Positions 1 to 64,000 of a stretch of 64,000 bases of DNA are shown here, piece after piece. The notes below the pieces were generated by a model. It was given only the letters and a program-made list of their open reading frames with translations. It did not search any database and was not told the DNA's origin. The DNA lies in NCBI RefSeq assembly GCF_004321985.1, contig NZ_SCQN01000009.1, forward strand, positions 25,033-89,032, given 5' to 3'. Positions within the stretch are counted from its first letter, which is position 1. Every line of letters starts with the position of its first letter. Made by a program: the position numbers and the translations under genes. The stretch comes from Castellaniella sp. (GTDB taxonomy: Bacteria; Pseudomonadota; Gammaproteobacteria; Burkholderiales; Burkholderiaceae_B).

Positions 1-448
1 CCGCCGCCAGGAGCGCCTCGGCAATCGCTGACCCGGCACCCCCCGCCCCCACGACCAAGACGCGCACTCCATGCGGATCCAGCCCCGTCTTGCGCAGCGC
101 CTGTACGAACCCCAGCCCGTCGACCTGATCGCCAAACCAGGTCCCATCGGCCCGACGTCGGGCGACGTTGACCGCCCCAAGCAGCCGGGCCCTGGGCGTC
201 AGATCGTCACACTGCTCGGCGATACTGAACTTGTGCGGTACCGTGGCGATCACCCCGTCGACATTCTGTGTCGCCTTCACGCCCGCGAAAAAGGTGGCGA
301 ATGCTTCGCGGCTGACGTGAGCAGGCAATACCACCGCATCCATGCCCAGGGTCCCGAACCCGGCCGTCATTCCGCCGGGTGACTTCACTTGCTCGATGGG
401 GTCACCGACGATGTAGTAAACCCGCGTTTTTCCAGACAAACTCAGCAC
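1..448 (-). CDS. Shikimate/quinate dehydrogenase-like protein (AroE/YdiB family), 3' end outside window
   Basis: Not in ORF track. Manual minus-strand translation from GTG at 448: (M)LSLSGKTRVYYIVGDPIEQVKSPGGMTA... and ...VLVVGAGGAGSAIAEALLAA (nucleotide-binding GAGGA motif) at the window edge. Confidence 0.85.
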   Translation of the reverse strand, partial: MLSLSGKTRVYYIVGDPIEQVKSPGGMTAGFGTLGMDAVVLPAHVSREAFATFFAGVKATQNVDGVIATVPHKFSIAEQCDDLTPRARLLGAVNVARRRADGTWFGDQVDGLGFVQALRKTGLDPHGVRVLVVGAGGAGSAIAEALLAA

Positions 449-557
449 GATTTTCGGTCCTTGGTTTTCCCGCCGGGCTCCGCCGGCGCAGGAACCGTAT
501 CACGCTACTGCCTGGGCGGCGATCCGGCAAGATCTGCGCCGCCGCACCGCTGCCGTA

Positions 558-1541
558 CTACGGCGCCACATCCTCCACCTCCGCCTCCCGGGTCTGCTGG
601 CGTGCGCTGCGCTTCAATGCATCGATCAGCAACCCCGCCGACGGTGACAAGTCGGACCCCCGGCGCGTCACCAGCTCGTAGGGCTCGGTGCGCGCCCGGA
701 TGGTCACCGGCAAAATGGACACAAGCCGTTTGGCGGCAAAGATCTCGGCTGTTTCCCGGGAGACCAGACTGACCAGGCCGGGGTCCGCGTTCAGCAAGAG
801 GATAGTGACGAAAGTCGATGAGGCTTCGATCGGATGCGTGGGCATCTCCAGTCCCTGCTCCATGAGTTCCCGTTCGAGCAACCGCTGAGCCGGCATGCGG
901 TTCGGGTACAGCACCCAGCGGCGGGTGCACAGATCCGCCAGGGATGACACTCCGCCCCGCGACAGCGGGGAGTCGGGCCCGGCCACGACGGCAATCCGCT
1001 CAGCGCCGAATTCGACACGATCGAAGATGTCCGGATTCGCACAGACGGCGGTCCGGCAGATGGCCACATCCAGCAGGCCCTCGCTCAGGTCCGCGAGCAG
1101 AGAGGCGCTTGTGCCTTCCCGAAGCTTCACAGTGATTCCGGGGTGGTTGCGCTGCATGTTGATCACGGCCCGCACCGCAATGGTTGGAAAGGCGCCGGCA
1201 ACGGCGCCCAGAGACACCGTACCGCCCTGCCCGGCTTCCAGCGCCCGGACCTCCGCGGACATTCGGGCCAGTTCGGCGGACATGACGCGGGCATACCGGA
1301 TGACGCATCGGCCAGATGGCGTGGCCACTACGCCATGGGCGGAACGCTCGAACAACTGGACGCCGATGGCGGATTCCACCTCCAGCAGAATCTTGGTGAC
1401 AGCAGGCTGGGTCAGGCACAGAAGATCGGCCGCTCGATGCATGGACCCGGATTCATCCAGTGTGATGAGAACCCGCAGGTGGCGAAAACGCAGCTTGGTT
1501 ACCAGGGCCTGGATGTCTTCTGTCGTGTCCATATGGGTCAT
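558..1541 (-). CDS. LysR-family transcriptional regulator (GbpR-like)
   Basis: N-terminal HTH LRFRHLRVLITLDESGSMHRAADLLCLTQPAVTK; 327 aa; divergent from the ICL-family gene. Confidence 0.93.
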   Translation of the reverse strand: MTHMDTTEDIQALVTKLRFRHLRVLITLDESGSMHRAADLLCLTQPAVTKILLEVESAIGVQLFERSAHGVVATPSGRCVIRYARVMSAELARMSAEVRALEAGQGGTVSLGAVAGAFPTIAVRAVINMQRNHPGITVKLREGTSASLLADLSEGLLDVAICRTAVCANPDIFDRVEFGAERIAVVAGPDSPLSRGGVSSLADLCTRRWVLYPNRMPAQRLLERELMEQGLEMPTHPIEASSTFVTILLLNADPGLVSLVSRETAEIFAAKRLVSILPVTIRARTEPYELVTRRGSDLSPSAGLLIDALKRSARQQTREAEVEDVAP

Positions 1542-1656
1542 AACGATTCCTCATCACCGGATGTCTCATTGTCACTATCGGCGCCACAGGTGTCCAGATA
1601 CACTCAAAACCACTGAATACACAGCGTTTGATTTCCTGATTCAATGGAGCGCCGCA

Positions 1657-2257
1657 ATGACCGCTGAGGGTCCGTGCCTGGCCGAACGACTCGATCGCGG
1701 AGATTTCATCGTCGCCCCAGGGTGTCACGATGCACTGGGTGCCAGGATTCTCGCGCAGGCTGGATTCGGGGCGATCTATCTGTCGGGCAATGGGCTGTCG
1801 GCGAGCCTGCTGGGCGCACCCGACATCGGCCTGCTGACGCTGACGGAAATGGCTGAACGCGCCCGCGCGGTTGCGGCGGCCGTGCCGGTGCCGGTCATTG
1901 CGGACGCCGACACGGGATACGGGAATCTGAACAATGTCGCCCGTACCGTGAAACTCTACGAGCAGGCCGGGGTGGCCGCGCTGCACCTCGAAGACCAGTC
2001 CACCCCCAAGAAATGCGGCGCGATGGATACGCTGAGCCTGATCGACGCCGACGAACACGCCGAAAAGATCCGCGCGGCTACTGCGGCTCGCACCCATTCC
2101 CGATTCCTGATCATCGGCCGGTCGGACGCGCGCGCATCGCTGGGGCTAGACGAAGCCATCCGCCGAGGGCAGACCTATGCGCGGGCTGCCAGCCGCCGAG
2201 CAAGCGACTTCGCTGGACGAATACCAGAAGATCCTTGATCTGAACGCCTATCACTGA
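1657..2257 (+). pseudogene. Isocitrate lyase/PEP mutase-family lyase, truncated by internal deletion and frameshift
   Basis: ATG 1657; motifs APGCHDAL, ADADTGYG, LHLEDQ..PKKCG, IIGRSDA. Stops at 2238 after only 193 aa (family usually about 290 aa). A C-terminus-like peptide GLPAAEQATSLDEYQKILDLNAYH lies in another frame at 2183-2257. Confidence 0.8.
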
Positions 2258-2427
2258 ACTAGCGTCAGACGATCATATCGAAAGCAGCGCGCCAGACGAA
2301 ACAGAGGAATACCGAACAAACAAATCACGGTTAGGAGACTCCGACAGCCAGCAACAAGATGAATGTCGAAGCCGCTTATACGCAGGCATCATCAACAAAG
2401 CCACCGGAGTGGCTGTAGGAGACTGAC

Positions 2428-3705
2428 ATGAAGTTTTTGTGGAGTTGTATCAAGATACCGGCGATAGTTGCCGCCGCGGCTTTCGCATTCGGAAGCCCCG
2501 CCTCGGCAAAAGAAGATCCGCTGGTCGTGGCACTCATCACCAACATCAGCGACTACCACACGGTAAAGCCGTTGATGGACAAGTGGACCAAAGAGACCGG
2601 CCACCCGGTGAAGATCATCGAGGAGAGCACGGAAACCTATCTGACGAACTATATACTCGCAGCCCGCACTGGCACTCCAAAGCTGGACGTCGTGTACTTC
2701 TGGGATTATTCAACGGGTTCGCTTTATCCGTTTCTGACTCCGCTGGATGGCAGCGCCGATCCAGCCTTGAAACTGAGCAAAACCGATGAAGACGACTTCA
2801 TAAAGCCTTTTCTCGACCCTTACAATGGCCACCTGTATTCCATCCCGTACAGCATCGATGTGAGGCTGCTCTATTACCGGACTGATCTGTTCAAGAAGGC
2901 CGGGATCTCCGAGCCCCCAAAAACGTGGGATGAGTTGATGGCCGATGCCAAGGCCCTGACCAAAGACACGAACGGCGGTGGCGTCACCAACCAATGGGGC
3001 TTCGTATCAGTGGGCAAGCCGGCCGGTTTCTGGAACATCTCCACCTTCACGGATTTCCTGGTCCAGGCAGGCGGACACCTCTTCGTCGACGGAAAGCCGG
3101 CGTTCGATACCCCGGCCGGCGTGAAAGCACTGCAGTTCTACGTGGATCTCTACAACTCGGTGATGCCGCCGGATTCCACAACGTACACCAGCAGCAACGT
3201 CCATACCGGCTTCCTGAACGGCTCGTTCGCGATGGCCAACCACTGGCCCTATATGCAAGGCATGATCGAGCAATCGAAGCTGGCCGGCAAGACAGGGTAT
3301 GCGATGGAGCCGACGCCACCGGGCGGGATCCACGGCACAATGACCAACACGTGGGGCTTCGGCATCATGAAGAACTCCACCCAGAAGAAGCTCGCGTTCG
3401 ACTTCATCAAGTGGATGACGAGCACACAATCGGGCATCTATGAGTTCAGCAAGCAGCAGGATTACTCGCTGAGAAAGTCCGTGTATGCCTCACCTGAAGC
3501 AAAGGCACTGGTGCCGGCAAGCTATTGGGACTTTTCTCAGTTTGTCTTCAAGGTCATGCAGGGTAACCAGCCCGTTCGCCCGCCATCACAACAAGCAGCA
3601 CAGGTACTGCTGGAACAGATCGACAACGCTCTGCACCGCAAGGTCACGCCGCAACAGGCTCTGGATACCGCAAAACAGAAGATAGAAGCCCTGCCAAAGG
3701 CGTAG
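2428..3705 (+). CDS. Carbohydrate (CUT1) ABC transporter substrate-binding protein
   Basis: Signal peptide (AFAFGSPASA), family-1 SBP pattern LYYRTDLFKKAGISEPPKTWDEL; RBS TAGGAG. Confidence 0.92.
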   Translation: MKFLWSCIKIPAIVAAAAFAFGSPASAKEDPLVVALITNISDYHTVKPLMDKWTKETGHPVKIIEESTETYLTNYILAARTGTPKLDVVYFWDYSTGSLYPFLTPLDGSADPALKLSKTDEDDFIKPFLDPYNGHLYSIPYSIDVRLLYYRTDLFKKAGISEPPKTWDELMADAKALTKDTNGGGVTNQWGFVSVGKPAGFWNISTFTDFLVQAGGHLFVDGKPAFDTPAGVKALQFYVDLYNSVMPPDSTTYTSSNVHTGFLNGSFAMANHWPYMQGMIEQSKLAGKTGYAMEPTPPGGIHGTMTNTWGFGIMKNSTQKKLAFDFIKWMTSTQSGIYEFSKQQDYSLRKSVYASPEAKALVPASYWDFSQFVFKVMQGNQPVRPPSQQAAQVLLEQIDNALHRKVTPQQALDTAKQKIEALPKA

Positions 3706-3751
3706 GAACCCTGCTCTGCAATATTTGCGCAACATGGCAGCGTGTACCCGA

Positions 3752-3821
3752 TGCCGTCGGCGCGACGGCACGGATCGTGTCCCGCCTCCGGGAGAATCTC
3801 GCAATACCCGGGGGCGGGACA
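3752..3821 (+). other. Two strong intercistronic stem-loops between SBP and permease genes
   Basis: TGCCGTCG-gcg-CGACGGCA (3752-3770) and TGTCCCGCCTCCGGG...CCCGGGGGCGGGACA (3778-3821, 15 bp with one G-U). Confidence 0.75.
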
Positions 3822-3888
3822 TGGCACGAGCATCCTATGATCGGTCGGGGAACGTATCTCCTATTTCATCCGGACAGATGAGGGCCAT

Positions 3889-4809
3889 GTGGCTAACCTG
3901 AGAGACAAGCTTCAAGATTGCATCCGGCGATGGACGACCGAGACGGACGCCGTCGGCTTGTTGTTCACGATTCCAGGTCTGCTTCTCCTGGTGGCAATAC
4001 TGGCCTACCCGGTGTTCCAGGGCCTCTGGCTGAGTCTGCAGCACTACGATCTGTCCAGTATCGCCGCACCTTTTTTCGTCGGCCTGCAAAACTACATACA
4101 GGCCTTCCACAGCGACGATTTTCTCGCGGCGCTCTGGCATACCCTGTATATCGTCGCGGTTGCGCTCGTGCTGGAATTTGTCCTGGGCCTGGCACTTGCC
4201 CACCTCTTCAATCAGGAGTTTCCGTTTCGGCGCATCCTGCTGGGTCTCATCCTAGTTCCCTGGATGGTCGCCCCGGTCGTTGCCGCGCTCGTATGGTCGC
4301 AGCTTCTCAACGAGAGCTACGGAATCGTCAACTATTTCCTCTTGAAGACGGGGCTGGTCCACCACAGCGTCGGCTGGCTGACGAATCCCACGCTAGCCTT
4401 GCACGTCATGATAGGAGTGGACGTCTGGCATGAGACCCCATTCGTCTTCATCATCCTGCTGGCGGGTCTCCAGGGAATCAACAAAGATGTGTACGAAGCG
4501 GCGGAGCTCGATGGAGCCGGACCATGGCAGCGCCTTTGGTTCGTCACGCTGCCAATGTTGCGCCCGGCCATCGCCTTGGCCCTGCTTCTGAGAACCATGA
4601 TCGCCCTGCGATTCTTCGATATCCCCTGGATCATGACAGGGGGCGGGCCCGCGGGTGCGACGGAGGTGCTCGGCACCCGATCCTACGAAGCCGCCTTCAT
4701 GTCGTTCAAGCTGGGGTATGGGTCCGCCATCGCCACTGTGATTCTCATCCTCTCGTTGATCTTATCTTTGGCATACATAAAGATCCTGTACAAGAAAAGG
4801 GCGTCATAA
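3889..4809 (+). CDS. Carbohydrate ABC transporter permease (MalF-type)
   Basis: Hydrophobic; EAA loop YEAAELDGAGPWQRLWFVTLPML; GTG start. Confidence 0.93.
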   Translation: MANLRDKLQDCIRRWTTETDAVGLLFTIPGLLLLVAILAYPVFQGLWLSLQHYDLSSIAAPFFVGLQNYIQAFHSDDFLAALWHTLYIVAVALVLEFVLGLALAHLFNQEFPFRRILLGLILVPWMVAPVVAALVWSQLLNESYGIVNYFLLKTGLVHHSVGWLTNPTLALHVMIGVDVWHETPFVFIILLAGLQGINKDVYEAAELDGAGPWQRLWFVTLPMLRPAIALALLLRTMIALRFFDIPWIMTGGGPAGATEVLGTRSYEAAFMSFKLGYGSAIATVILILSLILSLAYIKILYKKRAS

Positions 4810-4812
4810 GCC

Positions 4813-5658
4813 ATGGGCCACAATGAATCGTCTCGCGGCAGGAAACTCGTCTATCTGGTGATCGCGCTGATAGCCGCCGGAATTTCACTTCTGCCGGTGA
4901 TATGGCTCGTCTTCACGTCGTTCAAAGATCACGACGAGATATTCGCATCGACACCGACACTGGTACCGCATCACTTCACCGCCATCCAGTACATCAATCT
5001 CTTCGTCAAAGACGACTATGCCCAGTACATATGGAACAGCATCGTCATTTCCGCAATAACCACCGCCGTGGTATTGCTGCTTGGCATTCTGTCCGCATTC
5101 GGCTACTCCAAATTTTTCAGCTTCAAGGGCAAAAACACGATGTTCCTGTTCGTGCTGATTTCCAGGATGTTGCCGCCGATTGCCATCGTGGTGCCGCTTT
5201 ACGTCCTATTTGCCGCATTTGGCCTTTTGAACACGAGACTCGGGCTGATTTTCATCAATTCGGCAATCGCCTTGCCGCTGGCGATATGGATGCTGACCAC
5301 GTTCTTTGACGACATTCCGAAGTCACTGATCGATGCCGCCAGGATCGATGGGTGCAATTCGTTTGGCATACTCTGGTACGTCATCATCCCGCTATCGAAA
5401 TCTGCGATAGCAAGCACCGTCACCATCACCTTTCTGACTGCGTGGAACCTGTTCCTCATACCGCTGATTTTCGGCAAGAGCGACAGTACTCAATTGTTGC
5501 CTGTGGCGATTTCCAAACTTGCATACGGCGAGTATGGAACCGCCTGGGGAGGACTTGCCGCCCTGTCGGTGGCAATGATCGTGCCCGTCGCGCTGATCGG
5601 GTTGTTCGGCCAGCGATATCTAGCCTCCGGACTGACCGCGGGAGCCGAGAAGGGCTGA
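4813..5658 (+). CDS. Carbohydrate ABC transporter permease (MalG-type)
   Basis: EAA loop DIPKSLIDAARIDGCNSFGILWYVIIPLS. Confidence 0.93.
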   Translation: MGHNESSRGRKLVYLVIALIAAGISLLPVIWLVFTSFKDHDEIFASTPTLVPHHFTAIQYINLFVKDDYAQYIWNSIVISAITTAVVLLLGILSAFGYSKFFSFKGKNTMFLFVLISRMLPPIAIVVPLYVLFAAFGLLNTRLGLIFINSAIALPLAIWMLTTFFDDIPKSLIDAARIDGCNSFGILWYVIIPLSKSAIASTVTITFLTAWNLFLIPLIFGKSDSTQLLPVAISKLAYGEYGTAWGGLAALSVAMIVPVALIGLFGQRYLASGLTAGAEKG

Positions 5659-5756
5659 CCATCGACGGCGGATGATGGCTCCGAATTCGCCCGTCATATG
5701 CCGCGGCTTTCACACCGACTGGAGCCAGCGACGGATTCTTATCACGTGAGGAAGAA

Positions 5757-6428
5757 ATGCTCAAACAGATCAATGAATTCAACAGAGACCGGGACATGCT
5801 CGAACAGTTCGACAGCATCTTGTCGACCTATTCGATCTCGGCCGTGATCGCCGATTCACAGTACAGAACCGGCGTGATGGATAGCGGCATCAAACCCGTC
5901 TTCCGTGCAAAGGTTTGCGGCCAAGCCGTCACCGTCCAGCTCTCGAAAGGAGATCTGGTCGACCCATTGAAGGCTTTGGAGGTCTCCCAGCCGGGAGACA
6001 TCATCGTGGTGGACGCCGGCGGTGATCTCAATACATCAGTATGCGGCGGACTCATGGGAGGGTTGGCCAAGAATCGCGGAATCAGGGGCATGATCGTCGA
6101 CGGCGCGGGCCGTGACATCGATGAGCTGGAAGACATTCATTGGCCCATCTGGGTCAGAGCGGTTACTCCGCGCGGCACCCACACCATGTTCTCGGGCCGA
6201 AAGGACGAGCTGTCCATCAACGTACCGATCTCGGTGGGTGGAGAACTGGTCAAGCCGGGGGACTTCATTGTCGCGGATCTCCTGGGCGTGGTGGTCGTGC
6301 CGTATGAAAACGCGCGAGAGGTCGTGCAAAAGGCCAGGGAGCAGGCGGCGCGCGAAGCGGCAACTCGCGAGCAAGTTGCACAGGGGGCCACGGTGGATGA
6401 ACTACTTGCCAAGTTTGGCCGCATATAG
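5757..6428 (+). CDS. RraA-family protein / HMG-CHA-type 4-hydroxy-2-oxoacid aldolase-like
   Basis: GQAVTV, PGDIIVVDAGG, GGLMG..AKNRGIRGMIVDGAGRD (conserved RD), PGDFIVADLLGVVVVP. Confidence 0.85.
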   Translation: MLKQINEFNRDRDMLEQFDSILSTYSISAVIADSQYRTGVMDSGIKPVFRAKVCGQAVTVQLSKGDLVDPLKALEVSQPGDIIVVDAGGDLNTSVCGGLMGGLAKNRGIRGMIVDGAGRDIDELEDIHWPIWVRAVTPRGTHTMFSGRKDELSINVPISVGGELVKPGDFIVADLLGVVVVPYENAREVVQKAREQAAREAATREQVAQGATVDELLAKFGRI

Positions 6429-6506
6429 GTCTTGGAAGCCGGGTACCCATCAGACTGCTGCAGACCAGGACCCCCTAGAGCCCTGAACAACAAAGGACAT
6501 CGTTTC

Positions 6507-7613
6507 ATGGCAATCGTAGAACTCCGACAAGTCAGCAAGCGTTATCCTGGTGCGGAACAATTAGCGGTGGATGACTTCAACCTGGTGACGAAAGACGGTG
6601 AATTCATCGTGTTGGTCGGTCCTTCCGGCTGCGGCAAGACGACGACGATGCGCATGATTGCGGGCTTGGACCGGCATACTCATGGGCAAATCCTTATCAA
6701 TGGGCGCGATGTCAGTGGTGTCCCGGCCAAGGATCGCGATATCGCCATGGTGTTCCAGAGCTACGCCCTATACCCGCATATGACTGTGCGCGAAAACATG
6801 GGGTTCTCGCTCAGGCTGAAAAGATACGGCAAGACGGATATCAGCAAGCGAGTCAATGAGACCGCCGCAATACTGGGCATCGAGAAACTGCTTGACCGCA
6901 GGCCCAAGGATCTGTCGGGTGGCCAGCAGCAGCGTGTGGCGCTGGGACGCGCGATCGTACGCCAACCGCAAGTCTTTCTGATGGACGAACCACTGTCGAA
7001 TCTCGACGCGAAGCTTCGGGTGGACATGCGGGCCGAGATCGTCAAATTGCACCACCAGCTTGGTGTCACGACGTTTTATGTCACCCACGACCAGATCGAA
7101 GCCATGACCATGGGCCAGCGTATCGCCGTCATGCGAGACGGCGTCATCCAGCAACTAGATCCACCCAACAGCCTTTACAAGAAACCGGTCAACGTCTTCG
7201 TGGCGGGATTCATCGGTACACCGTCCATGAATTTTCTTGCCGCCATCGTCGATGGCAATCGCGTGTCTGGAAAAGGCTTCTCGTTGCTGCTCGACGATGC
7301 GAAGCACAGCGCCATCGGCGAACGCGCGGAAGTATTGGTGGGCATTCGGCCAGAACACCTTCATTCAGCAACCGCAGGCGCGCTCGATCTGAAATTCACG
7401 GGTGCGATCGAGGTGGTGGAGCCTGTGGGCTCGTTCACCATGATCCAGGTTCGCGTCGGTGATACCGTCTTGACAGCGCAAATCGGATCGTCGGAACCCG
7501 CCAAGATCGGCGACCCCGTCGTACTCACCTGCCAATCGAACCAGATTTACTTGTTCGATCCACGGACTGATCTGGCATTGAGCGGAATCGACGGCCAATC
7601 GGAAACACACTAG
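6507..7613 (+). CDS. Carbohydrate ABC transporter ATP-binding protein (MalK/UgpC-type)
   Basis: Walker A GPSGCGKT, LSGGQQQRVALGRA, FLMDEPLSNLD, C-terminal TOBE-like region; start ATG 6507 after AAAGGA. Confidence 0.95.
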   Translation: MAIVELRQVSKRYPGAEQLAVDDFNLVTKDGEFIVLVGPSGCGKTTTMRMIAGLDRHTHGQILINGRDVSGVPAKDRDIAMVFQSYALYPHMTVRENMGFSLRLKRYGKTDISKRVNETAAILGIEKLLDRRPKDLSGGQQQRVALGRAIVRQPQVFLMDEPLSNLDAKLRVDMRAEIVKLHHQLGVTTFYVTHDQIEAMTMGQRIAVMRDGVIQQLDPPNSLYKKPVNVFVAGFIGTPSMNFLAAIVDGNRVSGKGFSLLLDDAKHSAIGERAEVLVGIRPEHLHSATAGALDLKFTGAIEVVEPVGSFTMIQVRVGDTVLTAQIGSSEPAKIGDPVVLTCQSNQIYLFDPRTDLALSGIDGQSETH

Positions 7614-9208
7614 GATGCATCCTGCAGGATCAGATCCGCGCCCTTCTCTGCCACCATCATGACGGCGCCCTGGGTATTGCCGGATACCATGGCCGGCATG
7701 ACCGAAGCATCCACGACTCGCAAGCCGGACAAGCCCTTTACCCGCAGCCGAGAATCGACCACCGCCAGCGGATCGGCACCCATGTGGCAGGTACCGATGG
7801 GGTGATAAATGGTCTGCCCGTTGGTGCGCGCAAAGTCCAGCCACTGCTCGCGCGTACGGATCTCCGCACCCGGGCTGATTTCCTGGGCAACGTAGCGGGC
7901 CATCGAGGGTTGGGCCACGATACGCCTGGCCACCTCCATGCCGCCGATCAGGCTGTCCTGATCCTCCTCGCAGTCCAGGAAATTGGGACGTATCGACGGG
8001 CCGTCAAACGGGTCGGCGGTGCGGACATGGATGCTGCCTCTAGACTGAGGCCGCATCTGCGCGACGCCCATTGTCATTCCCGGTAAATGATCCAGAATGC
8101 GCTCGGCAGCGTTGGAATAGCTCGCGTGCATGAAGAAATACTGGACGTCGGGCGCCGTCAGCTCGGGGCGGCTTCTGATGAAGCCAAACACCAGTCCCGT
8201 TCCCAGGGTCAGGATTCCCGTATGGCGGGTGAAATACTCTCCTACCGCCAGCGCAAGCCGCCAGCCCCGGGTCAACTCGTTGAGCGACTGCGTGTGATGC
8301 ACCCGCCAGTTCATGCGCGTGCAGAAGTGATCGATGTAGTGCTCGCCCACACCGGGCAGGTCATGACGCACGGTCACACCCGCACGCTGCAGGATTTCGG
8401 GGCAGCCGATGCCGGACAGCTCCAGGATCTGCGGGGTCTGTATCGCACCCGCCGCCATGATGACCTCGACCCGGGCCTGGACCGGGACATCCTGTCCATT
8501 CTGGCGATAGGTCACTCCCGTGCACCGGTTACCCGCTTCATCCAGGTCCACGCGAAGCACATGCGCCCGCGCCCGGATGGTGAGATTGGGCCTGCCGCGC
8601 GCGGGCTTCAGGTATCCATCGACCACGCTCCAGCGCCGCCCGCGGTGCTGCGCCACCTGATAATAGCCAAAGCCCTCTTGTGAGGCGCCGTTGTAATCGG
8701 GATTCAGTGGCTGGCCGTCCTCGCGGGCGGCCGCCAGCATGGCAGCCGACAGCGGATGCCTTTCCGCCACCTCGGTGATGTGCATGGGTCCGTCGTGCCC
8801 GCGCAAATCGCCGCCCCCGGCATAGTTTTCAAACCGGCGGAAATACGGCTCGACATCGGACCACGCCCAGCCCGAAGCGCCCAGTTCATTCCAGCGATCG
8901 TAATCGGAGGGTTGGCCACGGACGAAGATCATGCCGTTGATCAGCGTGGACCCACCCAGCCCCTTGCCGCGCGGCACCGCGATGCGTCGGTTCAGCGTAT
9001 TGGACTCCGGCTCCGTCTCGAAGCGCCAGTTGAAGCGCGGGTCCACCAGCAGCTTGCTGAAACCGGCCGGGATCGGAATCCAGAATCCCTGTTCGTCGGT
9101 ACCGGCCTCCAGCATCAGCACGGTATGCCTGCCGGACGCCGTCAGGCGGTTGGCCAATATGCACCCGGCCGTCCCGCCACCGACGATCACGTAATCGAAG
9201 GTTTCCAT
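7610..9208 (-). CDS. GMC-family FAD oxidoreductase (choline dehydrogenase-like)
   Basis: FDYVIVGGGTAGC, RGKGLGGSTLINGMIFVRG, TIYHPIGTCHMG, VSGNTQ. Confidence 0.93.
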   Translation of the reverse strand: METFDYVIVGGGTAGCILANRLTASGRHTVLMLEAGTDEQGFWIPIPAGFSKLLVDPRFNWRFETEPESNTLNRRIAVPRGKGLGGSTLINGMIFVRGQPSDYDRWNELGASGWAWSDVEPYFRRFENYAGGGDLRGHDGPMHITEVAERHPLSAAMLAAAREDGQPLNPDYNGASQEGFGYYQVAQHRGRRWSVVDGYLKPARGRPNLTIRARAHVLRVDLDEAGNRCTGVTYRQNGQDVPVQARVEVIMAAGAIQTPQILELSGIGCPEILQRAGVTVRHDLPGVGEHYIDHFCTRMNWRVHHTQSLNELTRGWRLALAVGEYFTRHTGILTLGTGLVFGFIRSRPELTAPDVQYFFMHASYSNAAERILDHLPGMTMGVAQMRPQSRGSIHVRTADPFDGPSIRPNFLDCEEDQDSLIGGMEVARRIVAQPSMARYVAQEISPGAEIRTREQWLDFARTNGQTIYHPIGTCHMGADPLAVVDSRLRVKGLSGLRVVDASVMPAMVSGNTQGAVMMVAEKGADLILQDAS

Positions 9209-9219
9209 GGTGACTGCCC

Positions 9220-10011
9220 TCAGGCCTGATCCAGCATGAAGCGCACCATCAGAACCACCTGACAGTCCAGCATATGACGGCCATAGTGGACGGTGCAGCC
9301 ACGCTGGCGGGCCGCTTCAAGCAAGGGGGTGACTTCCGGCTTCATGATGATTTCGGCCACCAGCGTCCGCGGCTCCAGCCCGGACACGTCCATCGGCAGC
9401 GGATCCTCGGGCCGCATCCCCAGCGAGGTCGCATTCACGACCATGTCATAGCCCCGGGGATCCGCATCGCCAACAGCGATGTCGGCCTGCGGCAAAGCGC
9501 GCCGAACGTGCTCCACGACTGTCTCCGCCTTTGCTCGGGTCCGATTGGCCACGGTTACTCGGCGTGCGCCGGCACCCGAAAGAGCAAACGCGATCGCTGA
9601 CGCGGCACCACCTGCCCCAAGCAGCAACACCCGCTTGCCGTCCGGATCATGACCCTGTGCCAGCAATCCGCCCACGAACCCGGCCCCATCGAACATCTCA
9701 CCCATCAGGCGGCCATCCACAGTCCGGCGGACCGTGTTGACCGAACCGATGGCACGCGCTGCGGGCCCAAGCTCGTCACACAGGCTGGCCATCGCGATCT
9801 TGTGAGGCACAGTCACAACGAAGCCGCTCAGGTTCTTCATGCGGCGCAGCCCGCTCAGGACTTCCTCCAGATCCGTAGAAGCCACATGCATGGGCACCAG
9901 AATGGCATCCAGACCGTGCGCCGCAAAATGTTCATTCAGAACCTGGGGCGTCCTGACCTGCGCCACAGGGTCCGCGAGGATTGCAAACAAACGCGTGTTT
10001 CCCGTAATCAT
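9220..10011 (-). CDS. Shikimate/quinate dehydrogenase-like protein (AroE/YdiB family)
   Basis: ITGNTRLFAILADPV, VTVPHK, SVNT, LGAGGAA, NRT, VNATSLGM. Confidence 0.9.
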   Translation of the reverse strand: MITGNTRLFAILADPVAQVRTPQVLNEHFAAHGLDAILVPMHVASTDLEEVLSGLRRMKNLSGFVVTVPHKIAMASLCDELGPAARAIGSVNTVRRTVDGRLMGEMFDGAGFVGGLLAQGHDPDGKRVLLLGAGGAASAIAFALSGAGARRVTVANRTRAKAETVVEHVRRALPQADIAVGDADPRGYDMVVNATSLGMRPEDPLPMDVSGLEPRTLVAEIIMKPEVTPLLEAARQRGCTVHYGRHMLDCQVVLMVRFMLDQA

Positions 10012-10048
10012 CCCTTTTCTCCGTCTTGTGCCGGGGGGCTGCGGACCG

Positions 10049-10813
10049 TCAGGTCATCAGCCAGCCGCCGGCCACGTCCACGACCTGGCCGGTCACGAAG
10101 CCGGCCTCCGGCGACGTCAGAAAGGCGCAGACCTCGGCGACTTCGGAAGGTTCGCCCAAGCGCCGCAACGGTGTCTCGCGGATGATGGCATCGTTGGCCG
10201 TACCGGCCACCGTTTTCAGCAGCGGTGTATTGATGCGCCCCGGCGCAATGGCATTGACGGTAATGCCGTGCGGCCCCAACTCCGCGGCCGCATGGCGTGT
10301 AAAGCCGATCAGCGCGGCCTTCGTGGTGCTGTAGTGCACGGCGACGATGTCGGTCAGCGGTGCCTTGCCCGCGACGGAGGACATCGAGACGATGCGGCCG
10401 AATCGCCGTTCCTGCATGCCGGGCGCCAGCAGGTGTGTCAGATAGAAGGCCGCATTCAGGTTGACCCCCACGACTCGGTCCCACTCCGCGGGATCCATCG
10501 CAGCAATCGTGGCCGGATGCCCGTCGTGCTTGGGGGAGATACCTGCATTGTTCACCAGCGTGTCGATCGGACCCAGCACGCTGCAGATTCTCTCGACCGC
10601 GTGCTGGCAGCCATCGGGTGTACCCACGTCCGCCGCCACGAATACCACCGTGTGACCCTGTTCACGCAAGCGTCGGCACATGGCGTCGCCACGGGCCTCG
10701 TCCAAGTCCACGATCCCGACATGCGCGCCTTCTGCCACATAGCGATCCACGATGGCACTGCCGATGCCGCCCGTGCCCCCCGTCACCAGGACGACTCTGC
10801 CCTCATGCCTCAT
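10049..10813 (-). CDS. Short-chain dehydrogenase/reductase (FabG-like)
   Basis: TGGTGGIG, NNAG, YSTTK. Start taken at MRHEGR (GGGGGAAAAG upstream); 10831 is an alternative. Confidence 0.9.
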   Translation of the reverse strand: MRHEGRVVLVTGGTGGIGSAIVDRYVAEGAHVGIVDLDEARGDAMCRRLREQGHTVVFVAADVGTPDGCQHAVERICSVLGPIDTLVNNAGISPKHDGHPATIAAMDPAEWDRVVGVNLNAAFYLTHLLAPGMQERRFGRIVSMSSVAGKAPLTDIVAVHYSTTKAALIGFTRHAAAELGPHGITVNAIAPGRINTPLLKTVAGTANDAIIRETPLRRLGEPSEVAEVCAFLTSPEAGFVTGQVVDVAGGWLMT

Positions 10814-11801
10814 CTTTTCCCCCATTGACATCGAGAATGATCTTGCCGATATGCCGGCTGCTTTCCATCAGCTCGTGCGCGGCGCGTGCCTCAGCCAGCG
10901 GGAATACCCGGTGGATGACCGGCAGGCAGCGCCCCGATTCCAGGATGGGCCAGACATTGGATTCCACCGATGCCGCCAGCTCAGCCTTTTGCTGCACCGA
11001 CCGCGCCCTCAAGGTGGACCCCGTGAAAGTCAGACGGCGGAGCATGATGGGCATGGCATCCAGCTCCACGCGGCTACCCTGCAGAAAGGCAATCTGTACC
11101 AGCCGCCCCTCCAGTGCCAGACACCGGATGTTGCGCGGGATGTAGTCTCCGCCCACCATGTCCAGCACCACATCGACCCCCTTGCCGCCGGTCTCCCGGG
11201 CCACCACCTGGACGAAATCCTCGTCGTGGTAATTGATCGCCACGTCAGCCCCGAGCCCTCGGCAGGCTTGCGCCTTGTCCGCATTGCCCACGGTCGTCAG
11301 GACTCGGGCGCCATGCGCCTTGGCAAGCTGGATGGCCGTCAGACCGATGCCGCTGGAACCGCCGTGCACCAGCACGCTTTCACCCGCCTGAAGCCGGCCG
11401 CGCTGAAACAGATTCGTCCAGACGGTAAAGTACGTCTCCGGCAAAGCGCTGGCCTGGACCATGGACAGCCCGTGGGGCACCGGAAGGCAATGGCCGGCAT
11501 CCACCACGCAATACTCGGCGTAGCCGCCACCCGGGGTCAATGCACAAACGCGATCGCCCGCTTTCCAGCGCATGACGCCCGTGCCCACCCGAACAATCTC
11601 CCCGGATACCTCCAGCCCCAGATACGGCGAGGCATCGGGCGGTGGCGGGTAGGATCCCGACCGCTGCAGAACATCCGGGCGATTGACTCCCGCGTAGTGC
11701 ACCGCGATGAGCACCTGTCCGGATCCCGGCTCCGGCACCGGGGCATCCACGAGCCTCAGGACGCTCGCATCTCCGCCCTCACCATGGTCGATCAATCTCA
11801 T
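10803..11801 (-). CDS. NAD(P)H-quinone oxidoreductase (zeta-crystallin/PIG3-type MDR)
   Basis: GVNRPDVLQRSGSYPPPP, LGLEVSG, VHGGSSGIG; ATG 11801 preceded by GAGG. Confidence 0.92.
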   Translation of the reverse strand: MRLIDHGEGGDASVLRLVDAPVPEPGSGQVLIAVHYAGVNRPDVLQRSGSYPPPPDASPYLGLEVSGEIVRVGTGVMRWKAGDRVCALTPGGGYAEYCVVDAGHCLPVPHGLSMVQASALPETYFTVWTNLFQRGRLQAGESVLVHGGSSGIGLTAIQLAKAHGARVLTTVGNADKAQACRGLGADVAINYHDEDFVQVVARETGGKGVDVVLDMVGGDYIPRNIRCLALEGRLVQIAFLQGSRVELDAMPIMLRRLTFTGSTLRARSVQQKAELAASVESNVWPILESGRCLPVIHRVFPLAEARAAHELMESSRHIGKIILDVNGGKDEA

Positions 11802-11810
11802 ACCTGTATC

Positions 11811-11843
11811 CTCAATATTGAAGCGCTTCAAAAAGCGTATCAA
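11811..11843 (-). promoter_or_regulatory. LacI-type operator TTGAAGCGCTTCAA (11818-11831) overlapping a candidate sigma70 promoter (TTGATA-17-CAATAT on minus strand)
   Basis: Perfect 14-bp palindrome with central CG, 17-30 nt upstream of the quinone oxidoreductase ATG; identical copy at 30031. Confidence 0.75.
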
Positions 11844-12057
11844 AAAACGGCCGGATCTGTCAGGCACGAAGTCCCACACGTCCAGCCTTCTTCGGGTGAA
11901 GCCGCACCATGCACCCGCTGCGGCAACTGCAACAACACTTTAGCGCAACAAAATCCATCCGGCCACAAGCAATCGCAACACAGGTACGAGCCGGGCCGCC
12001 CGGCCACCGCCAACGAACCAAGCGGAGAACAGTCACGGCGACTCGTTCAAAGGATCT

Positions 12058-13455
12058 CTAGATGTGCAATGCCCGTTCATACGCCGCGAGAACAGCCTCA
12101 TGCATCGCCTCGGACTGCGTGGGATGCGGGAACACCGTCCGCATCAGATCCTCCTCGGTCGCCTCCAGCCCCATGGCGACCGCATAGCCATGGATCATCT
12201 CCGTCACCTCGGCCCCCACCATATGAGCACCCAGGAGTTCGCCACTGGCCGCGTCCATCACGACCTTGACAAAACCCTCGGTATCGCCGAGGGCAATTGC
12301 CTTCCCGTTGGCGGCGAATGGGAAGCGGCCCACACGCACCTCACGGCCCCCGGCATGCGCCTGTGCCTCTGTCAGGCCCACATGCGCTACCTGTGGATGG
12401 CTGTATGTGCAAGCTGGAATCCGTGTTGCGTCCAGCGGATGCGGCTTGCCTCCAGCAATGGCCTCCACACAAGTTACCGCCTCATGCGAGGCCTTGTGTG
12501 CCAGCCACGGGGCGCCCGCCAAGTCGCCAATGGCATACACCCCCGGCTCATGCGTGGCACCCAGAGCGTCCGTCAACACATGAGAGCGCTCCACTCTGAC
12601 CGCTGTCCGCTCCAGGCCCAGGCCCTCGTAGTTACCGACGATGCCGGCCGCAACCAGAACCACCTCCGCTTCCAGAGGTTGGGCTACCCCCTGAAGCATG
12701 ATCCGCCACACGGCGCCGACCCGCTGGCTGCCGGCAACGCGCGCACCAAGATGAATCTCCATGCCCTGCTTACGCAACGAGGCTGCAACAAAAGCGGAGA
12801 CTTCCTCGTCTTCTGGGGGCAGGATGCGGTCGGCCATTTCCACGATCCGCACCTGAACACCCAGCGCGTGATAGAAACTGGCGAACTCAACGCCGATCGC
12901 CCCGGCTCCGATGACCACCATGCGCGGTGGCAGAAATCGGGGAGACAGCGCTTCGCGGTAATACCAGACGCTGGCCGGATCGGGGTCCAGACCCGGCAGC
13001 ACCCGCGCTCTGGCACCCGTTGCCAGAATGATGTGCGCCGCTCGAAGCGAGGACTCACGGCCGGATGCCTGTGACCCTTCGAGCCGGATGGCACCACCGC
13101 CTGCCAGGCTCGCGCAAGCGCGAATCACTTCGACGCCGTTCTTCTTCAGTAAATAGGAAACGCCGCGCTGCAGCTCTCCCGCCACCTTGCGCGAGCGGCC
13201 AACCATGGCCGGCAGGTCGGCCACGGGCTGCCCCACCGTCACCCCGTAGCGATCGGCCATTCGGACCAGCCGCAGCACGTCGGCGGACCGGAGCAAGGCC
13301 TTGGTGGGAATGCATCCCCAGTTCAAACACACCCCGCCCAGCTCGGCCTGCTCCACCAGCGCCGTGCGCAATCCCAGTTGTGCGGCCCGGATGGCGGCCA
13401 CATAGCCACCCGGGCCGCCGCCAATGACCGCCACATCGTAATCAACCGATTTCAT
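12058..13455 (-). CDS. lpdA: Dihydrolipoyl dehydrogenase (E3)
   Basis: GGGPGGY, redox motif GGVCLNWGCIPTK, GAGAIGVE, HPTQSE. Confidence 0.95.
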   Translation of the reverse strand: MKSVDYDVAVIGGGPGGYVAAIRAAQLGLRTALVEQAELGGVCLNWGCIPTKALLRSADVLRLVRMADRYGVTVGQPVADLPAMVGRSRKVAGELQRGVSYLLKKNGVEVIRACASLAGGGAIRLEGSQASGRESSLRAAHIILATGARARVLPGLDPDPASVWYYREALSPRFLPPRMVVIGAGAIGVEFASFYHALGVQVRIVEMADRILPPEDEEVSAFVAASLRKQGMEIHLGARVAGSQRVGAVWRIMLQGVAQPLEAEVVLVAAGIVGNYEGLGLERTAVRVERSHVLTDALGATHEPGVYAIGDLAGAPWLAHKASHEAVTCVEAIAGGKPHPLDATRIPACTYSHPQVAHVGLTEAQAHAGGREVRVGRFPFAANGKAIALGDTEGFVKVVMDAASGELLGAHMVGAEVTEMIHGYAVAMGLEATEEDLMRTVFPHPTQSEAMHEAVLAAYERALHI

Positions 13456-13462
13456 GATGTCT

Positions 13463-14737
13463 TCAGACCAGAGCCGCCAGAGGGTTTTCGATGATGCGAC
13501 GGAAGGCGCCCAGCCATTCGGCGGCCACCGCGCCATCAATGGCGCGGTGATCGACGGACAACGTGACGATCATCATCGGCGCCACTTCCACGACGCCATC
13601 CGGACCCGCCACCACTCGCTGCTCGATGGCTCCAACCGCCAGAATGGCGGCCTGCGGCGGATTGATGATGGCGGCAAACTCCGTCGTCCCGTACATGCCC
13701 AGGTTGCTGATCGTGAAACTGCCCCCCTGGTACTCTGGCGGCGAGAGCCTGCCTTCGCGAGCTCGGGCGGCCAGGGCGGCGATCTCCGCGCTGACCCGCG
13801 ACAGGGACTTGTCCTGGACGCCGCGAACGACCGGGGTGATCAGCCCGGAAGGCGTCGAGACCGCCACCGACAGATCCACCCCGGAATGGCGGATCAACGC
13901 ATCGTCGGTCCAGCTGACATTCATGTCCGGGTGCTCCGTCAAGGCCACGGCCACCGCCTTGACCACGATGTCGTTGATGGACACATGGCGCCCGCCTTCG
14001 TTGATCTGCCGGCGCAGCGCGGCAAGCGCCTGCATGCGGCACTCGGACCGAAGATAAAAGTGCGGGATTGTGGTCTTGCTCTCGAGCAGGCGCCGGGCGA
14101 TCGTGCGCCGCATGGCGGAATGAGGAACCGCGACGTCGCCCGGCGCCAGCGAGGCAGCCCGCGAAGCCACCGGCTCCGCCGGGACGGCGGGCGGGACGGC
14201 TGCCGCGGCGCGCGCAAGCGCCGCCTGGACGTCACGCTTCACGATCCTGCCGTGAGGACCGCTGCCGGCCAATCCCTGCAGGGGCAGACCCGCCCGCGCA
14301 GCCAGCCTGCGTGCGAGCGGACTGGCAAACACCCGCTCCGGCGCCGCGTCAGTCAATGACGACTGAGGCACCGGGGGAACAGCGGGCGCGGACGCCACTG
14401 GCACGCCCTGGCTGCCCGTCCCCGCCAGCGCCACTTTCGTCGCCGCCGCCCCAGCCGGTTGCCCCGACAGCAGCGCGTCCACATCGGTGGCCTGCTCACC
14501 GGGCGCGAGCAGGACCGCCACCGGCGCACCCACCCGGGCGGCCTGACCCGCCGGGACCAGGATGCGTCCAAGTTGCCCCGCTGATTCAGAGGTCAGCTCG
14601 ACGACCGCCTTGTCCGTCTCGATTTCCGCCACGCATTCACCAACCGCGATGGCGTCACCTTCCGCTTTCGCCCAGGCGACAATGACCGCCGATTCCACAT
14701 TGGCCGATACCTCCGGCATCCGCAACAGAGTCGCCAT
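13463..14737 (-). CDS. Dihydrolipoamide acyltransferase (E2), complete
   Basis: Lipoyl motif IETDKA, subunit-binding ASPLARRLA...GSGPHGRI, catalytic DHRAIDG. Confidence 0.95.
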   Translation of the reverse strand: MATLLRMPEVSANVESAVIVAWAKAEGDAIAVGECVAEIETDKAVVELTSESAGQLGRILVPAGQAARVGAPVAVLLAPGEQATDVDALLSGQPAGAAATKVALAGTGSQGVPVASAPAVPPVPQSSLTDAAPERVFASPLARRLAARAGLPLQGLAGSGPHGRIVKRDVQAALARAAAAVPPAVPAEPVASRAASLAPGDVAVPHSAMRRTIARRLLESKTTIPHFYLRSECRMQALAALRRQINEGGRHVSINDIVVKAVAVALTEHPDMNVSWTDDALIRHSGVDLSVAVSTPSGLITPVVRGVQDKSLSRVSAEIAALAARAREGRLSPPEYQGGSFTISNLGMYGTTEFAAIINPPQAAILAVGAIEQRVVAGPDGVVEVAPMMIVTLSVDHRAIDGAVAAEWLGAFRRIIENPLAALV

Positions 14738-14738
14738 G

Positions 14739-16946
14739 TCAGTTGCCTCCCCGAGCCCGAACGGGCGCTCCCTGCCCGGCCATGATGCGTTCCAGGCCTT
14801 CCATCACCTCCTCGGTACGCGCGCAGGCCGCGCGTTCCAGAACCTTGGAGATACTGGGCGAGGCCTCGCCCCCGGTCACCCGCTGCACGGGCTGGTCCAG
14901 CCAGTCGAAGAACCTGCGCTGGATTTCGTCGCCCAGCCAGCCGCCGTAGGCAGTTCCGGACGACCCCTGTTCCACGATCAGCACATTGTTGGTCTTGCGG
15001 ATGCTGGCACCCACCGTCTCCCAGTCCAGGCTCGCCCGATCAAGCCAGCGCAGGTCGATCACCTCGGCATCCACCCCGGTCTTTTCCACCGCATCCAGTG
15101 AATGCTGGACCATGGACAGATACGTCAGCACCGTGGCATCCCTGCCCTCGCGGCGCACGGCCGCGCGGCCAAAGGCCGTCTGGAAGTCGAAATCATCTAC
15201 GGGCGCCAGACCGGTGCTGTTGTACAGGTCCACGTGCTCGATCACCAGAACGGGATCCTCGATCCGCAAGGCGGCATTCATCAACCCCACGTAATCGAAA
15301 GGCGTGGACGGCGCGACGATGCGCCAGCCCGGACTGGTGGCGAAGATGCCTGCGGGATCCATGGAATGCTGAGATCCGTAGCCCGTCCCCATGGCCACCT
15401 TGGAACGCAGCACCAGAGGCATCCGGATATCCCCGCCGAACATATGGCGCGCCTTGCCGATCTGGTTGAAAACCTGATCAGCCGCCACCCACAGGAAATC
15501 GGGGTACATGAACTCCACCACCGGACGAAAACGGCCGTTCATGGCAATGCCGCCGCCCAGACCCGCAAACGCGTTTTCGCTGATCGGTGTGCCGAGGACC
15601 CGATCCGGGAAGCGATCGTGCAGGCCCCGGGTGGCGCCATTGGTGCCGCCCTTGAGACGATGCACATCCTCCCCAAGGATCACGATGCGGTCATCCACCA
15701 CCATGCGGCGCTCCATGGTCTCGGCAACCACGTCGATGAACTTGCGCTCCTCGAGCTTGCCCTTGAAGGTGGACTGTTCCTCGGTCCGCACACCGCGCAG
15801 TTCGTGGAGTTCGCTGCGCACGCCCACGTCGCGGAATCCCGGATCTGGCCACAACTCGGGCCGGATGCGGCGCTTGCCAGGCCGTTCCGGATCGGCCTCG
15901 ATGAGGGCAGCCACGGCCTGGCGCATCCCTTCCTGCATCCGCGCGCGCAGCGTCTCCAGATCCGCGTCGGATGCCATCCCCAGGGCTTTCATGCGCTTGC
16001 CCAGCGCCGCCAGCGGATCGCGCGCGCGCCAGCTGGCCTCTTCTTCCTTGGATCGATAGCCGAACGCGCTGCCCGGATAACCCCCATTCTGGTGCAAATA
16101 GCGATAGACGTCCGCTTCGATCAGGGTGGGACCATTGCCGGCCCGCATATGGGCAACCGCCTGCCGCATGGCAAGATGCACGGCATAGGCGTCCATGCCG
16201 TCTACCTTCCAGCTCGGAATGTTGAAGGCGCCGCCGCGCGAGGACAGACGCGGCTCGGCGGTGGACTCTTCCACTTTGGTGGAGACGGCGTAGCGATTGT
16301 TCTCGATGAAAAAGCACAATGGCAGCTTCCAGGCGGCCGCCAGATTCATGGACTCCAGGACGGAACCGATGTTGGTGGCCCCATCGCCGAAAAACGTGAC
16401 CGAGACATCATCGGTACCGGCGTGGCGATGCGCCCAGGCGGACCCCGCCGCAAACGGCACCCCGCCCCCAACGATCGCATTGGTGCCCATGACACCAGCC
16501 TCGGCCCAGCGCAAATGCATGGAGCCACCGCGCCCGCGGCAGAACCCCTGCGAGAGCCCCAGGATCTCCGCCAGCGTGCGCTGCAGCAGCGCCTGCACGT
16601 CCTCGCCCAGCGGCGCACGCGGGTCGGCGCGGCCGGGCCGGAGATGGGCCAGCGATTTCGCGAGGAAATGATGGTGCCCGCGGTGGGAGCCATTGACCTG
16701 GTCCGCCGAGCGCAGGAACGCGAGCGCGCCGGCCGCGCCGCCCTCCTGGCCAATACTGGAGTGAGCCGGACCATGAACCAGGCCTTCCATGGCCAGATCG
16801 ACCACCGTTTCCTCGAAAGCGCGGATCAGATGCATGTGCGTCAGCAGCGTCCCCAGCACGTCGGGATCCGCCGTCTTCCAGTCCCTTTCGGTGACACGCA
16901 GTTCCGACCACTCGGATGCGGGTGTGAGTGCTATCAGCTTCGACAT
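14739..16946 (-). CDS. Fused alpha+beta E1 of a TPP-dependent 2-oxoacid/acetoin dehydrogenase (735 aa)
   Basis: Start MSKLIAL at 16946 (GGAG RBS); alpha part HSSIGQE, FFGDGATN..ENN; beta part GEDV, TPISE, single reading frame. Confidence 0.93.
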   Translation of the reverse strand: MSKLIALTPASEWSELRVTERDWKTADPDVLGTLLTHMHLIRAFEETVVDLAMEGLVHGPAHSSIGQEGGAAGALAFLRSADQVNGSHRGHHHFLAKSLAHLRPGRADPRAPLGEDVQALLQRTLAEILGLSQGFCRGRGGSMHLRWAEAGVMGTNAIVGGGVPFAAGSAWAHRHAGTDDVSVTFFGDGATNIGSVLESMNLAAAWKLPLCFFIENNRYAVSTKVEESTAEPRLSSRGGAFNIPSWKVDGMDAYAVHLAMRQAVAHMRAGNGPTLIEADVYRYLHQNGGYPGSAFGYRSKEEEASWRARDPLAALGKRMKALGMASDADLETLRARMQEGMRQAVAALIEADPERPGKRRIRPELWPDPGFRDVGVRSELHELRGVRTEEQSTFKGKLEERKFIDVVAETMERRMVVDDRIVILGEDVHRLKGGTNGATRGLHDRFPDRVLGTPISENAFAGLGGGIAMNGRFRPVVEFMYPDFLWVAADQVFNQIGKARHMFGGDIRMPLVLRSKVAMGTGYGSQHSMDPAGIFATSPGWRIVAPSTPFDYVGLMNAALRIEDPVLVIEHVDLYNSTGLAPVDDFDFQTAFGRAAVRREGRDATVLTYLSMVQHSLDAVEKTGVDAEVIDLRWLDRASLDWETVGASIRKTNNVLIVEQGSSGTAYGGWLGDEIQRRFFDWLDQPVQRVTGGEASPSISKVLERAACARTEEVMEGLERIMAGQGAPVRARGGN

Positions 16947-16960
16947 GAACAAACTCCAAA

Positions 16961-17785
16961 TCAAATATATCCGTAGGCCGACCAGCCGCCGTCCGCGACG
17001 GCGACGTGACCATTGATGAACGCCGCGTTGTCCGAGGCCAGGAACAGCACCAGAGCCGCGATTTCCTCCGGGGTGCCCAGCCGACCCAACGGGGTCCGCC
17101 TCGACAGCGCATCCAGATCCATCCGCCCCCGCGCCACCAGGTCGTCCACCAGCGCGGTGCGCACATATCCTGGCGCAATGGCGTTGACCCGCACCCCTAG
17201 CGGACCCCATTCCACTGCCAGCGACTTGGTCAGCATGGCCACCGCCGCCTTGCTGGCGCAATAGGCGGCCCGGTTGGGGGCCGCGACCACGCCGTACATG
17301 GACGACGTGTTGACGATGACGCCGCGGCCCCGGGCCGTCATGAGGCGGCCAGCCGCGCGGGCGCAGTAGAAAACCCCATTCAGGTTGACGTCCATGGCCT
17401 TGCGCCATTGGTCGCCCGGAAGCTCCAGCGTCGGGCAATTCATGGAAATCCCGGCATTGTTGAGCAGCACATCCACATGGCCCCAGGCCTGTTCCGTCTC
17501 GGCAAAGACTTGGTCCACGGCCGCTTCGTCATTGACCAGCCCCTGGCGACACTGGATCCCCACGCCGGGATTCGCGGCTTCGAGCTCGGCCCGCACTCTT
17601 TCCATGCCCTCGGCATCCATGTCGAACAGCACCAGCCGCGACTGACAGGCGGCGAAGGCGTGAGCCATTGCACGCCCCAGACCGCTGGCCGCGCCAGTAA
17701 TGAAAACCACCTTGTCAGCCAAACCGGCAAAACCATTCCCGCGCGCCATTCCGACCAGAGCGGCCATCGAGTCCTGCATCCTCAT
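16961..17785 (-). CDS. Short-chain dehydrogenase/reductase
   Basis: TGAASGLG, NNAG, YCASK. Confidence 0.92.
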   Translation of the reverse strand: MRMQDSMAALVGMARGNGFAGLADKVVFITGAASGLGRAMAHAFAACQSRLVLFDMDAEGMERVRAELEAANPGVGIQCRQGLVNDEAAVDQVFAETEQAWGHVDVLLNNAGISMNCPTLELPGDQWRKAMDVNLNGVFYCARAAGRLMTARGRGVIVNTSSMYGVVAAPNRAAYCASKAAVAMLTKSLAVEWGPLGVRVNAIAPGYVRTALVDDLVARGRMDLDALSRRTPLGRLGTPEEIAALVLFLASDNAAFINGHVAVADGGWSAYGYI

Positions 17786-17843
17786 CTCCTACAACCGTCT
17801 TCACGCACCTGCCCATCGAGGTGCGAATCGCCGCGACCCAGGA

Positions 17844-18326
17844 TCACCCCGCGGCCTGAAGGTCGGGCCGGTAGGCGGCGATGTCGTCGTACTGCACCAG
17901 TTCAACGATGTGGCCCTCCGGGTCCCGAAAGAAAACGAGCCAGGTACCGGGGCGGACTTCGACCGGTTCCGGACCCGTCATGCACTGAACTCCGTGGGCC
18001 AGCACGCGGCTGCACGCTGACCGGATATCGTCGATGATGAACGTGATGTAGCTGCTGCCCGGCTGGTCAAGGACAAAGGACGGCTGTGGCGCCGCGGCCG
18101 CCGGCGACTCCGGCGCGAGCAGCTTCAGGCGTTCGCCGTTGGAGGCCTGCAGCCGCACCACGACATAGGCCTGTTCGCTCAGCGCCGCCTGGCGGGCCTT
18201 GACCGCCGGAACCCGGATCTCGTTGACGAACGAGAGTCCCAGGACGGTTTCATAGAACTCGCGCATCTTCCGCAAATCCCGGACGTTCAAGCCCACTTCC
18301 AGGGGCGCGACCATTTTCATCGACAC
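17844..18326 (-). CDS. VOC/glyoxalase-family protein
   Basis: EVGLNVRDL....FYETVLGL, YITFIIDDI, FFRDPEGHIVELVQ; GGAGG RBS. Confidence 0.88.
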   Translation of the reverse strand: MSMKMVAPLEVGLNVRDLRKMREFYETVLGLSFVNEIRVPAVKARQAALSEQAYVVVRLQASNGERLKLLAPESPAAAAPQPSFVLDQPGSSYITFIIDDIRSACSRVLAHGVQCMTGPEPVEVRPGTWLVFFRDPEGHIVELVQYDDIAAYRPDLQAAG

Positions 18327-18350
18327 TTCAACCTCCTTGGCAATGACTAT

Positions 18351-19076
18351 TCACACGGCCAACCATTCGTCCAGGAGAGTAGGATGCGCGGCAAGATCAC
18401 CGGGCGTCCCCTCGAAGACGATCTGTCCGTGTCCCATGACACAGACCCTGCTTGAAACCTTCAGCGCGATCGTGAGCTTCTGCTCGACCAGGATCACCGC
18501 CACACCGCGGCGATGAATGTCCCGGATCATGTCTCCCACCGCCGCCACGATCTTGGGTGCCAGGCCCTCGGTCGGTTCATCGATCAGCATCAGCAGCGGG
18601 TTGCCCAGCAGGGCCCTGCACATGGTCAGCATCTGCTGCTCACCACCCGACAGGCTGCCGGCCATCGTGTTGCGGCGTTCCTTCAGCCTGGGGAAATAGT
18701 CGAACATCTGTTCGATTGTCCAGACCGGCGCCCCTGCCACCGCGGGCTGAACCCCCAGCCTCAGGTTCTCGTCCACCGTCAGATTGGTGAAGATCTCGCG
18801 CTCCTCCGGGACATATCCAATGCCGCTGCGGCAGACCAGAAAGGGGCGGCGGCCCGCCAGCTCCCGGCCCTGGAGGCGGATGGAGCCGGCGGCGGGCATC
18901 ACTAGCCCCATGATCGCCTTCAGGGTGGTCGAACGCCCGGACCCGTTGCGCCCGAGCAAGCTGATCACCTCGCCGCGCGCCACGTCAAAACTGACGCCAT
19001 GGAGGATATGGCTCTTGCCGTAATAAGCGTTGAGGTCGGAGACCTGAAACAATTGATCCGCGCCGCCCGCCATCAC
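18351..19076 (-). CDS. livF: HAAT (Liv-type) ABC transporter ATP-binding protein
   Basis: GRNGSGRST, LSGGEQQML, IDEPTEGLAP. Confidence 0.93.
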   Translation of the reverse strand: MMAGGADQLFQVSDLNAYYGKSHILHGVSFDVARGEVISLLGRNGSGRSTTLKAIMGLVMPAAGSIRLQGRELAGRRPFLVCRSGIGYVPEEREIFTNLTVDENLRLGVQPAVAGAPVWTIEQMFDYFPRLKERRNTMAGSLSGGEQQMLTMCRALLGNPLLMLIDEPTEGLAPKIVAAVGDMIRDIHRRGVAVILVEQKLTIALKVSSRVCVMGHGQIVFEGTPGDLAAHPTLLDEWLAV

Positions 19077-19828
19077 GCAGCCTCCTCACCCAGATAGGCT
19101 TCCTTCACGACCGGATTGGCTCGGATCTCGTCCGGGGTGCCGGTCGCCACGATGCGTCCGTACACCAGAACGCTGATGCGGTCGCTCAGACCGAACACCA
19201 CATCCATGTCGTGTTCGACGATAAACAGCGTCTTCCCCTGAGTGACGTCGCGAATCAGATCCACCGCATAAGCGGTCTCCTCGCGCGACATGCCGGCCAT
19301 GGGCTCGTCGAGCAGGATGACCGTTGGCCGGGAAGCAAGCGCCATGCCGATTTCCAGTGAGCGCTGCTCCGAATAGGACAGCTCGCTGGCCGGCGTGGAC
19401 GCGCGGCCGGCCAGGCGCAGGCGCTCCAGCAGTTCCTCGGTCTCCCGGGTGACTTGGGTCCGGCGGGCAATGGATTTCCAGAACACGTACTGCAGGCCAT
19501 GCTGGCGCATGACGGCCAGGCGCAGGTTTTCAAACACGGAAAGGCCGGGAAATACGTTCGTGATCTGGAACGAGCGCGCGAGCCCCAGGTGGTTGACCCG
19601 GTCAGGGGGCAGGCCCGAAATCTTCTGGTCGCCCAGGAACACTTCCCCGGCGCTCAGGCCCAGCTGTCCCGAAATCAGGTGGAACAGGGTCGACTTTCCG
19701 GCTCCGTTCGGCCCGATCAGCGCATGGCGCTCTCCCGGAACGAGGTCCAGATCCACGCCGTTGATGATGTCGATGGTGCCAAATGACTTGCGCACACCGC
19801 GCAGCGAAAGAGCGGACAGGCCGTTCAT
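19073..19828 (-). CDS. livG: HAAT (Liv-type) ABC transporter ATP-binding protein
   Basis: GPNGAGKST, LARSFQITN, LLDEPMAGM, EAYLG. Confidence 0.93.
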   Translation of the reverse strand: MNGLSALSLRGVRKSFGTIDIINGVDLDLVPGERHALIGPNGAGKSTLFHLISGQLGLSAGEVFLGDQKISGLPPDRVNHLGLARSFQITNVFPGLSVFENLRLAVMRQHGLQYVFWKSIARRTQVTRETEELLERLRLAGRASTPASELSYSEQRSLEIGMALASRPTVILLDEPMAGMSREETAYAVDLIRDVTQGKTLFIVEHDMDVVFGLSDRISVLVYGRIVATGTPDEIRANPVVKEAYLGEEAA

Positions 19829-21108
19829 GACGAAGCCCCCGATGTCAGCACGCGAGCGTCGGCTTCACCGGTTGCGCCCGCGGCCGCCTCGACCGCCGCG
19901 CGCCACCGCCGCACGGCCTGGCGCAACACCAGCAGCCCGATGACGAACAACGCCACAGGCACGAGCCAGGTCGTGGCCGAAAGCGGGTGCCAGGCCTCAC
20001 CGAAAAGAGGTACGGCCGGCCACTCCTTGCCGCTGAGTCGCGCCAGGGAGAGATAATCCTGGGAAAAAATGCGCTGGAGCATCTCCACGGAAAAAACCGT
20101 GCCGGCCACCAGCAGCACCGCCGCCACTCCGTACAGGATGAAGGCGACCGACAGGGCGGCAAACCCGCAATTGCGAACGCTAGCCGCGATCGCCCGCACC
20201 AGGCCGGCAATGCCGCGCGGGACGAACAGCATCACGACCACGAACAACAGCCCCTTGTACAGCAGCCAGGATGTGGTCAAGTCCGACACCACGTAGCCGA
20301 AGAAGGTCATCAGGGCCGCGCCGATGGCTGGCCCGAGAAAGAAGGTCACGCCGCCGATGAAGCTGTTGAGCAGCACCTCGGCCGACAGATCAAGATTGAA
20401 CAGGACATAATTGGCGGACTCGATGTTGATGGCCTGCAGCGCGCCGGCCACGCCCGCGAACATGGTGGACACCGCGAAAACCATCACGCTGGCCGCGTGC
20501 ACGTTATAGCCGAGAAACCGCATGCGGCGCGTGTTCTCCCGCAACCCCAGCGCCACCCGCCCAAGCGGCGTCCGTGTGAACAGGTACAGCAGGCCCAGGC
20601 ACAGAAGCACCCAGGCCAGAGTCAGGTAGTACACCTGTGTATTGTTGCCAAAGGACAGCCCGAACGCCGGCATGCGCATGGTGGAGACGCCCGCCTCGCC
20701 ACCAAACCAGCCACCCAGATGCGGCGCCAATGCGTACAGGAGTTCACCGATCGCCAGCGTGATCATGGCGAAATACACGCCAGTGCGCTTGGTCGCAAAC
20801 CACCCAGCCACCAACCCCACCAGCAGCCCTGTCGCCGCGCCCACCAGCGGCATGAACGGTGTCGGCAGCAGGCCATCCCCGCCCAGTGCGTTCATGGCAT
20901 GCACCGTGGCAAAGGCGCCGACTCCGAAGAACGCCGAATGGCCGAACGACAGCATCCCGGCCTGTCCGCAAAGCAGGCTGAACGCGCAGGCGAACAGGCT
21001 GGCAATCAGCATCTGGATACCCGCATTGACCAGGGACGGCGGCAGCACCACCGGTACGAGCACGAGTGCAAGGACAGTGACGGCACCCAGAATGATCCTG
21101 GATCGCAT
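19825..21108 (-). CDS. livM: HAAT ABC transporter permease with C-terminal hydrophobic extension
   Basis: GQAGMLSFGHSAFFG, YFAMITLA; 427 aa. Confidence 0.9.
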   Translation of the reverse strand: MRSRIILGAVTVLALVLVPVVLPPSLVNAGIQMLIASLFACAFSLLCGQAGMLSFGHSAFFGVGAFATVHAMNALGGDGLLPTPFMPLVGAATGLLVGLVAGWFATKRTGVYFAMITLAIGELLYALAPHLGGWFGGEAGVSTMRMPAFGLSFGNNTQVYYLTLAWVLLCLGLLYLFTRTPLGRVALGLRENTRRMRFLGYNVHAASVMVFAVSTMFAGVAGALQAINIESANYVLFNLDLSAEVLLNSFIGGVTFFLGPAIGAALMTFFGYVVSDLTTSWLLYKGLLFVVVMLFVPRGIAGLVRAIAASVRNCGFAALSVAFILYGVAAVLLVAGTVFSVEMLQRIFSQDYLSLARLSGKEWPAVPLFGEAWHPLSATTWLVPVALFVIGLLVLRQAVRRWRAAVEAAAGATGEADARVLTSGASS

Positions 21109-21112
21109 GGCA

Positions 21113-22054
21113 TCACTCCCTTTCGCCCAGCAGCCCATATGGGCGCACCAGCAGGATCAGCAGCATCAGGGCGTAGGGAATCGTCCCGGACAGGCTGGAG
21201 AGCTTCAGCGTCAGCAGGCCGCCGACCTCCTGGGCCCACGAGCCCAGCCCCACCAGCGCGAGCAAGCTGGCCAGGCTGTAGTCGACGCCGACGCTGAAAG
21301 ACGTGATCAGACCGATGAGCAGGGACGCCAGCAGTGCGCCTTCCAGCGACCCCAGGCCGCCGATCACCACCACCACGAACACCATGACGCCCAACTCGAT
21401 CGCCATGTTGGGACTGGTGGTGTAGAACGCGCCCGCGACCGCTCCGGCGAGGCCGGCCAGCGCCGCCCCTACGCCGAAGACCGCCATGAAGACCACCGGC
21501 ACGTCGTGCCCCAGCGCTTCAACCATGCCCGGCCGGTGGATGGCGGCCCGGACGATGATGCCGACCCGGGTATGCGTCAGCAGCAGGTAAATCAGCACGA
21601 ACATCCCCACCGCCACCGCGCCGATCAGCAGCCGGTAAAAGGGATAGGTCGACGGACCGATCTGAAACGCGGAGAATGAAAGCGACGCCGGGATCCGGTA
21701 GTTGACCGGAAAGTTGCCGAAGAACAGCTTGATGAATTCGGCAATGATGAAGGACAGGCCGAAAGTGAGCAGCAGTTCGTGGGCATGGCCGTACTTGTGC
21801 ACCGGCCGGAGAAAGTAGCGTTCGGCCACGACGCCCACCAGCCCCACGAGAATGGTGGCCACGATCACCGACAGCCAGAACCCCAGGAAAGGCTGCATGG
21901 CGTACGCGAAGTACGCGCCCAGCATGTAGAACGAGGCGTGCGCGAAATTAAGGATGCCCATCATGCCGAAGATCAGGGTCAACCCCGCCGACACCATGAA
22001 GAGAAGCAGCCCGTAGATCACGCCATTCAGGAGCGAGACGACGAAATAGTCCAT
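21113..22054 (-). CDS. livH: HAAT ABC transporter permease
   Basis: LLNGVIYG...GLTLIFGMMGILNFAH, RPYGLLG. Confidence 0.93.
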   Translation of the reverse strand: MDYFVVSLLNGVIYGLLLFMVSAGLTLIFGMMGILNFAHASFYMLGAYFAYAMQPFLGFWLSVIVATILVGLVGVVAERYFLRPVHKYGHAHELLLTFGLSFIIAEFIKLFFGNFPVNYRIPASLSFSAFQIGPSTYPFYRLLIGAVAVGMFVLIYLLLTHTRVGIIVRAAIHRPGMVEALGHDVPVVFMAVFGVGAALAGLAGAVAGAFYTTSPNMAIELGVMVFVVVVIGGLGSLEGALLASLLIGLITSFSVGVDYSLASLLALVGLGSWAQEVGGLLTLKLSSLSGTIPYALMLLILLVRPYGLLGERE

Positions 22055-22131
22055 ATTGCCCTTGTGCTAGGAATTCCGTGCCGGGCGTCCCGAACGATCC
22101 GGAACGCCCGTTGCGAGCAAAATGGGGACGA

Positions 22132-23379
22132 TCAACTTGGACGCCGCATTTTGCAAGCGCCCTGAACCGGCGCCTCGGCCTCGGCGGCGGTCAGCAGCTT
22201 CACGGGCTTGAATCCCATGTCCGTCCCGTCCACCTTGAATTTCGCCTCGGTGGAAACTTCCGAAACCACCATGGGCAGCAGGACCTGATGGTCGGCTGCC
22301 CGCATGGTCCATGCACCCATCGGGGTGTCCAGCTTGGTCTGCTCGATCTGGAGCGCCAGCTTGTTGATGTTGAGCTTGCCGTTTTCAGGAGCGACCTTCT
22401 TCAGCGCCGCACCGACCATCTCGATACCGAACAAGGTCTGGGGCTCGACGTAGACGGGGTAATGACCGACCTTGGCCTTGAACTCGTCGGCCATCGAAAC
22501 GCCAGCGCCGCCGTTGGCTTCCGCATCAAACGGGTGCACCACATAGGCGCCCAGAGCCACATGACCGGCATTGGCCAGATTCCCAGGCTGATCCAGGAAT
22601 GTGGTGGCGAAGCGCGCCTTCAGGCCACCCGCCTTCGCGGCCTTCATGAGCAGCAGCAGGTCGTTGGACCAGTTGCCCGTGATCACCGTCTGAGCGCCGC
22701 TGGCGATGATCTTTTGCACGTACGGGGAGAAGTCCTGGATCTTGTTCACATCATGCAGCGTCTCGCCCACGACCTTGTAGCCACCCTCGGCGGCATTCTG
22801 TCCGATCGCATTCTGCATATCCACGCCCCAGGAATAGTTCTGGTTGATGGAATAGACTTTCGTGCCCAGCGTATTGGCGGACTTCATGGCTTCCACCAGG
22901 GCCTTCACGCTGATGTCGGAATTTCCCGCAAAACGGAAGGCGTGGAAATTGCACTTGCTGCCCGTCAATTCCATGGCCTCCGCACCGACGTTGAGGAACA
23001 GCACTTCCCTGCCCGGGTTGCGGATATCGTACTTGCGGATATCTTCGCTGAGCTGGCCTGCGACGGCCGATGAGGCACCCTGGACCACCATCTGCGCACC
23101 GTCCGCGATCGCTGCCTTCAGCTTCTCGGCGGCGCCCGCCGGGGTTCCCTGGCTGTCGTATTGCAGCAGCTTGATGGGTTCGCCGCCCCAGCCGCCCTGG
23201 GCGTTGAGTCGTTCCACCGCATAGCGCGTGGCATCCCGGTACATCAGGCCCGTGGAAGCCTGAGGACCCGACAGCGTTTCCACAATTGCGATCTTCAGCG
23301 GCTCTGCGTTTGCCAGGCTGCCGATCACCGAAAGGGCAGCACAAAGCATCAACGGTTTGAAAATGGCTCGGTTTGCCAT
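22132..23379 (-). CDS. HAAT ABC transporter substrate-binding protein (PBP1 family)
   Basis: Signal peptide, LKIAIVETLSGP, QNYSWG; start MANRAIF with AGGAG RBS. Confidence 0.9.
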   Translation of the reverse strand: MANRAIFKPLMLCAALSVIGSLANAEPLKIAIVETLSGPQASTGLMYRDATRYAVERLNAQGGWGGEPIKLLQYDSQGTPAGAAEKLKAAIADGAQMVVQGASSAVAGQLSEDIRKYDIRNPGREVLFLNVGAEAMELTGSKCNFHAFRFAGNSDISVKALVEAMKSANTLGTKVYSINQNYSWGVDMQNAIGQNAAEGGYKVVGETLHDVNKIQDFSPYVQKIIASGAQTVITGNWSNDLLLLMKAAKAGGLKARFATTFLDQPGNLANAGHVALGAYVVHPFDAEANGGAGVSMADEFKAKVGHYPVYVEPQTLFGIEMVGAALKKVAPENGKLNINKLALQIEQTKLDTPMGAWTMRAADHQVLLPMVVSEVSTEAKFKVDGTDMGFKPVKLLTAAEAEAPVQGACKMRRPS

Positions 23380-23721
23380 GAAATTGTCTCCTGAACTCAA
23401 GATTTCGTGCGGCCACCCGCAGGGCGGCCGGGTCATTGAACCGTGATCCAACTGGTCTGACAGGTGAGTCTATTAGTCGTAATTTTGACTGTCAATAAGA
23501 AATCACCCCATTGAGGGTTTTCACCGATCTGCCTCATTCCAGTCCTATGGATTCATCGAGTGAAACCATATTATTCATTTATATCAGTGGCTTGATTAAC
23601 AATCGACAATTCATTTACCTGGGACACACGGCTCAAAACAGAACCAGATCAGGCAAAGCAAAAATCAGCCAACCTGTCAGGCAGCTTGAACCTCGGACAC
23701 CCCATGCTCTAATATCAGCTT

Positions 23722-24459
23722 ATGAAGACATACGAACTCCGGCCCGACGCCCGCCGGACGGTGGCTGAACCCACCAGCCTCCCGGACGAGGTCGCCAGCG
23801 AACTCATCACGGCCATCCGCGATGGCACGTACGGCGTCGGTGACCGGCTGCCCAGCGAACGCGAGCTATGCGAGAAATTCTCGGTGAGCCGCGCCGTCAT
23901 TCGCGAAGCCCTGTCACAACTGAAGTCCGAGGGACTCACGGCGTCCCGGGCCGGCAGCGGCGTCTTCGTCACCGAGCCGAACTACCAGGATGCTTTCCGC
24001 CTGCAGCCGGTGGACCTGGACGAGAAGCAGTCGCTGGCCATGGTCATGGAGCTGCTGTCGGCCTTCGAATCCGCCGCAACACGGCTCGCCTCGCTGCGGC
24101 GCACCGAATCTGATCTGAAGAACATCCGGCGCGCGCTGGTCGGCATGGAGTACGAAATCGCCAACGACCACCTGGGCGACGAGCAGGACTTCGCGTTCCA
24201 CCAGGCCATCGTCAATGCCACGCACAATCCGCACTACCAGGCGCTGAGCAAGCATCTGGAGCACAGCGTCCGGCGCCTCATCCGCCGGGCCCGCAGCAAC
24301 ACCAAGGCCAACTCCACCGACCTCGTCGAGGCCGTGCAGGAAGAACACAAGGCCATCTTCGCGGCCGTCAAGGCCGGCGACCCGGACGCAGCCGCGCAGG
24401 CGGCCGAACAGCACCTTGTCAACGCCGCCAAACGGCTCAAGCTCTACCTGAAGAGCTGA
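23722..24459 (+). CDS. FadR-subfamily GntR regulator
   Basis: GDRLPSERELCEKFSVSRAVIREAL; FCD domain DFAFHQAIVNATHN. Confidence 0.93.
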   Translation: MKTYELRPDARRTVAEPTSLPDEVASELITAIRDGTYGVGDRLPSERELCEKFSVSRAVIREALSQLKSEGLTASRAGSGVFVTEPNYQDAFRLQPVDLDEKQSLAMVMELLSAFESAATRLASLRRTESDLKNIRRALVGMEYEIANDHLGDEQDFAFHQAIVNATHNPHYQALSKHLEHSVRRLIRRARSNTKANSTDLVEAVQEEHKAIFAAVKAGDPDAAAQAAEQHLVNAAKRLKLYLKS

Positions 24460-24480
24460 ATTCACCCGGGAGCAACCCGA

Positions 24481-25224
24481 ATGATCGGTTTTCAACACAA
24501 GACAGTAGTGATCACCGGAGCTACCGGCGGCATAGGACGCGCAACGGCCCAGCTCATGCACGCGGCGGGAGCCGGCATCGCCCTTTGCGACCTGTCCGCG
24601 GACAGCCTGGAATCCCTGCGCAAAGAGCTTGCGGGATCGGGCAACGCCGGGCTGGTGAGCAGTCACCCGCTGGACGTGTCGGATTCCAAAGCCTGCGACG
24701 CCGCCATCCACGACATCGCAACCCGTCACGGGTCTATCGACCATCTGGTGAATGCCGCCGGCATCTACCCCGAACAGACCGTCAGCGGCATGACCGACCA
24801 GCAGTGGCGTGCACTCATGTCCATCAATCTGGACGGGACGTTCTACATGTGCCGCGCCGTGCTTCCGCACCTGGGCGAGAACAGTTCCATCGTCAACCTG
24901 TCATCAATGGCCGGCCACCGCGGCAGCTTTTCACACGCGCACTATGCGGCCTCCAAAGGCGGCGTGAGCAGCCTGAGCAAGAGCCTGGCTCGGGAACTGG
25001 CTCCCCGGACACGCGTCAACATCGTGGCTCCCGGCATCATCGCCACCCCCATGATCGAACAACTAGTCCGCGAGAAAGGTACGGCCCTGCTGGGCGACAC
25101 GCCCATGAAACGCTACGGCACGGCGCGCGAAGTGGCGGGTGTGGTGGCCTTTCTGTGTTCGGAACTCGCCTCTTTCGTCACCGGCGAGACTCTACACGTG
25201 AATGGCGGGCTGTATATCGTCTAG
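24481..25224 (+). CDS. Short-chain dehydrogenase/reductase
   Basis: TGATGGIG, NAAG, YAASK. Confidence 0.92.
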   Translation: MIGFQHKTVVITGATGGIGRATAQLMHAAGAGIALCDLSADSLESLRKELAGSGNAGLVSSHPLDVSDSKACDAAIHDIATRHGSIDHLVNAAGIYPEQTVSGMTDQQWRALMSINLDGTFYMCRAVLPHLGENSSIVNLSSMAGHRGSFSHAHYAASKGGVSSLSKSLARELAPRTRVNIVAPGIIATPMIEQLVREKGTALLGDTPMKRYGTAREVAGVVAFLCSELASFVTGETLHVNGGLYIV

Positions 25225-25278
25225 TGCTCGCCCGAACGAACCGCGTCGTACCCATCCGACACGCCAGGCAGTCAGCCG

Positions 25279-25983
25279 TCAATAGCCCAGATAGGCCCGC
25301 TTGATGTGCGGGTTCGCCAGCAGCTCGCTGCCGGTGCCCTCCTGGACGATGCTGCCGTTCTCCAGGACATAGCCGCGGTCGGCGAGCTGCAGCGTCTGGA
25401 AAACATTCTGCTCGACCAGCAGCACCGTCATGCCGCCCGACGTGATGCGCCGGATAATATCGAACATCTGGTCCACGAGCAGCGGCGAGAGGCCGACTGA
25501 AGGCTCGTCAAACACGAGCAGCTTCGGTGCGGACATCATGCCGCGCGCGATGGCCACCATCTGCTGCTCGCCACCCGAGAGGGAGCCGGCGATCTGACCT
25601 AGCCGCTCGCGCACACGTGGGAAGAGCTCCAGCACCTCGTCCATCTTGCGATGCGCATCCGCCCGGGCCGCCCGCTTGTAGGTTCCCATCAGCAGATTGT
25701 CGCGCACCGTGAAAGTCGGAAAGAGTTGGCGTCCCTCGGGTACCATCGTGATGCCCGCGTCAACGATCTCGAACGAAGGCTTGTTAGTGAGGTCCTGGCC
25801 CTCGAATTCGACCCGGCCTTCGGTAGCGGCCACGACGCCGCACAAGGCCTTCAATGTCGTTGTCTTCCCCGCACCATTGGCGCCGATGAGCGTGACCACT
25901 TCGCCGGCATTCACGTGAAAGTTCAGGTGATTGATGACCTGCGTCTTGCCATATCCGGCGCACAGATTGGTGACGTTAAGCAT
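25279..25983 (-). CDS. livF: HAAT ABC transporter ATP-binding protein
   Basis: GANGAGKTT, VPEGRQLF, LSGGEQQM. Confidence 0.93.
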   Translation of the reverse strand: MLNVTNLCAGYGKTQVINHLNFHVNAGEVVTLIGANGAGKTTTLKALCGVVAATEGRVEFEGQDLTNKPSFEIVDAGITMVPEGRQLFPTFTVRDNLLMGTYKRAARADAHRKMDEVLELFPRVRERLGQIAGSLSGGEQQMVAIARGMMSAPKLLVFDEPSVGLSPLLVDQMFDIIRRITSGGMTVLLVEQNVFQTLQLADRGYVLENGSIVQEGTGSELLANPHIKRAYLGY

Positions 25984-27757
25984 GCCGATACCCCTTACCC
26001 AGATACGCCTCGATCACTTGCGGGTTCTCGACGACTTCCTGAGGCGTGCCACTGGTCAGCACCTGCCCCTCGTTGATGACGATGACCCGATCGGAAAGTG
26101 CCATGACGGCCTGCATCATGTGCTCGATCATCACCACCGACACGCCGGACTCCCGGATCCTGCGGATCATGGCGATTGCCTTGTCGATATCGGTGGGATT
26201 CAGGCCGGCCATGACTTCATCAAGCAGCAGAATCCTGGGACGTGTCGCCAGGGCGCGGGCCACTTCCAGCCGCTTCATGCCACCCACGGTCAGGTTCCTG
26301 GCTTCGACCTGCAGCTGCTCCTCCAATCCCGTCTGCCGTGCAACGGCCAGCGCCTCAGCTTCGGCATGCCGCCTGTCCGTGGTGTGGATGAACGCACCCA
26401 GCATGACGTTCTCCAGGACAGTCAGCCCAGTAAACGGTTGGGCAATCTGGAACGTCCGGCTCATCCCCTTGTGCGCGAACTGGAAAGGCGCATGACAACT
26501 CGTCCAGTCACCGGTACGCGCCAGCATGCGCACCGTCCCCCTGTCCGGCCGCAGGAAGCCCGACAATTGGTTGAACACCGTGGTCTTGCCAGCCCCGTTG
26601 GGACCGATGATTCCCAGGATCTCGTTCTCGTACAACGTTAGCGAGACGTCATTCGTGGCACGCAGACCACCGAAGTTCTTGAACAGGTGGCTGGCCTCGA
26701 GCACAGGTTTCTCGCTGCGCGTGCAACCTGTGCCCAGCGGCTGCGCCGCGTGGCCACCCCCCTGCCCCCGCCCCAGGTACGGCAAGCGCGCAAGAACCTT
26801 CCTTTCGACATAATTGCCAAAGGCGCCGACCAGCCCATGAGGGATGGTCAGGACGACCACGACCAGGATGACTCCATAAATGAGGCCGTGCACGCCGTTG
26901 CCGACGCCACTGAGCCACGCCCGCGCCAGTTCGGCGATGGGCAGCACCAGGAAAGTCCCGGCCACGGGGCCGGCCACGGTTCCCATGCCGCCGATGAGTG
27001 CAAACATGGCGATCTGGATGGAAAGATCCAGAGAGAAGGCCGAGGCGGGGTCGATGAAGGTCAAGTAGGTGATGTGGAACGTCCCCACCAGGCTGGTGAG
27101 CATGGCCGAGATGACGGCCGCCAGCGTCTTGACGTTGGCCGTATTGATGCCGACCGCCAGTGCGGCGTCCTCACGCTCGCGGACCGCGAGCAGATAGTGC
27201 CCCAGGCGTGCCTTGCGAATCACCCACGAGGCCCAGAGCACCAGCAGGAACAGCACGAAGGCAATGATTAGGTAGTTGGTTTTGTCACGGAACACCATCC
27301 ACTTCCAGCCTATGCTCAGGGGCAGGCTGATGCCACTGGAGCCGCCGGTCCAGCTTTCTTCATGGATGACCAGCAGCCGCACGACTTCCAGGATGGCGAT
27401 GGTGGCCAGGGCAAAGAACGGTCCCTTGAGCCTCAACGTAGGATAGCTGATGATGACCGCCACGACCCCCGACACCAGGGCACCCGCGATCATGCCGAAC
27501 CACGGCGAAATCCCGAAATCCTGGGTGAGCAGCGTGGCCGCATAACCGCCAATGCCATAGAACACGGCATGCCCGAGGGACAGCTGGCCCGCAAACCCGC
27601 CCACGATGTTCCACGCGACCGACAGCGATGAGAACACAAAGAGCAGCACGAACAGATTGGTCCAGAAGGGGCTGTCCAACGACAGCGGAACCAGAAACAT
27701 CAGCGCGAACAGAGTCAGGCTGACATAGGTTTTTGGGTGTCGGATGTCGGGAAACAC
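25976..27757 (-). CDS. Fused HAAT permease (LivM) + ATPase (LivG), 593 aa
   Basis: N-terminal GFAGQLSLGH membrane domain; C-terminal GPNGAGKTT, LLDEVMAG in the same frame. Confidence 0.92.
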   Translation of the reverse strand: MFPDIRHPKTYVSLTLFALMFLVPLSLDSPFWTNLFVLLFVFSSLSVAWNIVGGFAGQLSLGHAVFYGIGGYAATLLTQDFGISPWFGMIAGALVSGVVAVIISYPTLRLKGPFFALATIAILEVVRLLVIHEESWTGGSSGISLPLSIGWKWMVFRDKTNYLIIAFVLFLLVLWASWVIRKARLGHYLLAVREREDAALAVGINTANVKTLAAVISAMLTSLVGTFHITYLTFIDPASAFSLDLSIQIAMFALIGGMGTVAGPVAGTFLVLPIAELARAWLSGVGNGVHGLIYGVILVVVVLTIPHGLVGAFGNYVERKVLARLPYLGRGQGGGHAAQPLGTGCTRSEKPVLEASHLFKNFGGLRATNDVSLTLYENEILGIIGPNGAGKTTVFNQLSGFLRPDRGTVRMLARTGDWTSCHAPFQFAHKGMSRTFQIAQPFTGLTVLENVMLGAFIHTTDRRHAEAEALAVARQTGLEEQLQVEARNLTVGGMKRLEVARALATRPRILLLDEVMAGLNPTDIDKAIAMIRRIRESGVSVVMIEHMMQAVMALSDRVIVINEGQVLTSGTPQEVVENPQVIEAYLGKGYRHA

Positions 27758-27776
27758 GCGCGAGACTCCTTGTGAC

Positions 27777-28643
27777 TCAATCCGTGCCCAGGCCGAACAG
27801 CCCGCTGGGACGCAGTATCAGGATCAGCAGGAAGACGCCGAAATAAACGACCTCCTTCAGGTCCGGCGAGATGTAGTAGCCCGCCATCGTATCCACCACC
27901 CCGATGATCAGGGAGCCGACCACGGCGCCGTACAGATTGCCCATCCCGCCCAGCACCACGATGACAAACGCGGTCAAGACGAAATAGGTCCCGACTGTGG
28001 GAAAGACGGGGTACTGGGGTGACAGCAGGCCGGCGGCCACCCCCACAAACGCGGTACCCAAACCGAAGGCCACTACGTAGACCGATTTGACATTGACACC
28101 CATCAGCATGGCCGCATATCGATGCTGCGCAACGGCTCGAAGCGCGCGGCCCAGGTAGGTGCGATGCATGAACAGATGCAGCAAGATCGCCAGCATGATC
28201 GCGACGATGAAGGTCAGAATCTGGCCCGTCACCAGGGACAACGGCCCCACGGCCACTGAGCGCGTGCCGACCGTCACATGCGCCCGAAAGACGTCCGCGC
28301 CGAACACCACCAGCGCGAGATTCATCAGCAGGATTGATACCCCGACCGTTGCGAAAATCTGAATTTCCTCGCCCGCATTCAACAGCGGCTCGATGACAAC
28401 CTTCTGCATGAGCGCACCCAGCGCGAACAGGATGACCACCACGGGCACCAGCGCGATATAGGGATGGATGCCCAAGTGCAATGACATGAGGTAGACAAGA
28501 TACATGCCGACCATCAGGAACTCGCCGTGGGCAAAGTTCACGACGCGGACGACCCCGAAAATGAGCGTCAGCCCCAAGCTGATGATGGCGTAGACTCCGC
28601 CCAAAAGGAGGCCGTTGACGAGCAGCTGAAAAAAGATGTCCAT
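27777..28643 (-). CDS. livH: HAAT ABC transporter permease
   Basis: LVNGLLLGGVYA..GLTLIFGVVRVVNFAHGE, RPSGLFG. Confidence 0.93.
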   Translation of the reverse strand: MDIFFQLLVNGLLLGGVYAIISLGLTLIFGVVRVVNFAHGEFLMVGMYLVYLMSLHLGIHPYIALVPVVVILFALGALMQKVVIEPLLNAGEEIQIFATVGVSILLMNLALVVFGADVFRAHVTVGTRSVAVGPLSLVTGQILTFIVAIMLAILLHLFMHRTYLGRALRAVAQHRYAAMLMGVNVKSVYVVAFGLGTAFVGVAAGLLSPQYPVFPTVGTYFVLTAFVIVVLGGMGNLYGAVVGSLIIGVVDTMAGYYISPDLKEVVYFGVFLLILILRPSGLFGLGTD

Positions 28644-28734
28644 GGACCCAGTCTCCGATTCTCACAGGCCGCCGACAGGAAAGCTGAGGTGCGGGGCCGA
28701 TGCGCTGCCCCACCCCCCAATCACGCGGCCGCCA

Positions 28735-29928
28735 TCACTTCTTGAAGACGGGCTTAGCCTGCGCCAAGTCCTTGGGCGCGATGGTCTTCAGGATGCCATC
28801 CTGCCACTGCATCAAATACAGCGTGGAGGCGACGTTCTGGCCATCCTTGTCGAACTTGAAACCCCAGCCGTTGGCCGTCTGCCCTGTCGGCACCTGATAG
28901 GCGAGAACCGCTTCGCGAATCTTGTCCTTGTCCAGAGATCCTGCCTTGCCCATCGCGTCCAGGAACGCCTTGGCACCGACATAGTTGGCCAGGCTGTGCC
29001 CCGACTGCGGCGTGGCGTTATAGGTCGATTTGTATTCGGCCAGGAACTTTTCCAGCCCCGGTGCGCCCTTCGGGTTGATAGAAATCTGCGGGAAGTCCAG
29101 GTTGAACACCCCATTGATATCCGATCCTACGGCCTTCCCCGTGTCGACGAGCGAGTACCCGCCACCAGCGCCAATCACAACTGCAGGATTGAAATTAGCT
29201 TCTTTTGCCTGGCGGAAGTAGAGCACCGTATCGTTCTGGTAGGACGTCTGCATCACGACATTGGCCTTGTCGCCCTTCAGGCGCAAGATGAGCGAAGACA
29301 GGTCCACGGACTTCGCCGAATACGCCAACTTCTGCACGACGGTATAACCAAGTGCCTTAGCGCGCTTTTCCTCGGTGGCCGCCACATCGGTGCCGTAAGG
29401 GCCATCTTCGTGAATGATGCCAATTCGAATGTCCTTTTTGTTCAAGCCCATCCCGGGGACAATCGTCTTATCCAGCGCACCCACGACGGCATCGCCAAAC
29501 GTTTCGGTATTCGGGTTGCTGCGGAACAGGTACTTATAGCCGCGGGTCGTGATCTTGTGAGCCGTGGCGCCTAATTCGAAATACGGGATCCCTGCGAGCT
29601 CCGCGACCGGGGAGGCCGCGTAGGCGAGTCCGGAGGCGTAACTCCCGAAAATGGCCGCGACCTTGTCGGCAACGAGCTGCTTGGCTCCCGATACAGCCTG
29701 GTTCGGATCAACCGCATCCACCTTCACGATCTCGATCTTGTCGCCGTTGATGCCGCCGGCAGCGTTGCGCTCGTTGACCGCCAGCTCCAATCCGCGAAAA
29801 CTCTCCTGGCCCAGCAACGCCAGGCCGCCACTGAAGGGATACAACGCCCCGATTTTCACGGGAGCCGCTGTCGCCGTCGCCGCCAGCACGCTCGACGCCA
29901 AGGCAATGACCAGTTTGCTGCACTTCAT
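28735..29928 (-). CDS. HAAT ABC transporter substrate-binding protein
   Basis: Signal peptide, VKIGALYPFSG, GSYASG; start MKCSK with AGGAG upstream. Confidence 0.9.
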   Translation of the reverse strand: MKCSKLVIALASSVLAATATAAPVKIGALYPFSGGLALLGQESFRGLELAVNERNAAGGINGDKIEIVKVDAVDPNQAVSGAKQLVADKVAAIFGSYASGLAYAASPVAELAGIPYFELGATAHKITTRGYKYLFRSNPNTETFGDAVVGALDKTIVPGMGLNKKDIRIGIIHEDGPYGTDVAATEEKRAKALGYTVVQKLAYSAKSVDLSSLILRLKGDKANVVMQTSYQNDTVLYFRQAKEANFNPAVVIGAGGGYSLVDTGKAVGSDINGVFNLDFPQISINPKGAPGLEKFLAEYKSTYNATPQSGHSLANYVGAKAFLDAMGKAGSLDKDKIREAVLAYQVPTGQTANGWGFKFDKDGQNVASTLYLMQWQDGILKTIAPKDLAQAKPVFKK

Positions 29929-30030
29929 GTCTACACTCCTCATCCCGTGCGACAGATGCCGGATCCGGGAATTATTGTCAGGTTCGCACCTTCATTCTTC
30001 CGTATGGCGCCATACCGTGCCATACCCGTG

Positions 30031-30108
30031 TTGAAGCGCTTCAAAAACTCGCTCCAAAAAAAGGAAATGCCGGTTTCGTGATCACCTATAATCGTTGAAG
30101 CGCTTCAT
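30031..30108. promoter_or_regulatory. Two LacI-type operators (TTGAAGCGCTTCAA 30031-30044; TTGAAGCGCTTCAT 30095-30108) and a perfect TATAAT (30087-30092) in the divergent SBP/LacI region
   Basis: Palindromes read directly from sequence, adjacent to the LacI gene. Confidence 0.8.
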
Positions 30109-30149
30109 TCCCTTGTGCCAGATTATCACGACACCAAAATTCACTGTCA

Positions 30150-31205
30150 ATGCCCAAACACCCTGCACGACCGGAGGGCAGTCACCGTCGCCCTACGCTG
30201 GCTGACGTCGCGAAGCTGGCGGGTGTGTCCCTGGGCAGCGCTTCGCGTGCGCTGTCCCTGCCGGCGCAGGTCAAGCCCAACACATTACAGGCCGTCAACC
30301 GGGCCGTCAGCCAGTTAGGCTACATCCGGGACGGAGCCGCCCGAGCGCTGGCATCGCGGCGTACCCACACCATCGCCGCAGTCTATCCGACCCTGAACAA
30401 CCCGATCTTTGCGCACTCCACGCACTCCATGCAGCAGACGCTCTGGTCACTGGGCTTTCAACTGCTCATCGCCAGCCATGAATATCACGCCGACGACGAG
30501 GCGGCGCTCATCCGGGCCACGCTGGAGCGCGGCGTGGACGGGCTCATCATGGTTGGAACCGATCATCCCGCAGCCGTCTACACCATGCTGGAGCAGTACG
30601 ACCTGCCCTACGTGCTGACCTGGTCGGTGGACGAGAGCAATCACCCCTGGTGCGTAGGCGTCTCGAACTTCGACACCGCCTATCGCCTGGCCCAGAAGGC
30701 GCTGACCAAGGGGCACCGGCACATCGGCATCTGCGGCGGGGACATCTCCCGCAACGAACGGGCACGGTGCCGGCGCAAGGGCATCCTCGCAGCTGCCGCG
30801 CAGGGCGGCGCGCAAGTCCGCGAGGAATGGATCGTCGAGTTTCCGTTTTCCTACGAAGGCGGCCGCGCCGCCATTCGACACTACTGGAACCTCGCCGACG
30901 GTCCCACGGTCATCCTGTTCGGGACCGACCTGCAGGCCATGGGTGCTCTGGACGAATGCCGCCGGATGGGCGTCCGCGTCCCGGACGACATTTCCCTCAT
31001 CGGCTTCGACGGCATCGAAGAAGCGGCTATGCTGCAGCCCGCGCTCACGACGGTCCGCATTCCGGCCCACGAGATCGGCATGCGGGCCGCACGCATCATG
31101 GCTCGGTTAATTGCCGGCGAAACGGTAGAACGCCAGAAGCCGATGGAAGCCACCTACATTGAAGGCGGGAGCCTGGGCGCCCCGCGTCAGGCCTTCGCCT
31201 CCTGA
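30150..31205 (+). CDS. LacI-family transcriptional regulator
   Basis: PTLADVAKLAGVSLGSASRAL, hinge ARALAS, VPDDISLIGFD, LTTV. Confidence 0.95.
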   Translation: MPKHPARPEGSHRRPTLADVAKLAGVSLGSASRALSLPAQVKPNTLQAVNRAVSQLGYIRDGAARALASRRTHTIAAVYPTLNNPIFAHSTHSMQQTLWSLGFQLLIASHEYHADDEAALIRATLERGVDGLIMVGTDHPAAVYTMLEQYDLPYVLTWSVDESNHPWCVGVSNFDTAYRLAQKALTKGHRHIGICGGDISRNERARCRRKGILAAAAQGGAQVREEWIVEFPFSYEGGRAAIRHYWNLADGPTVILFGTDLQAMGALDECRRMGVRVPDDISLIGFDGIEEAAMLQPALTTVRIPAHEIGMRAARIMARLIAGETVERQKPMEATYIEGGSLGAPRQAFAS

Positions 31206-31216
31206 CTGGGCAGCCT

Positions 31217-31306
31217 GCCGCGAACCAGGGTTGCAGAACCTGCCCTGGCCGGTTCATGCTGGACAATCAGATGGATCTCATCGCGCAGTTCATCGGCGCG
31301 ATCTAA
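31217..31306 (+). pseudogene. 3'-terminal remnant of a shikimate dehydrogenase-like gene
   Basis: Manual translation AANQGCRTCPGRFMLDNQMDLIAQFIGAI* aligns with the C-terminus of the 9220-10011 protein (AARQRGCTVHYGRHMLDCQVVLMVRFML). Confidence 0.6.
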
Positions 31307-31342
31307 CGGGCTGATTCTCTTTCCGGACAAGGCTGACAAGCT

Positions 31343-31765
31343 ATGAATGCGACGTCGCGCAGCGATTACAGGTATTTCCATACCATCCAGGCACGCTGGA
31401 TGGACAATGATGTGTATGGCCACTTGAACAACGCCGTGTATTACTCGCTGTTCGACACGGCCATTGCGATGCTGCTTTCAGAATGCGGGGCAGAGCTCTT
31501 CGGTGCTGGCGGGCTGAACCGGCTAGTTGTGAAGTCGGGCTGCGAGTATCTGTCTTCTCTATGTTTTCCTGGCGCCATCACCATAGGGGTCAAAATCGCT
31601 GCCCTGGGCAACTCGAGCATCCGATATGCGGTTGCAGCCTTCGGAGAAGGCCTGGATGCCGCGGCCGCACAAGGCGAGTTCATCCATGTCTGCGTAGGTG
31701 CCGACGACCACAGGCCGACTCGCATTCCGGACAGTCTCCGCAAGGCATTGAGCCGCTACGCGTGA
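31343..31765 (+). CDS. Acyl-CoA thioesterase (4HBT/YbgC hot-dog family)
   Basis: RWMDNDVYGHLNNAVY, LGNSSIRY, FIHVCV. Confidence 0.9.
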   Translation: MNATSRSDYRYFHTIQARWMDNDVYGHLNNAVYYSLFDTAIAMLLSECGAELFGAGGLNRLVVKSGCEYLSSLCFPGAITIGVKIAALGNSSIRYAVAAFGEGLDAAAAQGEFIHVCVGADDHRPTRIPDSLRKALSRYA

Positions 31766-32109
31766 TGGCTATTCGGCTCCATCTCTCGCGATGCAAAGTT
31801 CAAGGCACCCAGCCGGACGCTTAGCTTGATCGGCACCGACGGACACGGGTGAATACCCGCGACCGCGAGCCACACACCCAACAAGCGGATTTGAGGGCTA
31901 TCACACGCGTACTCCAGGAATCATGGTTTTCCCGGGTTCCGTAGCCCTCGCAATCCACGCATCGCCACCAAAGCCCGCGCCGCTGCACGCTGTCCCGCCG
32001 ACCATTCCAAAAATCGTTCAGCCGACCACAAATATTCCATCGACGCCACAACCCCCGCTGGAGATACTGCTTCCGCAGCACGCACACGCTGCCAATCCAT
32101 CTGTCCATC

Positions 32110-32856
32110 ATGAATTACACCTTCGACTTCAGCTTTATCGGCCAGTACTGGCCCAGCTTGCTGGACGGCCTCTGGGTATCGGCCGAAATGTCGGCTATCG
32201 CCCTGATCGGCGGCTTCCTGCTGGGCGTGATGCTGGCCGTGGCGCGAAGCCAGGGATCACCGCTGGTTCGCCGGCTGGCGACCGGATTCGTGGATCTGAC
32301 CCGGAACACGCCGCTGATCGTGCAGACCTTCTGGCTGTTCTTCGGCCTCTCGGCGCTGGGATTCCTGGTGCCGGCGATTGCCGCCGCCGTCGTCGCGCTG
32401 GCAATCAACACGTCGGGCTACACCTGTGAGATCGTTCGGGCGGGGATCGACTCCGTCCACTACGGACAGAAAGAAGCGGCAGCGTGCCTGGGCCTGAGCC
32501 AGTCCCAGGTGATGCGAAATGTCGTGCTGCCCCAGGCCATCGAAAAGATGTACCCGTCGCTCATCAGTCAGTTCGTCCTGGTGATGCTGGCGACATCGAT
32601 CATGTCCCAAATATCCGTCGAAGAGCTCACCGCCGTGGGCCTGCAGATTCAGACCCGCACATTCCGCGGCTTCGAGGCCTATCTGGTGATCGCCGCAGTC
32701 TACCTGGTGATGTCCTGGCTACTGCGCGTCATCATGAACCTCTGCTACAACGTCGCCTTTCCCAGGCAGCGCTACATCACCCAGGCAGAATCCGCCTCTC
32801 GCACCACGCCGGCGGCAGCGCATGGCACATCGATCGCGACAGGAGCGAAATCATGA
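32110..32856 (+). CDS. Polar-amino-acid-type (PAAT) ABC permease 1, module A
   Basis: RNTPLIVQ, GQKEAAACLGL. Confidence 0.92.
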   Translation: MNYTFDFSFIGQYWPSLLDGLWVSAEMSAIALIGGFLLGVMLAVARSQGSPLVRRLATGFVDLTRNTPLIVQTFWLFFGLSALGFLVPAIAAAVVALAINTSGYTCEIVRAGIDSVHYGQKEAAACLGLSQSQVMRNVVLPQAIEKMYPSLISQFVLVMLATSIMSQISVEELTAVGLQIQTRTFRGFEAYLVIAAVYLVMSWLLRVIMNLCYNVAFPRQRYITQAESASRTTPAAAHGTSIATGAKS

Positions 32857-33509
32857 TCCTGGGCGTGACCTACAGCCAGTGGTTCTTCATCCTTCAAGGC
32901 GCGGGTTGGACCCTGATTCTGTCGCTGCTGGGGTTCGTGGGCGGCACGGTCGTCGGGTTGCCTGTGGCCGTGTTCAGGACCTCACGCAATCTCCCGCTCC
33001 GAGTCCTGGCGGCCGGCTATGTGAAGCTGATCCAGGGCATCCCGCTTCCGGTGGTCATGTTCCTCTGCTACTTTGGTATCAGCATTGCGGGCTACGACCT
33101 CCCTGCGTTGGTCGCTGCAGGTATCGCGATGACGCTGTATTCCAGCGCATTCCTGGGCGAAATCTGGGGCGGCTGCATTGAAGCCATCCCAAAGACGCAA
33201 TGGGAAGCGTCTGAGAGCCTTGCGCTGAGCAAGCTCCAGATCCTGACCAGCGTCATCCTGCCGCAGGCCCTCCGCGTGGCCATTCCGCCGACCGTCGGGT
33301 TCCTGGTACAGATCGTCAAGAACACGTCCTACGCCGTGGTGATCGGCTTCTTCGACCTGACCTACTCGTCGCGCGTCATCAACAACTCGACCTTCAAGCC
33401 ATTCGTCATCTTCACGGCGGCTGCGCTGATCTACTTCGCCATGTGCTACCCGCTGTCCATCCTGTCGTACCGCCTGGAACGCAGGCTCAAGCGCCATTCC
33501 AGGTCGTGA
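32853..33509 (+). CDS. PAAT ABC permease 2, module A
   Basis: Start MILGVTY overlapping upstream stop; QGIPLPV, PKTQWEASESLAL, VKNTS. Confidence 0.92.
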   Translation: MILGVTYSQWFFILQGAGWTLILSLLGFVGGTVVGLPVAVFRTSRNLPLRVLAAGYVKLIQGIPLPVVMFLCYFGISIAGYDLPALVAAGIAMTLYSSAFLGEIWGGCIEAIPKTQWEASESLALSKLQILTSVILPQALRVAIPPTVGFLVQIVKNTSYAVVIGFFDLTYSSRVINNSTFKPFVIFTAAALIYFAMCYPLSILSYRLERRLKRHSRS

Positions 33510-33516
33510 GAACTCC

Positions 33517-34245
33517 ATGAATCCGACTGTCCAGTTCCAGAACGTTCACAAGCGCTACGGCCACAACGAGGTCCTGAAAGGCATTTCCTTCGACGTGCCA
33601 AAGGGCAACGTGGTCGCACTCATCGGCCAGAGCGGCTCGGGCAAGAGCACGGCCCTGCGCTGCATCAACGGGCTGGAAGAAATCCACGGCGGCGAACTGT
33701 ATGTGTGCGGTCGCGCCCTGCACGAGAAGCACTGCGACATCACCGCACTGAGACTTCAGGTGGGCATCGTGTTCCAGAGCTACAACCTGTTCCCGCACCT
33801 CACCGTGGAAAAGAATATCACGCTGGCGCCGCGCAAGGTCAAACGCACCGCCCCCAAAGAGGCGCGCGAACTGGCCGCGCATGTGCTGAGCCAGGTCGGC
33901 CTGTCGGACAAGGCGAACGAATACCCCGATCAGCTCTCGGGTGGCCAGCAGCAACGCGTCGCCATTGCGCGGTCGCTCGCCATGCAGCCCGAACTCATGC
34001 TGTTCGACGAGGTCACCTCGGCCCTGGACCCGCAGATCACCGGAGAAGTCCTGAAGGTGATCGAAGGTCTCGCAAAAGGCGGCATGACGATGGTGCTGGT
34101 CACGCACGAAATGGGCTTCGCCTCAGCCGTGGCCGACCAGATCATTTACATGCGCGACGGCGTGGTATGGGAAGCAGGAGACGGCGATCTGCTCAAACAC
34201 CCCAGAACGCCCGAGCTGCGGCAGTTCATCAGCAACGGGTTGTGA
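33517..34245 (+). CDS. PAAT ABC ATP-binding protein, module A
   Basis: GQSGSGKST, LSGGQQQRVAIARSL, FDEVTSALDP. Confidence 0.95.
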   Translation: MNPTVQFQNVHKRYGHNEVLKGISFDVPKGNVVALIGQSGSGKSTALRCINGLEEIHGGELYVCGRALHEKHCDITALRLQVGIVFQSYNLFPHLTVEKNITLAPRKVKRTAPKEARELAAHVLSQVGLSDKANEYPDQLSGGQQQRVAIARSLAMQPELMLFDEVTSALDPQITGEVLKVIEGLAKGGMTMVLVTHEMGFASAVADQIIYMRDGVVWEAGDGDLLKHPRTPELRQFISNGL

Positions 34246-34291
34246 CCAACCGGCGCACCCCGACATTTCTTACGAGAGGATGGAGCAAGCA

Positions 34292-35092
34292 ATGAATATC
34301 ATGAAGACCTTGTCCGGAACGGTACTGTGCACCGCAGCACTGGCTTGCGCCCTGGGCGCGCAGGCGAACGAACTGCAGGACATTCAGAAGAAGGGCGAGA
34401 TCCGGATCGGTGTCGACATCAGCGCACCGCCCTATGGCATGGTGGACAAGGACGCCAAACAGACGGGATTCGACATCGAATCGGCCCACCTGCTGGCCAA
34501 GGATCTGGGCGTCAAGCTGGTCGTCGTGCCGGTGACGGGCCCCACCCGGGTGCAGTTCCTGCTCACCAACAAGGTGGACGCCATCATGGCCTCGTTCTCG
34601 ATCACCAACGAACGCAAGAAGGTCATCGACTTCTCGAACCCCTACGGTGTCGTGCCGGTCGTGGTGTTCGGCCCCAAGGCTGACAAAATCGCCGGACCCA
34701 AGGATCTGGCGGGCAAGTCGATCGCGGTCACTCGCGGCACCACGAGCGACATGACCATTACGGACAGCACAAAGGGGGTCTCGGGTGTGCGGATCGTCCG
34801 CTACGAAGACGACTCCACGTCGAATACTGCGGCCTCTACCGGCCAACAGAAGGTCCTGGTCGGCGCACCCAGCGTGCTGCCGGAAATCCAGAAGGCCAAT
34901 CCAAAGGCTGACTTGGCATACAAATACACGGCCACCGAGTTCCCGATGGGGGTCGGTATCCGCCAGAACCAGCCGGAATTCAAGGCGCGCATCAACCAGT
35001 GGGTCGCCACCAACCTGAAGAACGGCGATCTGAACGCCATCTACAAGAAGTACTTCTTCGGACAGTCGCTGCCCGAAGCGATGTTGAAGTAG
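34292..35092 (+). CDS. PAAT ABC substrate-binding protein, module A
   Basis: Signal peptide, APPYG, SFSITNERKKVIDFS; GGAG RBS favours ATG 34292. Confidence 0.92.
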   Translation: MNIMKTLSGTVLCTAALACALGAQANELQDIQKKGEIRIGVDISAPPYGMVDKDAKQTGFDIESAHLLAKDLGVKLVVVPVTGPTRVQFLLTNKVDAIMASFSITNERKKVIDFSNPYGVVPVVVFGPKADKIAGPKDLAGKSIAVTRGTTSDMTITDSTKGVSGVRIVRYEDDSTSNTAASTGQQKVLVGAPSVLPEIQKANPKADLAYKYTATEFPMGVGIRQNQPEFKARINQWVATNLKNGDLNAIYKKYFFGQSLPEAMLK

Positions 35093-35164
35093 CATAACCC
35101 TGTTCATTACCCGGAGCCGCCGGACCCGACCCCCGGCGTCGGCGGCTCTCACGAGACCACTGCC

Positions 35165-36691
35165 ATGTCAACGAATACCCGTTTCCTGATCCTCAATCCT
35201 GCCGACGACGTCATGATTGCGCTGCAGGATTTCCCCAAGGGAGAACAGGTCAACCACATCGAGCTGCTCGACCCCGTCCCGTTCGGCCACAAGATCGCGC
35301 TGCGCGCCGTGGCGAGCGGCCAGCCCGTCAAGCGCTACGGGCAGATCATCGGGTTCGCAACTCAGGACATCGCAGCCGGCCAGCACGTGCACATGCAGAA
35401 CCTGGAATTTCGCGAGTTCGACAAGGACTACCGCTTTTCACAGGACTACACGCCCACCAAAATGGTCGACAAGCCCGACACCTTCATGGGGTTCGTCCGG
35501 CCTGACGGGCGCGTCGCCACCCGCAACTACATCGGCATCCTGACATCGGTGAACTGCTCGGCCACGGTCGCCCACGCCATCGCGGACCAGTTCCGGCGCG
35601 ACATCCGGCCGGAAGCCCTGGCGGACTTCCCGAACGTGGATGGCGTCGTGGCGCTCACGCACGGCGTGGGCTGCGGGATCGATTCCAGCGGCGAGGGCCT
35701 GAGAGTCCTGCAACGCACAATCGCCGGTTACGTCCGCCATCCGAACTTTGCAGGCTTGCTGATCATCGGCCTGGGCTGCGAAACCAACCAGATCCCGGCG
35801 CTGATGAAGGCCGAGGCGCTGGAAGAAAACACCAACCTGCGCGCCTTCACGATCCAGGCTGTGGGCGGTACCCCCAAGAGCATCGCCAAAGGCGTGGATC
35901 TCGTCAAGAGCATGCTGCCCGAAGCCAACAAGGTCGCACGCACGCCTGTGCCCGTCAGCCACCTGAAGATCGGCCTGCAATGCGGCGGCTCGGACAGCTT
36001 CTCAGGCATCACGGCCAACCCCGTCCTCGGCGCCGCGGTCGACATCCTGGTGCGCAACGGCGGGACCGCCATCCTGTCGGAAACGCCCGAAATCTACGGT
36101 GCCGAACACCTGCTGACCTGTCGTGCGGTAACTCCGGAAGTCGGAAAGAAACTGGTGAACGTCTTCGAATGGTGGGAAGACGTCTGCCACCGGAACAACG
36201 CTTCGATGAACAACAACCCATCGGCCGGCAACAAGAAGGGCGGCCTGACGACAGTGCTGGAAAAATCCCTGGGCGGCGTGGCCAAGGGCGGCACGACCGG
36301 CTTGATGGAGGTCTACGACTACGCGGAACCCGTCGAAGCCAAGGGACTGGTTTTCATGAACACCCCGGGCTACGACCCCATGTCGGCGACCGGCCAGGTG
36401 GCCGGAGGCGCCAACATCATCTGCTTCACGACCGGGCGCGGTTCGGCCTTCGGCAGTGTGCCGTCACCCTCGCTGAAGCTTGCCACCAACACGACCCTGT
36501 GGAATCGCCAGCAGGACGACATGGACATCAACTGCGGCAGCGTCATCGACGAAGGCCGGGACATTCACGACCTAGGCCGCGAGTTCTACGAAATGATCAT
36601 CCGTTGCGCATCTGGCGAACGCTCCAAGAGCGAACTCTACGGCTACGGCCAGAACGAATTCGTTCCCTGGCAGCCGAGCGTGATCTGCTGA
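35165..36691 (+). CDS. uxaA: UxaA-family (D-altronate dehydratase-like) acid-sugar dehydratase
   Basis: N-terminal SAF domain GHKIALR...RYGQIIG, HGVGCG, LQCGGSD, FTTGRGS. Confidence 0.88.
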   Translation: MSTNTRFLILNPADDVMIALQDFPKGEQVNHIELLDPVPFGHKIALRAVASGQPVKRYGQIIGFATQDIAAGQHVHMQNLEFREFDKDYRFSQDYTPTKMVDKPDTFMGFVRPDGRVATRNYIGILTSVNCSATVAHAIADQFRRDIRPEALADFPNVDGVVALTHGVGCGIDSSGEGLRVLQRTIAGYVRHPNFAGLLIIGLGCETNQIPALMKAEALEENTNLRAFTIQAVGGTPKSIAKGVDLVKSMLPEANKVARTPVPVSHLKIGLQCGGSDSFSGITANPVLGAAVDILVRNGGTAILSETPEIYGAEHLLTCRAVTPEVGKKLVNVFEWWEDVCHRNNASMNNNPSAGNKKGGLTTVLEKSLGGVAKGGTTGLMEVYDYAEPVEAKGLVFMNTPGYDPMSATGQVAGGANIICFTTGRGSAFGSVPSPSLKLATNTTLWNRQQDDMDINCGSVIDEGRDIHDLGREFYEMIIRCASGERSKSELYGYGQNEFVPWQPSVIC

Positions 36692-36719
36692 AGCCCACCC
36701 AACTCTTATCGGTACAACC

Positions 36720-37652
36720 ATGTCAGATCTCTATCAAAAAGCCCGCTACAAGGGCGTGTACCCCGTCGTCCCCACGATCTTCAAGGACGACGGCTCCCTG
36801 GACCTGGAAGGCCAGCTGCGCTGCGTCGACTTCATGATGGACGCAGGCTCGGACGGCCTGGGGCTGCTGGCCAACTTCTCCGAGCAATTCTCCCTGACGG
36901 ACGAAGAACGCAGGCTGCTGACTGAAGAGATCCTGAAGCACGTCGCCGGACGGGTACCCGTCATCGTCACGACCTCGCACTACAGCACCGACATCTGCAT
37001 CCAGCGCAACCGGCACGCACGCGAGTTCGGCGCCGCCATGGTCATGGTCCTGCCGCCCTACCACGGCGCGACCATCCGCTGTCCGGAAGCCGTCGTCCAC
37101 GAGTACTACAACCGGCTGTCCGATGCCAGCGACATCCCCATCATGGTGCAGGACGCGCCCATCAGCGGCACGCCCCTGTCGGCCGAATCGCTGGCCCGCA
37201 TGGCCACCGAGATCGAACAAATCTCCTACTTCAAGATCGAGACGCCGGGCGTCGCCTCAAAGATTCGTACCCTGATCCAGCTGGCCGGCAACGCCATCGA
37301 GGGTCCCTGGGACGGCGAGGAAGCCATCACGCTGCTCCCCGACCTGGACGCGGGCGCGACCGGTGCCATGACGGGCGGCGGCTATCCGGACGGCATCAAG
37401 GCCATTTTCGACAGCTACCAGACCGGGGATCGCGAAAAGGCGGTTGCGCTCTACCAGCAGTGGCTGCCACTCATCAACTATGAAAACCGGCAGACCGGCA
37501 TTCAGACGAGCAAGATCCTGATGAAGGAAGGCGGCATCATCGGCTCGGACCGGACCCGCCATCCGCTGCCGCAGGCATCGGCCGAGACCCGGAAGGGCCT
37601 GATCGAAACTGCCCGCCGACTGGACCCCATGGTCCTGCGCTGGGCCGCCTGA
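36720..37652 (+). CDS. araD: DHDPS-family L-2-keto-3-deoxyarabonate (L-KDP) dehydratase
   Basis: Close resemblance to recalled Azospirillum AraD: LANFSEQF, HVAGRVPVIVTTSHYST, FKIETPG, GPWDGEEAITLL, RRLDP.VLRWA. Confidence 0.82.
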   Translation: MSDLYQKARYKGVYPVVPTIFKDDGSLDLEGQLRCVDFMMDAGSDGLGLLANFSEQFSLTDEERRLLTEEILKHVAGRVPVIVTTSHYSTDICIQRNRHAREFGAAMVMVLPPYHGATIRCPEAVVHEYYNRLSDASDIPIMVQDAPISGTPLSAESLARMATEIEQISYFKIETPGVASKIRTLIQLAGNAIEGPWDGEEAITLLPDLDAGATGAMTGGGYPDGIKAIFDSYQTGDREKAVALYQQWLPLINYENRQTGIQTSKILMKEGGIIGSDRTRHPLPQASAETRKGLIETARRLDPMVLRWAA

Positions 37653-37671
37653 CCGGGGCTGCACACCCACC

Positions 37672-38685
37672 ATGACACCGCGCCAATTCATCGGCATCGA
37701 CTGGGGTACCAGCTCCATGCGGGCCTATCTGTTTGCCGATGATGGCCGGGTGCTGGACAGCCGCGAGGCCGGCTGGGGCGTGATGAACCTCCCAGTCGCC
37801 CCTGGATCCGACCCCGGGGACCGGGAAAGTCGATTCGCACGGGCATTTTGGGAGCTGCTGGGCGATTGGCTGGGGCAACCCGGCACCTGCCGGCGTGTCA
37901 TGGCCTGCGGCATGGTCGGCAGCAATCAGGGCTGGCGGGAAGCCGGCTACATCGGCGTTCCTGTCGCCCTCATGGACATCGCAGGGTCGCTCACCGAAGT
38001 CGACGCTGGCCAAGGCGTCACCCTGGCGATCACCCCCGGCCTGCTCCAGCAAGGCGCGCTGCCCGACGCGATCCGCGGTGAAGAAACGCAGATCGCGGGG
38101 GTACCGGCGCTGCTCGCCCAAAAGGGCACCGACATGCAGGGATGCTGGCTGCTGGGCTTGCCGGGCACACACAGCAAATGGGCCGCCGTCCAGGCTGGGC
38201 GGATCCTGCGCTTCGATACCTTTCTGACCGGCGAGCTCTATAGTCTGCTGGTGCAGCACAGCATCCTGGGCCGGACCATGGGCGACACAGTGCTGGCGCC
38301 GGATAGCGACGAATCGCGACAGTCCTTCATGCTGGGCGTGCGCAACGCCACGACCGACATCGGCCGCAAAGGGCTGCTGGGGACGATCTTCAGCAGCCGC
38401 ACCCTGTCACTCACCGGGCGCCTCACCGGCCCCGAGCAGCGCGAATATCTGTCAGGTCTGCTGGTGGGGTACGAGCTCCAGGGCCTGCTTGCCAGCCTGC
38501 AGGACGAATGGCGCACGGCGCGCATCGCGCTCGTCGGCCGGCCCGGCCTCTGCCTGCGCTACCATGAGGCTCTGCAGGAACTGGGGCACTCGGCCGACGT
38601 GCTGTCGGAGGACGCCGGCATCCACGGCCTCTGGTCCCTCATCCAGCACGCCGCCGCGCGCACGGCACCCACCGGGAGGCACTGA
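37672..38685 (+). CDS. dgoK: 2-dehydro-3-deoxygalactonokinase
   Basis: IGIDWGTSSMRAY, GMVGSNQGWREA, RGEETQ, LPGTHSKW, TGELY. Confidence 0.92.
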   Translation: MTPRQFIGIDWGTSSMRAYLFADDGRVLDSREAGWGVMNLPVAPGSDPGDRESRFARAFWELLGDWLGQPGTCRRVMACGMVGSNQGWREAGYIGVPVALMDIAGSLTEVDAGQGVTLAITPGLLQQGALPDAIRGEETQIAGVPALLAQKGTDMQGCWLLGLPGTHSKWAAVQAGRILRFDTFLTGELYSLLVQHSILGRTMGDTVLAPDSDESRQSFMLGVRNATTDIGRKGLLGTIFSSRTLSLTGRLTGPEQREYLSGLLVGYELQGLLASLQDEWRTARIALVGRPGLCLRYHEALQELGHSADVLSEDAGIHGLWSLIQHAAARTAPTGRH

Positions 38686-38686
38686 A

Positions 38687-39334
38687 ATGAACGAGCAGAC
38701 GCTGAAGCAGCACTTCCTGGCACAACTGGACGCAACCGGACTGGTCGCCATCCTGCGGGGCATCCGGCCCAATGAAGTACGGGCCATTGGCACGACACTC
38801 TACAAGACGGGTTTTCGCCTCATCGAAATCCCGCTGAATTCTCCGAATCCGCTGCGCAGCATCGAACACCTGGTGGCGGAGCTTCCGCCCGATACGCTGG
38901 TGGGTGCCGGAACGGTCATGACGCCCACCCAGGTCGCCAACGTACATGCCGCTGGCGGCCGGCTGATCGTGATGCCGCATTCGGACCCACAAGTCATCCG
39001 CGCCGCCGCCGATGCCAACCTGATCGTGCTGCCCGGCGTGGCAACGCCGACGGAAGCCTTCGCCGCACTGGCGGCTGGCGCCACGAGCCTGAAAGCCTTT
39101 CCGGCCGAACTGCTGACCCCCACCATCGTGAAGGCGTGGCGGGCCGTGCTGCCGCACGATATCCGGCTCCTGCCGGTGGGCGGCATCACCCCCGACAAAC
39201 TCCAGGCCTATCTGGAAGCCGGCGCCTCCGGGTTCGGATTGGGCGGTGCGTTATACCGCCCGGGAGACACGGCCGAAAAGGTCCGGCAGAACGCTCAGGC
39301 GTTCATGTCAAAGTGGCAACAGGTGAGGAAGTAG
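38687..39334 (+). CDS. dgoA: 2-dehydro-3-deoxy-6-phosphogalactonate aldolase
   Basis: LVAILRGI, IEIPLNSP, GAGTV, PGVATPTEA, KAFPAE, PVGGI. Confidence 0.92.
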   Translation: MNEQTLKQHFLAQLDATGLVAILRGIRPNEVRAIGTTLYKTGFRLIEIPLNSPNPLRSIEHLVAELPPDTLVGAGTVMTPTQVANVHAAGGRLIVMPHSDPQVIRAAADANLIVLPGVATPTEAFAALAAGATSLKAFPAELLTPTIVKAWRAVLPHDIRLLPVGGITPDKLQAYLEAGASGFGLGGALYRPGDTAEKVRQNAQAFMSKWQQVRK

Positions 39335-39367
39335 CCGACTCTGCGTCCTGGTCCGCAGTCTGTTGCC

Positions 39368-40327
39368 TCAGGCAGGCGCCAACAGATGATTTCGCGCCGC
39401 ATCGATCAGCAATTGCACGACGGCGGTCGTGGTCCCCGTCTTGCGCGTGACGATGCCATAGGTATCGGCGGGGATCTTCAGGTCAATGGGCAGAATGCGG
39501 ATCAGCCCGACCGACGTAAACATGTCGGCCACCTCCGTTGGCAACAACGCAGCCGTATCGACGCTGTTTCCCAGGATGGCCACCGTCACGAAGGTCGAGT
39601 CGGTCTCGATGAAATTCGCCGACAGCGACAGTCCAGCAAGATTCATTTCCTTTTCGAGCAGGATGCGCAACGGCATTCTTCGGGGATACACCACCCAACG
39701 GAAGTCGCGCAGCTGCGCGAACGACATCTCACCGGCGACTTCGGGATGCCGACTGCCGACCACGACCGAAGTCGGCTCCCCGCTCACGGGGTAGTAGCTG
39801 TATTCGTAAGGTTCGGCACTCACGCCCGGCCGACCGATCATCAGGTCGATCCGCCCGTCGTCCAGCAGTTTCAGCAGATGACTGCTGGTGCCCTCGATGA
39901 TCTCGACGGACAGATTGGGATATGCGGCGCGCAGGCTGGCCAGCGCCGACACCAGAACGCGCGGAACCGCCCCCATGATGGTCCCGATCACCAGACTGCC
40001 GCCGGCCCCCGAACGAATGTCTTGCACCTCGCGGCAGAAATAAGTGAGCTCCGACGAAATGAGGGTGGCATACCGGATGGCGCAATGCCCCATGGCATTG
40101 GGCACCAGACCGGCACGCGTCCGCTCGAACAGCGTCACACCCAGCATGCCCTCGATTTCCTGAAGGGCCTTGCTCGCGGCGGACTGGGTCATGAACATGG
40201 CGGCCGCCGCCTTGCGCAGCGACTTGTGTTCGTCCAGAGAGATCAGCAACTGCAGTTGCTTGATCCTCAGCTTGCTGACCACAGCCTTCAGCACCCGGTC
40301 CGCGTCATTCATGATTGTCATGGTCAC
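39368..40327 (-). CDS. LysR-family regulator (GbpR-like)
   Basis: KLRIKQLQLL...SLRKAA...TQSAASK HTH; similar to the 558-1541 LysR. Confidence 0.92.
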   Translation of the reverse strand: MTMTIMNDADRVLKAVVSKLRIKQLQLLISLDEHKSLRKAAAAMFMTQSAASKALQEIEGMLGVTLFERTRAGLVPNAMGHCAIRYATLISSELTYFCREVQDIRSGAGGSLVIGTIMGAVPRVLVSALASLRAAYPNLSVEIIEGTSSHLLKLLDDGRIDLMIGRPGVSAEPYEYSYYPVSGEPTSVVVGSRHPEVAGEMSFAQLRDFRWVVYPRRMPLRILLEKEMNLAGLSLSANFIETDSTFVTVAILGNSVDTAALLPTEVADMFTSVGLIRILPIDLKIPADTYGIVTRKTGTTTAVVQLLIDAARNHLLAPA

Positions 40328-40402
40328 ATGAAGAGATTCGATCGGTACCGGTGAGTGTACGACAGGCGCCGCGCGCGGCGGCGACCCGCCGGAAAGGCGC
40401 TC

Positions 40403-41221
40403 TCAGGCTACCGTGCGATAGGCGGCGGGTACCCGGGCGATCCGCCGAGAGATGGCGTCGCAGGCGGCACGCAACGGCGCCACATAGGCCTGCTGCGGAT
40501 CCGGGCGCTGGCGGAAGCGCAGGGTGCTGACGCTGACCGCCGCCACCGGCCGGCCGCTGGCGTCCACGATGGCGGCCCCGAAGCAGAAGATCCCCTCTTC
40601 GTTTTCCTCTTCGTCCTGGGCCCAGCCGCGCGCCCGGATGCCGCGCAGCTGCTCGCGCAGCGCCTCGGCTGAGTCCACGGTATTGGCGGTATATCGGGGA
40701 AACTCCAGGCGCTGCAGGATCTGTTCGCAGGTCGTCTCGTCCAGCGTCGCCAGATAGGCCTTGCCGACTGCGGACGAATGCATGGACACGCTCGAACCGA
40801 CGCGCGAAGCCATGCGGACTGCACTGGGGCTTTCGAGCTTCTCGATATAGACCATCTTTCGATCGTCGGGCACGGCCAGATGGACCGTCTCGCCCGTCGC
40901 GTCCCGCAGCGCCGCCAGATCCACGACGGCCAGGCGCCGCAGTTCGGACTGTTCCCAGCTGCGGCTGGCGAATTCGATCAAGCGCGGCCCCAGCACATAG
41001 GTCTTGTCGGCAAGGCTTGCCGCCAGCAGGCGTTCGGCCACCAGGCCGGCCACCGTGCGATAGACCGTCGCGCGCGGGTAGCCGCTCAGGCGCACGAGTT
41101 CGGTAACCGAGCAGGGGCGGTCGCTTTCGGCGACCAGCTGCAGCAGATGAACGAACTTGGAGAACGCCGCCGTTCCGGCCGGCCGGGTGCGCAACGAAGG
41201 ACCGCGATCAGGAAGTGTCAT
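40403..41221 (-). CDS. IclR-family regulator
   Basis: HTH YPRATVYR, GETVHL, HSSAVGKA, GWAQDEEE. Confidence 0.93.
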   Translation of the reverse strand: MTLPDRGPSLRTRPAGTAAFSKFVHLLQLVAESDRPCSVTELVRLSGYPRATVYRTVAGLVAERLLAASLADKTYVLGPRLIEFASRSWEQSELRRLAVVDLAALRDATGETVHLAVPDDRKMVYIEKLESPSAVRMASRVGSSVSMHSSAVGKAYLATLDETTCEQILQRLEFPRYTANTVDSAEALREQLRGIRARGWAQDEEENEEGIFCFGAAIVDASGRPVAAVSVSTLRFRQRPDPQQAYVAPLRAACDAISRRIARVPAAYRTVA

Positions 41222-41233
41222 GGCAAGCAGCCC

Positions 41234-41953
41234 TCAAGCGACCAAGTATCCACCGTCCACCGGAAGAATGACCCCTGTCATGAAAGCCGCGGCTGGGGCG
41301 CACAGGAAGGCCACGCACCCGGCCACATCTTCAGGAGTCCCCCAGCGGCCCAGCGGCGTGCGGGAAAGAATCGGTTCCGATCGGACAGGGTCGTCCTGCA
41401 ATGGCTGGGTCAGCGGCGTCGCGATCCAGCCCGGGGCCACCGCATTGACGCGGATGCCGTCCTCTGCATAAGCCAGCGCCAGGGACTTGGTGAGTTGCGC
41501 CACGCCACCTTTGCTCGCTGCGTAGCCGGGCACCCTCGCACCGCCAAAGAAGCTCAGCATCGAAGCCATGTTCACGATCACACCGTGCGAGGCCTTGAGC
41601 AAGGCGCGTGAAGCACTGCACAGGCGCATGGTGCCAGTCAGGTTGACCGCCAGCACCTTCTCGAACACATCCACCCGATGCTCGGCACCTCTGCGAATGA
41701 TGCCGGCACAGTTGACCAGGATGTCCAGGGAATCGATCTGCTCGAACAGGTTTCGCGTGGACGCCTCGTCGCTGATATCCGCCACCACCACGCGAATTCC
41801 CGGTGCCAGGGAGCCGTCGCCGGCATCCAGCCCCACAGCCGTGACACGGGCGCCAAGCGAAGCGAGGCAATTCGCCACGCCCGCCCCGATCCCCTGGGTC
41901 GCGCCGGTCACCAGCGCATGCTTACCCGAAAACAGATTTTCTTGAAACGTCAT
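41234..41953 (-). CDS. SDR oxidoreductase (KduD-like)
   Basis: TGATQGIG, NCAG, YAASKGGV..LTKSLA, APGWIAT. Confidence 0.88.
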   Translation of the reverse strand: MTFQENLFSGKHALVTGATQGIGAGVANCLASLGARVTAVGLDAGDGSLAPGIRVVVADISDEASTRNLFEQIDSLDILVNCAGIIRRGAEHRVDVFEKVLAVNLTGTMRLCSASRALLKASHGVIVNMASMLSFFGGARVPGYAASKGGVAQLTKSLALAYAEDGIRVNAVAPGWIATPLTQPLQDDPVRSEPILSRTPLGRWGTPEDVAGCVAFLCAPAAAFMTGVILPVDGGYLVA

Positions 41954-41986
41954 CTTTTCCCATTGGGGCCAGGGAGCCCCAACACC

Positions 41987-43039
41987 TCAATCTCCGGGAA
42001 ATTCGAGCCCGTACTCGTGTGCGCAGGCGTCCAGCATCGGTGCGATCGACGGATGCAGCAGAACTCCGTCACGCTCCTGTTCCCGTTTGCGCGCGACACC
42101 ACGGTCCCCGGGCATGCGCACTGGCGCACCGCCCGGCCGGGGAGGATTCGCCCGACAGGCATCTCCCAGCCAGTCGGTCTGGCGCGTGAAGCCCGCCAGC
42201 CCGCCGAAGGCCTCGGGATCATACAACGACAGGAATACCGTGGCACCCCAGCCCTCGGCAGGATCCGCACGGCCGTGAGCGGCCAGTCCGCCCGTCAGTG
42301 CCTCGATCAGCACCGCCAGCGCGAAGCCCTTGTGTCCGGCATCGGTCCCGCCCAGCGGCAGAATGGTCCCGGGTGGATCGGCGGCCAGCACGGCGGGATC
42401 GGTCGTCGGCTGGCCCTGGGCGTCTTGCAAGCAGGCATAGTCGAACTGCCTGCCGGCCTTGTGCATCCGGCTGCTCATGCCGTTGGTCACGAGCGAAGCC
42501 GAAATATCGATCAGGAACGGGCTTCCAGAGGTCGGGATACCCGCCGCAATCGGGTTGGGCGTGAACACGCCTCGCGTGCCGCCAAACGGCGCCACGCTAC
42601 CGTGATCAGGATCGGAGCTGGCCAGCACCATTACCAGCCCTTGCTCGGCCGCCCGCAGCAGATAGGCGGCCAGGCAAGCGATATGGTGGCTGCGGCGGAT
42701 CACCAGCGTGGCGCTGCCGTACTGCCGGGCCCTGGGTTCCAGCACCCGCATGCCCTCGCGCACCAGCCAGGGCCCTGGCAGACGCCGGCCATCCCAGCAC
42801 AGTGCTGCGCCACGATCCGAAATCACTGCGGGCGCGCCGGACGCCGTCATGCTGCCGCTGCGCAGCTCCCGGACGTAGGGAGCCAACAGCGCCAGCCCGT
42901 GCGTGTCGTGACCCAGCAGGTCGCCCTCGACCAGCACGTCGGCAACGTCGCGCGCCTTGTCTTCCTGCAGGCCGGCGGCCTGCAGCAGGCGCCCGGCGAA
43001 GCGTCTGAGGATTTCTGCCGGAATGCGTTCGGAAGCCAT
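41987..43039 (-). CDS. Ldh_2 (malate/L-lactate/ComC/YiaK-type) oxidoreductase
   Basis: GDLLGHDTHG, SHHIACL, FTPNPIA, HKGFAL, RMPG; start overlaps the upstream stop. Confidence 0.88.
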   Translation of the reverse strand: MASERIPAEILRRFAGRLLQAAGLQEDKARDVADVLVEGDLLGHDTHGLALLAPYVRELRSGSMTASGAPAVISDRGAALCWDGRRLPGPWLVREGMRVLEPRARQYGSATLVIRRSHHIACLAAYLLRAAEQGLVMVLASSDPDHGSVAPFGGTRGVFTPNPIAAGIPTSGSPFLIDISASLVTNGMSSRMHKAGRQFDYACLQDAQGQPTTDPAVLAADPPGTILPLGGTDAGHKGFALAVLIEALTGGLAAHGRADPAEGWGATVFLSLYDPEAFGGLAGFTRQTDWLGDACRANPPRPGGAPVRMPGDRGVARKREQERDGVLLHPSIAPMLDACAHEYGLEFPGD

Positions 43040-43794
43040 CAATACGTCGCCCTTCCACCCGAAATGTCGAAGGTGCCGCCTGTCGTGAACGAGCAGTCGG
43101 CGGACGCGAGCCAGGCCACCAGAGCGGCGACTTCCTCTGTCTGGCCAAACCGCCCCATGGGGATCTTGGACAACATGTAATCGATGTGCTGCTGCGTCAT
43201 CTGCGAGAACATCGCGGTGTGCACGGCCGCCGGCGTGATGCAATTGACCGTGACGCCCGTCTTTGCAAGTTCCTTGCCCAGAGACTTGGTCAGCGCGATC
43301 ACGGCGGCCTTCGAAGCACTGTACGCCGATGCGTTCGGGTTGCCTTCCTTGCCGGCGATGGACGCGATGTTGACGATGCGGCCGTATCGGCTGGACACCA
43401 TGCCCGGCGCCAGCGCGCGGCAGGTCAGGAAGGTGCCGCGCAGATTGATCGCCATCACCAAATCCCAGTCCTTGACCGAATAATCGCAGACGGTCATGTT
43501 CGGCCCGGTGATCCCGGCACTGTTGACCAGGATCTGGACGGCGCCACCGGCCTTTTCGGACTGTGCGGTGGCCGCAGCCACCGAGGTCTCGTCGCTCACG
43601 TCGACCGAGACGACGTGGACCTGTCCCGTCTTGAACCCGGCGCGCGCCTGCTCCAGCACATCCGCATTGCGGTCCCACAGGCTGACGACAGCGCCACCAT
43701 CGACCAGCTTGTGCGCAATGGCCAGCCCGATGCCGGACGCGCCCCCGGTCACGACAGCGTGCTTACCGGAAAAGTTGTACTGATTCCCTGCCAT
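43039..43794 (-). CDS. SDR, LRA5-like (2-keto-3-deoxy acid-sugar 4-dehydrogenase-like)
   Basis: TGGASGIG, SAGITG, ASIAGKEGNPNASAYSASK, SFTTGGTFDISGGRATY resembles recalled Sphingomonas LRA5. Confidence 0.8.
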   Translation of the reverse strand: MAGNQYNFSGKHAVVTGGASGIGLAIAHKLVDGGAVVSLWDRNADVLEQARAGFKTGQVHVVSVDVSDETSVAAATAQSEKAGGAVQILVNSAGITGPNMTVCDYSVKDWDLVMAINLRGTFLTCRALAPGMVSSRYGRIVNIASIAGKEGNPNASAYSASKAAVIALTKSLGKELAKTGVTVNCITPAAVHTAMFSQMTQQHIDYMLSKIPMGRFGQTEEVAALVAWLASADCSFTTGGTFDISGGRATY

Positions 43795-43862
43795 GATGAC
43801 TCCTGTCACTACACTTTGAATGATCGGTACCTACCGCACCGCAGCGGCTTGGCGCCAACTGG

Positions 43863-44621
43863 TCAGCCGCGGCCCACGAACGGCATCTTGGTCGCCATGA
43901 CGGTGTGGAACAATACGTTGGCTTCCAGTGGAAGATTGGCCATATACAGCACTGACTGTCCGACGATGTCCACGTCCATGCGCGGCTCAACCGCCAGCGT
44001 GCCATCGGCCTGGGGCACACCCTCGGCCATGCGCGCCGTCATGTTGGTGGATGCGTTCCCGATGTCGATCTGGCCCACGGCGATGTCGTATTTGCGCCCA
44101 TCCAGCGACGCCGCCCGCGTCAGGCCCGATACCCCATGCTTGGTGGCCGTATAGGGCGCCGAAAACGGACGCGGCGCATGGGCCGATATGGAACCGTTGT
44201 TGATGATGCGCCCGCCCGGCGGGTTCTTTGACTTCATGACGCGGAAGGCCTCGCGGATGCACAGGAACATGCCGGTCAGGTTGACGTCGACCACCTGCTG
44301 CCACTGCGCCAGCGTCAGGTCTTCGAGCGGCACGGCGGGTGCGCCGCGCCCCGCATTGTTGAACAGCACGTCCAGCCCGCCGAAGTGCTGGACGCAGGTC
44401 TGGAACAGGCGCGCAACCGACTGCTCGTCGGTCACATCGGTGGGCACGGCCAGCGCCCGGTTGCCAGCGCCGGATTGCGCGGCCACCTCTTCCAGCGGTT
44501 CCGGCCGGCGACCCGCAAGCACGACGCGATAACCATCCGACAACAGGGCCCGCGCGGCCGCGCGGCCGACACCGGAACCCGCCCCGGTGACAATGGCGAT
44601 TTTCGAGCTTACAGAACTCAC
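43863..44621 (-). CDS. Short-chain dehydrogenase/reductase
   Basis: [17 protein letters not shown]; GTGA overlap with tctA stop, AGGAG RBS. Confidence 0.9.
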
Positions 44622-46108
44622 GCTGATCTCCTGGCGCGAACAAAGCGCAGAATAGTCGGTACGATCCAGATGGCCAGCGTGATGACGCCCAGCGTCCCGG
44701 CGATGGGCCGCTCAAAGAACGCGAGCAGATGCCCGTCGGCCTTGATGAGCGAGCTGACCAGATTGCTTTCCAGCATACCGCCTAGAATGATGCCCAGGAT
44801 GGTGGGTGCCAGCGGAAACCCATTTTCTTCCATCAGATACGCAATGACGCCGAAGGCCAGCGTCACACCCACATCAAACAGACTGTTGTTGATGGAATAG
44901 GATCCCACCAGGCAGAACAGCAGGATGAGCGGCATCAGGATGTTGCGGGGCACCTTCAGCACCGTGCGCGCCAGGCGGATGGCCCCATAGCCCAGCGGCA
45001 CCATCAGCAGATTGGCAAAGATGAAGATCAGGAAAATGGCGTACAGGGGGACCGCATTCTCGATGAAGATGGTGGGCCCAGGGTTGAGGTTCTTCATGTA
45101 CAGCACGCCAATGACGATAGCCGTGATGGAGTCCCCGGGGATCCCGAACACCAGCGCCGGAATCCACGCGCCGCCCAACGACGAATTGTTGGCCGAGCTG
45201 GCCTCCACGATGCCTTCGACGTAACCGGTGCCGAATTTTTCGGGTGTGCGCGAGAACTTCTTGCTGATGCCGTAAGAAATATAGGCCGCAATATCGGCGC
45301 CGGCTCCCGGCAGAGCGCCCACGACCACGCCCAGCACACTGCCGCGCACCACGGACATCGGGTACTTGATGATGACGCCGTACAGACCTTTGAAGATATG
45401 TCCGACGGTGGCGTCGATCTTCTGAAACCCATGGGCGCTGGTCACGGCATAGCGCAGGACCTCGGACACGGCGAACATCCCGACCATGATGGGAATCAGC
45501 GACAGCCCTCCCAGCAGATCCGGATTGTCAAACGTGAAGCGCGGATAACCCCCCGGGTTGTTCATGCCCACCGTGGTGGCGAACAGGCCGATCAGCAGCG
45601 ACACGAAGCCTTTCAACGGGCTTTCCGAAGCGATGAAAATGGCGCAAGTCAGACCCAGCAGCACCAGCCAGAAGTACTCGTAGGTCGAGAAGTCCAGTGC
45701 GAACTCGGCCAGAACCGGCGCAAAGAAAATCAGCACCAGAGTGCCGAACAAGCCGCCGATGCAGGACACGACCAGGCCCGCACCCAGCGCCCGTCCGGCC
45801 TCTCCCTTCATGGCCATGGCATGCGCCTCGTCGGTGTACGCGGCCGATGCAGGCGTACCGGGGATACGCAACAGGCAGCCGGGAAGGTCGCCCGAGAAAA
45901 TCGCCATCGCCGTCGCCGACACCATGGCGGCAATGGCCGGCACCGCTGGCATGAAGAATGTGACGGGGACCAGCAGGGCGACTGCCATGGTCGCGCTGAG
46001 CCCGGGTACCGCGCCGATGAACAGACCATAGATGGACGACAGCAGGACCACGACGATGACATAGGGGTCCGAAATCATGCCCAGAGCGGCAATAATGTGA
46101 TCAAGCAT
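44618..46108 (-). CDS. tctA: Tripartite tricarboxylate transporter large subunit
   Basis: [28 protein letters not shown]. Confidence 0.93.
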
Positions 46109-46125
46109 GGATCAGTCTCCGGCGG

Positions 46126-46596
46126 TCAGAGAAGTGGCTCGAGCAGGCCCCAGGACAGCGGCACATGCAGCAGGGAATAAAAACCATAGAAAATGATGAC
46201 GCCGCCCAGTGCAGCGATCACCACGGCCGGCACCGGCCGCACCCCGAACGCCAGGAACAGCACCAGCAAGAAGAAAACCGAGAAAACGACGAAGCCGATG
46301 CTGTCCGAGAACAGCATGTACATCACGATCATGATCGGCACCAGCAGGAACCGGAACACGCTGTGTGAACTGCGGAATTCGTTCGACAGCCGCAGCCATG
46401 CCGCGCGCGGCTGCGCCCTCAGGCCGTTGCGGATCAGAAAGAGGGAACAGATGATGAAGCCTGCGCCAATGACGCTGGGAAAGGCACGCGGTCCGAAATC
46501 CTGGCCCGGAATGACGGGAAAGGTCTGCGAATACAGTACGACGGCGATCCCGAAAATGGCCAGCAGGACCCCCGTTAAAACGTCACTGACTTTCAT
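46126..46596 (-). CDS. tctB: Tripartite tricarboxylate transporter small subunit
   Basis: 4-TM, GPRAFP, LHVPLSWG; located between tctC and tctA. Confidence 0.88.
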   Translation of the reverse strand: MKVSDVLTGVLLAIFGIAVVLYSQTFPVIPGQDFGPRAFPSVIGAGFIICSLFLIRNGLRAQPRAAWLRLSNEFRSSHSVFRFLLVPIMIVMYMLFSDSIGFVVFSVFFLLVLFLAFGVRPVPAVVIAALGGVIIFYGFYSLLHVPLSWGLLEPLL

Positions 46597-46617
46597 GCGA
46601 ATAATCCTTGGTTCAGT

Positions 46618-46642
46618 CCGGGCGGGTACGCGACCCGCCCGG
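46618..46642 (-). other. Perfect 10-bp intercistronic stem-loop after tctC
   Basis: CCGGGCGGGT-acgcg-ACCCGCCCGG. Confidence 0.7.
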
Positions 46643-46702
46643 CGTCACCCGGCGGCACACCTCGAAGCGCACGGGCGCCGGGCAGCCGCCAGGTCCGGAA
46701 GA

Positions 46703-47674
46703 TCAGTCCTTGGCCAGACCCAGGGTCTTCATGATCTTGCCCATGTCCGCATCGCTTTTGGCCATGAAGTCAGCGAAGTCCTTGCCGCTGGCGTAGGCAA
46801 TGCCATACCCCTGCTTGGTCATGAAGTCCTTGTATTCCTGGCTGTGATTGATCTTGTCCAGAACCTTTTCGTATTTGGCCGCAATGTCGGCCGGCAGCCC
46901 CTTCGGAGCCACGATCCCGCGCCACGCGCCCATGGTCCAGTCGGAACCTGTCACCGATTTGAGCGTGGGCACATTCGGATACAGACCCGCCGGCTTGTCG
47001 GCCATGACCGCCAGAGGCTTGGCCTTGCCCGCATCGATCAACGAACGAGCCTCGGGCAGAGACACCGGAACCACGTCCACCCCACCCGCCACGAGCTCGA
47101 GCATGGCCGGCGCCGCCCCGTTCGAAGGCACCCAGCGGATGGCATCCGGCTTGATTTTCAGGCTGTTCAGCATGCCGGCCAGCGCGAGCTGCCAGATACC
47201 GCCTTCACCGGTCCCCGAAGCCTTCAGCTTGCCGGGGTTCGCCTTGGCGGCATCCAGCAGGTCCTGCAGCTTCTTGTACTTGGAGTTGGCGCCCACCGTC
47301 ACGCCCGAGGGATCGAAATTCATGAGTGCCAGCGGCGTGTAATCGCTGGGGGTCAGCTTGGTCAGCGCCATGTGGTGCTGCATGGAGATCTCGACCGAGA
47401 TCAGGCCGATGGTGTAGCCATCCGGCTTCGCGCCGGCCATGGCCTGATTGCCCACCACCCCATTGCCCCCCGGACGGTTGACCACGTTGACCGGCGTGCC
47501 CAGTTCCTTTTCCATTAGGCTGCCGATGATGCGCGCCGTGGCGTCCGTGCCGCCGCCCGGCGACCACGACAGCAACAACGTGATGGGCCGATTGGGCCAG
47601 GCCGCGCTGGCTGTCGCCGATACCATGGCCAGCACCGCGACCGCCGCCATTTTCGTCAAAGTGAATCGTTTCAT
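46703..47674 (-). CDS. tctC: Tripartite tricarboxylate transporter substrate-binding protein (Bug family)
   Basis: WPNRPITLLL..PGGGTD..AR, VNRPGGNG, PNVPTL; start MKRFTL with GGAG. Confidence 0.93.
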   Translation of the reverse strand: MKRFTLTKMAAVAVLAMVSATASAAWPNRPITLLLSWSPGGGTDATARIIGSLMEKELGTPVNVVNRPGGNGVVGNQAMAGAKPDGYTIGLISVEISMQHHMALTKLTPSDYTPLALMNFDPSGVTVGANSKYKKLQDLLDAAKANPGKLKASGTGEGGIWQLALAGMLNSLKIKPDAIRWVPSNGAAPAMLELVAGGVDVVPVSLPEARSLIDAGKAKPLAVMADKPAGLYPNVPTLKSVTGSDWTMGAWRGIVAPKGLPADIAAKYEKVLDKINHSQEYKDFMTKQGYGIAYASGKDFADFMAKSDADMGKIMKTLGLAKD

Positions 47675-47750
47675 TTGCTCCTCTCCCTTTTGTTGGTCAT
47701 GAATAAAACACACTACTGACTACCAACTGCCGTCTGCCACACAACCACGC

Positions 47751-48488
47751 TCAATAGGTCGCGCGCCCGCCGGACAGATCAAAGACTGCACCCGTGCTGA
47801 ATGTGCAGGAATCCGAACACAGCCAGGCGACCAGTTCGGCCACCTCCTGGGGTTCACCCAGCCGCTTCATGGGGCTTTTGTCTATCATGGTCTGTACGTG
47901 CTGGGGCGTCATCTGATCCAGCAGCGACGTCCGGACCGCGGCGGGAGCAATCGCATTGACCAGGATTCCGGTTTCGGCGAGCTCCTTCCCCAGTGATTTG
48001 GTGAGAGCAATGACGCCGGCCTTTGACGCGCTGTAGGCCGACGAATTGGGGGTCCCTTCCTTTCCCGCCAGCGAAGCAATGTTCACGATCCTGCCCGATT
48101 CTGCCCGGCGCATGAGAGGCACCACGGTATGGCAGACATGGAACACGCCCAGCAGGTTGACCGAAATGATTCGCGCCCACTCTGTCGGGTCGAACGCTTC
48201 CAGCGAAACCGTGGAGCCCGAAAACCCCGCATTGTTGACCACAAAGTCCAACCGGCCATGGCGGTCCTGGACGGCCTGGGCCGCCCGCTCCACGGCCGAT
48301 CGATCAGACACATCGACCTGGGTAGCCTCGGGGTCGGACGGGTCAACCGCCAGATCCCAATTGCAAACAGTAGCGCCCGCCTGTTGCAGCCGCGTGCGGA
48401 TCGCCGCACCGATACCCGCGTTCGCACCCGTGACGACGGCCACCCGATCGGAAAAGTCGTAGACGGCCGTTCGGGGCGAGCGGGTCAT
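47751..48488 (-). CDS. SDR, LRA5-like (second paralog)
   Basis: TGANAGIG, NNAG, ASLAGKEGTPNSSAYSASK, FSTGAVFDLSGGRATY. Confidence 0.8.
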   Translation of the reverse strand: MTRSPRTAVYDFSDRVAVVTGANAGIGAAIRTRLQQAGATVCNWDLAVDPSDPEATQVDVSDRSAVERAAQAVQDRHGRLDFVVNNAGFSGSTVSLEAFDPTEWARIISVNLLGVFHVCHTVVPLMRRAESGRIVNIASLAGKEGTPNSSAYSASKAGVIALTKSLGKELAETGILVNAIAPAAVRTSLLDQMTPQHVQTMIDKSPMKRLGEPQEVAELVAWLCSDSCTFSTGAVFDLSGGRATY

Positions 48489-49018
48489 CGGATGAACTGA
48501 TCCACGTAGGTTTCGCCCAGACCGACCTCGGTGTAATGCGCCCTGCACATGGCGATCTTGGTGAAAACGTCCTCATAGCCGATGTTCTTGCCATATGGAT
48601 CGGTGTAGTACATGACGCCATTGACCTGGAAGAACGTAATCATTTCTTCGACGTCCGGCGGCACATACAGGGTGTGCGTCTCGCCAGGCGGTTCGAACAC
48701 ATAGCTGCCTTCGGCGGCCTCCCAGTCGTGTTCGAGATAGCGCCAGCGGCCCTTCAGCACGAAGCCATGGACGGGCTGCGGATGCCGGTGGCAGGCCAGC
48801 ACCCCCGAACGCCGAACCCGCAGCAAGTTGGTCCAATAGCCCTGGCCCGCATTGAGACACAACGGGCGGAACCAGACATTTTCGGCTTGAGGAACCCAGA
48901 TGCGCTCATCCGTCGGAATGGCATCGCCCACCACGATATCCGCCAACGCCTCACGTGGATTGACCCCCTGAAAAGGCAAGGGTTTCAACCCCGGGTCGAC
49001 AGACGATTTCTGGCCCAT
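48485..49018 (-). CDS. Cupin dioxygenase, 2,4'-dihydroxyacetophenone dioxygenase (DAD)/ChrR-like family
   Basis: DERIWVP, WFRPL, CHRHPQPVHGFVLKGRWRYLEH, EPPGETHTL (HxH...H triad). Confidence 0.85.
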   Translation of the reverse strand: MGQKSSVDPGLKPLPFQGVNPREALADIVVGDAIPTDERIWVPQAENVWFRPLCLNAGQGYWTNLLRVRRSGVLACHRHPQPVHGFVLKGRWRYLEHDWEAAEGSYVFEPPGETHTLYVPPDVEEMITFFQVNGVMYYTDPYGKNIGYEDVFTKIAMCRAHYTEVGLGETYVDQFIR

Positions 49019-49045
49019 TGGATGCTCCACAATGTGAACATATGA

Positions 49046-49058
49046 TCTACCATGTAGA
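49046..49058. promoter_or_regulatory. Candidate operator palindrome TCTAC-cat-GTAGA in AT-rich divergent promoter region
   Basis: 5-bp arms, 3-nt spacer, 28 nt upstream of the cupin ATG. Confidence 0.4.
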
Positions 49059-49207
49059 AAATGTTAAAAAGGAAGAGACCTTTCGGCTACTAGGGATTTC
49101 ACGAACGGCGCATCGCTCCGGCAGCACGGCCACGGCCGCGACACGACCACAACGATGTGCCAAGCCACAGAGCCGGACGGATCCGCCACCAGAGGACGGG
49201 AGACATC

Positions 49208-50149
49208 GTGAACGCAGTCGATCTGTATCGCTGGATGCTGACCAGCCGCCAGCTTGAGTCAGCCCTGAGCAGCAAGAATCCACGCTGGTTTTCGACGGAA
49301 GGTGAAGAGGCCACGATCGTGGGCGCCTTCGCGGGCATCCGCGAAGGCGACATCGCCGCCCCGCACTACCGGGGTCCGTTCGTCACCTACCTGATGCGCG
49401 GCGCCGACATGAAGCGGCTCGCCTGCCAGGCCTTCGGCAAGGCTGGCGGCTACAGCAAGGGCCGCTCGGTCCCCTTCATCGGGCCAGCCGCGCTGGGATT
49501 CGTCCCGTGGGTCGCCGGGGACCTGGGAACGTCGCTGGGCATCGCGACCGGCGCCGCGCTCGCGTTGCAGCGCAGCGGGCGGGGCGGCGTCTGCATCTGT
49601 TCGTTCGGTGACGGGACCTCGAATCGCGGCGATTTTCACGAAAGCGTCAATCTCGCAGCGCTCTGGAAGCTTCCCATCGTCTACGTCTGCCAGAACAACA
49701 GCTGGGCCATCTCCCAGCCGGCGCGCAGCTACCTCCCTGCCCCCATTGTCGAACGCGCAAAAGGCTATGGAATCCCGGGCATTGCGCTGGACGGCAACGA
49801 CGCAGAAGCCGTGCACGACGCGGTCACACGGGCCATGGCCCGAGCAGCTGAGGGCCAAGGCCCCACGCTGATCGAGGCCCGGACATGGCGTAAGGGCGGC
49901 CACTGGGCCAACGACAAGACACCTTACCGCACGGCCGCCGACGTCCCCGACCACCCGTGCGACCCGCTGGAACTCATGCGCCAGCGGTTGCTGGACCGAC
50001 GCGAGGCAAGCCCGGTCGATCTGGAACGGATGCGGGCCACCATCGCAGCTCAGGTAGACGCCGCCATCGAATACGCGGCGAACCAACCGGACGCAGGCGA
50101 GCCCGAATTCGGCCTGGACGAGGTCCTCGCGCAGACATCCCCGGCCTGA
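49208..50149 (+). CDS. TPP-dependent 2-oxoacid dehydrogenase E1 alpha subunit
   Basis: GTG start; GEEA, HYRG, SFGDGTSN...CQNN, GPTLIEA. Confidence 0.9.
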   Translation: MNAVDLYRWMLTSRQLESALSSKNPRWFSTEGEEATIVGAFAGIREGDIAAPHYRGPFVTYLMRGADMKRLACQAFGKAGGYSKGRSVPFIGPAALGFVPWVAGDLGTSLGIATGAALALQRSGRGGVCICSFGDGTSNRGDFHESVNLAALWKLPIVYVCQNNSWAISQPARSYLPAPIVERAKGYGIPGIALDGNDAEAVHDAVTRAMARAAEGQGPTLIEARTWRKGGHWANDKTPYRTAADVPDHPCDPLELMRQRLLDRREASPVDLERMRATIAAQVDAAIEYAANQPDAGEPEFGLDEVLAQTSPA

Positions 50150-50176
50150 AACGGTCATCCTTCATTCGAGGTCATC

Positions 50177-51211
50177 ATGGATCAGGTCAGGACTCAGGCT
50201 GGCACCGACACCACGGCCACTCGTCATCCAAGGCTCACCTTCGCACAAGCGGTGATCGAAGCCATCCGGCACGAAATGCGCGCGGACGACACCGTCTTCT
50301 ATCTCGGCCAGGACGTCGGGCCATTTGGCGGCGTGATGCAGGGCACACAAGGACTGTACGAGGAATTCGGTCCACAGCGGATTCTGGAGACTCCCATCAG
50401 CGAATCCGCCATGGCGGGCATCGGCCTGGGCGCCTCGTGCTTCGGCTGCAAACCGATCGTGGAGCTGAGCTTCGGGGAGTTCCTGCCGGCCGCCATGAAC
50501 CAGCTCATCAATCAGGCCCCCAACCTGCACTACATGACGGCAGGCGCCGTGTCGCCCCAGGTGGTCATCCGCACCCGCGCCGGCGACGGTCCGTACGGCG
50601 GCCACCCGCAGGATTATTCGGTCTGGTTCTGCCACGTCCCGGGGCTGAAGGTCGTGATGCCGGCCACACCGCCGGACGCCTACCAGCTCATGCGGGCGGC
50701 GATCCGGGACCCGGCGCCGGTGCTGTTCGTCGAACCCATGTCACTGTCGCACGGACGCCGCGAGGTGGTGGACCTGGACGCCACCGACGCCACATTGGGA
50801 AGCGCCCGAATCGCCCGCGCCGGAAGGGACCTCACCATCGTCGCCTACGGGTCCGAGCTTCCGCACGTCCTGCGGGCCGCCCAGCAGGCAGCCGAGGAAG
50901 GCGTGGACGCGGAAGTCATCGACCTGCGCTCCCTCGCGCCCTGGGACGAAGACACGGTCATCGGCTCGGTGCGTCGGACCGGCCGGTTGCTGACGGTCCA
51001 CGAAGCCTGGAAGGCCTTCGGACACGGAGCAGAAGTCATTGCACGGGTCATGGAAGTTCTGGGCGCGGAAGGCCGAACGGTCCGCGCCAGCCGGGTCGGG
51101 GCCAGACCCGTTCCCATCCCCAGCGGACCACTACGCAAACTCGCCCTGCCGACCTGGCAGGACATCCACACCGCCATCCTGCGGAGTGCGGGGATTGCGC
51201 CCCACTCCTGA
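50177..51211 (+). CDS. 2-oxoacid dehydrogenase E1 beta subunit
   Basis: GQDVGPFGG, ETPISE, GGHPQ, EVIDLRSLAPWD. Confidence 0.92.
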   Translation: MDQVRTQAGTDTTATRHPRLTFAQAVIEAIRHEMRADDTVFYLGQDVGPFGGVMQGTQGLYEEFGPQRILETPISESAMAGIGLGASCFGCKPIVELSFGEFLPAAMNQLINQAPNLHYMTAGAVSPQVVIRTRAGDGPYGGHPQDYSVWFCHVPGLKVVMPATPPDAYQLMRAAIRDPAPVLFVEPMSLSHGRREVVDLDATDATLGSARIARAGRDLTIVAYGSELPHVLRAAQQAAEEGVDAEVIDLRSLAPWDEDTVIGSVRRTGRLLTVHEAWKAFGHGAEVIARVMEVLGAEGRTVRASRVGARPVPIPSGPLRKLALPTWQDIHTAILRSAGIAPHS

Positions 51212-51229
51212 CCTGCCACGAATCACGCC

Positions 51230-51952
51230 ATGGAAAGTACCTTCAATCATGTGCCCATCGCCCGCCAATACAAGCTGTCGGGCATGCAGAAGTTCGTGGC
51301 CGAGCGCCTTGCGGCCAGCCTGCACGAGACAGCCAGCGTCACCGCCATGGCCGAGATCCCCATCCGCGGGCTGCTCGAGGCGCAGGCCGCCTGGCGTACC
51401 CGCGGGGTCGAAACCAGCCTCACCCACCACATGCTTCATCTGACGGCCCGTTGCCTGGAACGCCACCGGCCGCTGAACGGCACGCTGCACGAGGGCGTGG
51501 TCTACGAATATGGCCCGGTCAACCTGGCACTGGCCCTCTCCATGCCCAACGGCGACCTGCAGGCCGTGGTCATCCGCGATGCCAGTCAAAAGACCGTGGC
51601 GGATATCGCCGCAGAGACCGACACGCTGATCGGCCTCGCACGCGAGGGCGGGCTCGGGCTCGAACACGTCCGTGGCGGTACCTTCACGCTCAGCAACTAC
51701 GGCAGCCTCGAGCATACGGTCTGGGCCACGCCCATCATCCCGCCCGGGCAGTCCGGCGTGCTGGGCATGGGTCGCGCGCACCCCGGTCTGGTGGCGGACG
51801 ACAGCCCTCAGGGTTGGCATGTGGAAACCGTTCTTCCACTATCCTTCACCTATGATCACCGCGTCATCAACGGCGTACCTGCCGGGCATTTTCTCGAGGA
51901 TCTCGCAGACCTCATGATTCACGCTTCCACGGAGACCCCCCATGAACCATGA
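51230..51952 (+). CDS. E2 acyltransferase, catalytic domain only (no lipoyl or subunit-binding domain)
   Basis: Begins at LSGMQKFVAERL; GGTFTLSNYG, PIIPPGQ, DHRVING. Confidence 0.88.
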   Translation: MESTFNHVPIARQYKLSGMQKFVAERLAASLHETASVTAMAEIPIRGLLEAQAAWRTRGVETSLTHHMLHLTARCLERHRPLNGTLHEGVVYEYGPVNLALALSMPNGDLQAVVIRDASQKTVADIAAETDTLIGLAREGGLGLEHVRGGTFTLSNYGSLEHTVWATPIIPPGQSGVLGMGRAHPGLVADDSPQGWHVETVLPLSFTYDHRVINGVPAGHFLEDLADLMIHASTETPHEP

Positions 51953-52190
51953 ACATACCGTCACCCTGCCGGAACTGGCCAACGACTTCCAGTCCGGCAC
52001 ACTGGTTGCCTGGCGCAAGGCCGTGGGCGACTCGATCCAGCAGGGCGAGGTCATCGCCGAGATCATGACTGACAAGATCAACCTGGAAGTCGAATCGCCG
52101 CACGCCGGTATCGTCAAGACCCTTCTGGTCGAAGTGGACGATACTGTCAACGTCCACCAACCCATCGCCATCATCGAACAAGCCTACTGA
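51942..52190 (+). CDS. Stand-alone lipoyl-carrier protein
   Basis: 82 aa; W.KAVGD.I..GEVIAEIMTDKINLEVESPHAG; own GGAG RBS. Confidence 0.88.
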   Translation: MNHEHTVTLPELANDFQSGTLVAWRKAVGDSIQQGEVIAEIMTDKINLEVESPHAGIVKTLLVEVDDTVNVHQPIAIIEQAY

Positions 52191-52196
52191 ACCACC

Positions 52197-53375
52197 ATGC
52201 AAGCTCATCTCTCCCTACTCCCCGAAGACCATGAACAGGCCCTGCTCATCGGCCGCATTCACGACCCGCGCGACGAAGGTCCCAGCGTCGTGGCCATCCA
52301 GGGCCACGCGCTGCACGACCTGACACCGCACTTCCCCACCGTGTCGCAACTGCTCGAACAGCGCGACCCCGCCGCGATCGTGGCCCGCACCCCGGCCACC
52401 TCGCGATGGTCCCTGGACACCGTGATGCGCAGCACGCTGGACAACAACCGCACGGCGGCGCGCTTCGTCGCCCCCTGCGACCTGCAGGTCATCAAGGCCT
52501 GCGGGGTCACATTCGCCGGCAGCATGCTGGAACGCGTCATCGAAGAAAAGGCCGGCGGCGACCCGAAGCGCGCGACACAAATCCGCGACGAGATCGGCAA
52601 GGTCATCGGTTCAGCCGTCTCCAGCATCCGCCCCGGCTCTGACGACGCCTCACGAGTCCGCCAGTACCTCATCAAGGAAGGGCTCTGGTCCCAGTATCTG
52701 GAAGTCGGCATCGGGCCGGATGCCGAGGTTTTCACCAAGGCGCCCGTGCTGTCGGCCGTCGGTAGTGGCGAGGCGATCGGCATCCTGGCAGCCTCGAAAT
52801 GGAACAACCCCGAGCCCGAGCTGGTGCTCGCCGTGAACTCACGCGGCGAAATTCGCGGGGCGACGCTGGGCAACGACGTGAACCTGCGCGACATCGAAGG
52901 CCGCAGCGCGCTGCTGCTGGGCAAGGCCAAGGACAACAACGCTTCCTGCGCGATCGGCCCCTTCATCCGCCTGTTCGACGAACGCTTCACGCTGGACGAC
53001 GCGCGCCACATGGAACTGGAGCTGCATGTGACGGGCGACGACGGCTTCAGGCTGTCGGGTCACAGCTCCACCAGCCAGATCAGCCGTGACCTGACGGACC
53101 TCGCGGCCCAGACCTGCGGCCGGCATCACCAGTACCCGGACGGCTTCATGCTGTTCACTGGTACGCTGTTCGCCCCCACAGACGATCGCGACGCGCCGGG
53201 CCAGGGATTCACCCACAAGCTGGGCGATCTAGTGCAGATCCGCTCGTCCCGGCTAGGGGCGCTGGTCAACCGCGTCACCCACAGCGAAGACGCCCCGGCG
53301 TGGACCCAGGGCATCATCTGGCTCATGGCGAACCTGGCGCGACGCGGCCTGCTGGGGACTGCGGGCCCGCGCTAA
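52197..53375 (+). CDS. xylX: FAH-family 2-keto-3-deoxy-D-xylonate (D-KDP) dehydratase
   Basis: Close resemblance to recalled Caulobacter XylX: KACGVTFA, GLWSQYLEVGIGPDAEVFTK, WNNPEPE, NDVNLRD.EGRSALLL, HQYPDGF. Confidence 0.85.
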   Translation: MQAHLSLLPEDHEQALLIGRIHDPRDEGPSVVAIQGHALHDLTPHFPTVSQLLEQRDPAAIVARTPATSRWSLDTVMRSTLDNNRTAARFVAPCDLQVIKACGVTFAGSMLERVIEEKAGGDPKRATQIRDEIGKVIGSAVSSIRPGSDDASRVRQYLIKEGLWSQYLEVGIGPDAEVFTKAPVLSAVGSGEAIGILAASKWNNPEPELVLAVNSRGEIRGATLGNDVNLRDIEGRSALLLGKAKDNNASCAIGPFIRLFDERFTLDDARHMELELHVTGDDGFRLSGHSSTSQISRDLTDLAAQTCGRHHQYPDGFMLFTGTLFAPTDDRDAPGQGFTHKLGDLVQIRSSRLGALVNRVTHSEDAPAWTQGIIWLMANLARRGLLGTAGPR

Positions 53376-53390
53376 GGGCCGCGGGCCGTT

Positions 53391-53618
53391 TCATTGGCCC
53401 GTCATTTTCAGTTCGGCGGTGCGCCCGCCGAACCGCACATCCACCATGTCATCTTCCGACAAAACGACGCGGGCAAATTCCGGAATCGGCACGGTCCGAT
53501 CGTTGTACCTGACGACAACGGATCGACTCATGACGGCCAGACGCGCCACGACATCGCTGATGGTGCTACCTGCGGGATAACCAACCAGCACCCCATTCAC
53601 TTTGATATTGGTCGCCAT
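53391..53618 (-). CDS. ThiS/MoaD-like sulfur-carrier (ubiquitin-like) protein with 10-aa tail after GG
   Basis: MATNIKVNG...GSTISDVVARL...VVVRYNDRTVP...FARVVLSEDDMVDVRFGG-RTAELKMTGQ; GAGG RBS. Confidence 0.6.
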   Translation of the reverse strand: MATNIKVNGVLVGYPAGSTISDVVARLAVMSRSVVVRYNDRTVPIPEFARVVLSEDDMVDVRFGGRTAELKMTGQ

Positions 53619-53831
53619 GGCCTCATTACTCCGCCCAGATTTCAACGAATATTGACACCGTAGTCCATTACCGCCATGGGGCGTTGCACTGAAAAGCGCT
53701 TCACCGGGCTCGCCTTGATAATCGTCACGTTGTCGGCGTCAATACCCCGGGTTTCCAGGCTTCCCGTGTTGTCCACCTCGTCCACGAGCCCTATAGTCAA
53801 AGCATGTGACTTGATGACGAAGGGGGGTACG

Positions 53832-54032
53832 ATGGCTGCAATCCTGCTGACTTGGGTTGGCATCGGGTGCGTGTTGATGCTCCTTCACGTCATGTTCTTC
53901 GTGGATATCGATAGCTACTGGGCATCCATATTCTGGGGTGACCCGGTTCTCGACCTCCTGACGATATTTCTGTGGCCCGTCATGCTGGCGTTGTTTCTGC
54001 GCACCCGTTTCCTGAAGAAGAAACCGTATTGA
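53832..54032 (+). CDS. Small hypothetical membrane protein (66 aa, 2 TM)
   Basis: GAAGGGGGG RBS; two hydrophobic stretches and basic C-terminus (RTRFLKKKPY). Confidence 0.55.
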   Translation: MAAILLTWVGIGCVLMLLHVMFFVDIDSYWASIFWGDPVLDLLTIFLWPVMLALFLRTRFLKKKPY

Positions 54033-54075
54033 TTTTGCGGACTGACCACCAGGCGTCGGCGGCCGTCGAACCGAA

Positions 54076-54837
54076 TCAATGCGGCCCGATGACGGCCATC
54101 AGGCGGGCATGCGCACGGGTCAGATGGCGCTGCATGGCCGCCTGGGCCTGCAGCGGATCGCGGTCAGCCACCGCGTCATAAACGGCCTGGTGCTCATCCA
54201 CGGCGCTCTGCCAGACCAGCTGGTTGTCGAACAGTCGGTGCATCGAGCCGCCGATCGGCGTGTAGCGCTGGTCAAAGAGATCTTCAATGGTCTGGACCAG
54301 CAGCCGGTTGTCGGTCGTCGAGGCCAGCGTGGCATGGAACTGGCGGTCCGCATCGGCCAGCGGCTTGTCCCCCGAATGGCCGCGCAAGTCCAGGGCTTTG
54401 CGCATGGTGGCCATACTGGCCGACAGCGCCTTGAGCTGCTTGTGCGTGATGAAGCGGGCCGCATGCGCCGCCACGCCGCTTTCCAGAAAAAAACGGGTCT
54501 GATTCACTTCCCTGGGGCTATAGCCCATCAGGGACGCCTCGGACGCCACATCGTCGGCCTGGAGTTCCGGGACCGGCACGATCTGCAGAGCATCCCGCGT
54601 CAGGTAAATGCCCGATCCTACGCGAATTTCGATTTCGCCCTGCAGTTCCAGCACGATCAGCGCCTCGCGCAGGCTGGGCCGGGAAATCTGCAGCCGCTGG
54701 GCCAGTTCCCGTTCGGAGGGCAGGCGTGCGCCCACCGGCACGTCCATCCGGTGGATCTCCTGCCGCAGGACCTCCGCAATGTGCATGTAGCTGCGCGCAC
54801 GGTCCAGGACCGGCGCGGTGGTGACTGCCTTTTGCAT
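54076..54837 (-). CDS. FadR-subfamily GntR regulator
   Basis: GARLPSERELAQRLQISRPSLREAL; DRQFH; alternative start 54876. Confidence 0.92.
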   Translation of the reverse strand: MQKAVTTAPVLDRARSYMHIAEVLRQEIHRMDVPVGARLPSERELAQRLQISRPSLREALIVLELQGEIEIRVGSGIYLTRDALQIVPVPELQADDVASEASLMGYSPREVNQTRFFLESGVAAHAARFITHKQLKALSASMATMRKALDLRGHSGDKPLADADRQFHATLASTTDNRLLVQTIEDLFDQRYTPIGGSMHRLFDNQLVWQSAVDEHQAVYDAVADRDPLQAQAAMQRHLTRAHARLMAVIGPH

Positions 54838-54882
54838 GAATGCCACCCCTACCTTTAGCACTGAATGTGCGGTCATTCTATC

Positions 54883-54944
54883 TGGTCAAACCAATTGTTC
54901 AAATACTAGGGAAATCCATAACTGGTTTTACCGGTCAACCAATT
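54883..54944. promoter_or_regulatory. Candidate FadR (PdhR/LldR-type TGGT-N3-ACCA) operators
   Basis: TGGTCAAACCAATT (54883), TGGTTTTACCG (54923), CGGTCAACCAATT (54932) in the FadR/PAAT divergent region. Confidence 0.6.
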
Positions 54945-55004
54945 TAGACTATCGGGCACAGACGGTTCCATGGCCGCCTTCCGGTGGCAGACAGGTTCAC
55001 AACC

Positions 55005-55688
55005 ATGACGTACCAATTCGATTTCAGCTCGGTCCTGCAATACTGGCCCATGCTGCTACAGGGCGCAGAGACGACGCTGATCATGTCGTTCTGGTCCACG
55101 GTGGCGGGCTTCGTCATGGGCGTGGTCTGCGCAATCGCCCGCAGTTCCGGCACCCTCGTCATCCGGCGCGTCGTAGGTGCCTATGTGGAAATCATCCGCA
55201 ATACCCCGCTCATCATCCAGAGCTACTTCCTGATTTTCGGCCTGGCCAGCGTGGGGCTGAAGATGTCCATCATGGCCGGCGCTATCCTCGCACTGGTCAT
55301 CAACATCACCGCCTACACCTGCGAGATCGTACGGGCGGGGATCGAATCCGTTCCACGCAGCCAGCGTGAGGCCGGTGAATGCCTGGGACTCTCGCCGCTG
55401 CAGGTCTACTGGCACGTCATCCTGTCGCCCGCACTGGAGCGCGTCTACCCGGCCCTGACCAGCCAGTTCGTCCTGCTCATGCTGGTCACCAGCTTGCTGT
55501 CGGCCGTCGGCACCGAAGACTTGTTCGGCGTCTCCGGCAACATCCAGGCCATGACGTTCCGCAATTTCGAAGTCTTCATCGTGCTCTGGGTGATGTACCT
55601 CATCATGTCCGCCCTCGTGCGCGGAATGTTCGCACTGGCCAGCAAGATCATGTTCGTGCGCAAACGCAAGCTGGGCACACTGCTCTGA
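55005..55688 (+). CDS. PAAT ABC permease 1, module B
   Basis: MTYQFDFS, RNTPLIIQ, SQREAGECLGL. Confidence 0.92.
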   Translation: MTYQFDFSSVLQYWPMLLQGAETTLIMSFWSTVAGFVMGVVCAIARSSGTLVIRRVVGAYVEIIRNTPLIIQSYFLIFGLASVGLKMSIMAGAILALVINITAYTCEIVRAGIESVPRSQREAGECLGLSPLQVYWHVILSPALERVYPALTSQFVLLMLVTSLLSAVGTEDLFGVSGNIQAMTFRNFEVFIVLWVMYLIMSALVRGMFALASKIMFVRKRKLGTLL

Positions 55689-55697
55689 GGCCGCCCC

Positions 55698-56351
55698 ATG
55701 AACCACGAACAGATTCTTTATCTTCTTCAGGGTGCCTGGGGCACCGCAGAGCTGTCCGCCCTGACATTCGTCTTCTCGGCCATGCTGGGGCTTGCCGTTG
55801 CACTCATGCGCGTCTCGGCCAGCCAGGTCCTGCGCGGCTGCGCCTTCGGCTACATCAACCTCATCCAGGGTACGCCGCTGCTGGTCATCATGGGCGTGTG
55901 CTTCTACGGCCCATCGATCCTGGGCTTCACGGACACGCCAGCCATGTTTGCGGCGGTCCTGGCGCTGACCATCCACGCGGCGGCCTTCCTGGGCGAGATC
56001 TGGCGCGGCTGCATCGAATCCGTCCCGAAAAACCAATGGGAAGCGGCCGAATGCCTCGGGCTGAACCGCATCCAGCGCATGTTCAAGGTCATTCTGCCCC
56101 AGGCATTGCGCATCGCCACCCCTCCCACGGTCGGATTCATGGTCCAGATCGTGAAGAACACGTCCTTTGCGTCCCTGGTGATCGGCTTTGCCGAACTCTC
56201 CTACAACGCCAAGATCCTGAACAACTCGACCTTCAAGCCTTTCCTGTATTTCGGTGTCGCCGCCGCCCTGTACTTCGTCATCTGCTATCCGCTGTCCTGG
56301 GTCAGCCTCAGGCTGGAGCGCAAGCTGACGGTCGCCCGCGACCAGGCCTGA
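55698..56351 (+). CDS. PAAT ABC permease 2, module B
   Basis: QGTPLLV, PKNQWEAAECLGL, VKNTS. Confidence 0.92.
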   Translation: MNHEQILYLLQGAWGTAELSALTFVFSAMLGLAVALMRVSASQVLRGCAFGYINLIQGTPLLVIMGVCFYGPSILGFTDTPAMFAAVLALTIHAAAFLGEIWRGCIESVPKNQWEAAECLGLNRIQRMFKVILPQALRIATPPTVGFMVQIVKNTSFASLVIGFAELSYNAKILNNSTFKPFLYFGVAAALYFVICYPLSWVSLRLERKLTVARDQA

Positions 56352-56373
56352 ATGACGACCCACGGAGCCTCAC

Positions 56374-57108
56374 ATGACAGAAATCGTCCGCCTCAAGAAC
56401 GTCCATAAATGGTTCGGAGACAACCACGTCCTGAAGGGCGTCGATCTCAGCGTCCAGAAAGGCGAAATCATTGCCATCATCGGCCAGAGCGGCTCCGGCA
56501 AGAGCACGGCACTGCGCTGCATGGACCACCTCGAGATCATCAACGAAGGCGAGATCACCGTCTGCGGCCACAGCTTCGGCGCCGGCATCTCCAGCCGCGA
56601 TCTGAAGAGCCTGCGTCTGGACGTGGGGATCGTATTCCAGAGCTACAACCTGTTCCCCCACCTGACGGTAGAACAGAACATCACGCTGGCACCTCGTTCG
56701 GTGCGCAAGATTTCCAAAGAGCAGGCCCGCAAGATCGCGGCAGACGTGCTCGCCAAGGTGGGCCTGTCGGACAAGCTGGCCTTCTACCCCGAGCAGCTCT
56801 CGGGCGGCCAGCAGCAACGCGTGGCCATCGCGCGGTCCCTGGCCATGGACCCCAAGCTGATGCTGTTCGACGAAGTCACTTCCGCCCTGGATCCGCAACT
56901 CACGGGCGAAGTGCTGCGCGTCATCGAGAAGCTCGCCGCAGGCGGCATGACCATGGTGCTGGTGACGCACGAAATGGCCTTCGCCATGAAGCTGGCCCAC
57001 CGGATCATCTTCATGTTCGAGGGCAAGATCCACGAACAAGGCACAGCGGACATCCTGCGCAACCCCAAAACCCCGGAACTGCAGCAGTTTGTCAGTAACG
57101 GACTTTAA
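56374..57108 (+). CDS. PAAT ABC ATP-binding protein, module B
   Basis: GQSGSGKST, LSGGQQQRVAIARSL, FDEVTSALDP. Confidence 0.95.
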   Translation: MTEIVRLKNVHKWFGDNHVLKGVDLSVQKGEIIAIIGQSGSGKSTALRCMDHLEIINEGEITVCGHSFGAGISSRDLKSLRLDVGIVFQSYNLFPHLTVEQNITLAPRSVRKISKEQARKIAADVLAKVGLSDKLAFYPEQLSGGQQQRVAIARSLAMDPKLMLFDEVTSALDPQLTGEVLRVIEKLAAGGMTMVLVTHEMAFAMKLAHRIIFMFEGKIHEQGTADILRNPKTPELQQFVSNGL

Positions 57109-57150
57109 CCGACGAGCCCTGCCGGGCTCGCTTCCTCCCAGGAGACAACC

Positions 57151-57972
57151 ATGAGTTTCTTCACGTTGAACCGCAGCGCAGTCGCGCTGACCATCGCAAC
57201 CACCGCCTTGTTCACGGCAACAGTCCCCACGCAGGCGAACACGCTGGCACAAGTCCAGCAGCAGAAGACCCTGCGCGTGGCCATCGACCTGAACGCGCCG
57301 CCCTACGGCATGAAGGACGCCAACCTGAAAGAAGTCGGCTCGGATGTCGAAACCGCGCGCCTGTTCGCAAAAGAGCTGGGCGTGAAGCTCGACATCGTGC
57401 CCACGACACAGGCCAACCGGATTCCGTTCCTGCTCACCAACAAGGCCGATGTGGTGATCTCCAGCCTGACGATCACACCGGAACGCCAGAAGGTCGTGGA
57501 CTTCACCATCCCGTATGCCGCCATCCAGTCCGTGATCGCTGCGCCGGCCAGCGCTAACATCAAGTCGATGTCCGATCTGGCGGGCAAGACCGTGGTCACC
57601 GCGCGCGGAACCACCAACGACATGAACGTCACCAAGCTGGCCCCGATGGGCACCAATATCGTACGCTTCGAAAACGACGCGACAGCGATGACCGCAGTCA
57701 CCAGCGGCCGCGCGGAGATCTACTCCGGTGCACCCGCCATCATCGCCTCGCTGAACAAGGAACTGCAAAAGAACGGCAAGCCGCCCCTGGTGACGAAGGT
57801 CGTGATGGCCACCTCGATGCTGGGCCTGGGCGTCGCCAAGAACAACCCCGCGCTGCTCGACAAGCTGAACGAGATGATCCGCAAGGACCTGAAGAACGGT
57901 GAGCTGAACACTGTCTACAAGAAATACCACGGCGCCGATCTGCCGCAAGACGTGCTGAAGGAAGGTAAATAA
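57151..57972 (+). CDS. PAAT ABC substrate-binding protein, module B
   Basis: Signal peptide, APPYG, SLTITPERQKVVDF. Confidence 0.92.
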   Translation: MSFFTLNRSAVALTIATTALFTATVPTQANTLAQVQQQKTLRVAIDLNAPPYGMKDANLKEVGSDVETARLFAKELGVKLDIVPTTQANRIPFLLTNKADVVISSLTITPERQKVVDFTIPYAAIQSVIAAPASANIKSMSDLAGKTVVTARGTTNDMNVTKLAPMGTNIVRFENDATAMTAVTSGRAEIYSGAPAIIASLNKELQKNGKPPLVTKVVMATSMLGLGVAKNNPALLDKLNEMIRKDLKNGELNTVYKKYHGADLPQDVLKEGK

Positions 57973-57974
57973 GC

Positions 57975-59255
57975 ATGACCATCATCCAATCCGTCGAAGT
58001 ACTGGACGTACGCTTCCCGACTTCCAAGAATCTGGACGGCTCGGACGCGATGAATCCGGACCCCGACTATTCCGCCGCTTATGCCATCCTGCATACGGAC
58101 GTCCCCGGACTGGAGGGCCACGGACTGACCTTCACCATCGGACGCGGGACGGAAATCTGCTGCACGGCGATCCACGCGCTCAAGCACCTGCTGGTCGGGC
58201 TGGACCTCAACTGGATCACCGAGGACATGGGCCGCTTCTGGCGGCACATGACCTCAGACAGCCAGTTGCGCTGGATCGGCCCGGACAAGGGCGCGATCCA
58301 TCTGGGCACGGCGGCCCTGGTCAACGCGGTCTGGGACCTCTGGGCCAAATCGGCGGGCAAGCCGGTCTGGCAACTGGTGGCTGACATGACGCCCGAACAG
58401 ATCGTGCAACTGATCGACTTCCGCTACATCACGGATTGCATCACGCCCGAAGAAGCCCTGAAGCTGCTGACGGAGCGCGCACAAGGCAAGGCCGCGCGCC
58501 TTCAGGAGCTGCAGCAGAACGGCTACCCGTGCTACACCACCTCGGCCGGCTGGCTGGGCTACAGCGACGAGAAGCTGCGCCGGCTCGCGACCGAAGCCAT
58601 CGATGCCGGGTTTTCGCACATCAAGCTGAAGGTCGGGCGCGACCTGCAGGATGACATCCGCCGCCTGCGCATCGCTCGCGAAGTCATAGGCCCGGATCGC
58701 CACCTGATGATAGACGCCAACCAGGTCTGGGAAGTCGATCAGGCCATCCCCTGGCTGGAACAGCTCGCCTTCGCGAAGCCCTGGTTCATCGAAGAGCCGA
58801 CCAGTCCGGACGACATCGCCGGCCACCGCCGTATCCGCCAGGCCATGCAGGGCCAAATGCAGGTCGCCACTGGCGAAATGTGCCAGAACCGCATCCTGTT
58901 CAAGCAACTGATCATGGAATCGGCCATCGACGTGGTGCAGATCGACGCCTGCCGGCTGGGGGGCGTCAACGAGGTGCTGGCCGTCATGCTGATGGCCGCG
59001 AAACACGGCCTGAAGGTCTGCCCGCATGCGGGCGGCGTGGGTCTGTGCGAATACGTGCAGCACCTGTCGATGATCGACTACCTGTGCTTCTCAGGCACCA
59101 AGGAAGGCCGCGTGATCGAGTACGTGGACCACCTGCACGAGCACTTCGTCCACCCCTGCACGATCCGTCACGCAGCCTACATGCCGCCGGCCCATCCCGG
59201 CTATTCCATCGAGATGAAACGCGACTCGCTCACGCAGTACACCTTCCGGGGGTGA
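57975..59255 (+). CDS. fucD: L-fuconate dehydratase (enolase superfamily)
   Basis: DVRFPTS..LDGSDAMNPDPDYSAAY, YTTSAGWLGYS, KLKVG, MIDANQVW, IEEPTSPDD, HAGGVGLCE. Confidence 0.92.
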   Translation: MTIIQSVEVLDVRFPTSKNLDGSDAMNPDPDYSAAYAILHTDVPGLEGHGLTFTIGRGTEICCTAIHALKHLLVGLDLNWITEDMGRFWRHMTSDSQLRWIGPDKGAIHLGTAALVNAVWDLWAKSAGKPVWQLVADMTPEQIVQLIDFRYITDCITPEEALKLLTERAQGKAARLQELQQNGYPCYTTSAGWLGYSDEKLRRLATEAIDAGFSHIKLKVGRDLQDDIRRLRIAREVIGPDRHLMIDANQVWEVDQAIPWLEQLAFAKPWFIEEPTSPDDIAGHRRIRQAMQGQMQVATGEMCQNRILFKQLIMESAIDVVQIDACRLGGVNEVLAVMLMAAKHGLKVCPHAGGVGLCEYVQHLSMIDYLCFSGTKEGRVIEYVDHLHEHFVHPCTIRHAAYMPPAHPGYSIEMKRDSLTQYTFRG

Positions 59256-59267
59256 GCGCATCGGCAT

Positions 59268-59305
59268 CCCGTGGCACACTGGTGACGGCGCCAGCGTGCC
59301 ACGGG
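59268..59305 (+). terminator. Strong stem-loop after fucD (possible terminator or processing site, no U-tract)
   Basis: CCCGTGGCAC...GTGCCACGGG perfect 10-bp stem. Confidence 0.5.
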
Positions 59306-59425
59306 CCGGAAACCCCATCGGAGAAAGGCCGAGGACTAAGATAACAGTTGACACTGCGGACGGCATGATGAACGCTGCGAGCAGGCGGTCTGAGATTCAA
59401 TCAACAGTGAGGTAGGGATACGTTT

Positions 59426-61213
59426 ATGTCTACATCAGAAAAATCATCGAAACTCCGCAGTCGCAGGTGGTTTGACAGCGCCGCAAATCCGGGGATGACG
59501 GCGCTGTACGTCGAACGCTATCTGAATTACGGTCTCACCCGAGAAGAACTCCAGTCCGGCAAACCCATCATCGGCATTGCCCAGACCGGCTCCGATCTGT
59601 GCCCCTGCAACCGCCACCACATCGAGCTGGCCAAGCGGACGCGCGACGGGATCCGGGACGCCGGCGGCATTCCAATGGAATTCCCGGTCTATCCGCTGCA
59701 GGAAACCGGCATACGCCCCACAGCCGCCATGGAGCGCAACCTCGCTTATCTGGGGCTGGTGGAAGTGCTGCACAGCTACCCGCTGGACGGGGTGGTGCTC
59801 ACCACCGGCTGCGACAAGACGACGCCCGCCTGTCTGATGGCCGCCGCCACCGTCAACATTCCGGCTATCGTCCTGTCGGGCGGTCCCATGCTGGACGGCT
59901 GGTGGCACGGCGAACTGGCCGGCTCAGGCACCGTGATCTGGGAGGCCCGCCGTAAGCTGTCGGTGGGCGAGATCAACTACAACGACTTCATGGACATCGC
60001 GGCGTCAGCCGCTCCTTCCGTCGGCCACTGCAACACCATGGGCACCGCACTGTCCATGAACTCGCTGGCAGAAACGCTGGGCATGTCGCTGCCAGGCTGC
60101 GCCGCCATCCCGGCCCCCTACCGCGAACGCGGCCAGATGGCCTACGCGACGGGCCGGCGCATCGTCGGCATGGCGCATGAGAACCTGCGTCCGTCCGACA
60201 TCATGACCAAGCAGGCCTTCGAAAACGCCGTCGTCGCCGCAGCTGCCCTGGGCGCCTCGTCGAACTGCCCTATCCACATGATCGCCATCGCGCGCCACAT
60301 GGGCGTGGACCACGATCTGCAGGACTGGCAGCGCCTGGGGCCACACATCCCGCTGCTGGTCGATTGCCAGCCGGCCGGGCGCTTCCTGGGTGAAAAATTC
60401 CACCGCGCGGGCGGCGTGCCAGGCGTGTTGCGCGAACTGATGCAGGCGGGCAAACTGCACACGGACGTCATGACGGTGACCGGCAAGACGCTGGCTGAAA
60501 ACCTGAAGGACATCCCTGAAGCCGACCGCGAGGTCATCCGTGCGTACGACAAGCCACTCAAGCCCAACGCGGGCTATGTGGTGCTCACGGGCAATCTGTT
60601 CGACAACGCCGTCATCAAGACCAGCGTGATCGACGAGAAATTCCGCCAGCGCTTCCTGGCCGACCCGGCACACCCCAATCGCGTGGACCTGAAGACTGTG
60701 GTCTTCGAAGGTCCGGAAGACTACCACGCGCGCATCGAGGACCCTGCACTGGGCATCGACGACAAGACCATCCTGGTCATCCGCAACGTGGGGCCCGTGG
60801 GCTACCCGGGCGGTCCCGAAGTGGTCAACATGCAGCCGCCGGCCGCACTGCTCGCCAGGGGCATCGACACGCTGCCAACCATGGGCGACGGCCGCCAGAG
60901 CGGAACATCGGCCAGCCCGTCCATCCTGAACGTGACGCCTGAATCCGCCATCGGCGGCGGGCTCGCACTGCTCAAGGACGGCGACGTCATTCGGCTGGAC
61001 TTGAATACCTGCCGTGTGGACGTCCTGATTCCCGACGAGGAACTGGCCAAGCGGCGCGCCGCCTGGCAGCCGCCGAAGCTGGTGAACCAGACGCCCTGGG
61101 AGGAAATCTACCGCAACACCGTCGGCCAGCATGGTACCGGCGCCTGCATGGAGCCCGCCACGCTGTACTTGAACATCATCGAAACCCGCGGCGAAGCCCG
61201 CGACAGCCACTGA
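59426..61213 (+). CDS. xylD: IlvD/Edd-family acid-sugar dehydratase, D-xylonate dehydratase-like
   Basis: Resembles recalled Caulobacter XylD: LRSRRWFD....MTALYVER, SGKPIIGIAQTGSD..PCN, GCDKT, GHCNTMGT, DGRQSGT. Confidence 0.82.
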   Translation: MSTSEKSSKLRSRRWFDSAANPGMTALYVERYLNYGLTREELQSGKPIIGIAQTGSDLCPCNRHHIELAKRTRDGIRDAGGIPMEFPVYPLQETGIRPTAAMERNLAYLGLVEVLHSYPLDGVVLTTGCDKTTPACLMAAATVNIPAIVLSGGPMLDGWWHGELAGSGTVIWEARRKLSVGEINYNDFMDIAASAAPSVGHCNTMGTALSMNSLAETLGMSLPGCAAIPAPYRERGQMAYATGRRIVGMAHENLRPSDIMTKQAFENAVVAAAALGASSNCPIHMIAIARHMGVDHDLQDWQRLGPHIPLLVDCQPAGRFLGEKFHRAGGVPGVLRELMQAGKLHTDVMTVTGKTLAENLKDIPEADREVIRAYDKPLKPNAGYVVLTGNLFDNAVIKTSVIDEKFRQRFLADPAHPNRVDLKTVVFEGPEDYHARIEDPALGIDDKTILVIRNVGPVGYPGGPEVVNMQPPAALLARGIDTLPTMGDGRQSGTSASPSILNVTPESAIGGGLALLKDGDVIRLDLNTCRVDVLIPDEELAKRRAAWQPPKLVNQTPWEEIYRNTVGQHGTGACMEPATLYLNIIETRGEARDSH

Positions 61214-61224
61214 ACGGCACGCAC

Positions 61225-61258
61225 CGCCATGGCCGACGGCACCTTGCCGGCCATGGCG
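61225..61258 (+). other. Intercistronic 11-bp stem-loop
   Basis: CGCCATGGCCG...CGGCCATGGCG. Confidence 0.6.
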
Positions 61259-61278
61259 ACCCGCGTCCTGAGCCGACC

Positions 61279-62691
61279 ATGGATACCCTGACCCTTAAGA
61301 TACTGCACCGCGCCATTCCACCCGACTGCGCGAGCGAATTCCGGGCGCTGTTCGGCGACCGCTTCATCACATCAGAGGCCGTCCGGACTCACCACGGGAC
61401 AGACGAATCCCCCTACCCGGTATGCCCGCCCGACGCCGTAATCTTCCCGCACAACGAGGACGAGGTCGTGCAAATCGTCCGGCTGTGCAACCGGTACAAG
61501 GTACCGGTGATCCCCTTCGGGATCGGTTCGTCGCTTGAAGGCCACGTACTCCCCATCCAGGGCGGCATCACACTGGACTTCACCGAGATGAACCGGGTGC
61601 TGGCCATCAACGCCGAAGACTTCACCGTCACGGTGCAACCCGGAGTCATCCGCACCCAGTTGAACGACGAAATCCGCGACACCGGGCTGTTCTTCCCCAT
61701 CGACCCCGGCGCCCACGCTTCCATCGGCGGCATGACCGCCACGCGTGCGTCGGGCACCAACGCCGTGCGCTACGGCACCATGCGCGAAAACGTGGTCTCG
61801 CTGAAAGTCGTGACCGCCCAGGGCGACATCGTGCGCACCGCCAGCCGGGCCCGCAAATCGTCTTCTGGTTACGATCTGACCCATCTGTACGTGGGCAGCG
61901 AAGGCACGCTGGGCATCATCGTGGAAATCACCGTCCGCGTCTACCCGCGTCCGGAAACGATCTCGGCCGCTATCTGCAACTTCCCGACGCTGTCCGACGC
62001 CGTCCAGTCTGTGGTCGAGATCATGCAATACGGCGTGCCCATCGCACGCGTCGAATTCATGGACCAGCACGCGGTCAACGCCGTGAACCGCCACAGCAAG
62101 CTCGGGCTGAAGGAAACACCGCTGCTGCTGTTCGAATTCCACGGCAGCAAGACGGGCGTCCAGGAACAGATCGAGGCCGTGCAGGAAATCACGCAGGGTA
62201 ACGGCGGGATGGACTTCCAGTGGGCGGAGCGTCCCGAGGACCGCACCCGCCTGTGGCACGCGCGGCACAATTCCCATTACGCCGGCCTGCAGCTGCGCCC
62301 GGGCAGCCGCAGCGTGGCCACCGATGTCTGCGTGCCGATTTCACGCCTGGCCGACTGCGTGACGCAGACGGCCGCCGATCTGGAAGGCATGCCGTTCCCG
62401 TACACCATCGTGGGCCACGTCGGCGACGGCAACTTTCACGTGCAGATGCTGATCGACCCCGACAAGCCCGAAGAATGGCAAAAGTCCGAAGCGATCAACC
62501 ACCGCCTGGTCCACCGCGCCATCGCCATGGACGGAACCTGCTCAGGCGAGCATGGCGTAGGCATCCACAAGATGGAGTTTCTGAAGGCGGAACACGGGGA
62601 AGCCGCACTGGAACTCATGCGCCTGATCAAGCACGCCTACGACCCGAACAACATCTTCAATCCTGGCAAGGTCATCGCGTGGGAGGCCTGA
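61279..62691 (+). CDS. FAD-linked 2-hydroxyacid oxidase (D-lactate dehydrogenase/GlcD-type)
   Basis: PFGIGSSLEG, PIDPGAHASIGGM, GSEGTLG, HVGDGNFH, SGEHGVG. Confidence 0.9.
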   Translation: MDTLTLKILHRAIPPDCASEFRALFGDRFITSEAVRTHHGTDESPYPVCPPDAVIFPHNEDEVVQIVRLCNRYKVPVIPFGIGSSLEGHVLPIQGGITLDFTEMNRVLAINAEDFTVTVQPGVIRTQLNDEIRDTGLFFPIDPGAHASIGGMTATRASGTNAVRYGTMRENVVSLKVVTAQGDIVRTASRARKSSSGYDLTHLYVGSEGTLGIIVEITVRVYPRPETISAAICNFPTLSDAVQSVVEIMQYGVPIARVEFMDQHAVNAVNRHSKLGLKETPLLLFEFHGSKTGVQEQIEAVQEITQGNGGMDFQWAERPEDRTRLWHARHNSHYAGLQLRPGSRSVATDVCVPISRLADCVTQTAADLEGMPFPYTIVGHVGDGNFHVQMLIDPDKPEEWQKSEAINHRLVHRAIAMDGTCSGEHGVGIHKMEFLKAEHGEAALELMRLIKHAYDPNNIFNPGKVIAWEA

Positions 62692-62747
62692 TCCGCCCCA
62701 ACCAGGTTTCAGGGCGCCGTGCGGGGCCCCCCGGACGATACGACCGG

Positions 62748-64000
62748 CTACGGCTTGGGGACGCTGACGTCGCGCCGGGGCGATTGCAGAAACCCGAAGT
62801 CGCAGCCCTGATCGGCCTGCAGCACGGACTCTACATACAGCTTGCGGTAGCCCCGCTGGTCCGGGTCGGGTGACGGTTCGGAACGGGACGCCGCACGCGA
62901 GGCCAGCTCCGCATCGCTGACCAACAGGCTCAGGCTGCGGTCATGCACGCTGAGCCGGATGCGGTCCCCGGTGCGCACCAGCGCGAGCGGCCCGCCACAG
63001 GCCGACTCAGGCGTCACGTGCAGCACGATGGTGCCAGCCGCGGTACCGCTCATGCGGCCATCCGAAACACGCACCATGTCGTGCACTCCCTGGCGCGCAA
63101 GCTTGCGCGGGATAGGGATGTAGCCTGCCTCCGGCATGCCGGGCGCCCCCACGGGGCCAATCTGCCGCAGCACCAGGATGTCGTCCGCCCGGACATCGAG
63201 CCCAGGGTCATCCAGGCGCTCGGCCATGTCCTGTGCATTGTCGAAGACGATTGCCCGCCCCTCGTGCTCCATGAGGTCGGCTGAAGCCGCAGACTGCTTG
63301 ATGATCGCCCCGCCCGGCGCCAGATTGCCGCGCAACACGGCAAAGCTGCCAAGCGGATACACGGGATGATCAAAGGGCCGCACGACGTCCTGGCTGAAGG
63401 CCGGCGGCGCGGCATCCAGTTCCTCGCCCAGAGTGCGGCCCGTGACGGTCAGCGCATCCAGATGCAGCAACGGGCGCAATTCGCGCAGCACCGGAGCCAG
63501 GCCCCCCGCGTGATGCAGATCGCTCATGTAATGACTGCCCGACGGCTTCAGATCCACCAGAACCGGCGTCTCCTGGCTCATCCGGTCGACCTGGTCCAGA
63601 TCGATGCGGATGCCCATGCGCCCCGCGATGGCCGTCAGGTGGATGATGCCGTTGGTCGACCCGCCGATCGCCAGCAGCACCCGCAGGGCATTCTCGAACG
63701 CATCGGGGGTCAGGATACGCTCCGGCACCAGGTGCTGCGCGATCATGGTGACTGCCTGCTTGCCGGTCTGCTCGGCCATCCGGATGCGGTCGGCCGACAC
63801 GGCAGGCGCCGTGGCGCCCCCCGGCAACATGATGCCCAATGCCTCGCCCAGGCACGCCATGGTGCTGGCCGTGCCCATGACGCAGCAGGTTCCGACGCTG
63901 GCCACCAGATTGTCATTGACGGCTGCGATCTCGTCGCTGTCGATCTCGCCGGCACGATAGCTGCCCCAGTAGCGTCGGCAGTCTGTACACGCCCCGACCC
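62748..64000 (-). CDS. IlvD/Edd-family dehydratase, 5' end outside window
   Basis: ACTDCRRYW, GTCCVMGTASTM, GGSTN, DGRMSGT, HVTPES. Confidence 0.9.
   Translation of the reverse strand, partial: VGACTDCRRYWGSYRAGEIDSDEIAAVNDNLVASVGTCCVMGTASTMACLGEALGIMLPGGATAPAVSADRIRMAEQTGKQAVTMIAQHLVPERILTPDAFENALRVLLAIGGSTNGIIHLTAIAGRMGIRIDLDQVDRMSQETPVLVDLKPSGSHYMSDLHHAGGLAPVLRELRPLLHLDALTVTGRTLGEELDAAPPAFSQDVVRPFDHPVYPLGSFAVLRGNLAPGGAIIKQSAASADLMEHEGRAIVFDNAQDMAERLDDPGLDVRADDILVLRQIGPVGAPGMPEAGYIPIPRKLARQGVHDMVRVSDGRMSGTAAGTIVLHVTPESACGGPLALVRTGDRIRLSVHDRSLSLLVSDAELASRAASRSEPSPDPDQRGYRKLYVESVLQADQGCDFGFLQSPRRDVSVPKP

What the first reader, a model, noticed from the sequence alone, without database searches (positions are those of the whole stretch)
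11818..30108. Duplicated promoter-operator cassette defines a split LacI regulon 18 kb apart
Seen: TTGAAGCGCTTCAAAAA (17 nt) is identical at 11818 and 30031, in the same orientation, with continued similarity (GCGTATCAAAAAACGG vs CTCGCTCCAAAAAAAGG); both lie upstream of minus-strand operons. A third copy (TTGAAGCGCTTCAT, 30095) sits just after a perfect TATAAT in front of lacI. Known: CG-centred palindromes are typical LacI operators. Inference: LacI 30150 controls itself, the Liv transporter 25279-29928 and the distant redox operon 7610-11801, so these form one pathway. The FadR/fused-E1 block between them may be a later insertion.
Basis: partly seen in the sequence, partly recalled or inferred. 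Interest (0 to 1): 0.65.

Follow-up and report, generated by a model that had tools for sequence, protein, structure and literature searches.

The report
LacI repressor sites on split operon
Three copies of one 14-base palindrome are almost certainly the binding sites of the neighbouring LacI-type repressor, which keeps a transporter operon and a dehydrogenase operon under common control after a 13-kb block of other genes split them; this is a clean but ordinary example of bacterial gene regulation.

Summary
TTGAAGCGCTTCAA lies at 11818 and 30031, and TTGAAGCGCTTCAT at 30095. The 12-base core TGAAGCGCTTCA occurs only three times in the 3.4-Mb genome, and these are the three. The same core is the only 12-mer shared by the upstream regions of ten orthologous lacI genes from Castellaniella, Bordetella, Allopusillimonas and other Alcaligenaceae. 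The recognition helix SLGSASRAL is invariant in the orthologues shown and differs in the four LacI paralogues of this genome.

In one genus mate and in two family-level relatives, the transporter genes and the SDR, shikimate-dehydrogenase-like and GMC genes form one operon divergent from lacI; in Bordetella SDR1 follows the transporter genes. In this genome and three genus mates, a GntR/Liv2/E1E2E3 block sits between livF and the quinone-oxidoreductase gene. All four carry operators in front of the orphaned half. None of the five contiguous operons has one there.

"Duplicated cassette" is not shown: similarity outside the operator is not above chance. The main transporter promoter is probably the conserved TTGACA-17-GATAAT beside the 30095 site. 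The locus tree needs either two insertions or one insertion and one loss.

The substrate is unknown. This is a new member of a known kind, of low to moderate interest.

The parts
30150..31205 (+). lacI-family repressor gene (351 aa)
   Evidence: PF00356 HTH scores 40.1 bits (cut-off 27), with PF13377 and PF00532 effector domains; best NCBIfam match is P. aeruginosa-type GntR at 236.6 bits, below the 400 cut-off; recognition helix SLGSASRAL and hinge ARALASRR are conserved in the orthologues.
30095..30108 (.). Operator O1 (TTGAAGCGCTTCAT). It starts 2 nt after TATAAT of the lacI promoter and lies 13 nt downstream of the -10 of the minus-strand transporter promoter.
   Evidence: A lacI-proximal operator is present in every orthologous locus shown.
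30031..30044 (.). Operator O2 (perfect palindrome TTGAAGCGCTTCAA). It is 64 bp from O1, in the predicted leader, 102 nt before the binding-protein ATG.
   Evidence: A second operator is present in most orthologous loci at spacings from 28 to 87 bp.
11818..11831 (.). Operator O3 (perfect palindrome), 16 nt upstream of the quinone-oxidoreductase ATG and inside the spacer of the only sigma-70-like promoter predicted there.
   Evidence: It is conserved in all four split genomes (window, G009, G001, G021) while the flanks diverge. It is absent between livF and the next gene in contiguous operons.
30122..30150 (-). Predicted transporter-operon promoter: TTGACA (30150-30145), 17 nt, GATAAT (30127-30122).
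   Evidence: 11 of 12 matches to consensus. TGTCAA and the ATTAT-type -10 are conserved at the same spacing in most of the orthologous loci shown.
30087..30092 (+). TATAAT, candidate -10 of the lacI promoter; no recognisable -35.
   Evidence: Similar TATAAT or CATAAT lies directly before O1 in L001, L002 and L007 but not in all relatives.
11814..11843 (-). Promoter-like site in front of the distal operon: TTGATA, 17-18 nt, CAATAT/AATATT, with O3 in the spacer.
   Evidence: The same layout occurs in G009 (TTGACG-17-CAATAT) and G021 (TTGGTG-17-CAATTT). The GAGGA ribosome-binding site would then lie at or before the transcription start, so the true start site is uncertain.
25279..29928 (-). LIV/HAAT-type ABC transporter operon: binding protein 28735-29928, LivH-like permease 27777-28643, LivM-LivG fusion 25976-27757, LivF-like ATPase 25279-25983.
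   Evidence: the best solved relative of the binding protein is 8WCH, the SAR11 L-pyroglutamate-binding protein (E 1e-48; PMC11485210).
7610..11801 (-). Distal oxidoreductase operon: PIG3-type quinone oxidoreductase 10803-11801, SDR 10049-10831, shikimate-dehydrogenase-like 9220-10011, GMC flavoprotein 7610-9208.
   Evidence: It directly follows livF in G005, and L005 and L006 have the same layout.
12058..25224 (.). Intervening block: E3, E2, fused E1, SDR, glyoxalase/VOC protein, a second LIV-type ABC transporter, a GntR/FCD regulator and an SDR.
   Evidence: It is absent from this position in G005, L005, L006 and Bordetella. It occurs as a stand-alone block in G044.

Best explanation
The 14-bp CG-centred palindrome TTGAAGCGCTTCAA is the operator of the LacI-family repressor encoded at 30150-31205. 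A repressor dimer at O1 (30095) sits over the start regions of two face-to-face promoters. One is the weak lacI promoter (TATAAT 30087-30092). The other is the strong minus-strand transporter promoter (TTGACA-17-GATAAT, 30150-30122). O1 therefore gives autoregulation and repression of the LIV-type ABC operon. O2 (30031) is a second operator in the transporter leader. O3 (11818) lies 16 nt before the first gene of the four-oxidoreductase operon. There it either occludes the local promoter or blocks RNA polymerase reading through from the upstream E1E2E3 genes. An unknown small molecule, taken up by the transporter and oxidised by these enzymes, is expected to release the repressor. At family level the transporter and oxidoreductase genes formed one lacI-divergent operon. 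In part of the genus a 13.5-kb GntR-controlled 2-oxoacid-dehydrogenase/transporter block came to lie between livF and the quinone-oxidoreductase gene. The cut-off half kept LacI control through its own operator. What is shown here: the sites, their uniqueness in the genome, their conservation, the synteny, and the predicted promoters. What is inferred: binding, repression, the effector, and the start sites.
For: Uniqueness. The core 12-mer occurs only 3 times in 3.4 Mb, and all three are these sites.

Footprint. TGAAGCGCTTCA is the only 12-mer shared by all 10 lacI-upstream regions compared. Operators lie upstream of lacI in 7 of 8 further loci from the family-wide search, three of which are loci not already seen.

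Protein and site co-conservation. The recognition helix SLGSASRAL is invariant in the orthologues shown (57-90% overall identity) and differs in the four LacI paralogues of this genome.

Position. O1 lies between conserved divergent promoter elements. O3 lies in the spacer of the only promoter-like site in front of the distal operon.

One functional unit. The contiguous arrangement lacI<>SBP-livH-livMG-livF-(ADH)-SDR-ShikDH-GMC is found in G005, L005 and L006, and partly in B. hinzii and B. pseudohinzii.

O3 tracks the split. It is present in 4 of 4 split genomes, and doubled in G001 and G021. It is present in 0 of 5 contiguous operons at the livF junction.

Family fit. The layout matches the LacI family: even palindromes with a central CG, and 72% of members autoregulated (PMC4052901).
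Against: The promoter predicted at O3 would leave the GAGGA ribosome-binding site at or upstream of the transcription start. The promoter assignment there is therefore doubtful.

The lacI promoter has no -35 element, and its TATAAT is not conserved in all relatives.

O1-O2 spacing varies from 28 to 87 bp among relatives, so cooperative looping is not supported.

The effector is unknown. The enzymes are generic oxidoreductases, and a LIV-type transporter is unusual for a family in which 96% of assigned groups control sugar pathways.
Confidence: 0.85

Rival explanations
1. O3 is a non-functional or minor site. The distal oxidoreductase genes are really expressed as the tail of the GntR-controlled E1E2E3 operon by read-through, so they now belong to that regulon rather than to LacI's.
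For: No terminator-like site lies between E3 and the quinone-oxidoreductase gene. The only local promoter prediction conflicts with the ribosome-binding site. The two modules co-occur in the genus. In G044 a shikimate-DH-like gene is the last gene of the E1E2E3 operon.
Against: A perfect consensus operator is kept in all four split genomes while the surrounding intergenic sequence is not alignable between lineages. G001 and G021 even carry two copies 28 bp apart. Read-through and a LacI roadblock are compatible, so this is more a refinement than an alternative.
Confidence: 0.07
2. The palindromes are bound by another regulator, such as one of the four other LacI paralogues or the GntR/FCD protein at 23722, and not by the protein at 30150.
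For: The paralogue on contig C57 has a similar recognition helix, SVATASRAL. No experiment assigns the site.
Against: The site accompanies the orthologues of this lacI in genomes that lack the GntR block (G005, L005, L006, Bordetella, L002, L007). It is always directly upstream of lacI. No copy lies near the other paralogues. CG-centred 14-mers are not GntR/FCD-type sites; that last point is from general knowledge.
Confidence: 0.04
3. The O3 control region arose as a true segmental duplication of the O2 promoter-operator region, which is the first reader's 'cassette'.
For: There is 17-nt identity including three extra T. A run of 6-8 T followed by G lies about 10-13 nt upstream of the operator, in operon sense, at O2 in most relatives and at O3 in the window and G009. 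The -35-like TTGNNN / operator-in-spacer layout is the same.
Against: Flank similarity is not above chance (p about 0.25). The O3 regions of G001 and G021 have a different, two-operator architecture. Selection for a consensus palindrome alone explains 14 of the 17 identical bases.
Confidence: 0.3

Closest known systems
Local LacI/GalR-family repressors with divergent, autoregulated target operons, as catalogued in the RegPrecise LacI-family survey (PMC4052901)
   Same: HTH plus periplasmic-binding-protein fold. An even palindrome with a central CG. Operators between the regulator gene and a divergent transporter/catabolic operon. Autoregulation. A small regulon of two or three transcription units.
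   Different: The partner transporter is of the LIV/HAAT type rather than a sugar ABC or PTS system. The enzymes are four generic oxidoreductases with no recognisable sugar pathway. No described orthologue or motif was found.
Cra/FruR operator (GCTGAAAC|GTTTCAGC; recalled from general knowledge)
   Same: Same half-site register, TGAAnC|GnTTCA. The site here differs by one symmetric position (TGAAGC|GCTTCA).
   Different: The protein is not a Cra equivalog: NF008452 scores 79 bits against a cut-off of 385. It is a local regulator, not a global one.
Pseudomonas aeruginosa GntR (gluconate repressor, NF052440)
   Same: Best-scoring curated family for the protein.
   Different: The score of 236.6 is well below the cut-off of 400. 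No gluconate genes are in the regulon.
GalR/GalS and PurR regulons of E. coli (general knowledge)
   Same: One LacI-family repressor, identical operators at physically separate transcription units, and two operators at one promoter region.
   Different: Here the separation is a secondary split of a formerly single operon. There is no evidence for looping, because the spacing is not conserved.

Membership tests
LacI/GalR-family repressor-operator system | N-terminal LacI-type helix-turn-helix | tested here: met
   PF00356 scores 40.1 bits against a cut-off of 27. The HTH aligns with the orthologues.
LacI/GalR-family repressor-operator system | C-terminal periplasmic-binding-protein-like effector domain | tested here: met
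   PF13377 at 103 bits and PF00532 at 91 bits.
LacI/GalR-family repressor-operator system | Even palindromic operator with a central CG | tested here: met
   TTGAAG-CG-CTTCAA is a perfect 14-bp palindrome. The family rule is taken from PMC4052901.
LacI/GalR-family repressor-operator system | Operator conserved upstream of orthologous regulator and target genes (phylogenetic footprint) | tested here: met
   It is the only 12-mer shared by 10 of 10 lacI-upstream regions. Further loci are covered. O3 is conserved in 4 of 4 split genomes.
LacI/GalR-family repressor-operator system | Specific DNA binding relieved by a small-molecule effector | not testable with these tools
   Needs EMSA or footprinting and a ligand screen.
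P. aeruginosa GntR equivalog (NF052440) | Score above the curated equivalog cut-off | tested here: not met
   236.6 bits against a cut-off of 400.
Cra/FruR (NF008452 / TIGR02417) | Score above the curated cut-off | tested here: not met
   79.3 against 385, and 93.5 against 389.55.
Segmental duplication ('duplicated cassette') | Sequence similarity extending beyond the functional site, above chance | tested here: not met
   Local alignment of 60-nt flanks gives score 8, reached by 25% of shuffles.
Operon split by insertion | Contiguous arrangement in outgroups and an intervening block only in a subset | tested here: met
   Contiguous in G005, L005, L006 and Bordetella. Split in the window, G009, G001 and G021.
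Operon split by insertion | A single origin of the split state on the locus tree | tested here: not met
   The tree is ((G001,G021),(G005,(win,G009))) with 100/100 support. The AU test rejects monophyly of the split genomes (p = 0.002).

The most novel reading that the evidence does not exclude
The GntR-controlled 2-oxoacid-dehydrogenase/transporter block and the LacI regulon are two halves of one catabolic route for a still unidentified non-sugar compound, and their physical nesting has been selected, possibly more than once. O3 then works as a roadblock or insulator that keeps the downstream oxidoreductases answerable to LacI despite transcription entering from the E1E2E3 genes. Four hints point this way. 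The two modules co-occur in the genus. Closely related shikimate-DH-like genes are found in both modules (G044). Orthologous repressors in other genera sit next to a gabD equivalog. The nearest solved relative of the binding protein binds L-pyroglutamate.
Probability: 0.2. Interest if true: 0.5.

Novelty: new member of a known kind. Interest (0 to 1): 0.3.

Why it matters
The result gives a well-supported operator, repressor and three-unit regulon for an uncharacterised LacI-family group found in several Alcaligenaceae genera. It ties a LIV-type transporter to a set of oxidoreductases of unknown substrate. This makes the pathway directly testable with a lacI knockout, a ligand screen on the repressor and binding protein, and growth tests. 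It is also a tidy natural case of how a regulon survives the physical disruption of an operon. Every genome with the split has gained an operator in front of the orphaned half, and no unsplit genome has one. The principle is already known, so the value is mainly for annotation and as an illustration.

Tried and rejected
(1) Extended homology between the O3 and O2 flanks is not significant.

(2) Further regulon members were sought genome-wide. Thirteen sites have 2 mismatches. Eight lie inside high-GC3 reading frames, and the five others are asymmetric or lie in unrelated contexts. None was accepted.

(3) A riboswitch or known RNA in either control region was sought. Rfam gives no hit at E up to 1.

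(4) A leader terminator between O1 and O2 was considered. A clear hairpin plus U-run exists in G001 and G021 only. The window's sequence folds no better than shuffles.

(5) Target-site duplications or a compositional break at the block borders were sought, and none was found.

(6) A candidate GntR/FCD site, CTGTCAGRC, occurs 4 times in the window, including 11857 just upstream of O3. That copy is not conserved in the 90%-identical relative G009, so dual control was not adopted.

(8) The literature was searched for the operator sequence and for LacI-family regulators in Castellaniella or Bordetella linked to shikimate-DH-like genes. Nothing relevant was found.

(9) An rpoB tree was built to decide between one insertion plus loss and two insertions. 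It is too poorly resolved. It shows only that G005 and G044 are close sisters with complementary gene content.
Full report
**1. The observation**

The pattern TTGAAGCGCTTCAA is exact at 11818-11831 and 30031-30044. It has one mismatch (final T) at 30095-30108. The chance expectation at up to two mismatches is 0.17 per window, and 0 of 100 shuffles gave three matches.

The sequence shows the 17-nt identity TTGAAGCGCTTCAAAAA at the first two sites. It also shows a TATAAT at 30087-30092, two bases before the third site.

The window is G000:C3:25033-89032 of a 3.41-Mb, 86-contig assembly. In that whole genome the 12-mer core TGAAGCGCTTCA occurs exactly three times, and these are the three. The 14-mer with up to one mismatch also occurs only at these three places.

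Thirteen sites have two mismatches. Eight are inside reading frames with high third-position GC. The other five are asymmetric or in unrelated places. The motif is therefore real, specific and confined to this locus.

**2. The genes**

On the minus strand the window carries, in order:
- GMC flavoprotein, 7610-9208
- shikimate-dehydrogenase-like protein, 9220-10011
- SDR, 10049-10831
- PIG3-type quinone oxidoreductase, 10803-11801
- E3, 12058-13539
- E2, 13463-14737
- fused E1, from 14739
- a glyoxalase/VOC protein, 17844-18326
- a complete second LIV-type ABC transporter, 18351-23451

On the plus strand follow a GntR/FCD regulator (23722-24459) and an SDR (24481-25224).

On the minus strand again:
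- LivF-like ATPase, 25279-25983
- LivM-LivG fusion, 25976-27757
- LivH-like permease, 27777-28643
- Peripla_BP_6 binding protein, 28735-29928

Finally, on the plus strand, comes a 351-aa LacI-family protein (30150-31205) with an HTH and both effector-domain families. It is not an equivalog of any named regulator. The best curated match is P. aeruginosa GntR at 236.6 bits, against a cut-off of 400.

**3. Which protein binds the palindrome**

Relatives of the LacI protein were fetched from Castellaniella (L001, which is G009, 90% identical), Allopusillimonas, Bordetella hinzii and B. pseudohinzii, and several Alcaligenaceae MAGs. Four genus mates were also fetched.

In every one of ten lacI-upstream regions, TGAAGCGCTTCA is present. 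An unbiased k-mer count shows it is the only 12-mer shared by all ten. A family-wide search found the orthologue in 10 of 151 sampled genomes from 7 genera. Operators lay upstream of lacI in 7 of the 8 loci returned, three of which had not been seen before.

The recognition helix "SLGSASRAL" and the hinge "ARALASRR" are invariant or nearly so across the orthologues shown, which are 57-90% identical overall. The four other LacI paralogues of this genome have different helices.

The site also travels with lacI in genomes that lack the GntR block, which excludes the GntR protein as the binder. A CG-centred even palindrome and autoregulation are the rule in this family (PMC4052901).

**4. Promoters and likely mechanism**

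A minus-strand promoter, TTGACA (30150-30145), 17 nt, GATAAT (30127-30122), matches consensus at 11 of 12 positions. Its two hexamers are conserved at the same spacing in most of the relatives shown. O1 (30095) begins 13 nt downstream of this -10 and 2 nt downstream of the plus-strand TATAAT. One bound dimer would therefore cover the start regions of both face-to-face promoters. This gives repression of the transporter operon and of lacI.

O2 (30031) lies 64 bp away, in the predicted 187-nt leader. Among relatives the O1-O2 spacing ranges from 28 to 87 bp. I therefore do not propose looping. O2 is an auxiliary operator or roadblock.

O3 (11818) is 16 nt from the quinone-oxidoreductase ATG. It sits in the spacer of the only promoter-like site found there: TTGATA, 17-18 nt, CAATAT/AATATT. 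The same layout is seen in G009 and G021.

This promoter would place the GAGGA ribosome-binding site at or before the start of the transcript. No terminator separates E3 from this gene. O3 may therefore equally act as a roadblock to polymerases arriving from the E1E2E3 genes. Either way the predicted effect is repression. These steps are inferred, not shown.

**5. One pathway, and the split**

In the genus mate G005 the arrangement is lacI<>SBP-livH-livMG-livF-quinone oxidoreductase-SDR-ShikDH-GMC, with no gap larger than about 60 nt. The MAGs L005 and L006 have the same operon. L005 carries a different Zn-ADH in the slot after livF, and L006 has none. B. hinzii and B. pseudohinzii have SBP-livH-livMG-livF-cupin-SDR-FeADH-ZnADH.

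The transporter and the SDR/ShikDH/GMC genes therefore form one unit at family level.

The window, G009, G001 and G021 have the GntR/Liv2/E1E2E3 block exactly between livF and the quinone-oxidoreductase gene. All four have operators in front of the orphaned half: one copy in the window and G009, and two copies 28 bp apart in G001 and G021. The rest of that intergenic region is not alignable between the two pairs. None of the five contiguous operons has an operator at the livF junction. This perfect association is the strongest argument that O3 is functional.

**6. History**

A concatenated tree of six regulon proteins gives ((G001,G021),(G005,(window,G009))) with full support. The AU test rejects a clade of the four split genomes (p = 0.002). 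The split state therefore needs two events: one insertion plus a clean loss in G005, or two insertions.

Several further observations bear on this:
- The regulator and SDR order in the block differs. It is GntR then SDR in the window and G044, and SDR then GntR in G001 and G021.
- The Liv2 genes of G001 and G021 are only 54-73% identical to the window's, against 79-85% for G044.
- G044 is a close sister of G005 by rpoB. It carries the block alone, ending with a shikimate-DH-like gene directly after E3. That gene is a paralogue lying basal to the regulon copies.
- The fused-E1 gene is found only in genus members that also have the LacI regulon, plus G044 and G017.

I could not decide between the scenarios. 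The rpoB tree is poorly resolved, and the block borders show no target-site duplication or compositional break.

"Later insertion" is thus supported relative to the family-level ancestor, but not as a single simple event.

**7. "Duplicated cassette"**

Outside the palindrome plus three T, the O3 and O2 flanks are no more similar than shuffled sequence.

One feature is shared. A run of 6-8 T followed by G lies 10-13 nt upstream of the operator, in operon sense, at O2 in most relatives and at O3 in the window and G009. This leaves duplication possible, and I put it at about 0.3. It is not demonstrated.

**8. Function of the pathway**

The substrate is unknown. The available hints are:
- The nearest solved relative of the binding protein is the SAR11 L-pyroglutamate-binding protein 8WCH (PMC11485210).
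- The shikimate-DH-like enzyme is closest to a P. putida SDH-family protein (4k28) and is also related to 5-ketofructose reductase.
- The GMC enzyme is closest to choline dehydrogenase and a chloramphenicol-oxidising enzyme.
- In Allopusillimonas and L007 the orthologous repressor, with the same operator, is divergent from a gabD equivalog (850 and 837 bits against a cut-off of 828) and other transporter types.

A small hydroxy acid, oxo acid or lactam is a reasonable guess, but no more than that.

**9. Comparison and verdict**

This is a standard local LacI-family regulon, autoregulated and with a CG-centred palindrome. Its half-site register is that of Cra/FruR (TGAAnC|GnTTCA; from general knowledge). 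The protein fails the curated cut-offs for Cra and for GntR.

The LIV-type partner transporter and the non-sugar enzyme set are unusual for a family in which 96% of assigned groups control carbohydrate use. No description of this group or motif was found.

I rate it a new member of a known kind, with interest 0.3. The regulon assignment carries confidence of about 0.85 and awaits binding and expression tests.

Noticed in passing
window 31205-31306 (+): Directly after the lacI stop, an open frame ends in ...QGCRTCPGRFMLDNQMDLIAQFIGAI*. It aligns with the C-terminus of the shikimate-DH-like protein (11 of 28 identical, pairwise E 3e-5). It looks like a 3' remnant of another copy. The downstream sequences of G009, G005, G001 and G021 show nothing similar.
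   Followed up: partly
window 16961-17785 (-) versus 14739-17438 (-): An SDR-like ORF (N-terminus ...KVVFITGAASGLGRAMAHA) overlaps the 5' 480 nt of the 899-aa 'fused E1' ORF. Relatives match E1 only from about residue 162. The real E1 is therefore probably about 740 aa and is preceded by a separate SDR gene.
   Followed up: partly
window 30002-30015: A second perfect 14-bp palindrome, GTATGGCGCCATAC, lies between O2 and the binding-protein start. It is unique in the window and is not present in the 90% relative L001.
   Followed up: partly
window 11857, 12369, 23455(-), 23674: CTGTCAGRC occurs four times against 0.9 expected. Two copies are in the GntR/SBP2 intergenic region and one is just upstream of O3. 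It is a possible GntR/FCD site, but the 11857 copy is not conserved in G009. The pattern was chosen after seeing the sequence.
   Followed up: partly
L033 about 2573-2600 (G001) and L034 about 4843-4870 (G021): Between O1 and O2 these two genomes have a clean 7-8-bp hairpin followed by UUUUU, in the sense of the transporter operon. It is a terminator-like element inside the leader. The window keeps the T-run but not the hairpin.
   Followed up: partly
L037 11418-13688 (G044:C15): A genus mate carries the GntR/Liv2/E1E2E3 block alone, with a shikimate-DH-like gene (68% identical to the window's) as the last gene after E3 and no LacI operator. G044's close sister G005 has the LacI operon without the block.
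   Followed up: partly
L003 4558-5097 and L009 4218-4811: In Bordetella and in a Burkholderiales MAG, the locus includes a Cupin_7 protein that resembles 2,4'-dihydroxyacetophenone dioxygenase by eye (no NCBIfam match).
   Followed up: no
L002 8406-9899 and L007 8328-9860: In two other genera the orthologous repressor, with the same operator, is divergent from a gabD equivalog (succinate-semialdehyde dehydrogenase) followed by an SBP_bac_5 ABC system or a TctC receptor.
   Followed up: partly
G000 contig C37:61-1320: The assembly holds an extra rpoB fragment only 59% identical to the genus rpoB. This suggests some foreign contigs in the assembly, whose stated contamination is 3.2%.
   Followed up: no

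Follow-up and report, generated by a model that had tools for sequence, protein, structure and literature searches.

The locus raises the question of what a cupin of the 2,4'-dihydroxyacetophenone dioxygenase (DAD) family does at the head of a string of genes for sugar-acid-type SDRs and an acid transporter. The original prediction was that the cupin stands in for the FAH-type hydrolase of an LRA5-type pathway and cleaves a diketo or ketol sugar acid oxidatively. The window, i.e. the whole stretch of DNA analysed, covers 64,000 nucleotides of Castellaniella sp. The relevant features are the following.

52197-53375: 392-aa FAH-superfamily gene, last of a divergent operon (PF01557)
49025..49059, no strand assigned: two 15-bp palindromes, 20 bp apart, TTCTACATGGTAGAT ... 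GTTCACATTGTGGAG (read on the minus strand)
48485..49018, minus: DAD-family 3-His cupin (Cupin_7), 177 aa (Pfam, DAD match, predicted model)
47751..48488, minus: SDRa, LRA5-like SDR, 245 aa, start overlapping the cupin stop (Pfam, structure matches)
46703..47674, minus: TctC periplasmic binding protein (PF03401)
46126..46596, minus: TctB small membrane subunit (PF07331)
44618..46108, minus: TctA large membrane subunit (PF01970)
43863..44621, minus: SDR252, Ltn3D-like SDR with G-R-R NADP motif (9X6I/9XAX and 4DYV matches)
43039..43794, minus: SDRb, second LRA5-like SDR, 251 aa (9JVE and 6D9Y matches)
41987..43039, minus: Ldh_2-family 2-hydroxyacid/2-oxoacid dehydrogenase, 350 aa (PF02615, E 1e-83)
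41234..41953, minus: SDR239, KduD/gluconate-5-dehydrogenase-like SDR (TIGR01832, structure matches)
40403..41221, minus: IclR-family regulator (Pfam)
39368..40321, minus: LysR-family regulator at the tail of the string, unit membership uncertain (Pfam)

Layout of the gene string

The cupin is indeed the first gene of a co-directional minus-strand string. Its ORF starts with ATG preceded by GGAG, and the coordinates agree with the overlap originally noted between its stop and the SDRa start: TGA (48487-48485) and ATG (48488-48486) share the sequence ATGA at 48485-48488. The operon extends beyond 43039 down to 40403 and includes Ldh_2, a fourth SDR (SDR239) and the IclR gene. Note that SDR239 falls outside the span of the original finding.

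The palindrome pair sits directly upstream of the cupin start, and the proximal copy overlaps the GGAG ribosome-binding site. Most related loci have the consensus GTCCAYAWTRTGGAC ahead of the cupin, usually in tandem with the copies 19-20 bp apart; it is absent from 13 loci, mostly those without a nearby IclR gene. The pair ahead of the cupin is the single tandem with 20-bp spacing in its own genome. Judging from this pattern, it is probably an IclR operator. An IclR gene is found in 60/80 cupin loci, and the best NCBIfam matches of the window's IclR are BhcR and KdgR, both under cut-off and about equal (159.5 bits for KdgR).

The gene string combines a conserved core with an added block (TctCBA, SDR252, SDRb and Ldh_2). 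More specifically, TctC is 68% identical to TctC of locus L016 and about 35% identical to TctC of most other cupin loci, and the two TctCBA sets are orthologous (68-73%). The same locus has an SDRb orthologue (69%), and orthologues of Ldh_2, whose best NCBIfam match is a YbiC-type model under cut-off, lie beside the cupin unit in L016 (70%) and L005 (51%). SDR252 adjoins the cupin in this species only, and orthologues of the LysR gene occur at that position only in contigs of the same species. The flanks of the operon carry genes for three sugar-acid dehydratase families, DgoK, a KDPGal-type aldolase and a GlcD-like oxidase. A neighbouring E1/E2 operon has orthologues in 2/250 genomes, there without the cupin or the SDRs.

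The cupin and its iron site

Within the DAD family, sequence comparison places the cupin in a separate and highly conserved subfamily. It is assigned to Cupin_7 (E 1e-20), and its closest solved relative is DAD of Alcaligenes sp. 4HAP (EC 1.13.11.41; 4P9G/5BPX; E 1e-36, 42% identity over 152 residues without gaps), which it resembles in fold, length and 3-His iron site. The HRH...H triad of the original prediction is real: H77-R-H79 and H115 align with the iron histidines H76/H78/H114 of DAD. The second-sphere residues Tyr93, Val82, Phe129 and Glu108 of DAD are retained as Y94, V83, F130 and E109. This catalytic set (H76/H78/H114, Y93, V82, F129 and E108; PMC4219425) is present in full and is invariant or nearly so across 121 homologues. 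Such likeness predicts that an alpha-hydroxyketone is cleaved with O2 to give two acids.

In the window cupin, Val stands where cupins canonically have Glu, leaving a 3-His site as in DAD. Dke1 and cysteine dioxygenase likewise have a 3-His site without the Glu ligand, and the cupin isomerases KduI and KdgF retain a fourth metal ligand (Glu or Gln). The predicted model (pLDDT 87) gave a TM-score of 0.90 to 5BPX in a structure search. DAD was followed by two uncharacterised cupins and then by Dke1 (3BAL, 0.74), the next characterised neighbour, which also has a 3-His site and cuts a C-C bond beside a carbonyl with O2. However, Dke1 is only 20% identical to the cupin and its substrates are beta-diketones. 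The 50 best structural matches did not include KduI, and KdgF came at rank 28 with 13% identity.

The cupin differs from DAD in the distal pocket, where the residues that hold the phenol ring in DAD are replaced (F43Q, S49F, D63N and Y153K). The corresponding Gln44 is found in 120/121 homologues, Asn64 and Lys154 in 121/121, and Phe50 is invariant or nearly so. Moreover, residues of the dimer interface are changed (W53C and F83H). The remodelled polar and cationic pocket would fit a polar anionic substrate. The genetic partners differ too: they are sugar-acid-type SDRs, acid transporters and IclR rather than aromatic catabolic genes.

Partner dehydrogenases and FAH-type hydrolases

As originally noted, a second LRA5-like paralogue lies downstream of SDRa. 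This gene, SDRb, matches 9JVE (E 2e-81) and 6D9Y (E 3e-79) with 53-55% identity and SDRa with 51%, so that SDRa, SDRb and 6D9Y/9JVE are mutually about 50% identical. 6D9Y is the closest structure to the L-KDR 4-dehydrogenases (LRA5), at 51-54% identity, and both SDRa and SDRb carry the C-terminal GGRATY motif and the Lys/Arg pair named in the same work (PMC11199699). LRA5-type SDRs convert KDP to 5-hydroxy-2,4-dioxopentanoate (PMC6336799), which shares the -CO-CH2OH group with the DAD substrate. In 36/80 independent genome loci an SDRa-type gene follows the cupin at a distance of no more than 120 bp, hence the coupling of the two is not due to chance. The expected co-occurrence with LRA5-like SDRs stands for SDRa, but it is not obligate, and SDRb is rare among the 80 loci.

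The obligate partner of the cupin is the KduD-like SDR239, not the LRA5-like SDRs. A SDR239-like gene is the constant companion of the cupin (75/80 loci), and the pairing is retained in either gene order with cupins of 61-71% identity in other families and classes. In 250 Burkholderiales, 23 genomes have both genes, 9 the cupin alone and 3 the SDR alone (odds ratio 183, p 3e-22, values inflated by shared ancestry and general sugar-acid versatility). SDR239 scores 206 bits with TIGR01832 (cut-off 339 bits) and matches 4AVY (E 6e-65) and KduD structures (E 1e-42 to 5e-46). An acid transporter is present in 55/80 loci; where other genomes have an MFS partner, it belongs to the D-galactonate-transporter type. 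Named hosts of the unit are all aerobic or facultative Proteobacteria. In some alphaproteobacteria the cupin-SDR pair stands alone among unrelated genes, which would not be expected of genes for catabolism. The cupin unit has no linked gene for formate handling.

SDR252 differs in kind from the LRA5-like SDRs. It matches 4DYV (E 1.5e-103) and 9X6I/9XAX (E 5.7e-83), and its likeness to Ltn3D of Paracoccus litorisediminis (9X6I, E 6e-83) includes the paired NADP-binding arginines. This enzyme, PlLtn3D, oxidises the 3-OH of C4-C6 sugar acids to 3-oxo sugar acids bearing a -CO-CH2OH group (PMC12994016). None of the genes in this operon corresponds to the 3-oxo-tetronate kinase or the decarboxylase that act after Ltn3D in its published pathway.

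In Route III, the non-phosphorylative pathway for L-rhamnose, L-fucose and pentoses (LRA5 or KDFDH with LRA6/FucG), a 2-keto-3-deoxy acid is dehydrogenated and the carbon chain is then cut. The logic is similar here, and SDRa and SDRb share the GGRATY motif and Lys/Arg pair with the Route III enzymes. However, the cupin unit is without an FAH hydrolase, lactonase or aldose dehydrogenase, and the cupin fills the slot beside the SDR. Within the window, a whole-genome PF01557 search matched only the gene at 52197-53375, whose product has 392 aa; a small LRA6-type FAH is therefore missing there, as had been stated. An FAH gene is found at 2/80 cupin loci and at none of the other 78. Moreover, in the cupin-less genome G515 a Route III-type operon (L124) contains a SDR239-family gene downstream of those for an LRA6-like hydrolase and a KDFDH-like SDR (a single case, 56% identity). 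This exchange of neighbours is of the kind originally predicted. The replacement of the hydrolase fails at the level of the genome: an LRA6-like hydrolase (C61:128945-129802; NF053535, 437 bits, cut-off 500) adjoins an L-KDFDH homologue (8XWK, E 6e-103) in the same genome, and 29/32 cupin-bearing Burkholderiales carry both cupin and LRA6-like hydrolase. Therefore nothing forces an alternative cleavage step, and a cupin route would be an addition, not a substitution.

Proposed oxygenolytic cleavage and its rivals

The best reading, to which we give about an even chance, is dehydrogenation to a ketol or diketo acid followed by O2-dependent cleavage by the cupin. The retained DAD residues and the nearest characterised folds, DAD and Dke1, speak for the oxidative cleavage originally proposed, but an isomerase and reductase pair remains as the chief rival. 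Here the cupin would take the place of KduI without being its orthologue and act as a ketol isomerase that depends on a metal but not on O2; the KduD-like SDR would reduce its product to KDG, KdgK and Eda would follow, and IclR would have the role of KdgR. The trio of cupin, SDR and IclR does resemble KduI/KduD/KdgR: KduD is the best NCBIfam model of SDR239, whose closest solved relatives include KduD structures, IclR scores with KdgR, KduI is a cupin, and its product has the -CO-CH2OH group bound by DAD. Locus L087 reads 2-hydroxyacid dehydrogenase, Eda-type aldolase, RraA-like, KDG/KDGal-kinase-like PfkB, SDR, cupin, and L088 reads PfkB, MRJP/SGL-like, SDR, cupin, which is how a KduI/KduD-like route to KDG would be expected to look; a PF04962 (KduI/IolB) gene was not found in the genomes of L087 and L088 or in the window's own genome. 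However, such a gene was found in 5/10 pair-bearing genomes, and the cupin itself belongs to Cupin_7/DAD, outside the KduI family, with KduI and KdgF remote in the structure search. Its Val presumably replaces the fourth metal ligand of the cupin isomerases, and the DAD catalytic residues are kept throughout the homologues. SDR239 and IclR score far under the cut-offs for KduD and KdgR. Among annotated or clustered genes of roughly 95 cupin loci, none was seen for a lyase of pectin, alginate or glycosaminoglycans or for an unsaturated-uronate hydrolase, and the LRA5-like SDR would be left without a role. We consider this pair unlikely.

A true DAD-like role, in which an aromatic or lignin-derived alpha-hydroxyketone carboxylate is degraded, with oxidation of a benzylic or side-chain alcohol by the SDRs, is the least probable and would surprise us. 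The DAD substrate is itself aromatic, lignin catabolism uses SDRs as C-alpha dehydrogenases, aromatic acids are also served by IclR regulators and ACS-type MFS or TTT carriers, and in Novosphingobium MBES04 lignin fragments induce a DAD-like gene more strongly than any other (PMC10866074). However, the MBES04 cluster has different partner genes, and in our subfamily the ring-stacking Phe43 and the phenol-binding Asp63 and Tyr153 have become Gln, Asn and Lys. The SDR partners come from sugar-acid families (LRA5-, KduD- and Ltn3D-like), and the neighbours are sugar-acid dehydratases, kinases and aldolases, with no ring-cleavage or aromatic-acid genes seen. Somewhat more credible than either, but still on the doubtful side, is that the cupin-SDR239-IclR unit and the added block act on unrelated substrates and share a promoter by accident, SDRb and SDR252 being unconnected with the cupin. 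The block is missing from 77/80 loci of other genomes, its TctCBA goes with that of L016 and not with the usual cupin-locus TctC, and the E1/E2 orthologues occur without cupin or SDRs. On the other hand, the block is flanked by SDRa and SDR239, its genes overlap or lie a short distance apart, and no terminator-like site falls between genes, which places it under the same putative operator; it has joined the cupin unit again in L016 in another order, Ldh_2 for a third time in L005.

If cleavage by oxygen is the right reading, the cupin would catalyse the second step of a two-step unit. In the first, an NAD-dependent SDR would act on an imported acid sugar or 2-keto-3-deoxy acid sugar and oxidise a secondary alcohol close to the end of its chain; the likely enzyme is SDR239, joined by SDRa in about half of the genomes (36/80). 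The product would carry an alpha-hydroxyketone, e.g. 5-hydroxy-2,4-dioxopentanoate from 2-keto-3-deoxypentonate, or alternatively 2,5-diketo-3-deoxygluconate from KDG. The Fe(II) cupin may then bind the ketol in the manner of the DAD substrate and cleave the C-C bond with O2 into two acids, predicted to be formate, glycolate or acetate plus oxaloacetate or 4-hydroxy-2-oxoglutarate. The added block could feed in more keto acids or handle 2-oxo/2-hydroxy acid products. This route would exist in parallel with the hydrolytic LRA5/LRA6 route and would not replace it. A cupin and a sugar-acid-type dehydrogenase, fixed together in many aerobic bacteria, are a candidate system for the O2-dependent splitting of keto sugar acids.

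Gene string and conserved unit

The cupin is the first gene of a compact co-directional string on the minus strand, which runs from 49018 to about 40403 with intergenic distances of −4 to about 106 bp. Gene identities in the string were assigned by Pfam and PDB matches.

Genes of the minus-strand string and the adjoining regulator
48485-49018, minus, cupin of the 2,4'-dihydroxyacetophenone dioxygenase (DAD) family
47751-48488, minus, SDRa, LRA5-like SDR
46703-47674, minus, TctC
46126-46596, minus, TctB
44618-46108, minus, TctA
43863-44621, minus, SDR252, Ltn3D-like SDR
43039-43794, minus, SDRb, LRA5-like SDR
41987-43039, minus, Ldh_2-family dehydrogenase
41234-41953, minus, SDR239, KduD-like SDR
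40403-41221, minus, IclR regulator
39368-40321, minus, LysR regulator

As originally predicted, the cupin stop overlaps the SDRa start (TGA over ATG in ...CGATGACC...). The left edge of that finding (43039) splits the string, leaving out Ldh_2, SDR239 and IclR. Terminator-like matches on the string's strand are intragenic only; gene spacing and the absence of intergenic terminator-like sites suggest co-transcription. A public assembly (GCA_040959955.1) and two further runs show this arrangement too. Judged by its best matches, the organism probably belongs to the Alcaligenaceae.

We located the window proteins by tblastn in 80 genome loci with cupins of 72–82% identity. ORF calling based on GC3 lost genes in the lower-GC loci, and family counts obtained outside tblastn are lower bounds. 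An SDR239-type gene lies downstream of the cupin in 75/80 loci; of the five without it there, two are truncated contigs and a third has the gene next to a second cupin copy. An IclR gene accompanies the cupin in 60/80 loci and a transporter in 55/80 (TctC in 27, an MFS protein of the D-galactonate-transporter type in 28), while an SDRa-type gene follows the cupin immediately in 36/80. Homologues of Ldh_2 and of FAH392, the 392-aa FAH gene of the window, occur in two loci each, a third Ldh_2 case lying beside a second cupin copy in Cupriavidus basilensis. E1/E2 genes are found in none of the 80, and no further recurrent enzyme family was seen among the ORF-based neighbours (a lower bound). Next to cupins of 61–71% identity from other families and classes (L084–L088) the SDR239-type gene still adjoins, in either gene order. 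Of 250 Burkholderiales genomes, taken as one fixed sample, 32 carry the cupin, 26 the SDR239-type gene and 23 the two together (odds ratio 183, p 3e-22, a statistic that ignores phylogeny). The conserved unit thus pairs the cupin with a KduD-like SDR and in most cases also includes IclR and an acid transporter; the LRA5-like SDRa often joins it as an accessory.

Two 15-bp palindromes (GTCCAYAWTRTGGAC), 19–20 bp apart, precede the cupin in most related loci, and in the window the pair lies at 49025-49059. No such site turned up in 13 loci, and the majority of these have no IclR gene nearby either. Scanning the own genome with a position weight matrix revealed no second tandem with 20-bp spacing; a wider IclR regulon was rejected, since the window tandem stands alone there at this spacing. 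The genes inserted between SDRa and SDR239 share the predicted operator control because of that position. This extra block (TctCBA-SDR-SDRb-Ldh_2) is found again in a Polaromonas MAG upstream of cupin-SDR239-IclR, where a FAH392 homologue precedes it, and C. basilensis has an Ldh_2 gene after SDR239; the other 77/80 loci are devoid of the block. Three independent joinings of block genes to the cupin unit suggest a functional tie. The C. basilensis locus (L005:4540-6852) has two divergent cupins facing each other, both about 80% identical to that of the window, one heading TctC-SDR239-Ldh_2 and the other heading SDRa.

Active site of the cupin

The original prediction of a 3-His cupin holds: the protein belongs to Cupin_7 (PF12973, E 1e-20) and its top solved relative is DAD (4P9G; E 1e-36, 42% identity over 152 ungapped residues). 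The AlphaFold model (pLDDT 87) gives Foldseek TM-scores of 0.87–0.90 with 4P9G/5BPX. Its fold ranking is headed by DAD, followed by two uncharacterised cupins and then acetylacetone dioxygenase Dke1; KduI is absent from the top 50 structural matches and KdgF ranks no higher than 28.

A bare 3-His triad marks out the dioxygenases among cupins; the isomerases KduI and KdgF retain a Glu or Gln ligand. We mapped the DAD residues named in PMC4219425 onto the window cupin and 120 homologues. H77, H79 and H115 (DAD H76, H78 and H114) are invariant across all 121, and the site stays a bare triad because Val83 (DAD Val82) fills the canonical cupin Glu position; this valine, which leaves the site with no carboxylate ligand, is kept in 120/121. 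His84 was considered as a fourth metal ligand and rejected, as it aligns with DAD Phe83, a dimer-interface residue (PMC4219425). The second-sphere catalytic residues of DAD are Tyr93, Val82, Phe129 and Glu108 (PMC4219425), and their counterparts Y94, V83, F130 and E109 are invariant or nearly so. The aromatic pocket is different. In DAD, Phe43 stacks, Asp63 and Trp61 contact the phenol OH, and Tyr153 and Ser49 also line the pocket (PMC4219425). Four of these are replaced in the cupin (F43Q, S49F, D63N, Y153K), and W62 (DAD Trp61) is the one that it retains. The replacements Q44, F50, N64 and K154 are themselves invariant or nearly so among the homologues (Q44 in 120/121). Judged by these alignments, the cupin is a DAD-family member with a predicted altered substrate pocket.

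The subfamily shows 70–86% identity among the matches listed, with named sources in alpha- and betaproteobacteria, and counts 4458 database clusters at E ≤ 1e-10. Among the genomes sampled, roughly 13% of Burkholderiales and roughly 3% of Pseudomonadota carry it. The own genome has a second Cupin_7 gene (C8:9341-9628, plus strand, about 150 aa, PF12973 90 bits), which is too divergent to be recovered with the window cupin at E ≤ 1e-10. Another genome carries three tandem Cupin_7 paralogues beside an SDR (L097:8742-10373), 28–35% identical to the window cupin.

Dehydrogenases, hydrolases and the sugar-acid setting

SDRa and SDRb, correctly singled out from the start as two LRA5-like SDRs, share about 50% identity with one another and 48–55% with 6D9Y and 9JVE. 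Of known structures 6D9Y is the closest to the L-KDR 4-dehydrogenases (LRA5), with 51–54% identity (PMC11199699). Both SDRs retain the GGRATY C-terminal motif and the Lys209/Arg247 pair (6D9Y numbering). The idea that 6D9Y represents the Paraburkholderia phymatum orthologue of SDRa was rejected; it is a paralogue. A literature search found no published description of structures 9JVE, 9KQ1 and 9KKT. SDR252 is a close homologue of PlLtn3D (9X6I, E 6e-83) and has the paired arginines for NADP binding. PlLtn3D, an L-threonate 3-dehydrogenase identified recently, prefers NADP and oxidises C4–C6 sugar acids at the 3-OH (PMC12994016). In the published Ltn3D pathway a kinase and a decarboxylase follow, but neither is in the operon carrying SDR252. 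SDR239 scores 206 bits with the KduD model TIGR01832, below the 338.85-bit cut-off.

By Pfam search the operon contains no L-rhamnose 1-dehydrogenase, lactonase, L-rhamnonate dehydratase or LRA6 hydrolase. Sugar-acid dehydratases of unassigned specificity lie 10–15 kb away. The left flank (30150-39334, plus strand) encodes LacI, an amino-acid-type ABC transporter, a DHDPS-family enzyme, DgoK and a KDPGal-type aldolase; in the right flank (54076-62691), GntR and an ABC transporter are followed by dehydratases and an oxidase. From its gene content the whole window reads as a sugar-acid island.

Further features of the window
35165-36691, plus, UxaA/GarD-family dehydratase (left flank)
49208-53375, plus, divergent operon: E1alpha, E1beta, 240-aa E2 catalytic domain, 82-aa lipoyl protein, 392-aa COG3970 FAH protein
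57975-59255, enolase-superfamily dehydratase (right flank)
59426-61213, IlvD/EDD dehydratase (right flank)
61279-62691, GlcD-like FAD oxidase (right flank)

The divergent operon has no E3 gene and is followed by a terminator-like hairpin (53364-53387). E1beta orthologues (59% identity) occur in 2/250 Burkholderiales, without cupin or SDRs; G406, one of the sampled genomes, has the genes arranged as lipoyl-E1a-E1b-E2cat, with no cupin, SDR or FAH gene. We rejected the E1alpha/E1beta/split-E2/lipoyl operon as a pathway part, as it lies beside the cupin in own-species contigs only.

The window contains no small LRA6-type FAH gene, in agreement with the original prediction. Its sole FAH-domain gene is FAH392 (52197-53375; about 390 aa, C-terminal FAH domain), which matches 9KKT (E 3e-123) and 2Q18 (KdaD, E 3e-20). 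FAH392 was considered as the absent C–C hydrolase and rejected, since it belongs to COG3970, the KdaD-type KDP dehydratases, a group whose H. huttiense members catalyse KDP dehydration (PMC6336799). By homology it is probably a dehydratase and not a C–C hydrolase. FAH392-type genes are present in 22/32 cupin carriers vs 18/218 other Burkholderiales (p 2e-13, again ignoring phylogeny), and wherever coordinates are comparable the two genes are more than 50 kb apart or on separate contigs. Their correlation may reflect shared 2-keto-3-deoxypentonate metabolism or mere general versatility.

The proposal that the cupin substitutes for the FAH hydrolase does not stand at the genome level. An LRA6-like gene is present in 29/32 cupin carriers vs 49/218 non-carriers among the 250 Burkholderiales, and the own genome holds two. 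One (C61:128945-129802; NF053535 437 bits, cut-off 500) follows an L-KDFDH homologue (8XWK, E 6e-103; KDFDH is the L-fucose-route counterpart of LRA5), the pair spanning C61:128150-129802; the second copy (C8:114808-115641) is 59% identical. Because 29/32 carriers and the own genome hold such a hydrolase, the cupin is at this level an addition and not a replacement. At the neighbourhood level a single case does favour the proposal: in the cupin-less genome G515 an operon (L124) consists of a KDFDH-like gene, an LRA6-like hydrolase and an SDR239-like gene (56% identity). Here, in one case only, cupin and hydrolase take equivalent places beside the SDR239 family. On C61 an IclR-like regulator is divergent from the KDFDH/LRA6-like pair, and ABC transporter genes follow the pair; by gene content this set (C61:127065-129802) resembles a canonical Route III unit of the hydrolytic type.

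Proposed reaction and its alternative

From the gene pairing, residues, fold and setting we infer substrates, O2 use and products as follows. The SDRs would generate an alpha-hydroxyketone on an acid sugar and the cupin would then cleave it with O2, a reading to which we give an even chance. LRA5-type enzymes form 5-hydroxy-2,4-dioxopentanoate from KDP (PMC6336799); oxidation of the KduD type would convert KDG to 2,5-diketo-3-deoxygluconate and that of the Ltn3D type would give 3-oxo acids. All SDR products considered would end in -CO-CH2OH, the same group that is bound by DAD. Splitting of this group by the cupin would yield formate (or glycolate/acetate) and oxaloacetate or 4-hydroxy-2-oxoglutarate, which the Eda-/RraA-type aldolases and 2-hydroxyacid dehydrogenases of some loci could process.

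The main alternative is that cupin and SDR239 form an isomerase–reductase pair like KduI/KduD, delivering KDG to a kinase and an aldolase. In its favour, the SDR scores as KduD-like and the IclR protein as KdgR-like, and a KDG-kinase-like PfkB gene adjoins the pair in the distant loci L087 and L088, with an Eda-type aldolase in L087 only; such neighbours are found in none of the 80 loci closest to that of the window. The fold and the metal site of the cupin, the family scores under threshold and the failure to see a uronate-producing context all speak against it. The cupin has no PF04962 (KduI/IolB) match, and the own genome has no PF04962 gene. Anticorrelation of the pair with KduI was uninformative: PF04962 occurs in 5/10 pair-bearing genomes, with IolB as a confounder. 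We consider an isomerase–reductase pair unlikely. In L088 an MRJP/SGL-like (major royal jelly/gluconolactonase-like) protein is encoded between PfkB and the SDR–cupin pair (L088:10549-11799, minus strand).

Returning to oxidative cleavage, its broader form is more tentative. The unit might represent a widespread dehydrogenate-then-oxygenate branch of non-phosphorylative sugar-acid catabolism. Sugar acids of the 2,4-diketo-3-deoxy or 2,5-diketo-3-deoxy type would be split at their terminal ketol, with O2, by a DAD-like Fe(II) cupin; the branch would operate alongside hydrolysis by FAH enzymes, with an IclR repressor in control. Such a branch is undescribed, and our literature search turned up no work that connects cupins of the DAD type with sugar acids.

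Annotation in thousands of genomes names the DAD family after a single aromatic reaction, with which the pocket and genetic company of this subfamily are at odds. Should O2-dependent cleavage of keto sugar acids prove to be the role of the cupin, it would open a new exit, direct to oxaloacetate, from the 2-keto-3-deoxy acid node that serves pentose, deoxyhexose and hexuronate catabolism. These acids would gain a fourth fate beside aldolase, dehydratase and hydrolase, and the DAD family would have its first substrate among aliphatic sugar acids. A widespread annotation would be put right, and biotechnology would gain a compact module of three genes. An isomerase, on the other hand, would represent a third and unrelated way of performing the KduI step. 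Whichever holds, a conserved pair of orphan genes would acquire a function.

What the first reader, a model, noticed from the sequence alone, without database searches (positions are those of the whole stretch)
49208..52190. 2-oxoacid dehydrogenase with split, order-reversed E2 and a free lipoyl carrier, lacking E3
Seen: E1alpha, E1beta, then a 240-aa E2 catalytic domain (DHRVING intact), then a separate 82-aa lipoyl protein (TDK) with its own RBS, overlapping by 11 nt. Because lipoyl domains are N-terminal in normal E2, this order cannot result from a simple frameshift. There is no subunit-binding domain and no E3 in the operon. Inference: a dissociable complex using a diffusible lipoyl shuttle, like the glycine-cleavage H-protein, borrowing E3 (for example 12058-13455). 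This is unusual for a proteobacterial catabolic locus.
Basis: partly seen in the sequence, partly recalled or inferred. Interest (0 to 1): 0.75.

Follow-up and report, generated by a model that had tools for sequence, protein, structure and literature searches.

The report
Split E2 with free lipoyl carrier
This operon encodes a pyruvate-dehydrogenase-like enzyme whose central E2 protein is made as two separate proteins, a bare catalytic core and a free 82-residue lipoyl carrier with no docking domain, a rare, conserved layout for which I found no published description and which suggests an untethered version of a textbook tethered machine.

Summary
Five tightly packed + strand genes encode E1alpha, E1beta, a 240-aa E2 with the catalytic domain only, an 82-aa lipoyl protein (11-nt overlap, its own GGAGA ribosome-binding site) and a XylX-like FAH-family protein. 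The module has no subunit-binding domain and no E3.

It is not a frameshift or a decaying gene. dN/dS against a syntenic relative is 0.09-0.18 for all genes. The four-gene module recurs in 17 distinct loci down to 34% identity, in three gene orders, always with a separate 74-96-aa lipoyl gene. A tblastn with the window's E3 found nothing in the 20 loci searched. The E2 sits in a well-supported clade of 63 sampled proteins that are all catalytic-only.

The module is rare: 1 of 300 other genomes sampled from the family and 2 clear cases among 400 from the order. The genome has four canonical E2-E3 pairs, so E3 is probably supplied in trans; which one cannot be told.

Best reading: a functional untethered 2-oxoacid/acyloin dehydrogenase with a protein-borne lipoyl shuttle. 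The E2 C-terminus lacks the hydrophobic helix that builds 24/60-mer cores, so a bare trimer is likely; this is inferred. The substrate is unknown, probably an acid-sugar-derived 2-oxo acid. I found no paper describing this layout. Verdict: new variant of a known kind.

The parts
49208..50149 (+). E1 alpha subunit (TPP-binding), 313 aa
   Evidence: PF00676 at 4.8e-59. GTG start with GGGAGA RBS. Best PDB relatives are heterotetrameric PDH/BCKDH E1alpha, E 1.6e-38. dN/dS 0.10.
50177..51211 (+). E1 beta subunit, 344 aa
   Evidence: PF02779 + PF02780. NF006667/NF008854, but below their cut-offs. dN/dS 0.09.
51230..51952 (+). E2 acyltransferase, catalytic domain only, 240 aa; no lipoyl domain, no PSBD; polar C-terminal tail
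   Evidence: PF00198 only. AF2 model pLDDT 89.8 with the last 10 residues disordered. Foldseek matches E2 cores at TM 0.73-0.79. D209/H210 invariant. Sits in a clade of 63 catalytic-only proteins. dN/dS 0.18.
51942..52190 (+). Stand-alone E2-type lipoyl carrier protein, 82 aa, lipoyl-lysine K45 in MTDKINLEVES
   Evidence: PF00364 at 2.9e-20; NCBIfam hits to E2 lipoyl domains at ~1e-19 against biotin carriers at ~1e-5. GGAGA RBS and 11-nt overlap. K45 invariant. AF2 pLDDT 88.7. TM 0.90 and rmsd 1.1-1.3 A to E2 lipoyl domains. dN/dS 0.15.
52197..53375 (+). FAH-family protein, 392 aa, XylX/KdaD-like (2-keto-3-deoxy-pentonate dehydratase type); co-transcribed
   Evidence: PF01557. PDB 9KKT at 3.3e-123 and 2Q18, a 2-keto-3-deoxy-D-arabinonate dehydratase, at 3.1e-20. 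Conserved in the syntenic L087. dN/dS 0.10.
48485..49018 (-). Divergent cupin, 2,4'-dihydroxyacetophenone-dioxygenase-like
   Evidence: PF12973. PDB 4P9G at 1.9e-36. Conserved in L087.
47751..48488 (-). SDR, L-KDR 4-dehydrogenase (LRA5)-like; orthologue conserved divergently next to the module in Castellaniella
   Evidence: PDB 6D9Y at 2.7e-63. PMC11199699 calls 6D9Y the closest structure to L-KDRDH. 66% identical orthologue in L001 and L002; a divergent SDR occupies the same position in L089.
44618..47713 (-). TctC-TctB-TctA tripartite tricarboxylate-type transporter
   Evidence: ORFs. PF03401/PF07331/PF01970 on the syntenic L087 genes.
54076..54876 (-). GntR/FCD regulator
   Evidence: PF00392 + PF07729.
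12058..13455 (-). Lipoamide dehydrogenase (E3) of a separate canonical complex; one of four candidate trans E3s
   Evidence: TIGR01350 at 516.8 bits, above the cut-off, at G000:C3:37093-38472. A canonical E2 lies directly upstream at window 13463-14737.

Best explanation
This is a working, evolutionarily old 'untethered' variant of the heterotetrameric-E1 2-oxoacid/acetoin dehydrogenase system. The proposed cycle has four steps. (1) E1alpha/beta uses thiamine diphosphate to decarboxylate, or cleave, its substrate and reductively acylates the lipoyl-lysine (K45) of the free 82-aa carrier. (2) The acyl-dihydrolipoyl carrier docks on the bare E2 catalytic core. That core is probably only a trimer, because it lacks the hydrophobic C-terminal helix that links trimers. 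The His/Asp active site then passes the acyl group to CoA. (3) The dihydrolipoyl carrier is re-oxidised by a lipoamide dehydrogenase encoded elsewhere; the genome has four. (4) NADH is released. What is shown: the domain content, the conservation, the selection, the catalytic residues, the lipoyl-type fold and motif, and the absence of PSBD and of a neighbouring E3. What is inferred: actual lipoylation, shuttling by diffusion, trimeric state, E3 in trans. The module is a portable catabolic cassette found in varied gene neighbourhoods. Here it sits among acid-sugar genes (XylX-like dehydratase, LRA5-like SDR, IlvD- and enolase-type dehydratases, TTT transporter). Its substrate is therefore most likely a 2-oxo acid derived from a 2-keto-3-deoxy acid sugar, but the substrate is not identified.
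For: Domain content. Overlap and RBS. The same four genes, with a separate 74-96-aa lipoyl gene, occur in 17 distinct loci at 34-93% E2 identity. Three gene orders are seen: E1a-E1b-E2c-Lip, Lip-E1a-E1b-E2c and E2c-Lip-E1a-E1b. dN/dS is 0.09-0.18 against L087. The catalytic D209/H210 and the FTLSN serine region are conserved. K45 is invariant, in the motif (T/S)(D/E)K(V/I/A)(N/A) followed by acidic residues. The lipoyl-type assignment rests on NCBIfam E ~1e-19 against ~1e-5 for biotin carriers and on fold matches at TM 0.90. The E2 fold is confirmed. The tree places it in an SH-like 98 clade of 63 proteins, all under 300 aa. No E3 was found by tblastn in 20 loci. The genome has four E3s over the cut-off, each beside a canonical E2, and LipB/LplA-type enzymes. 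This is the only stand-alone lipoyl protein in the genome. The C-terminal tail is polar and predicted disordered, whereas the four canonical E2s of the same genome end in P-x-x-L-L/F-V. The role of that helix in trimer-trimer 'knobs and sockets' contacts is described in bioRxiv 10.1101/2020.07.24.212647.
Against: No biochemical data exist. Lipoylation, activity, the E3 partner and the oligomeric state are all untested. E1, the E2 core and the carrier could still form a stable complex through contacts that sequence analysis does not reveal. Some family members keep a Trp/Leu near the C-terminus, so loss of higher-order assembly may not hold for the whole family. The neighbourhoods differ greatly between loci, so the acid-sugar substrate guess applies at most to this lineage.
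Confidence: 0.75

Rival explanations
1. Recent gene fission or decay: a normal E2 was broken by rearrangement, and the pieces are non-functional remnants.
For: Only the unusual order and the 11-nt overlap.
Against: dN/dS is 0.15-0.18 for both pieces. The same split persists down to 34% identity in several phyla and in three gene orders. Catalytic and lipoyl residues are invariant. The E2 lies in a monophyletic clade of 63 catalytic-only proteins.
Confidence: 0.02
2. The system is still an assembled complex. The bare E2 core binds E1, and perhaps E3 and the carrier, through non-canonical surfaces, so the lipoyl protein is a tightly bound subunit and not a diffusing shuttle.
For: Strict co-occurrence and translational coupling of the E2 core and carrier genes. 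A subgroup of carriers has a conserved ~20-aa C-terminal tail that could be a docking peptide. Some family members keep Trp/Leu in the E2 tail.
Against: No PSBD was detected in any component. The carrier gene takes different positions relative to the E2 gene. This E2's tail is polar and predicted disordered.
Confidence: 0.18
3. The lipoyl protein is not the acyl carrier of this E2. The E2 core would use lipoyl domains of the canonical E2s, as actinobacterial OdhA uses AceF, and the small protein would have a regulatory, redox or lipoate-relay role.
For: The OdhA precedent for a lipoyl-less E2 domain served in trans. The genome has many canonical lipoyl domains.
Against: The carrier gene accompanies the E1/E2c genes in every locus with enough flank (17 of 17), whatever the gene order. 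Its sequence evolves at rates matching E2c.
Confidence: 0.04
4. The carrier is reoxidised not by E3/NAD+ but by another oxidoreductase, or the acyl-lipoyl carrier feeds a reaction other than CoA transfer.
For: No E3 lies near any family locus. Varied oxidoreductases are neighbours, for example the GlcD-like FAD oxidase at 61279-62691.
Against: No alternative oxidoreductase is conserved across loci. The E2 CoA-transfer residues are intact. Four E3s are available in the genome.
Confidence: 0.05

Closest known systems
Canonical 2-oxoacid dehydrogenase complexes with heterotetrameric E1 (PDH of Geobacillus/mitochondria, BCKDH) and the acetoin dehydrogenase system AcoABCL
   Same: E1alpha/E1beta TPP enzyme. 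CAT-fold E2 catalytic domain with the DHRxxxG active site. E2-type lipoyl domain carrying the reactive lysine. The presumed reaction cycle and the need for a lipoamide dehydrogenase.
   Different: The lipoyl domain is a separate protein encoded after, or elsewhere from, the catalytic gene. There is no linker and no peripheral subunit-binding domain. The hydrophobic C-terminal trimer-trimer helix is missing. No E3 gene lies in or near the operon. All scores are far below the NCBIfam equivalog cut-offs.
Actinobacterial OdhA / trimeric E2p (Corynebacterium, Mycobacterium; bioRxiv 10.1101/2020.07.24.212647, PMC10415282)
   Same: A lipoyl-less E2 catalytic domain that must be served by a lipoyl domain on another polypeptide. 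Loss of the canonical high-order E2 core through changes at the C-terminal helix.
   Different: In OdhA the E2 domain is fused to a homodimeric-type E1o, and the lipoyl domains come from a full-length E2p with a PSBD. Here E1 is the alpha/beta type, the E2 core stands alone, and the lipoyl domain is a dedicated free protein.
Glycine cleavage system H-protein (and GcvH-like LbpA of sulfur oxidisers, PMC6067878)
   Same: A small free lipoylated protein would shuttle between separate enzymes, with a shared lipoamide dehydrogenase. This is a functional analogy.
   Different: The protein family differs. The carrier matches PF00364 E2 lipoyl domains, and GCV_H was not among its Pfam hits. Its partners are E1/E2, not P and T proteins.
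Lipoyl domains in non-E2 positions (N-terminal on E1beta in alphaproteobacteria, NF008854; N-terminal on E3)
   Same: They show that lipoyl domains are mobile modules. This genome's own PDH-linked E3 carries one.
   Different: In those cases the lipoyl domain is still fused to a catalytic subunit, and a full E2 with its own lipoyl domain and PSBD is present.

Membership tests
2-oxoacid dehydrogenase complex (PDH/BCKDH/acetoin type, heterotetrameric E1) | E1 alpha (TPP-binding) and E1 beta (transketolase-like Pyr and C domains) | tested here: met
   PF00676, PF02779 and PF02780. PDB relatives are PDH/BCKDH E1alpha.
2-oxoacid dehydrogenase complex (PDH/BCKDH/acetoin type, heterotetrameric E1) | E2 catalytic domain with the His/Asp (DHRxxxG) active site and CAT-like fold | tested here: met
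   PF00198 at 9.4e-43. D209/H210 invariant. Foldseek TM 0.73-0.79 to E2 cores.
2-oxoacid dehydrogenase complex (PDH/BCKDH/acetoin type, heterotetrameric E1) | One or more lipoyl domains covalently joined to the N-terminus of E2 by flexible linkers (the swinging arm) | tested here: not met
   The E2 is 240 aa and starts at profile position 6 of the catalytic domain. The lipoyl domain is a separate ORF with its own RBS, as in all 17 related loci.
2-oxoacid dehydrogenase complex (PDH/BCKDH/acetoin type, heterotetrameric E1) | Peripheral subunit-binding domain (PF02817) that docks E1 and/or E3 | tested here: not met
   No PF02817 hit in E1a, E1b, E2c or Lip. Canonical homologues do carry PF02817.
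2-oxoacid dehydrogenase complex (PDH/BCKDH/acetoin type, heterotetrameric E1) | Hydrophobic C-terminal 3-10 helix that mediates trimer-trimer contacts to build a 24/60-mer core | tested here: inconclusive
   The aligned C-terminus is IHASTETPHEP, against PQRLLLNV, PALLFVE, FRRIIL and PLAALV in the genome's canonical E2s. It is predicted disordered. The oligomeric state was not measured.
2-oxoacid dehydrogenase complex (PDH/BCKDH/acetoin type, heterotetrameric E1) | Dihydrolipoamide dehydrogenase (E3) available | tested here: met
   None lies in the operon or in related loci, but four lie elsewhere in the genome above the TIGR01350 cut-off. The physical partnership cannot be tested here.
Glycine-cleavage H-protein family | GCV_H fold/profile | tested here: not met
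   Pfam gives only PF00364/PF13533. The best structural matches are E2 lipoyl domains.
Biotin carboxyl carrier proteins | Biotinyl-lysine in an (A/V)MKM motif; profile match to BCCP | tested here: not met
   The motif is MTDKIN. BCCP models score E ~1e-4 to 1e-5, against ~1e-19 for E2 lipoyl models.
Actinobacterial OdhA-type system | E2 catalytic domain fused to a homodimeric-type E1o | tested here: not met
   The E2 core is a separate 240-aa protein, and E1 is the alpha/beta type.
Any lipoyl-dependent enzyme | The carrier lysine is actually lipoylated | not testable with these tools
   Only the sequence motif, the fold and the presence of LipB/LplA-type genes are available.

The most novel reading that the evidence does not exclude
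The clade of catalytic-only E2s with free lipoyl carriers may represent a general 'unassembled' mode of 2-oxoacid dehydrogenase catalysis, with a bare trimeric E2, a diffusing lipoyl protein and a housekeeping E3. In this lineage it would provide a CoA-dependent fate for acid sugars. A 2-keto-3-deoxy acid, its 2,4-diketo derivative, or the XylX product would be oxidatively decarboxylated straight to a (hydroxy/oxo)acyl-CoA, instead of going through aldolase, hydrolase or aldehyde-dehydrogenase routes.
Probability: 0.2. Interest if true: 0.8.

Novelty: new variant of a known kind. Interest (0 to 1): 0.62.

Why it matters
The tethered lipoyl 'swinging arm' on a giant E2 scaffold is the textbook reason why 2-oxoacid dehydrogenases are megadalton complexes, through substrate channelling and active-site coupling. 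A conserved, selected family that has cut the arm off, dropped the docking domain and probably lost core assembly is a natural experiment. It tests whether tethering is needed at all. It also offers a minimal system (E1, ~26-kDa E2, ~9-kDa carrier) for mechanistic and engineering work. The cassette also marks uncharacterised catabolic pathways, here among acid-sugar genes, that current annotation labels only 'E2 subunit' and 'biotin/lipoyl-containing protein'.

Tried and rejected
- **Frameshift or pseudogene:** rejected by dN/dS and by deep conservation of the split.
- **Biotin carrier or H-protein identity for the small protein:** rejected.
- **E3 hidden nearby:** tblastn with the window's E3 against 20 loci found nothing.
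- **Hidden PSBD:** no PF02817 hit.
- **Species-level survey with the search for related loci:** I used the genome search instead.
- **L097 (36% identity):** it turned out to be a canonical E2 with its lipoyl domain upstream in the same frame, so it is not a family member.
- **Literature:** five searches aimed at this layout found no description of a stand-alone lipoyl protein paired with a bare E2 core. The 'lipoyl carrier protein' hit in Pelobacter is a GcvH-like protein and is unrelated.
- **Substrate assignment from context:** neighbourhoods differ too much between loci. They include Lva-like ACAD+APH+SDR, amino-acid dehydrogenase, aminotransferase, acyl-CoA mutase and TauD. No single substrate can be named.
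Full report
**1. Observation**

The + strand between 49208 and 53375 carries five close-packed genes.
- E1alpha is 49208-50149. It starts at a GTG seven bases after GGGAGA.
- E1beta is 50177-51211.
- The E2 is 51230-51952, 240 aa.
- The lipoyl protein is 51942-52190, 82 aa.
- An FAH-family protein is 52197-53375, 392 aa.

Gaps between genes are 27, 18, -11 and 6 nt. The 11-nt overlap (ATG at 51942; E2 stop TGA at 51950-51952) and the GGAGA site at 51932-51936 are read directly from the sequence.

Pfam gives E1_dh for E1alpha and Transket_pyr + Transketolase_C for E1beta. The 240-aa protein matches 2-oxoacid_dh only, over profile positions 6-224 of 232. The 82-aa protein matches Biotin_lipoyl only. 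No E3_binding (PSBD) hit appears in any of them. NCBIfam places the small protein with E2 lipoyl domains (E ~1e-19), far better than with biotin carriers (~1e-5). All four core proteins fall well below every equivalog cut-off.

**2. A real, old, selected architecture**

Homologues of the 240-aa E2 are themselves 225-249-aa catalytic-only proteins. Gene neighbourhoods were recovered for these sources:
- Castellaniella (68% identity) and Candidimonas nitroreducens (55%);
- several metagenome contigs (33-52%);
- Burkholderiales MAGs (46-48%);
- Paracoccus sulfuroxidans (36%);
- a deltaproteobacterial MAG (34%).

All contain E1alpha, E1beta, the bare E2 and a separate 74-96-aa lipoyl gene. Three gene orders occur:
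- E1a-E1b-E2c-Lip, as in the window;
- Lip-E1a-E1b-E2c, which in Paracoccus has a class-III aminotransferase inserted before E2c;
- E2c-Lip-E1a-E1b.

L010 first seemed to lack the carrier. It has a frameshifted copy upstream of E1a. Because the carrier gene sits at different positions, the split cannot be a local frameshift. It predates the divergence of these lineages.

Nei-Gojobori dN/dS against a syntenic relative (L087, 85-91% amino-acid identity) is 0.10 for E1a, 0.09 for E1b, 0.18 for E2c, 0.15 for Lip and 0.10 for FAH. More distant comparisons give similar values.

D209/H210 of the DHRxxNG active site and the FTLSN segment are conserved in 24 family members. The lipoyl lysine K45 is invariant in 20 stand-alone carriers, within (T/S)(D/E)K(V/I/A)(N/A)xE.

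AlphaFold2 models are confident: pLDDT 89.8 for the E2 and 88.7 for the carrier. They match E2 catalytic cores (TM 0.73-0.79) and E2 lipoyl domains (TM ~0.9, rmsd 1.1-1.3 A) respectively.

I built a FastTree of 213 catalytic domains. The inputs were the family, the top 150 representatives from a profile search of 1.84 billion proteins, and the genome's own four E2s. The window protein falls in an SH-like 98 clade of 63 sequences, all under 300 aa. Elsewhere on the tree the catalytic-only state arises several more times; some of these are probably fragments.

**3. Frequency and genomic setting**

The module is rare.
- At E <= 1e-35 it occurs in 1 of 300 other genomes sampled from the same family, and in none of the 12 same-genus genomes listed.
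- At E <= 1e-32 it matches 3 of 400 other genomes sampled from the order. One of these, L097, is a canonical E2, which leaves 2 clear cases.

Rarity together with varied neighbourhoods suggests a mobile catabolic cassette.

The window's genome (3.4 Mb) has four canonical E2s, each next to its own lipoamide dehydrogenase above the TIGR01350 cut-off. One pair lies in this window: E3 at 12058-13455 and E2 at 13463-14737, both on the minus strand. It belongs to a complete canonical unit, and nothing favours it over the other three.

The split E2 is a fifth system. Its carrier is the only stand-alone lipoyl protein in the genome. LipB/LplA-type enzymes are present. A tblastn with the window's E3 found no homologue in any of the 20 loci searched. 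Absence of a dedicated E3 is therefore a trait of the family.

**4. Mechanism**

The parts suffice for the standard cycle if the carrier acts in trans:
1. E1 reductively acylates lipoyl-K45.
2. The bare E2 core transfers the acyl group to CoA.
3. A housekeeping E3 reoxidises the dihydrolipoyl carrier with NAD+.

With no PSBD there is no known way to dock E1 or E3.

The E2 C-terminus also differs from the norm. The genome's canonical E2s end in the hydrophobic motif P-x-x-L-L/F-V. The aligned tail here is IHASTETPHEP, and in relatives DDWIGEEDRA and similar. The model predicts it to be disordered. Published work shows that this C-terminal 3-10 helix makes the 'knobs and sockets' contacts between trimers, and that altering it reduces actinobacterial E2p to a trimer (bioRxiv 10.1101/2020.07.24.212647). 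I therefore infer a trimeric, non-scaffolding E2 and a diffusing carrier.

This resembles the glycine-cleavage H-protein in function only. The carrier belongs to the E2 lipoyl-domain family. Lipoylation, diffusion, the E3 partner and the oligomeric state are all inferences.

**5. Substrate**

The substrate is not resolved. In this lineage the operon ends with an FAH-family protein that matches PDB 9KKT (3e-123) and the 2-keto-3-deoxy-D-arabinonate dehydratase 2Q18 (3e-20).

The divergent operon begins with two genes:
- a 2,4'-dihydroxyacetophenone-dioxygenase-like cupin (4P9G);
- an SDR whose best structure match is 6D9Y. PMC11199699 describes 6D9Y as the closest structure to L-KDR 4-dehydrogenase.

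A TctCBA transporter follows, together with further SDRs and an Ldh_2-family enzyme. Downstream lie enolase-superfamily and IlvD-type dehydratases and a GlcD-like oxidase. This setting points to an acid-sugar-derived 2-oxo acid.

Other loci pair the module with different genes:
- acyl-CoA dehydrogenase + APH-type kinase + SDR;
- amino-acid dehydrogenase;
- aminotransferase;
- B12 acyl-CoA mutase + MeaB;
- TauD.

The cassette evidently serves different substrates in different hosts.

**6. Comparison with known systems and novelty**

The closest systems are these:
- canonical heterotetrameric-E1 complexes and AcoABCL, which share the chemistry but have a tethered arm, a PSBD and usually an E3;
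- actinobacterial OdhA with trimeric E2p, which has a lipoyl-less E2 domain served in trans but fused to E1o and dependent on a full E2p;
- lipoyl domains fused to E1beta or to E3. This genome's own PDH-linked E3 has one.

Five literature searches aimed at this layout found no description of a free E2-type lipoyl protein paired with a bare E2 core. Public annotations read only '2-oxo acid dehydrogenase subunit E2' and 'biotin/lipoyl-containing protein'.

Earlier notes of this scan report similar split E2s in other genomes. They agree with this reading but are not independent evidence.

I class this as a new variant of a known kind. Interest is moderate to high for specialists in multienzyme complexes.

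**7. Limits**

No multimer modelling and no biochemistry were possible. The species census is a sample, not a count.

Noticed in passing
window 47751-49018 (minus strand): A cupin related to 2,4'-dihydroxyacetophenone dioxygenase (4P9G, 1.9e-36) overlaps by 4 nt an SDR whose best PDB match is 6D9Y. PMC11199699 calls 6D9Y the closest structure to L-KDR 4-dehydrogenase (LRA5). No LRA6/FucG-type small hydrolase was seen among the neighbouring genes I scanned. This may be an alternative fate for 2,4-diketo-3-deoxy acids.
   Followed up: partly
window 52197-53375: A 392-aa FAH-family protein is co-transcribed with the split dehydrogenase. It is very close to PDB 9KKT (3e-123, deposited as 'FAH family protein') and related to the KdaD dehydratase 2Q18. 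It is XylX-like, and no aldehyde dehydrogenase was seen among the neighbouring genes I scanned.
   Followed up: partly
own genome C4:45531-47279 (minus strand), outside the window: The lipoamide dehydrogenase next to the two-lipoyl-domain AceF-type E2 carries its own N-terminal lipoyl domain (638-aa open frame).
   Followed up: no
window 12058-17438 (minus strand): A complete accessory unit: an 899-aa ORF (not analysed), then a canonical E2 (lipoyl + PSBD-like linker + core), then E3. It is a fourth canonical complex in a 3.4-Mb genome.
   Followed up: partly
window 53391-53645 (minus strand): An 84-aa ORF between the FAH gene and the GntR regulator, with an internal ...VRFGG motif followed by 10 more residues. 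It looks like a ThiS/MoaD-type small protein. I did not analyse it.
   Followed up: no
L001/L089 (Castellaniella-like) and L094: In these relatives the split-E2 module sits next to an acyl-CoA dehydrogenase, an APH-type kinase and an SDR. From memory, this set resembles the Lva/ACAD10-11 route for 4-hydroxyacyl-CoAs, which hints that the product there is a 4-oxo- or 4-hydroxyacyl-CoA.
   Followed up: no
L007, L008, L009, L038 (Burkholderiales MAGs): The carriers of the Lip-first gene order have a conserved ~20-aa C-terminal tail (DEPRDAAAIERAVAGLGG) that is absent from the window's carrier. It could be a docking peptide.
   Followed up: no
L011 (Paracoccus sulfuroxidans) 4570-5918: A class-III aminotransferase gene lies between E1beta and the bare E2 gene, with a branched-chain-type ABC transporter upstream. 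This suggests an amine-derived oxo substrate in that lineage.
   Followed up: partly
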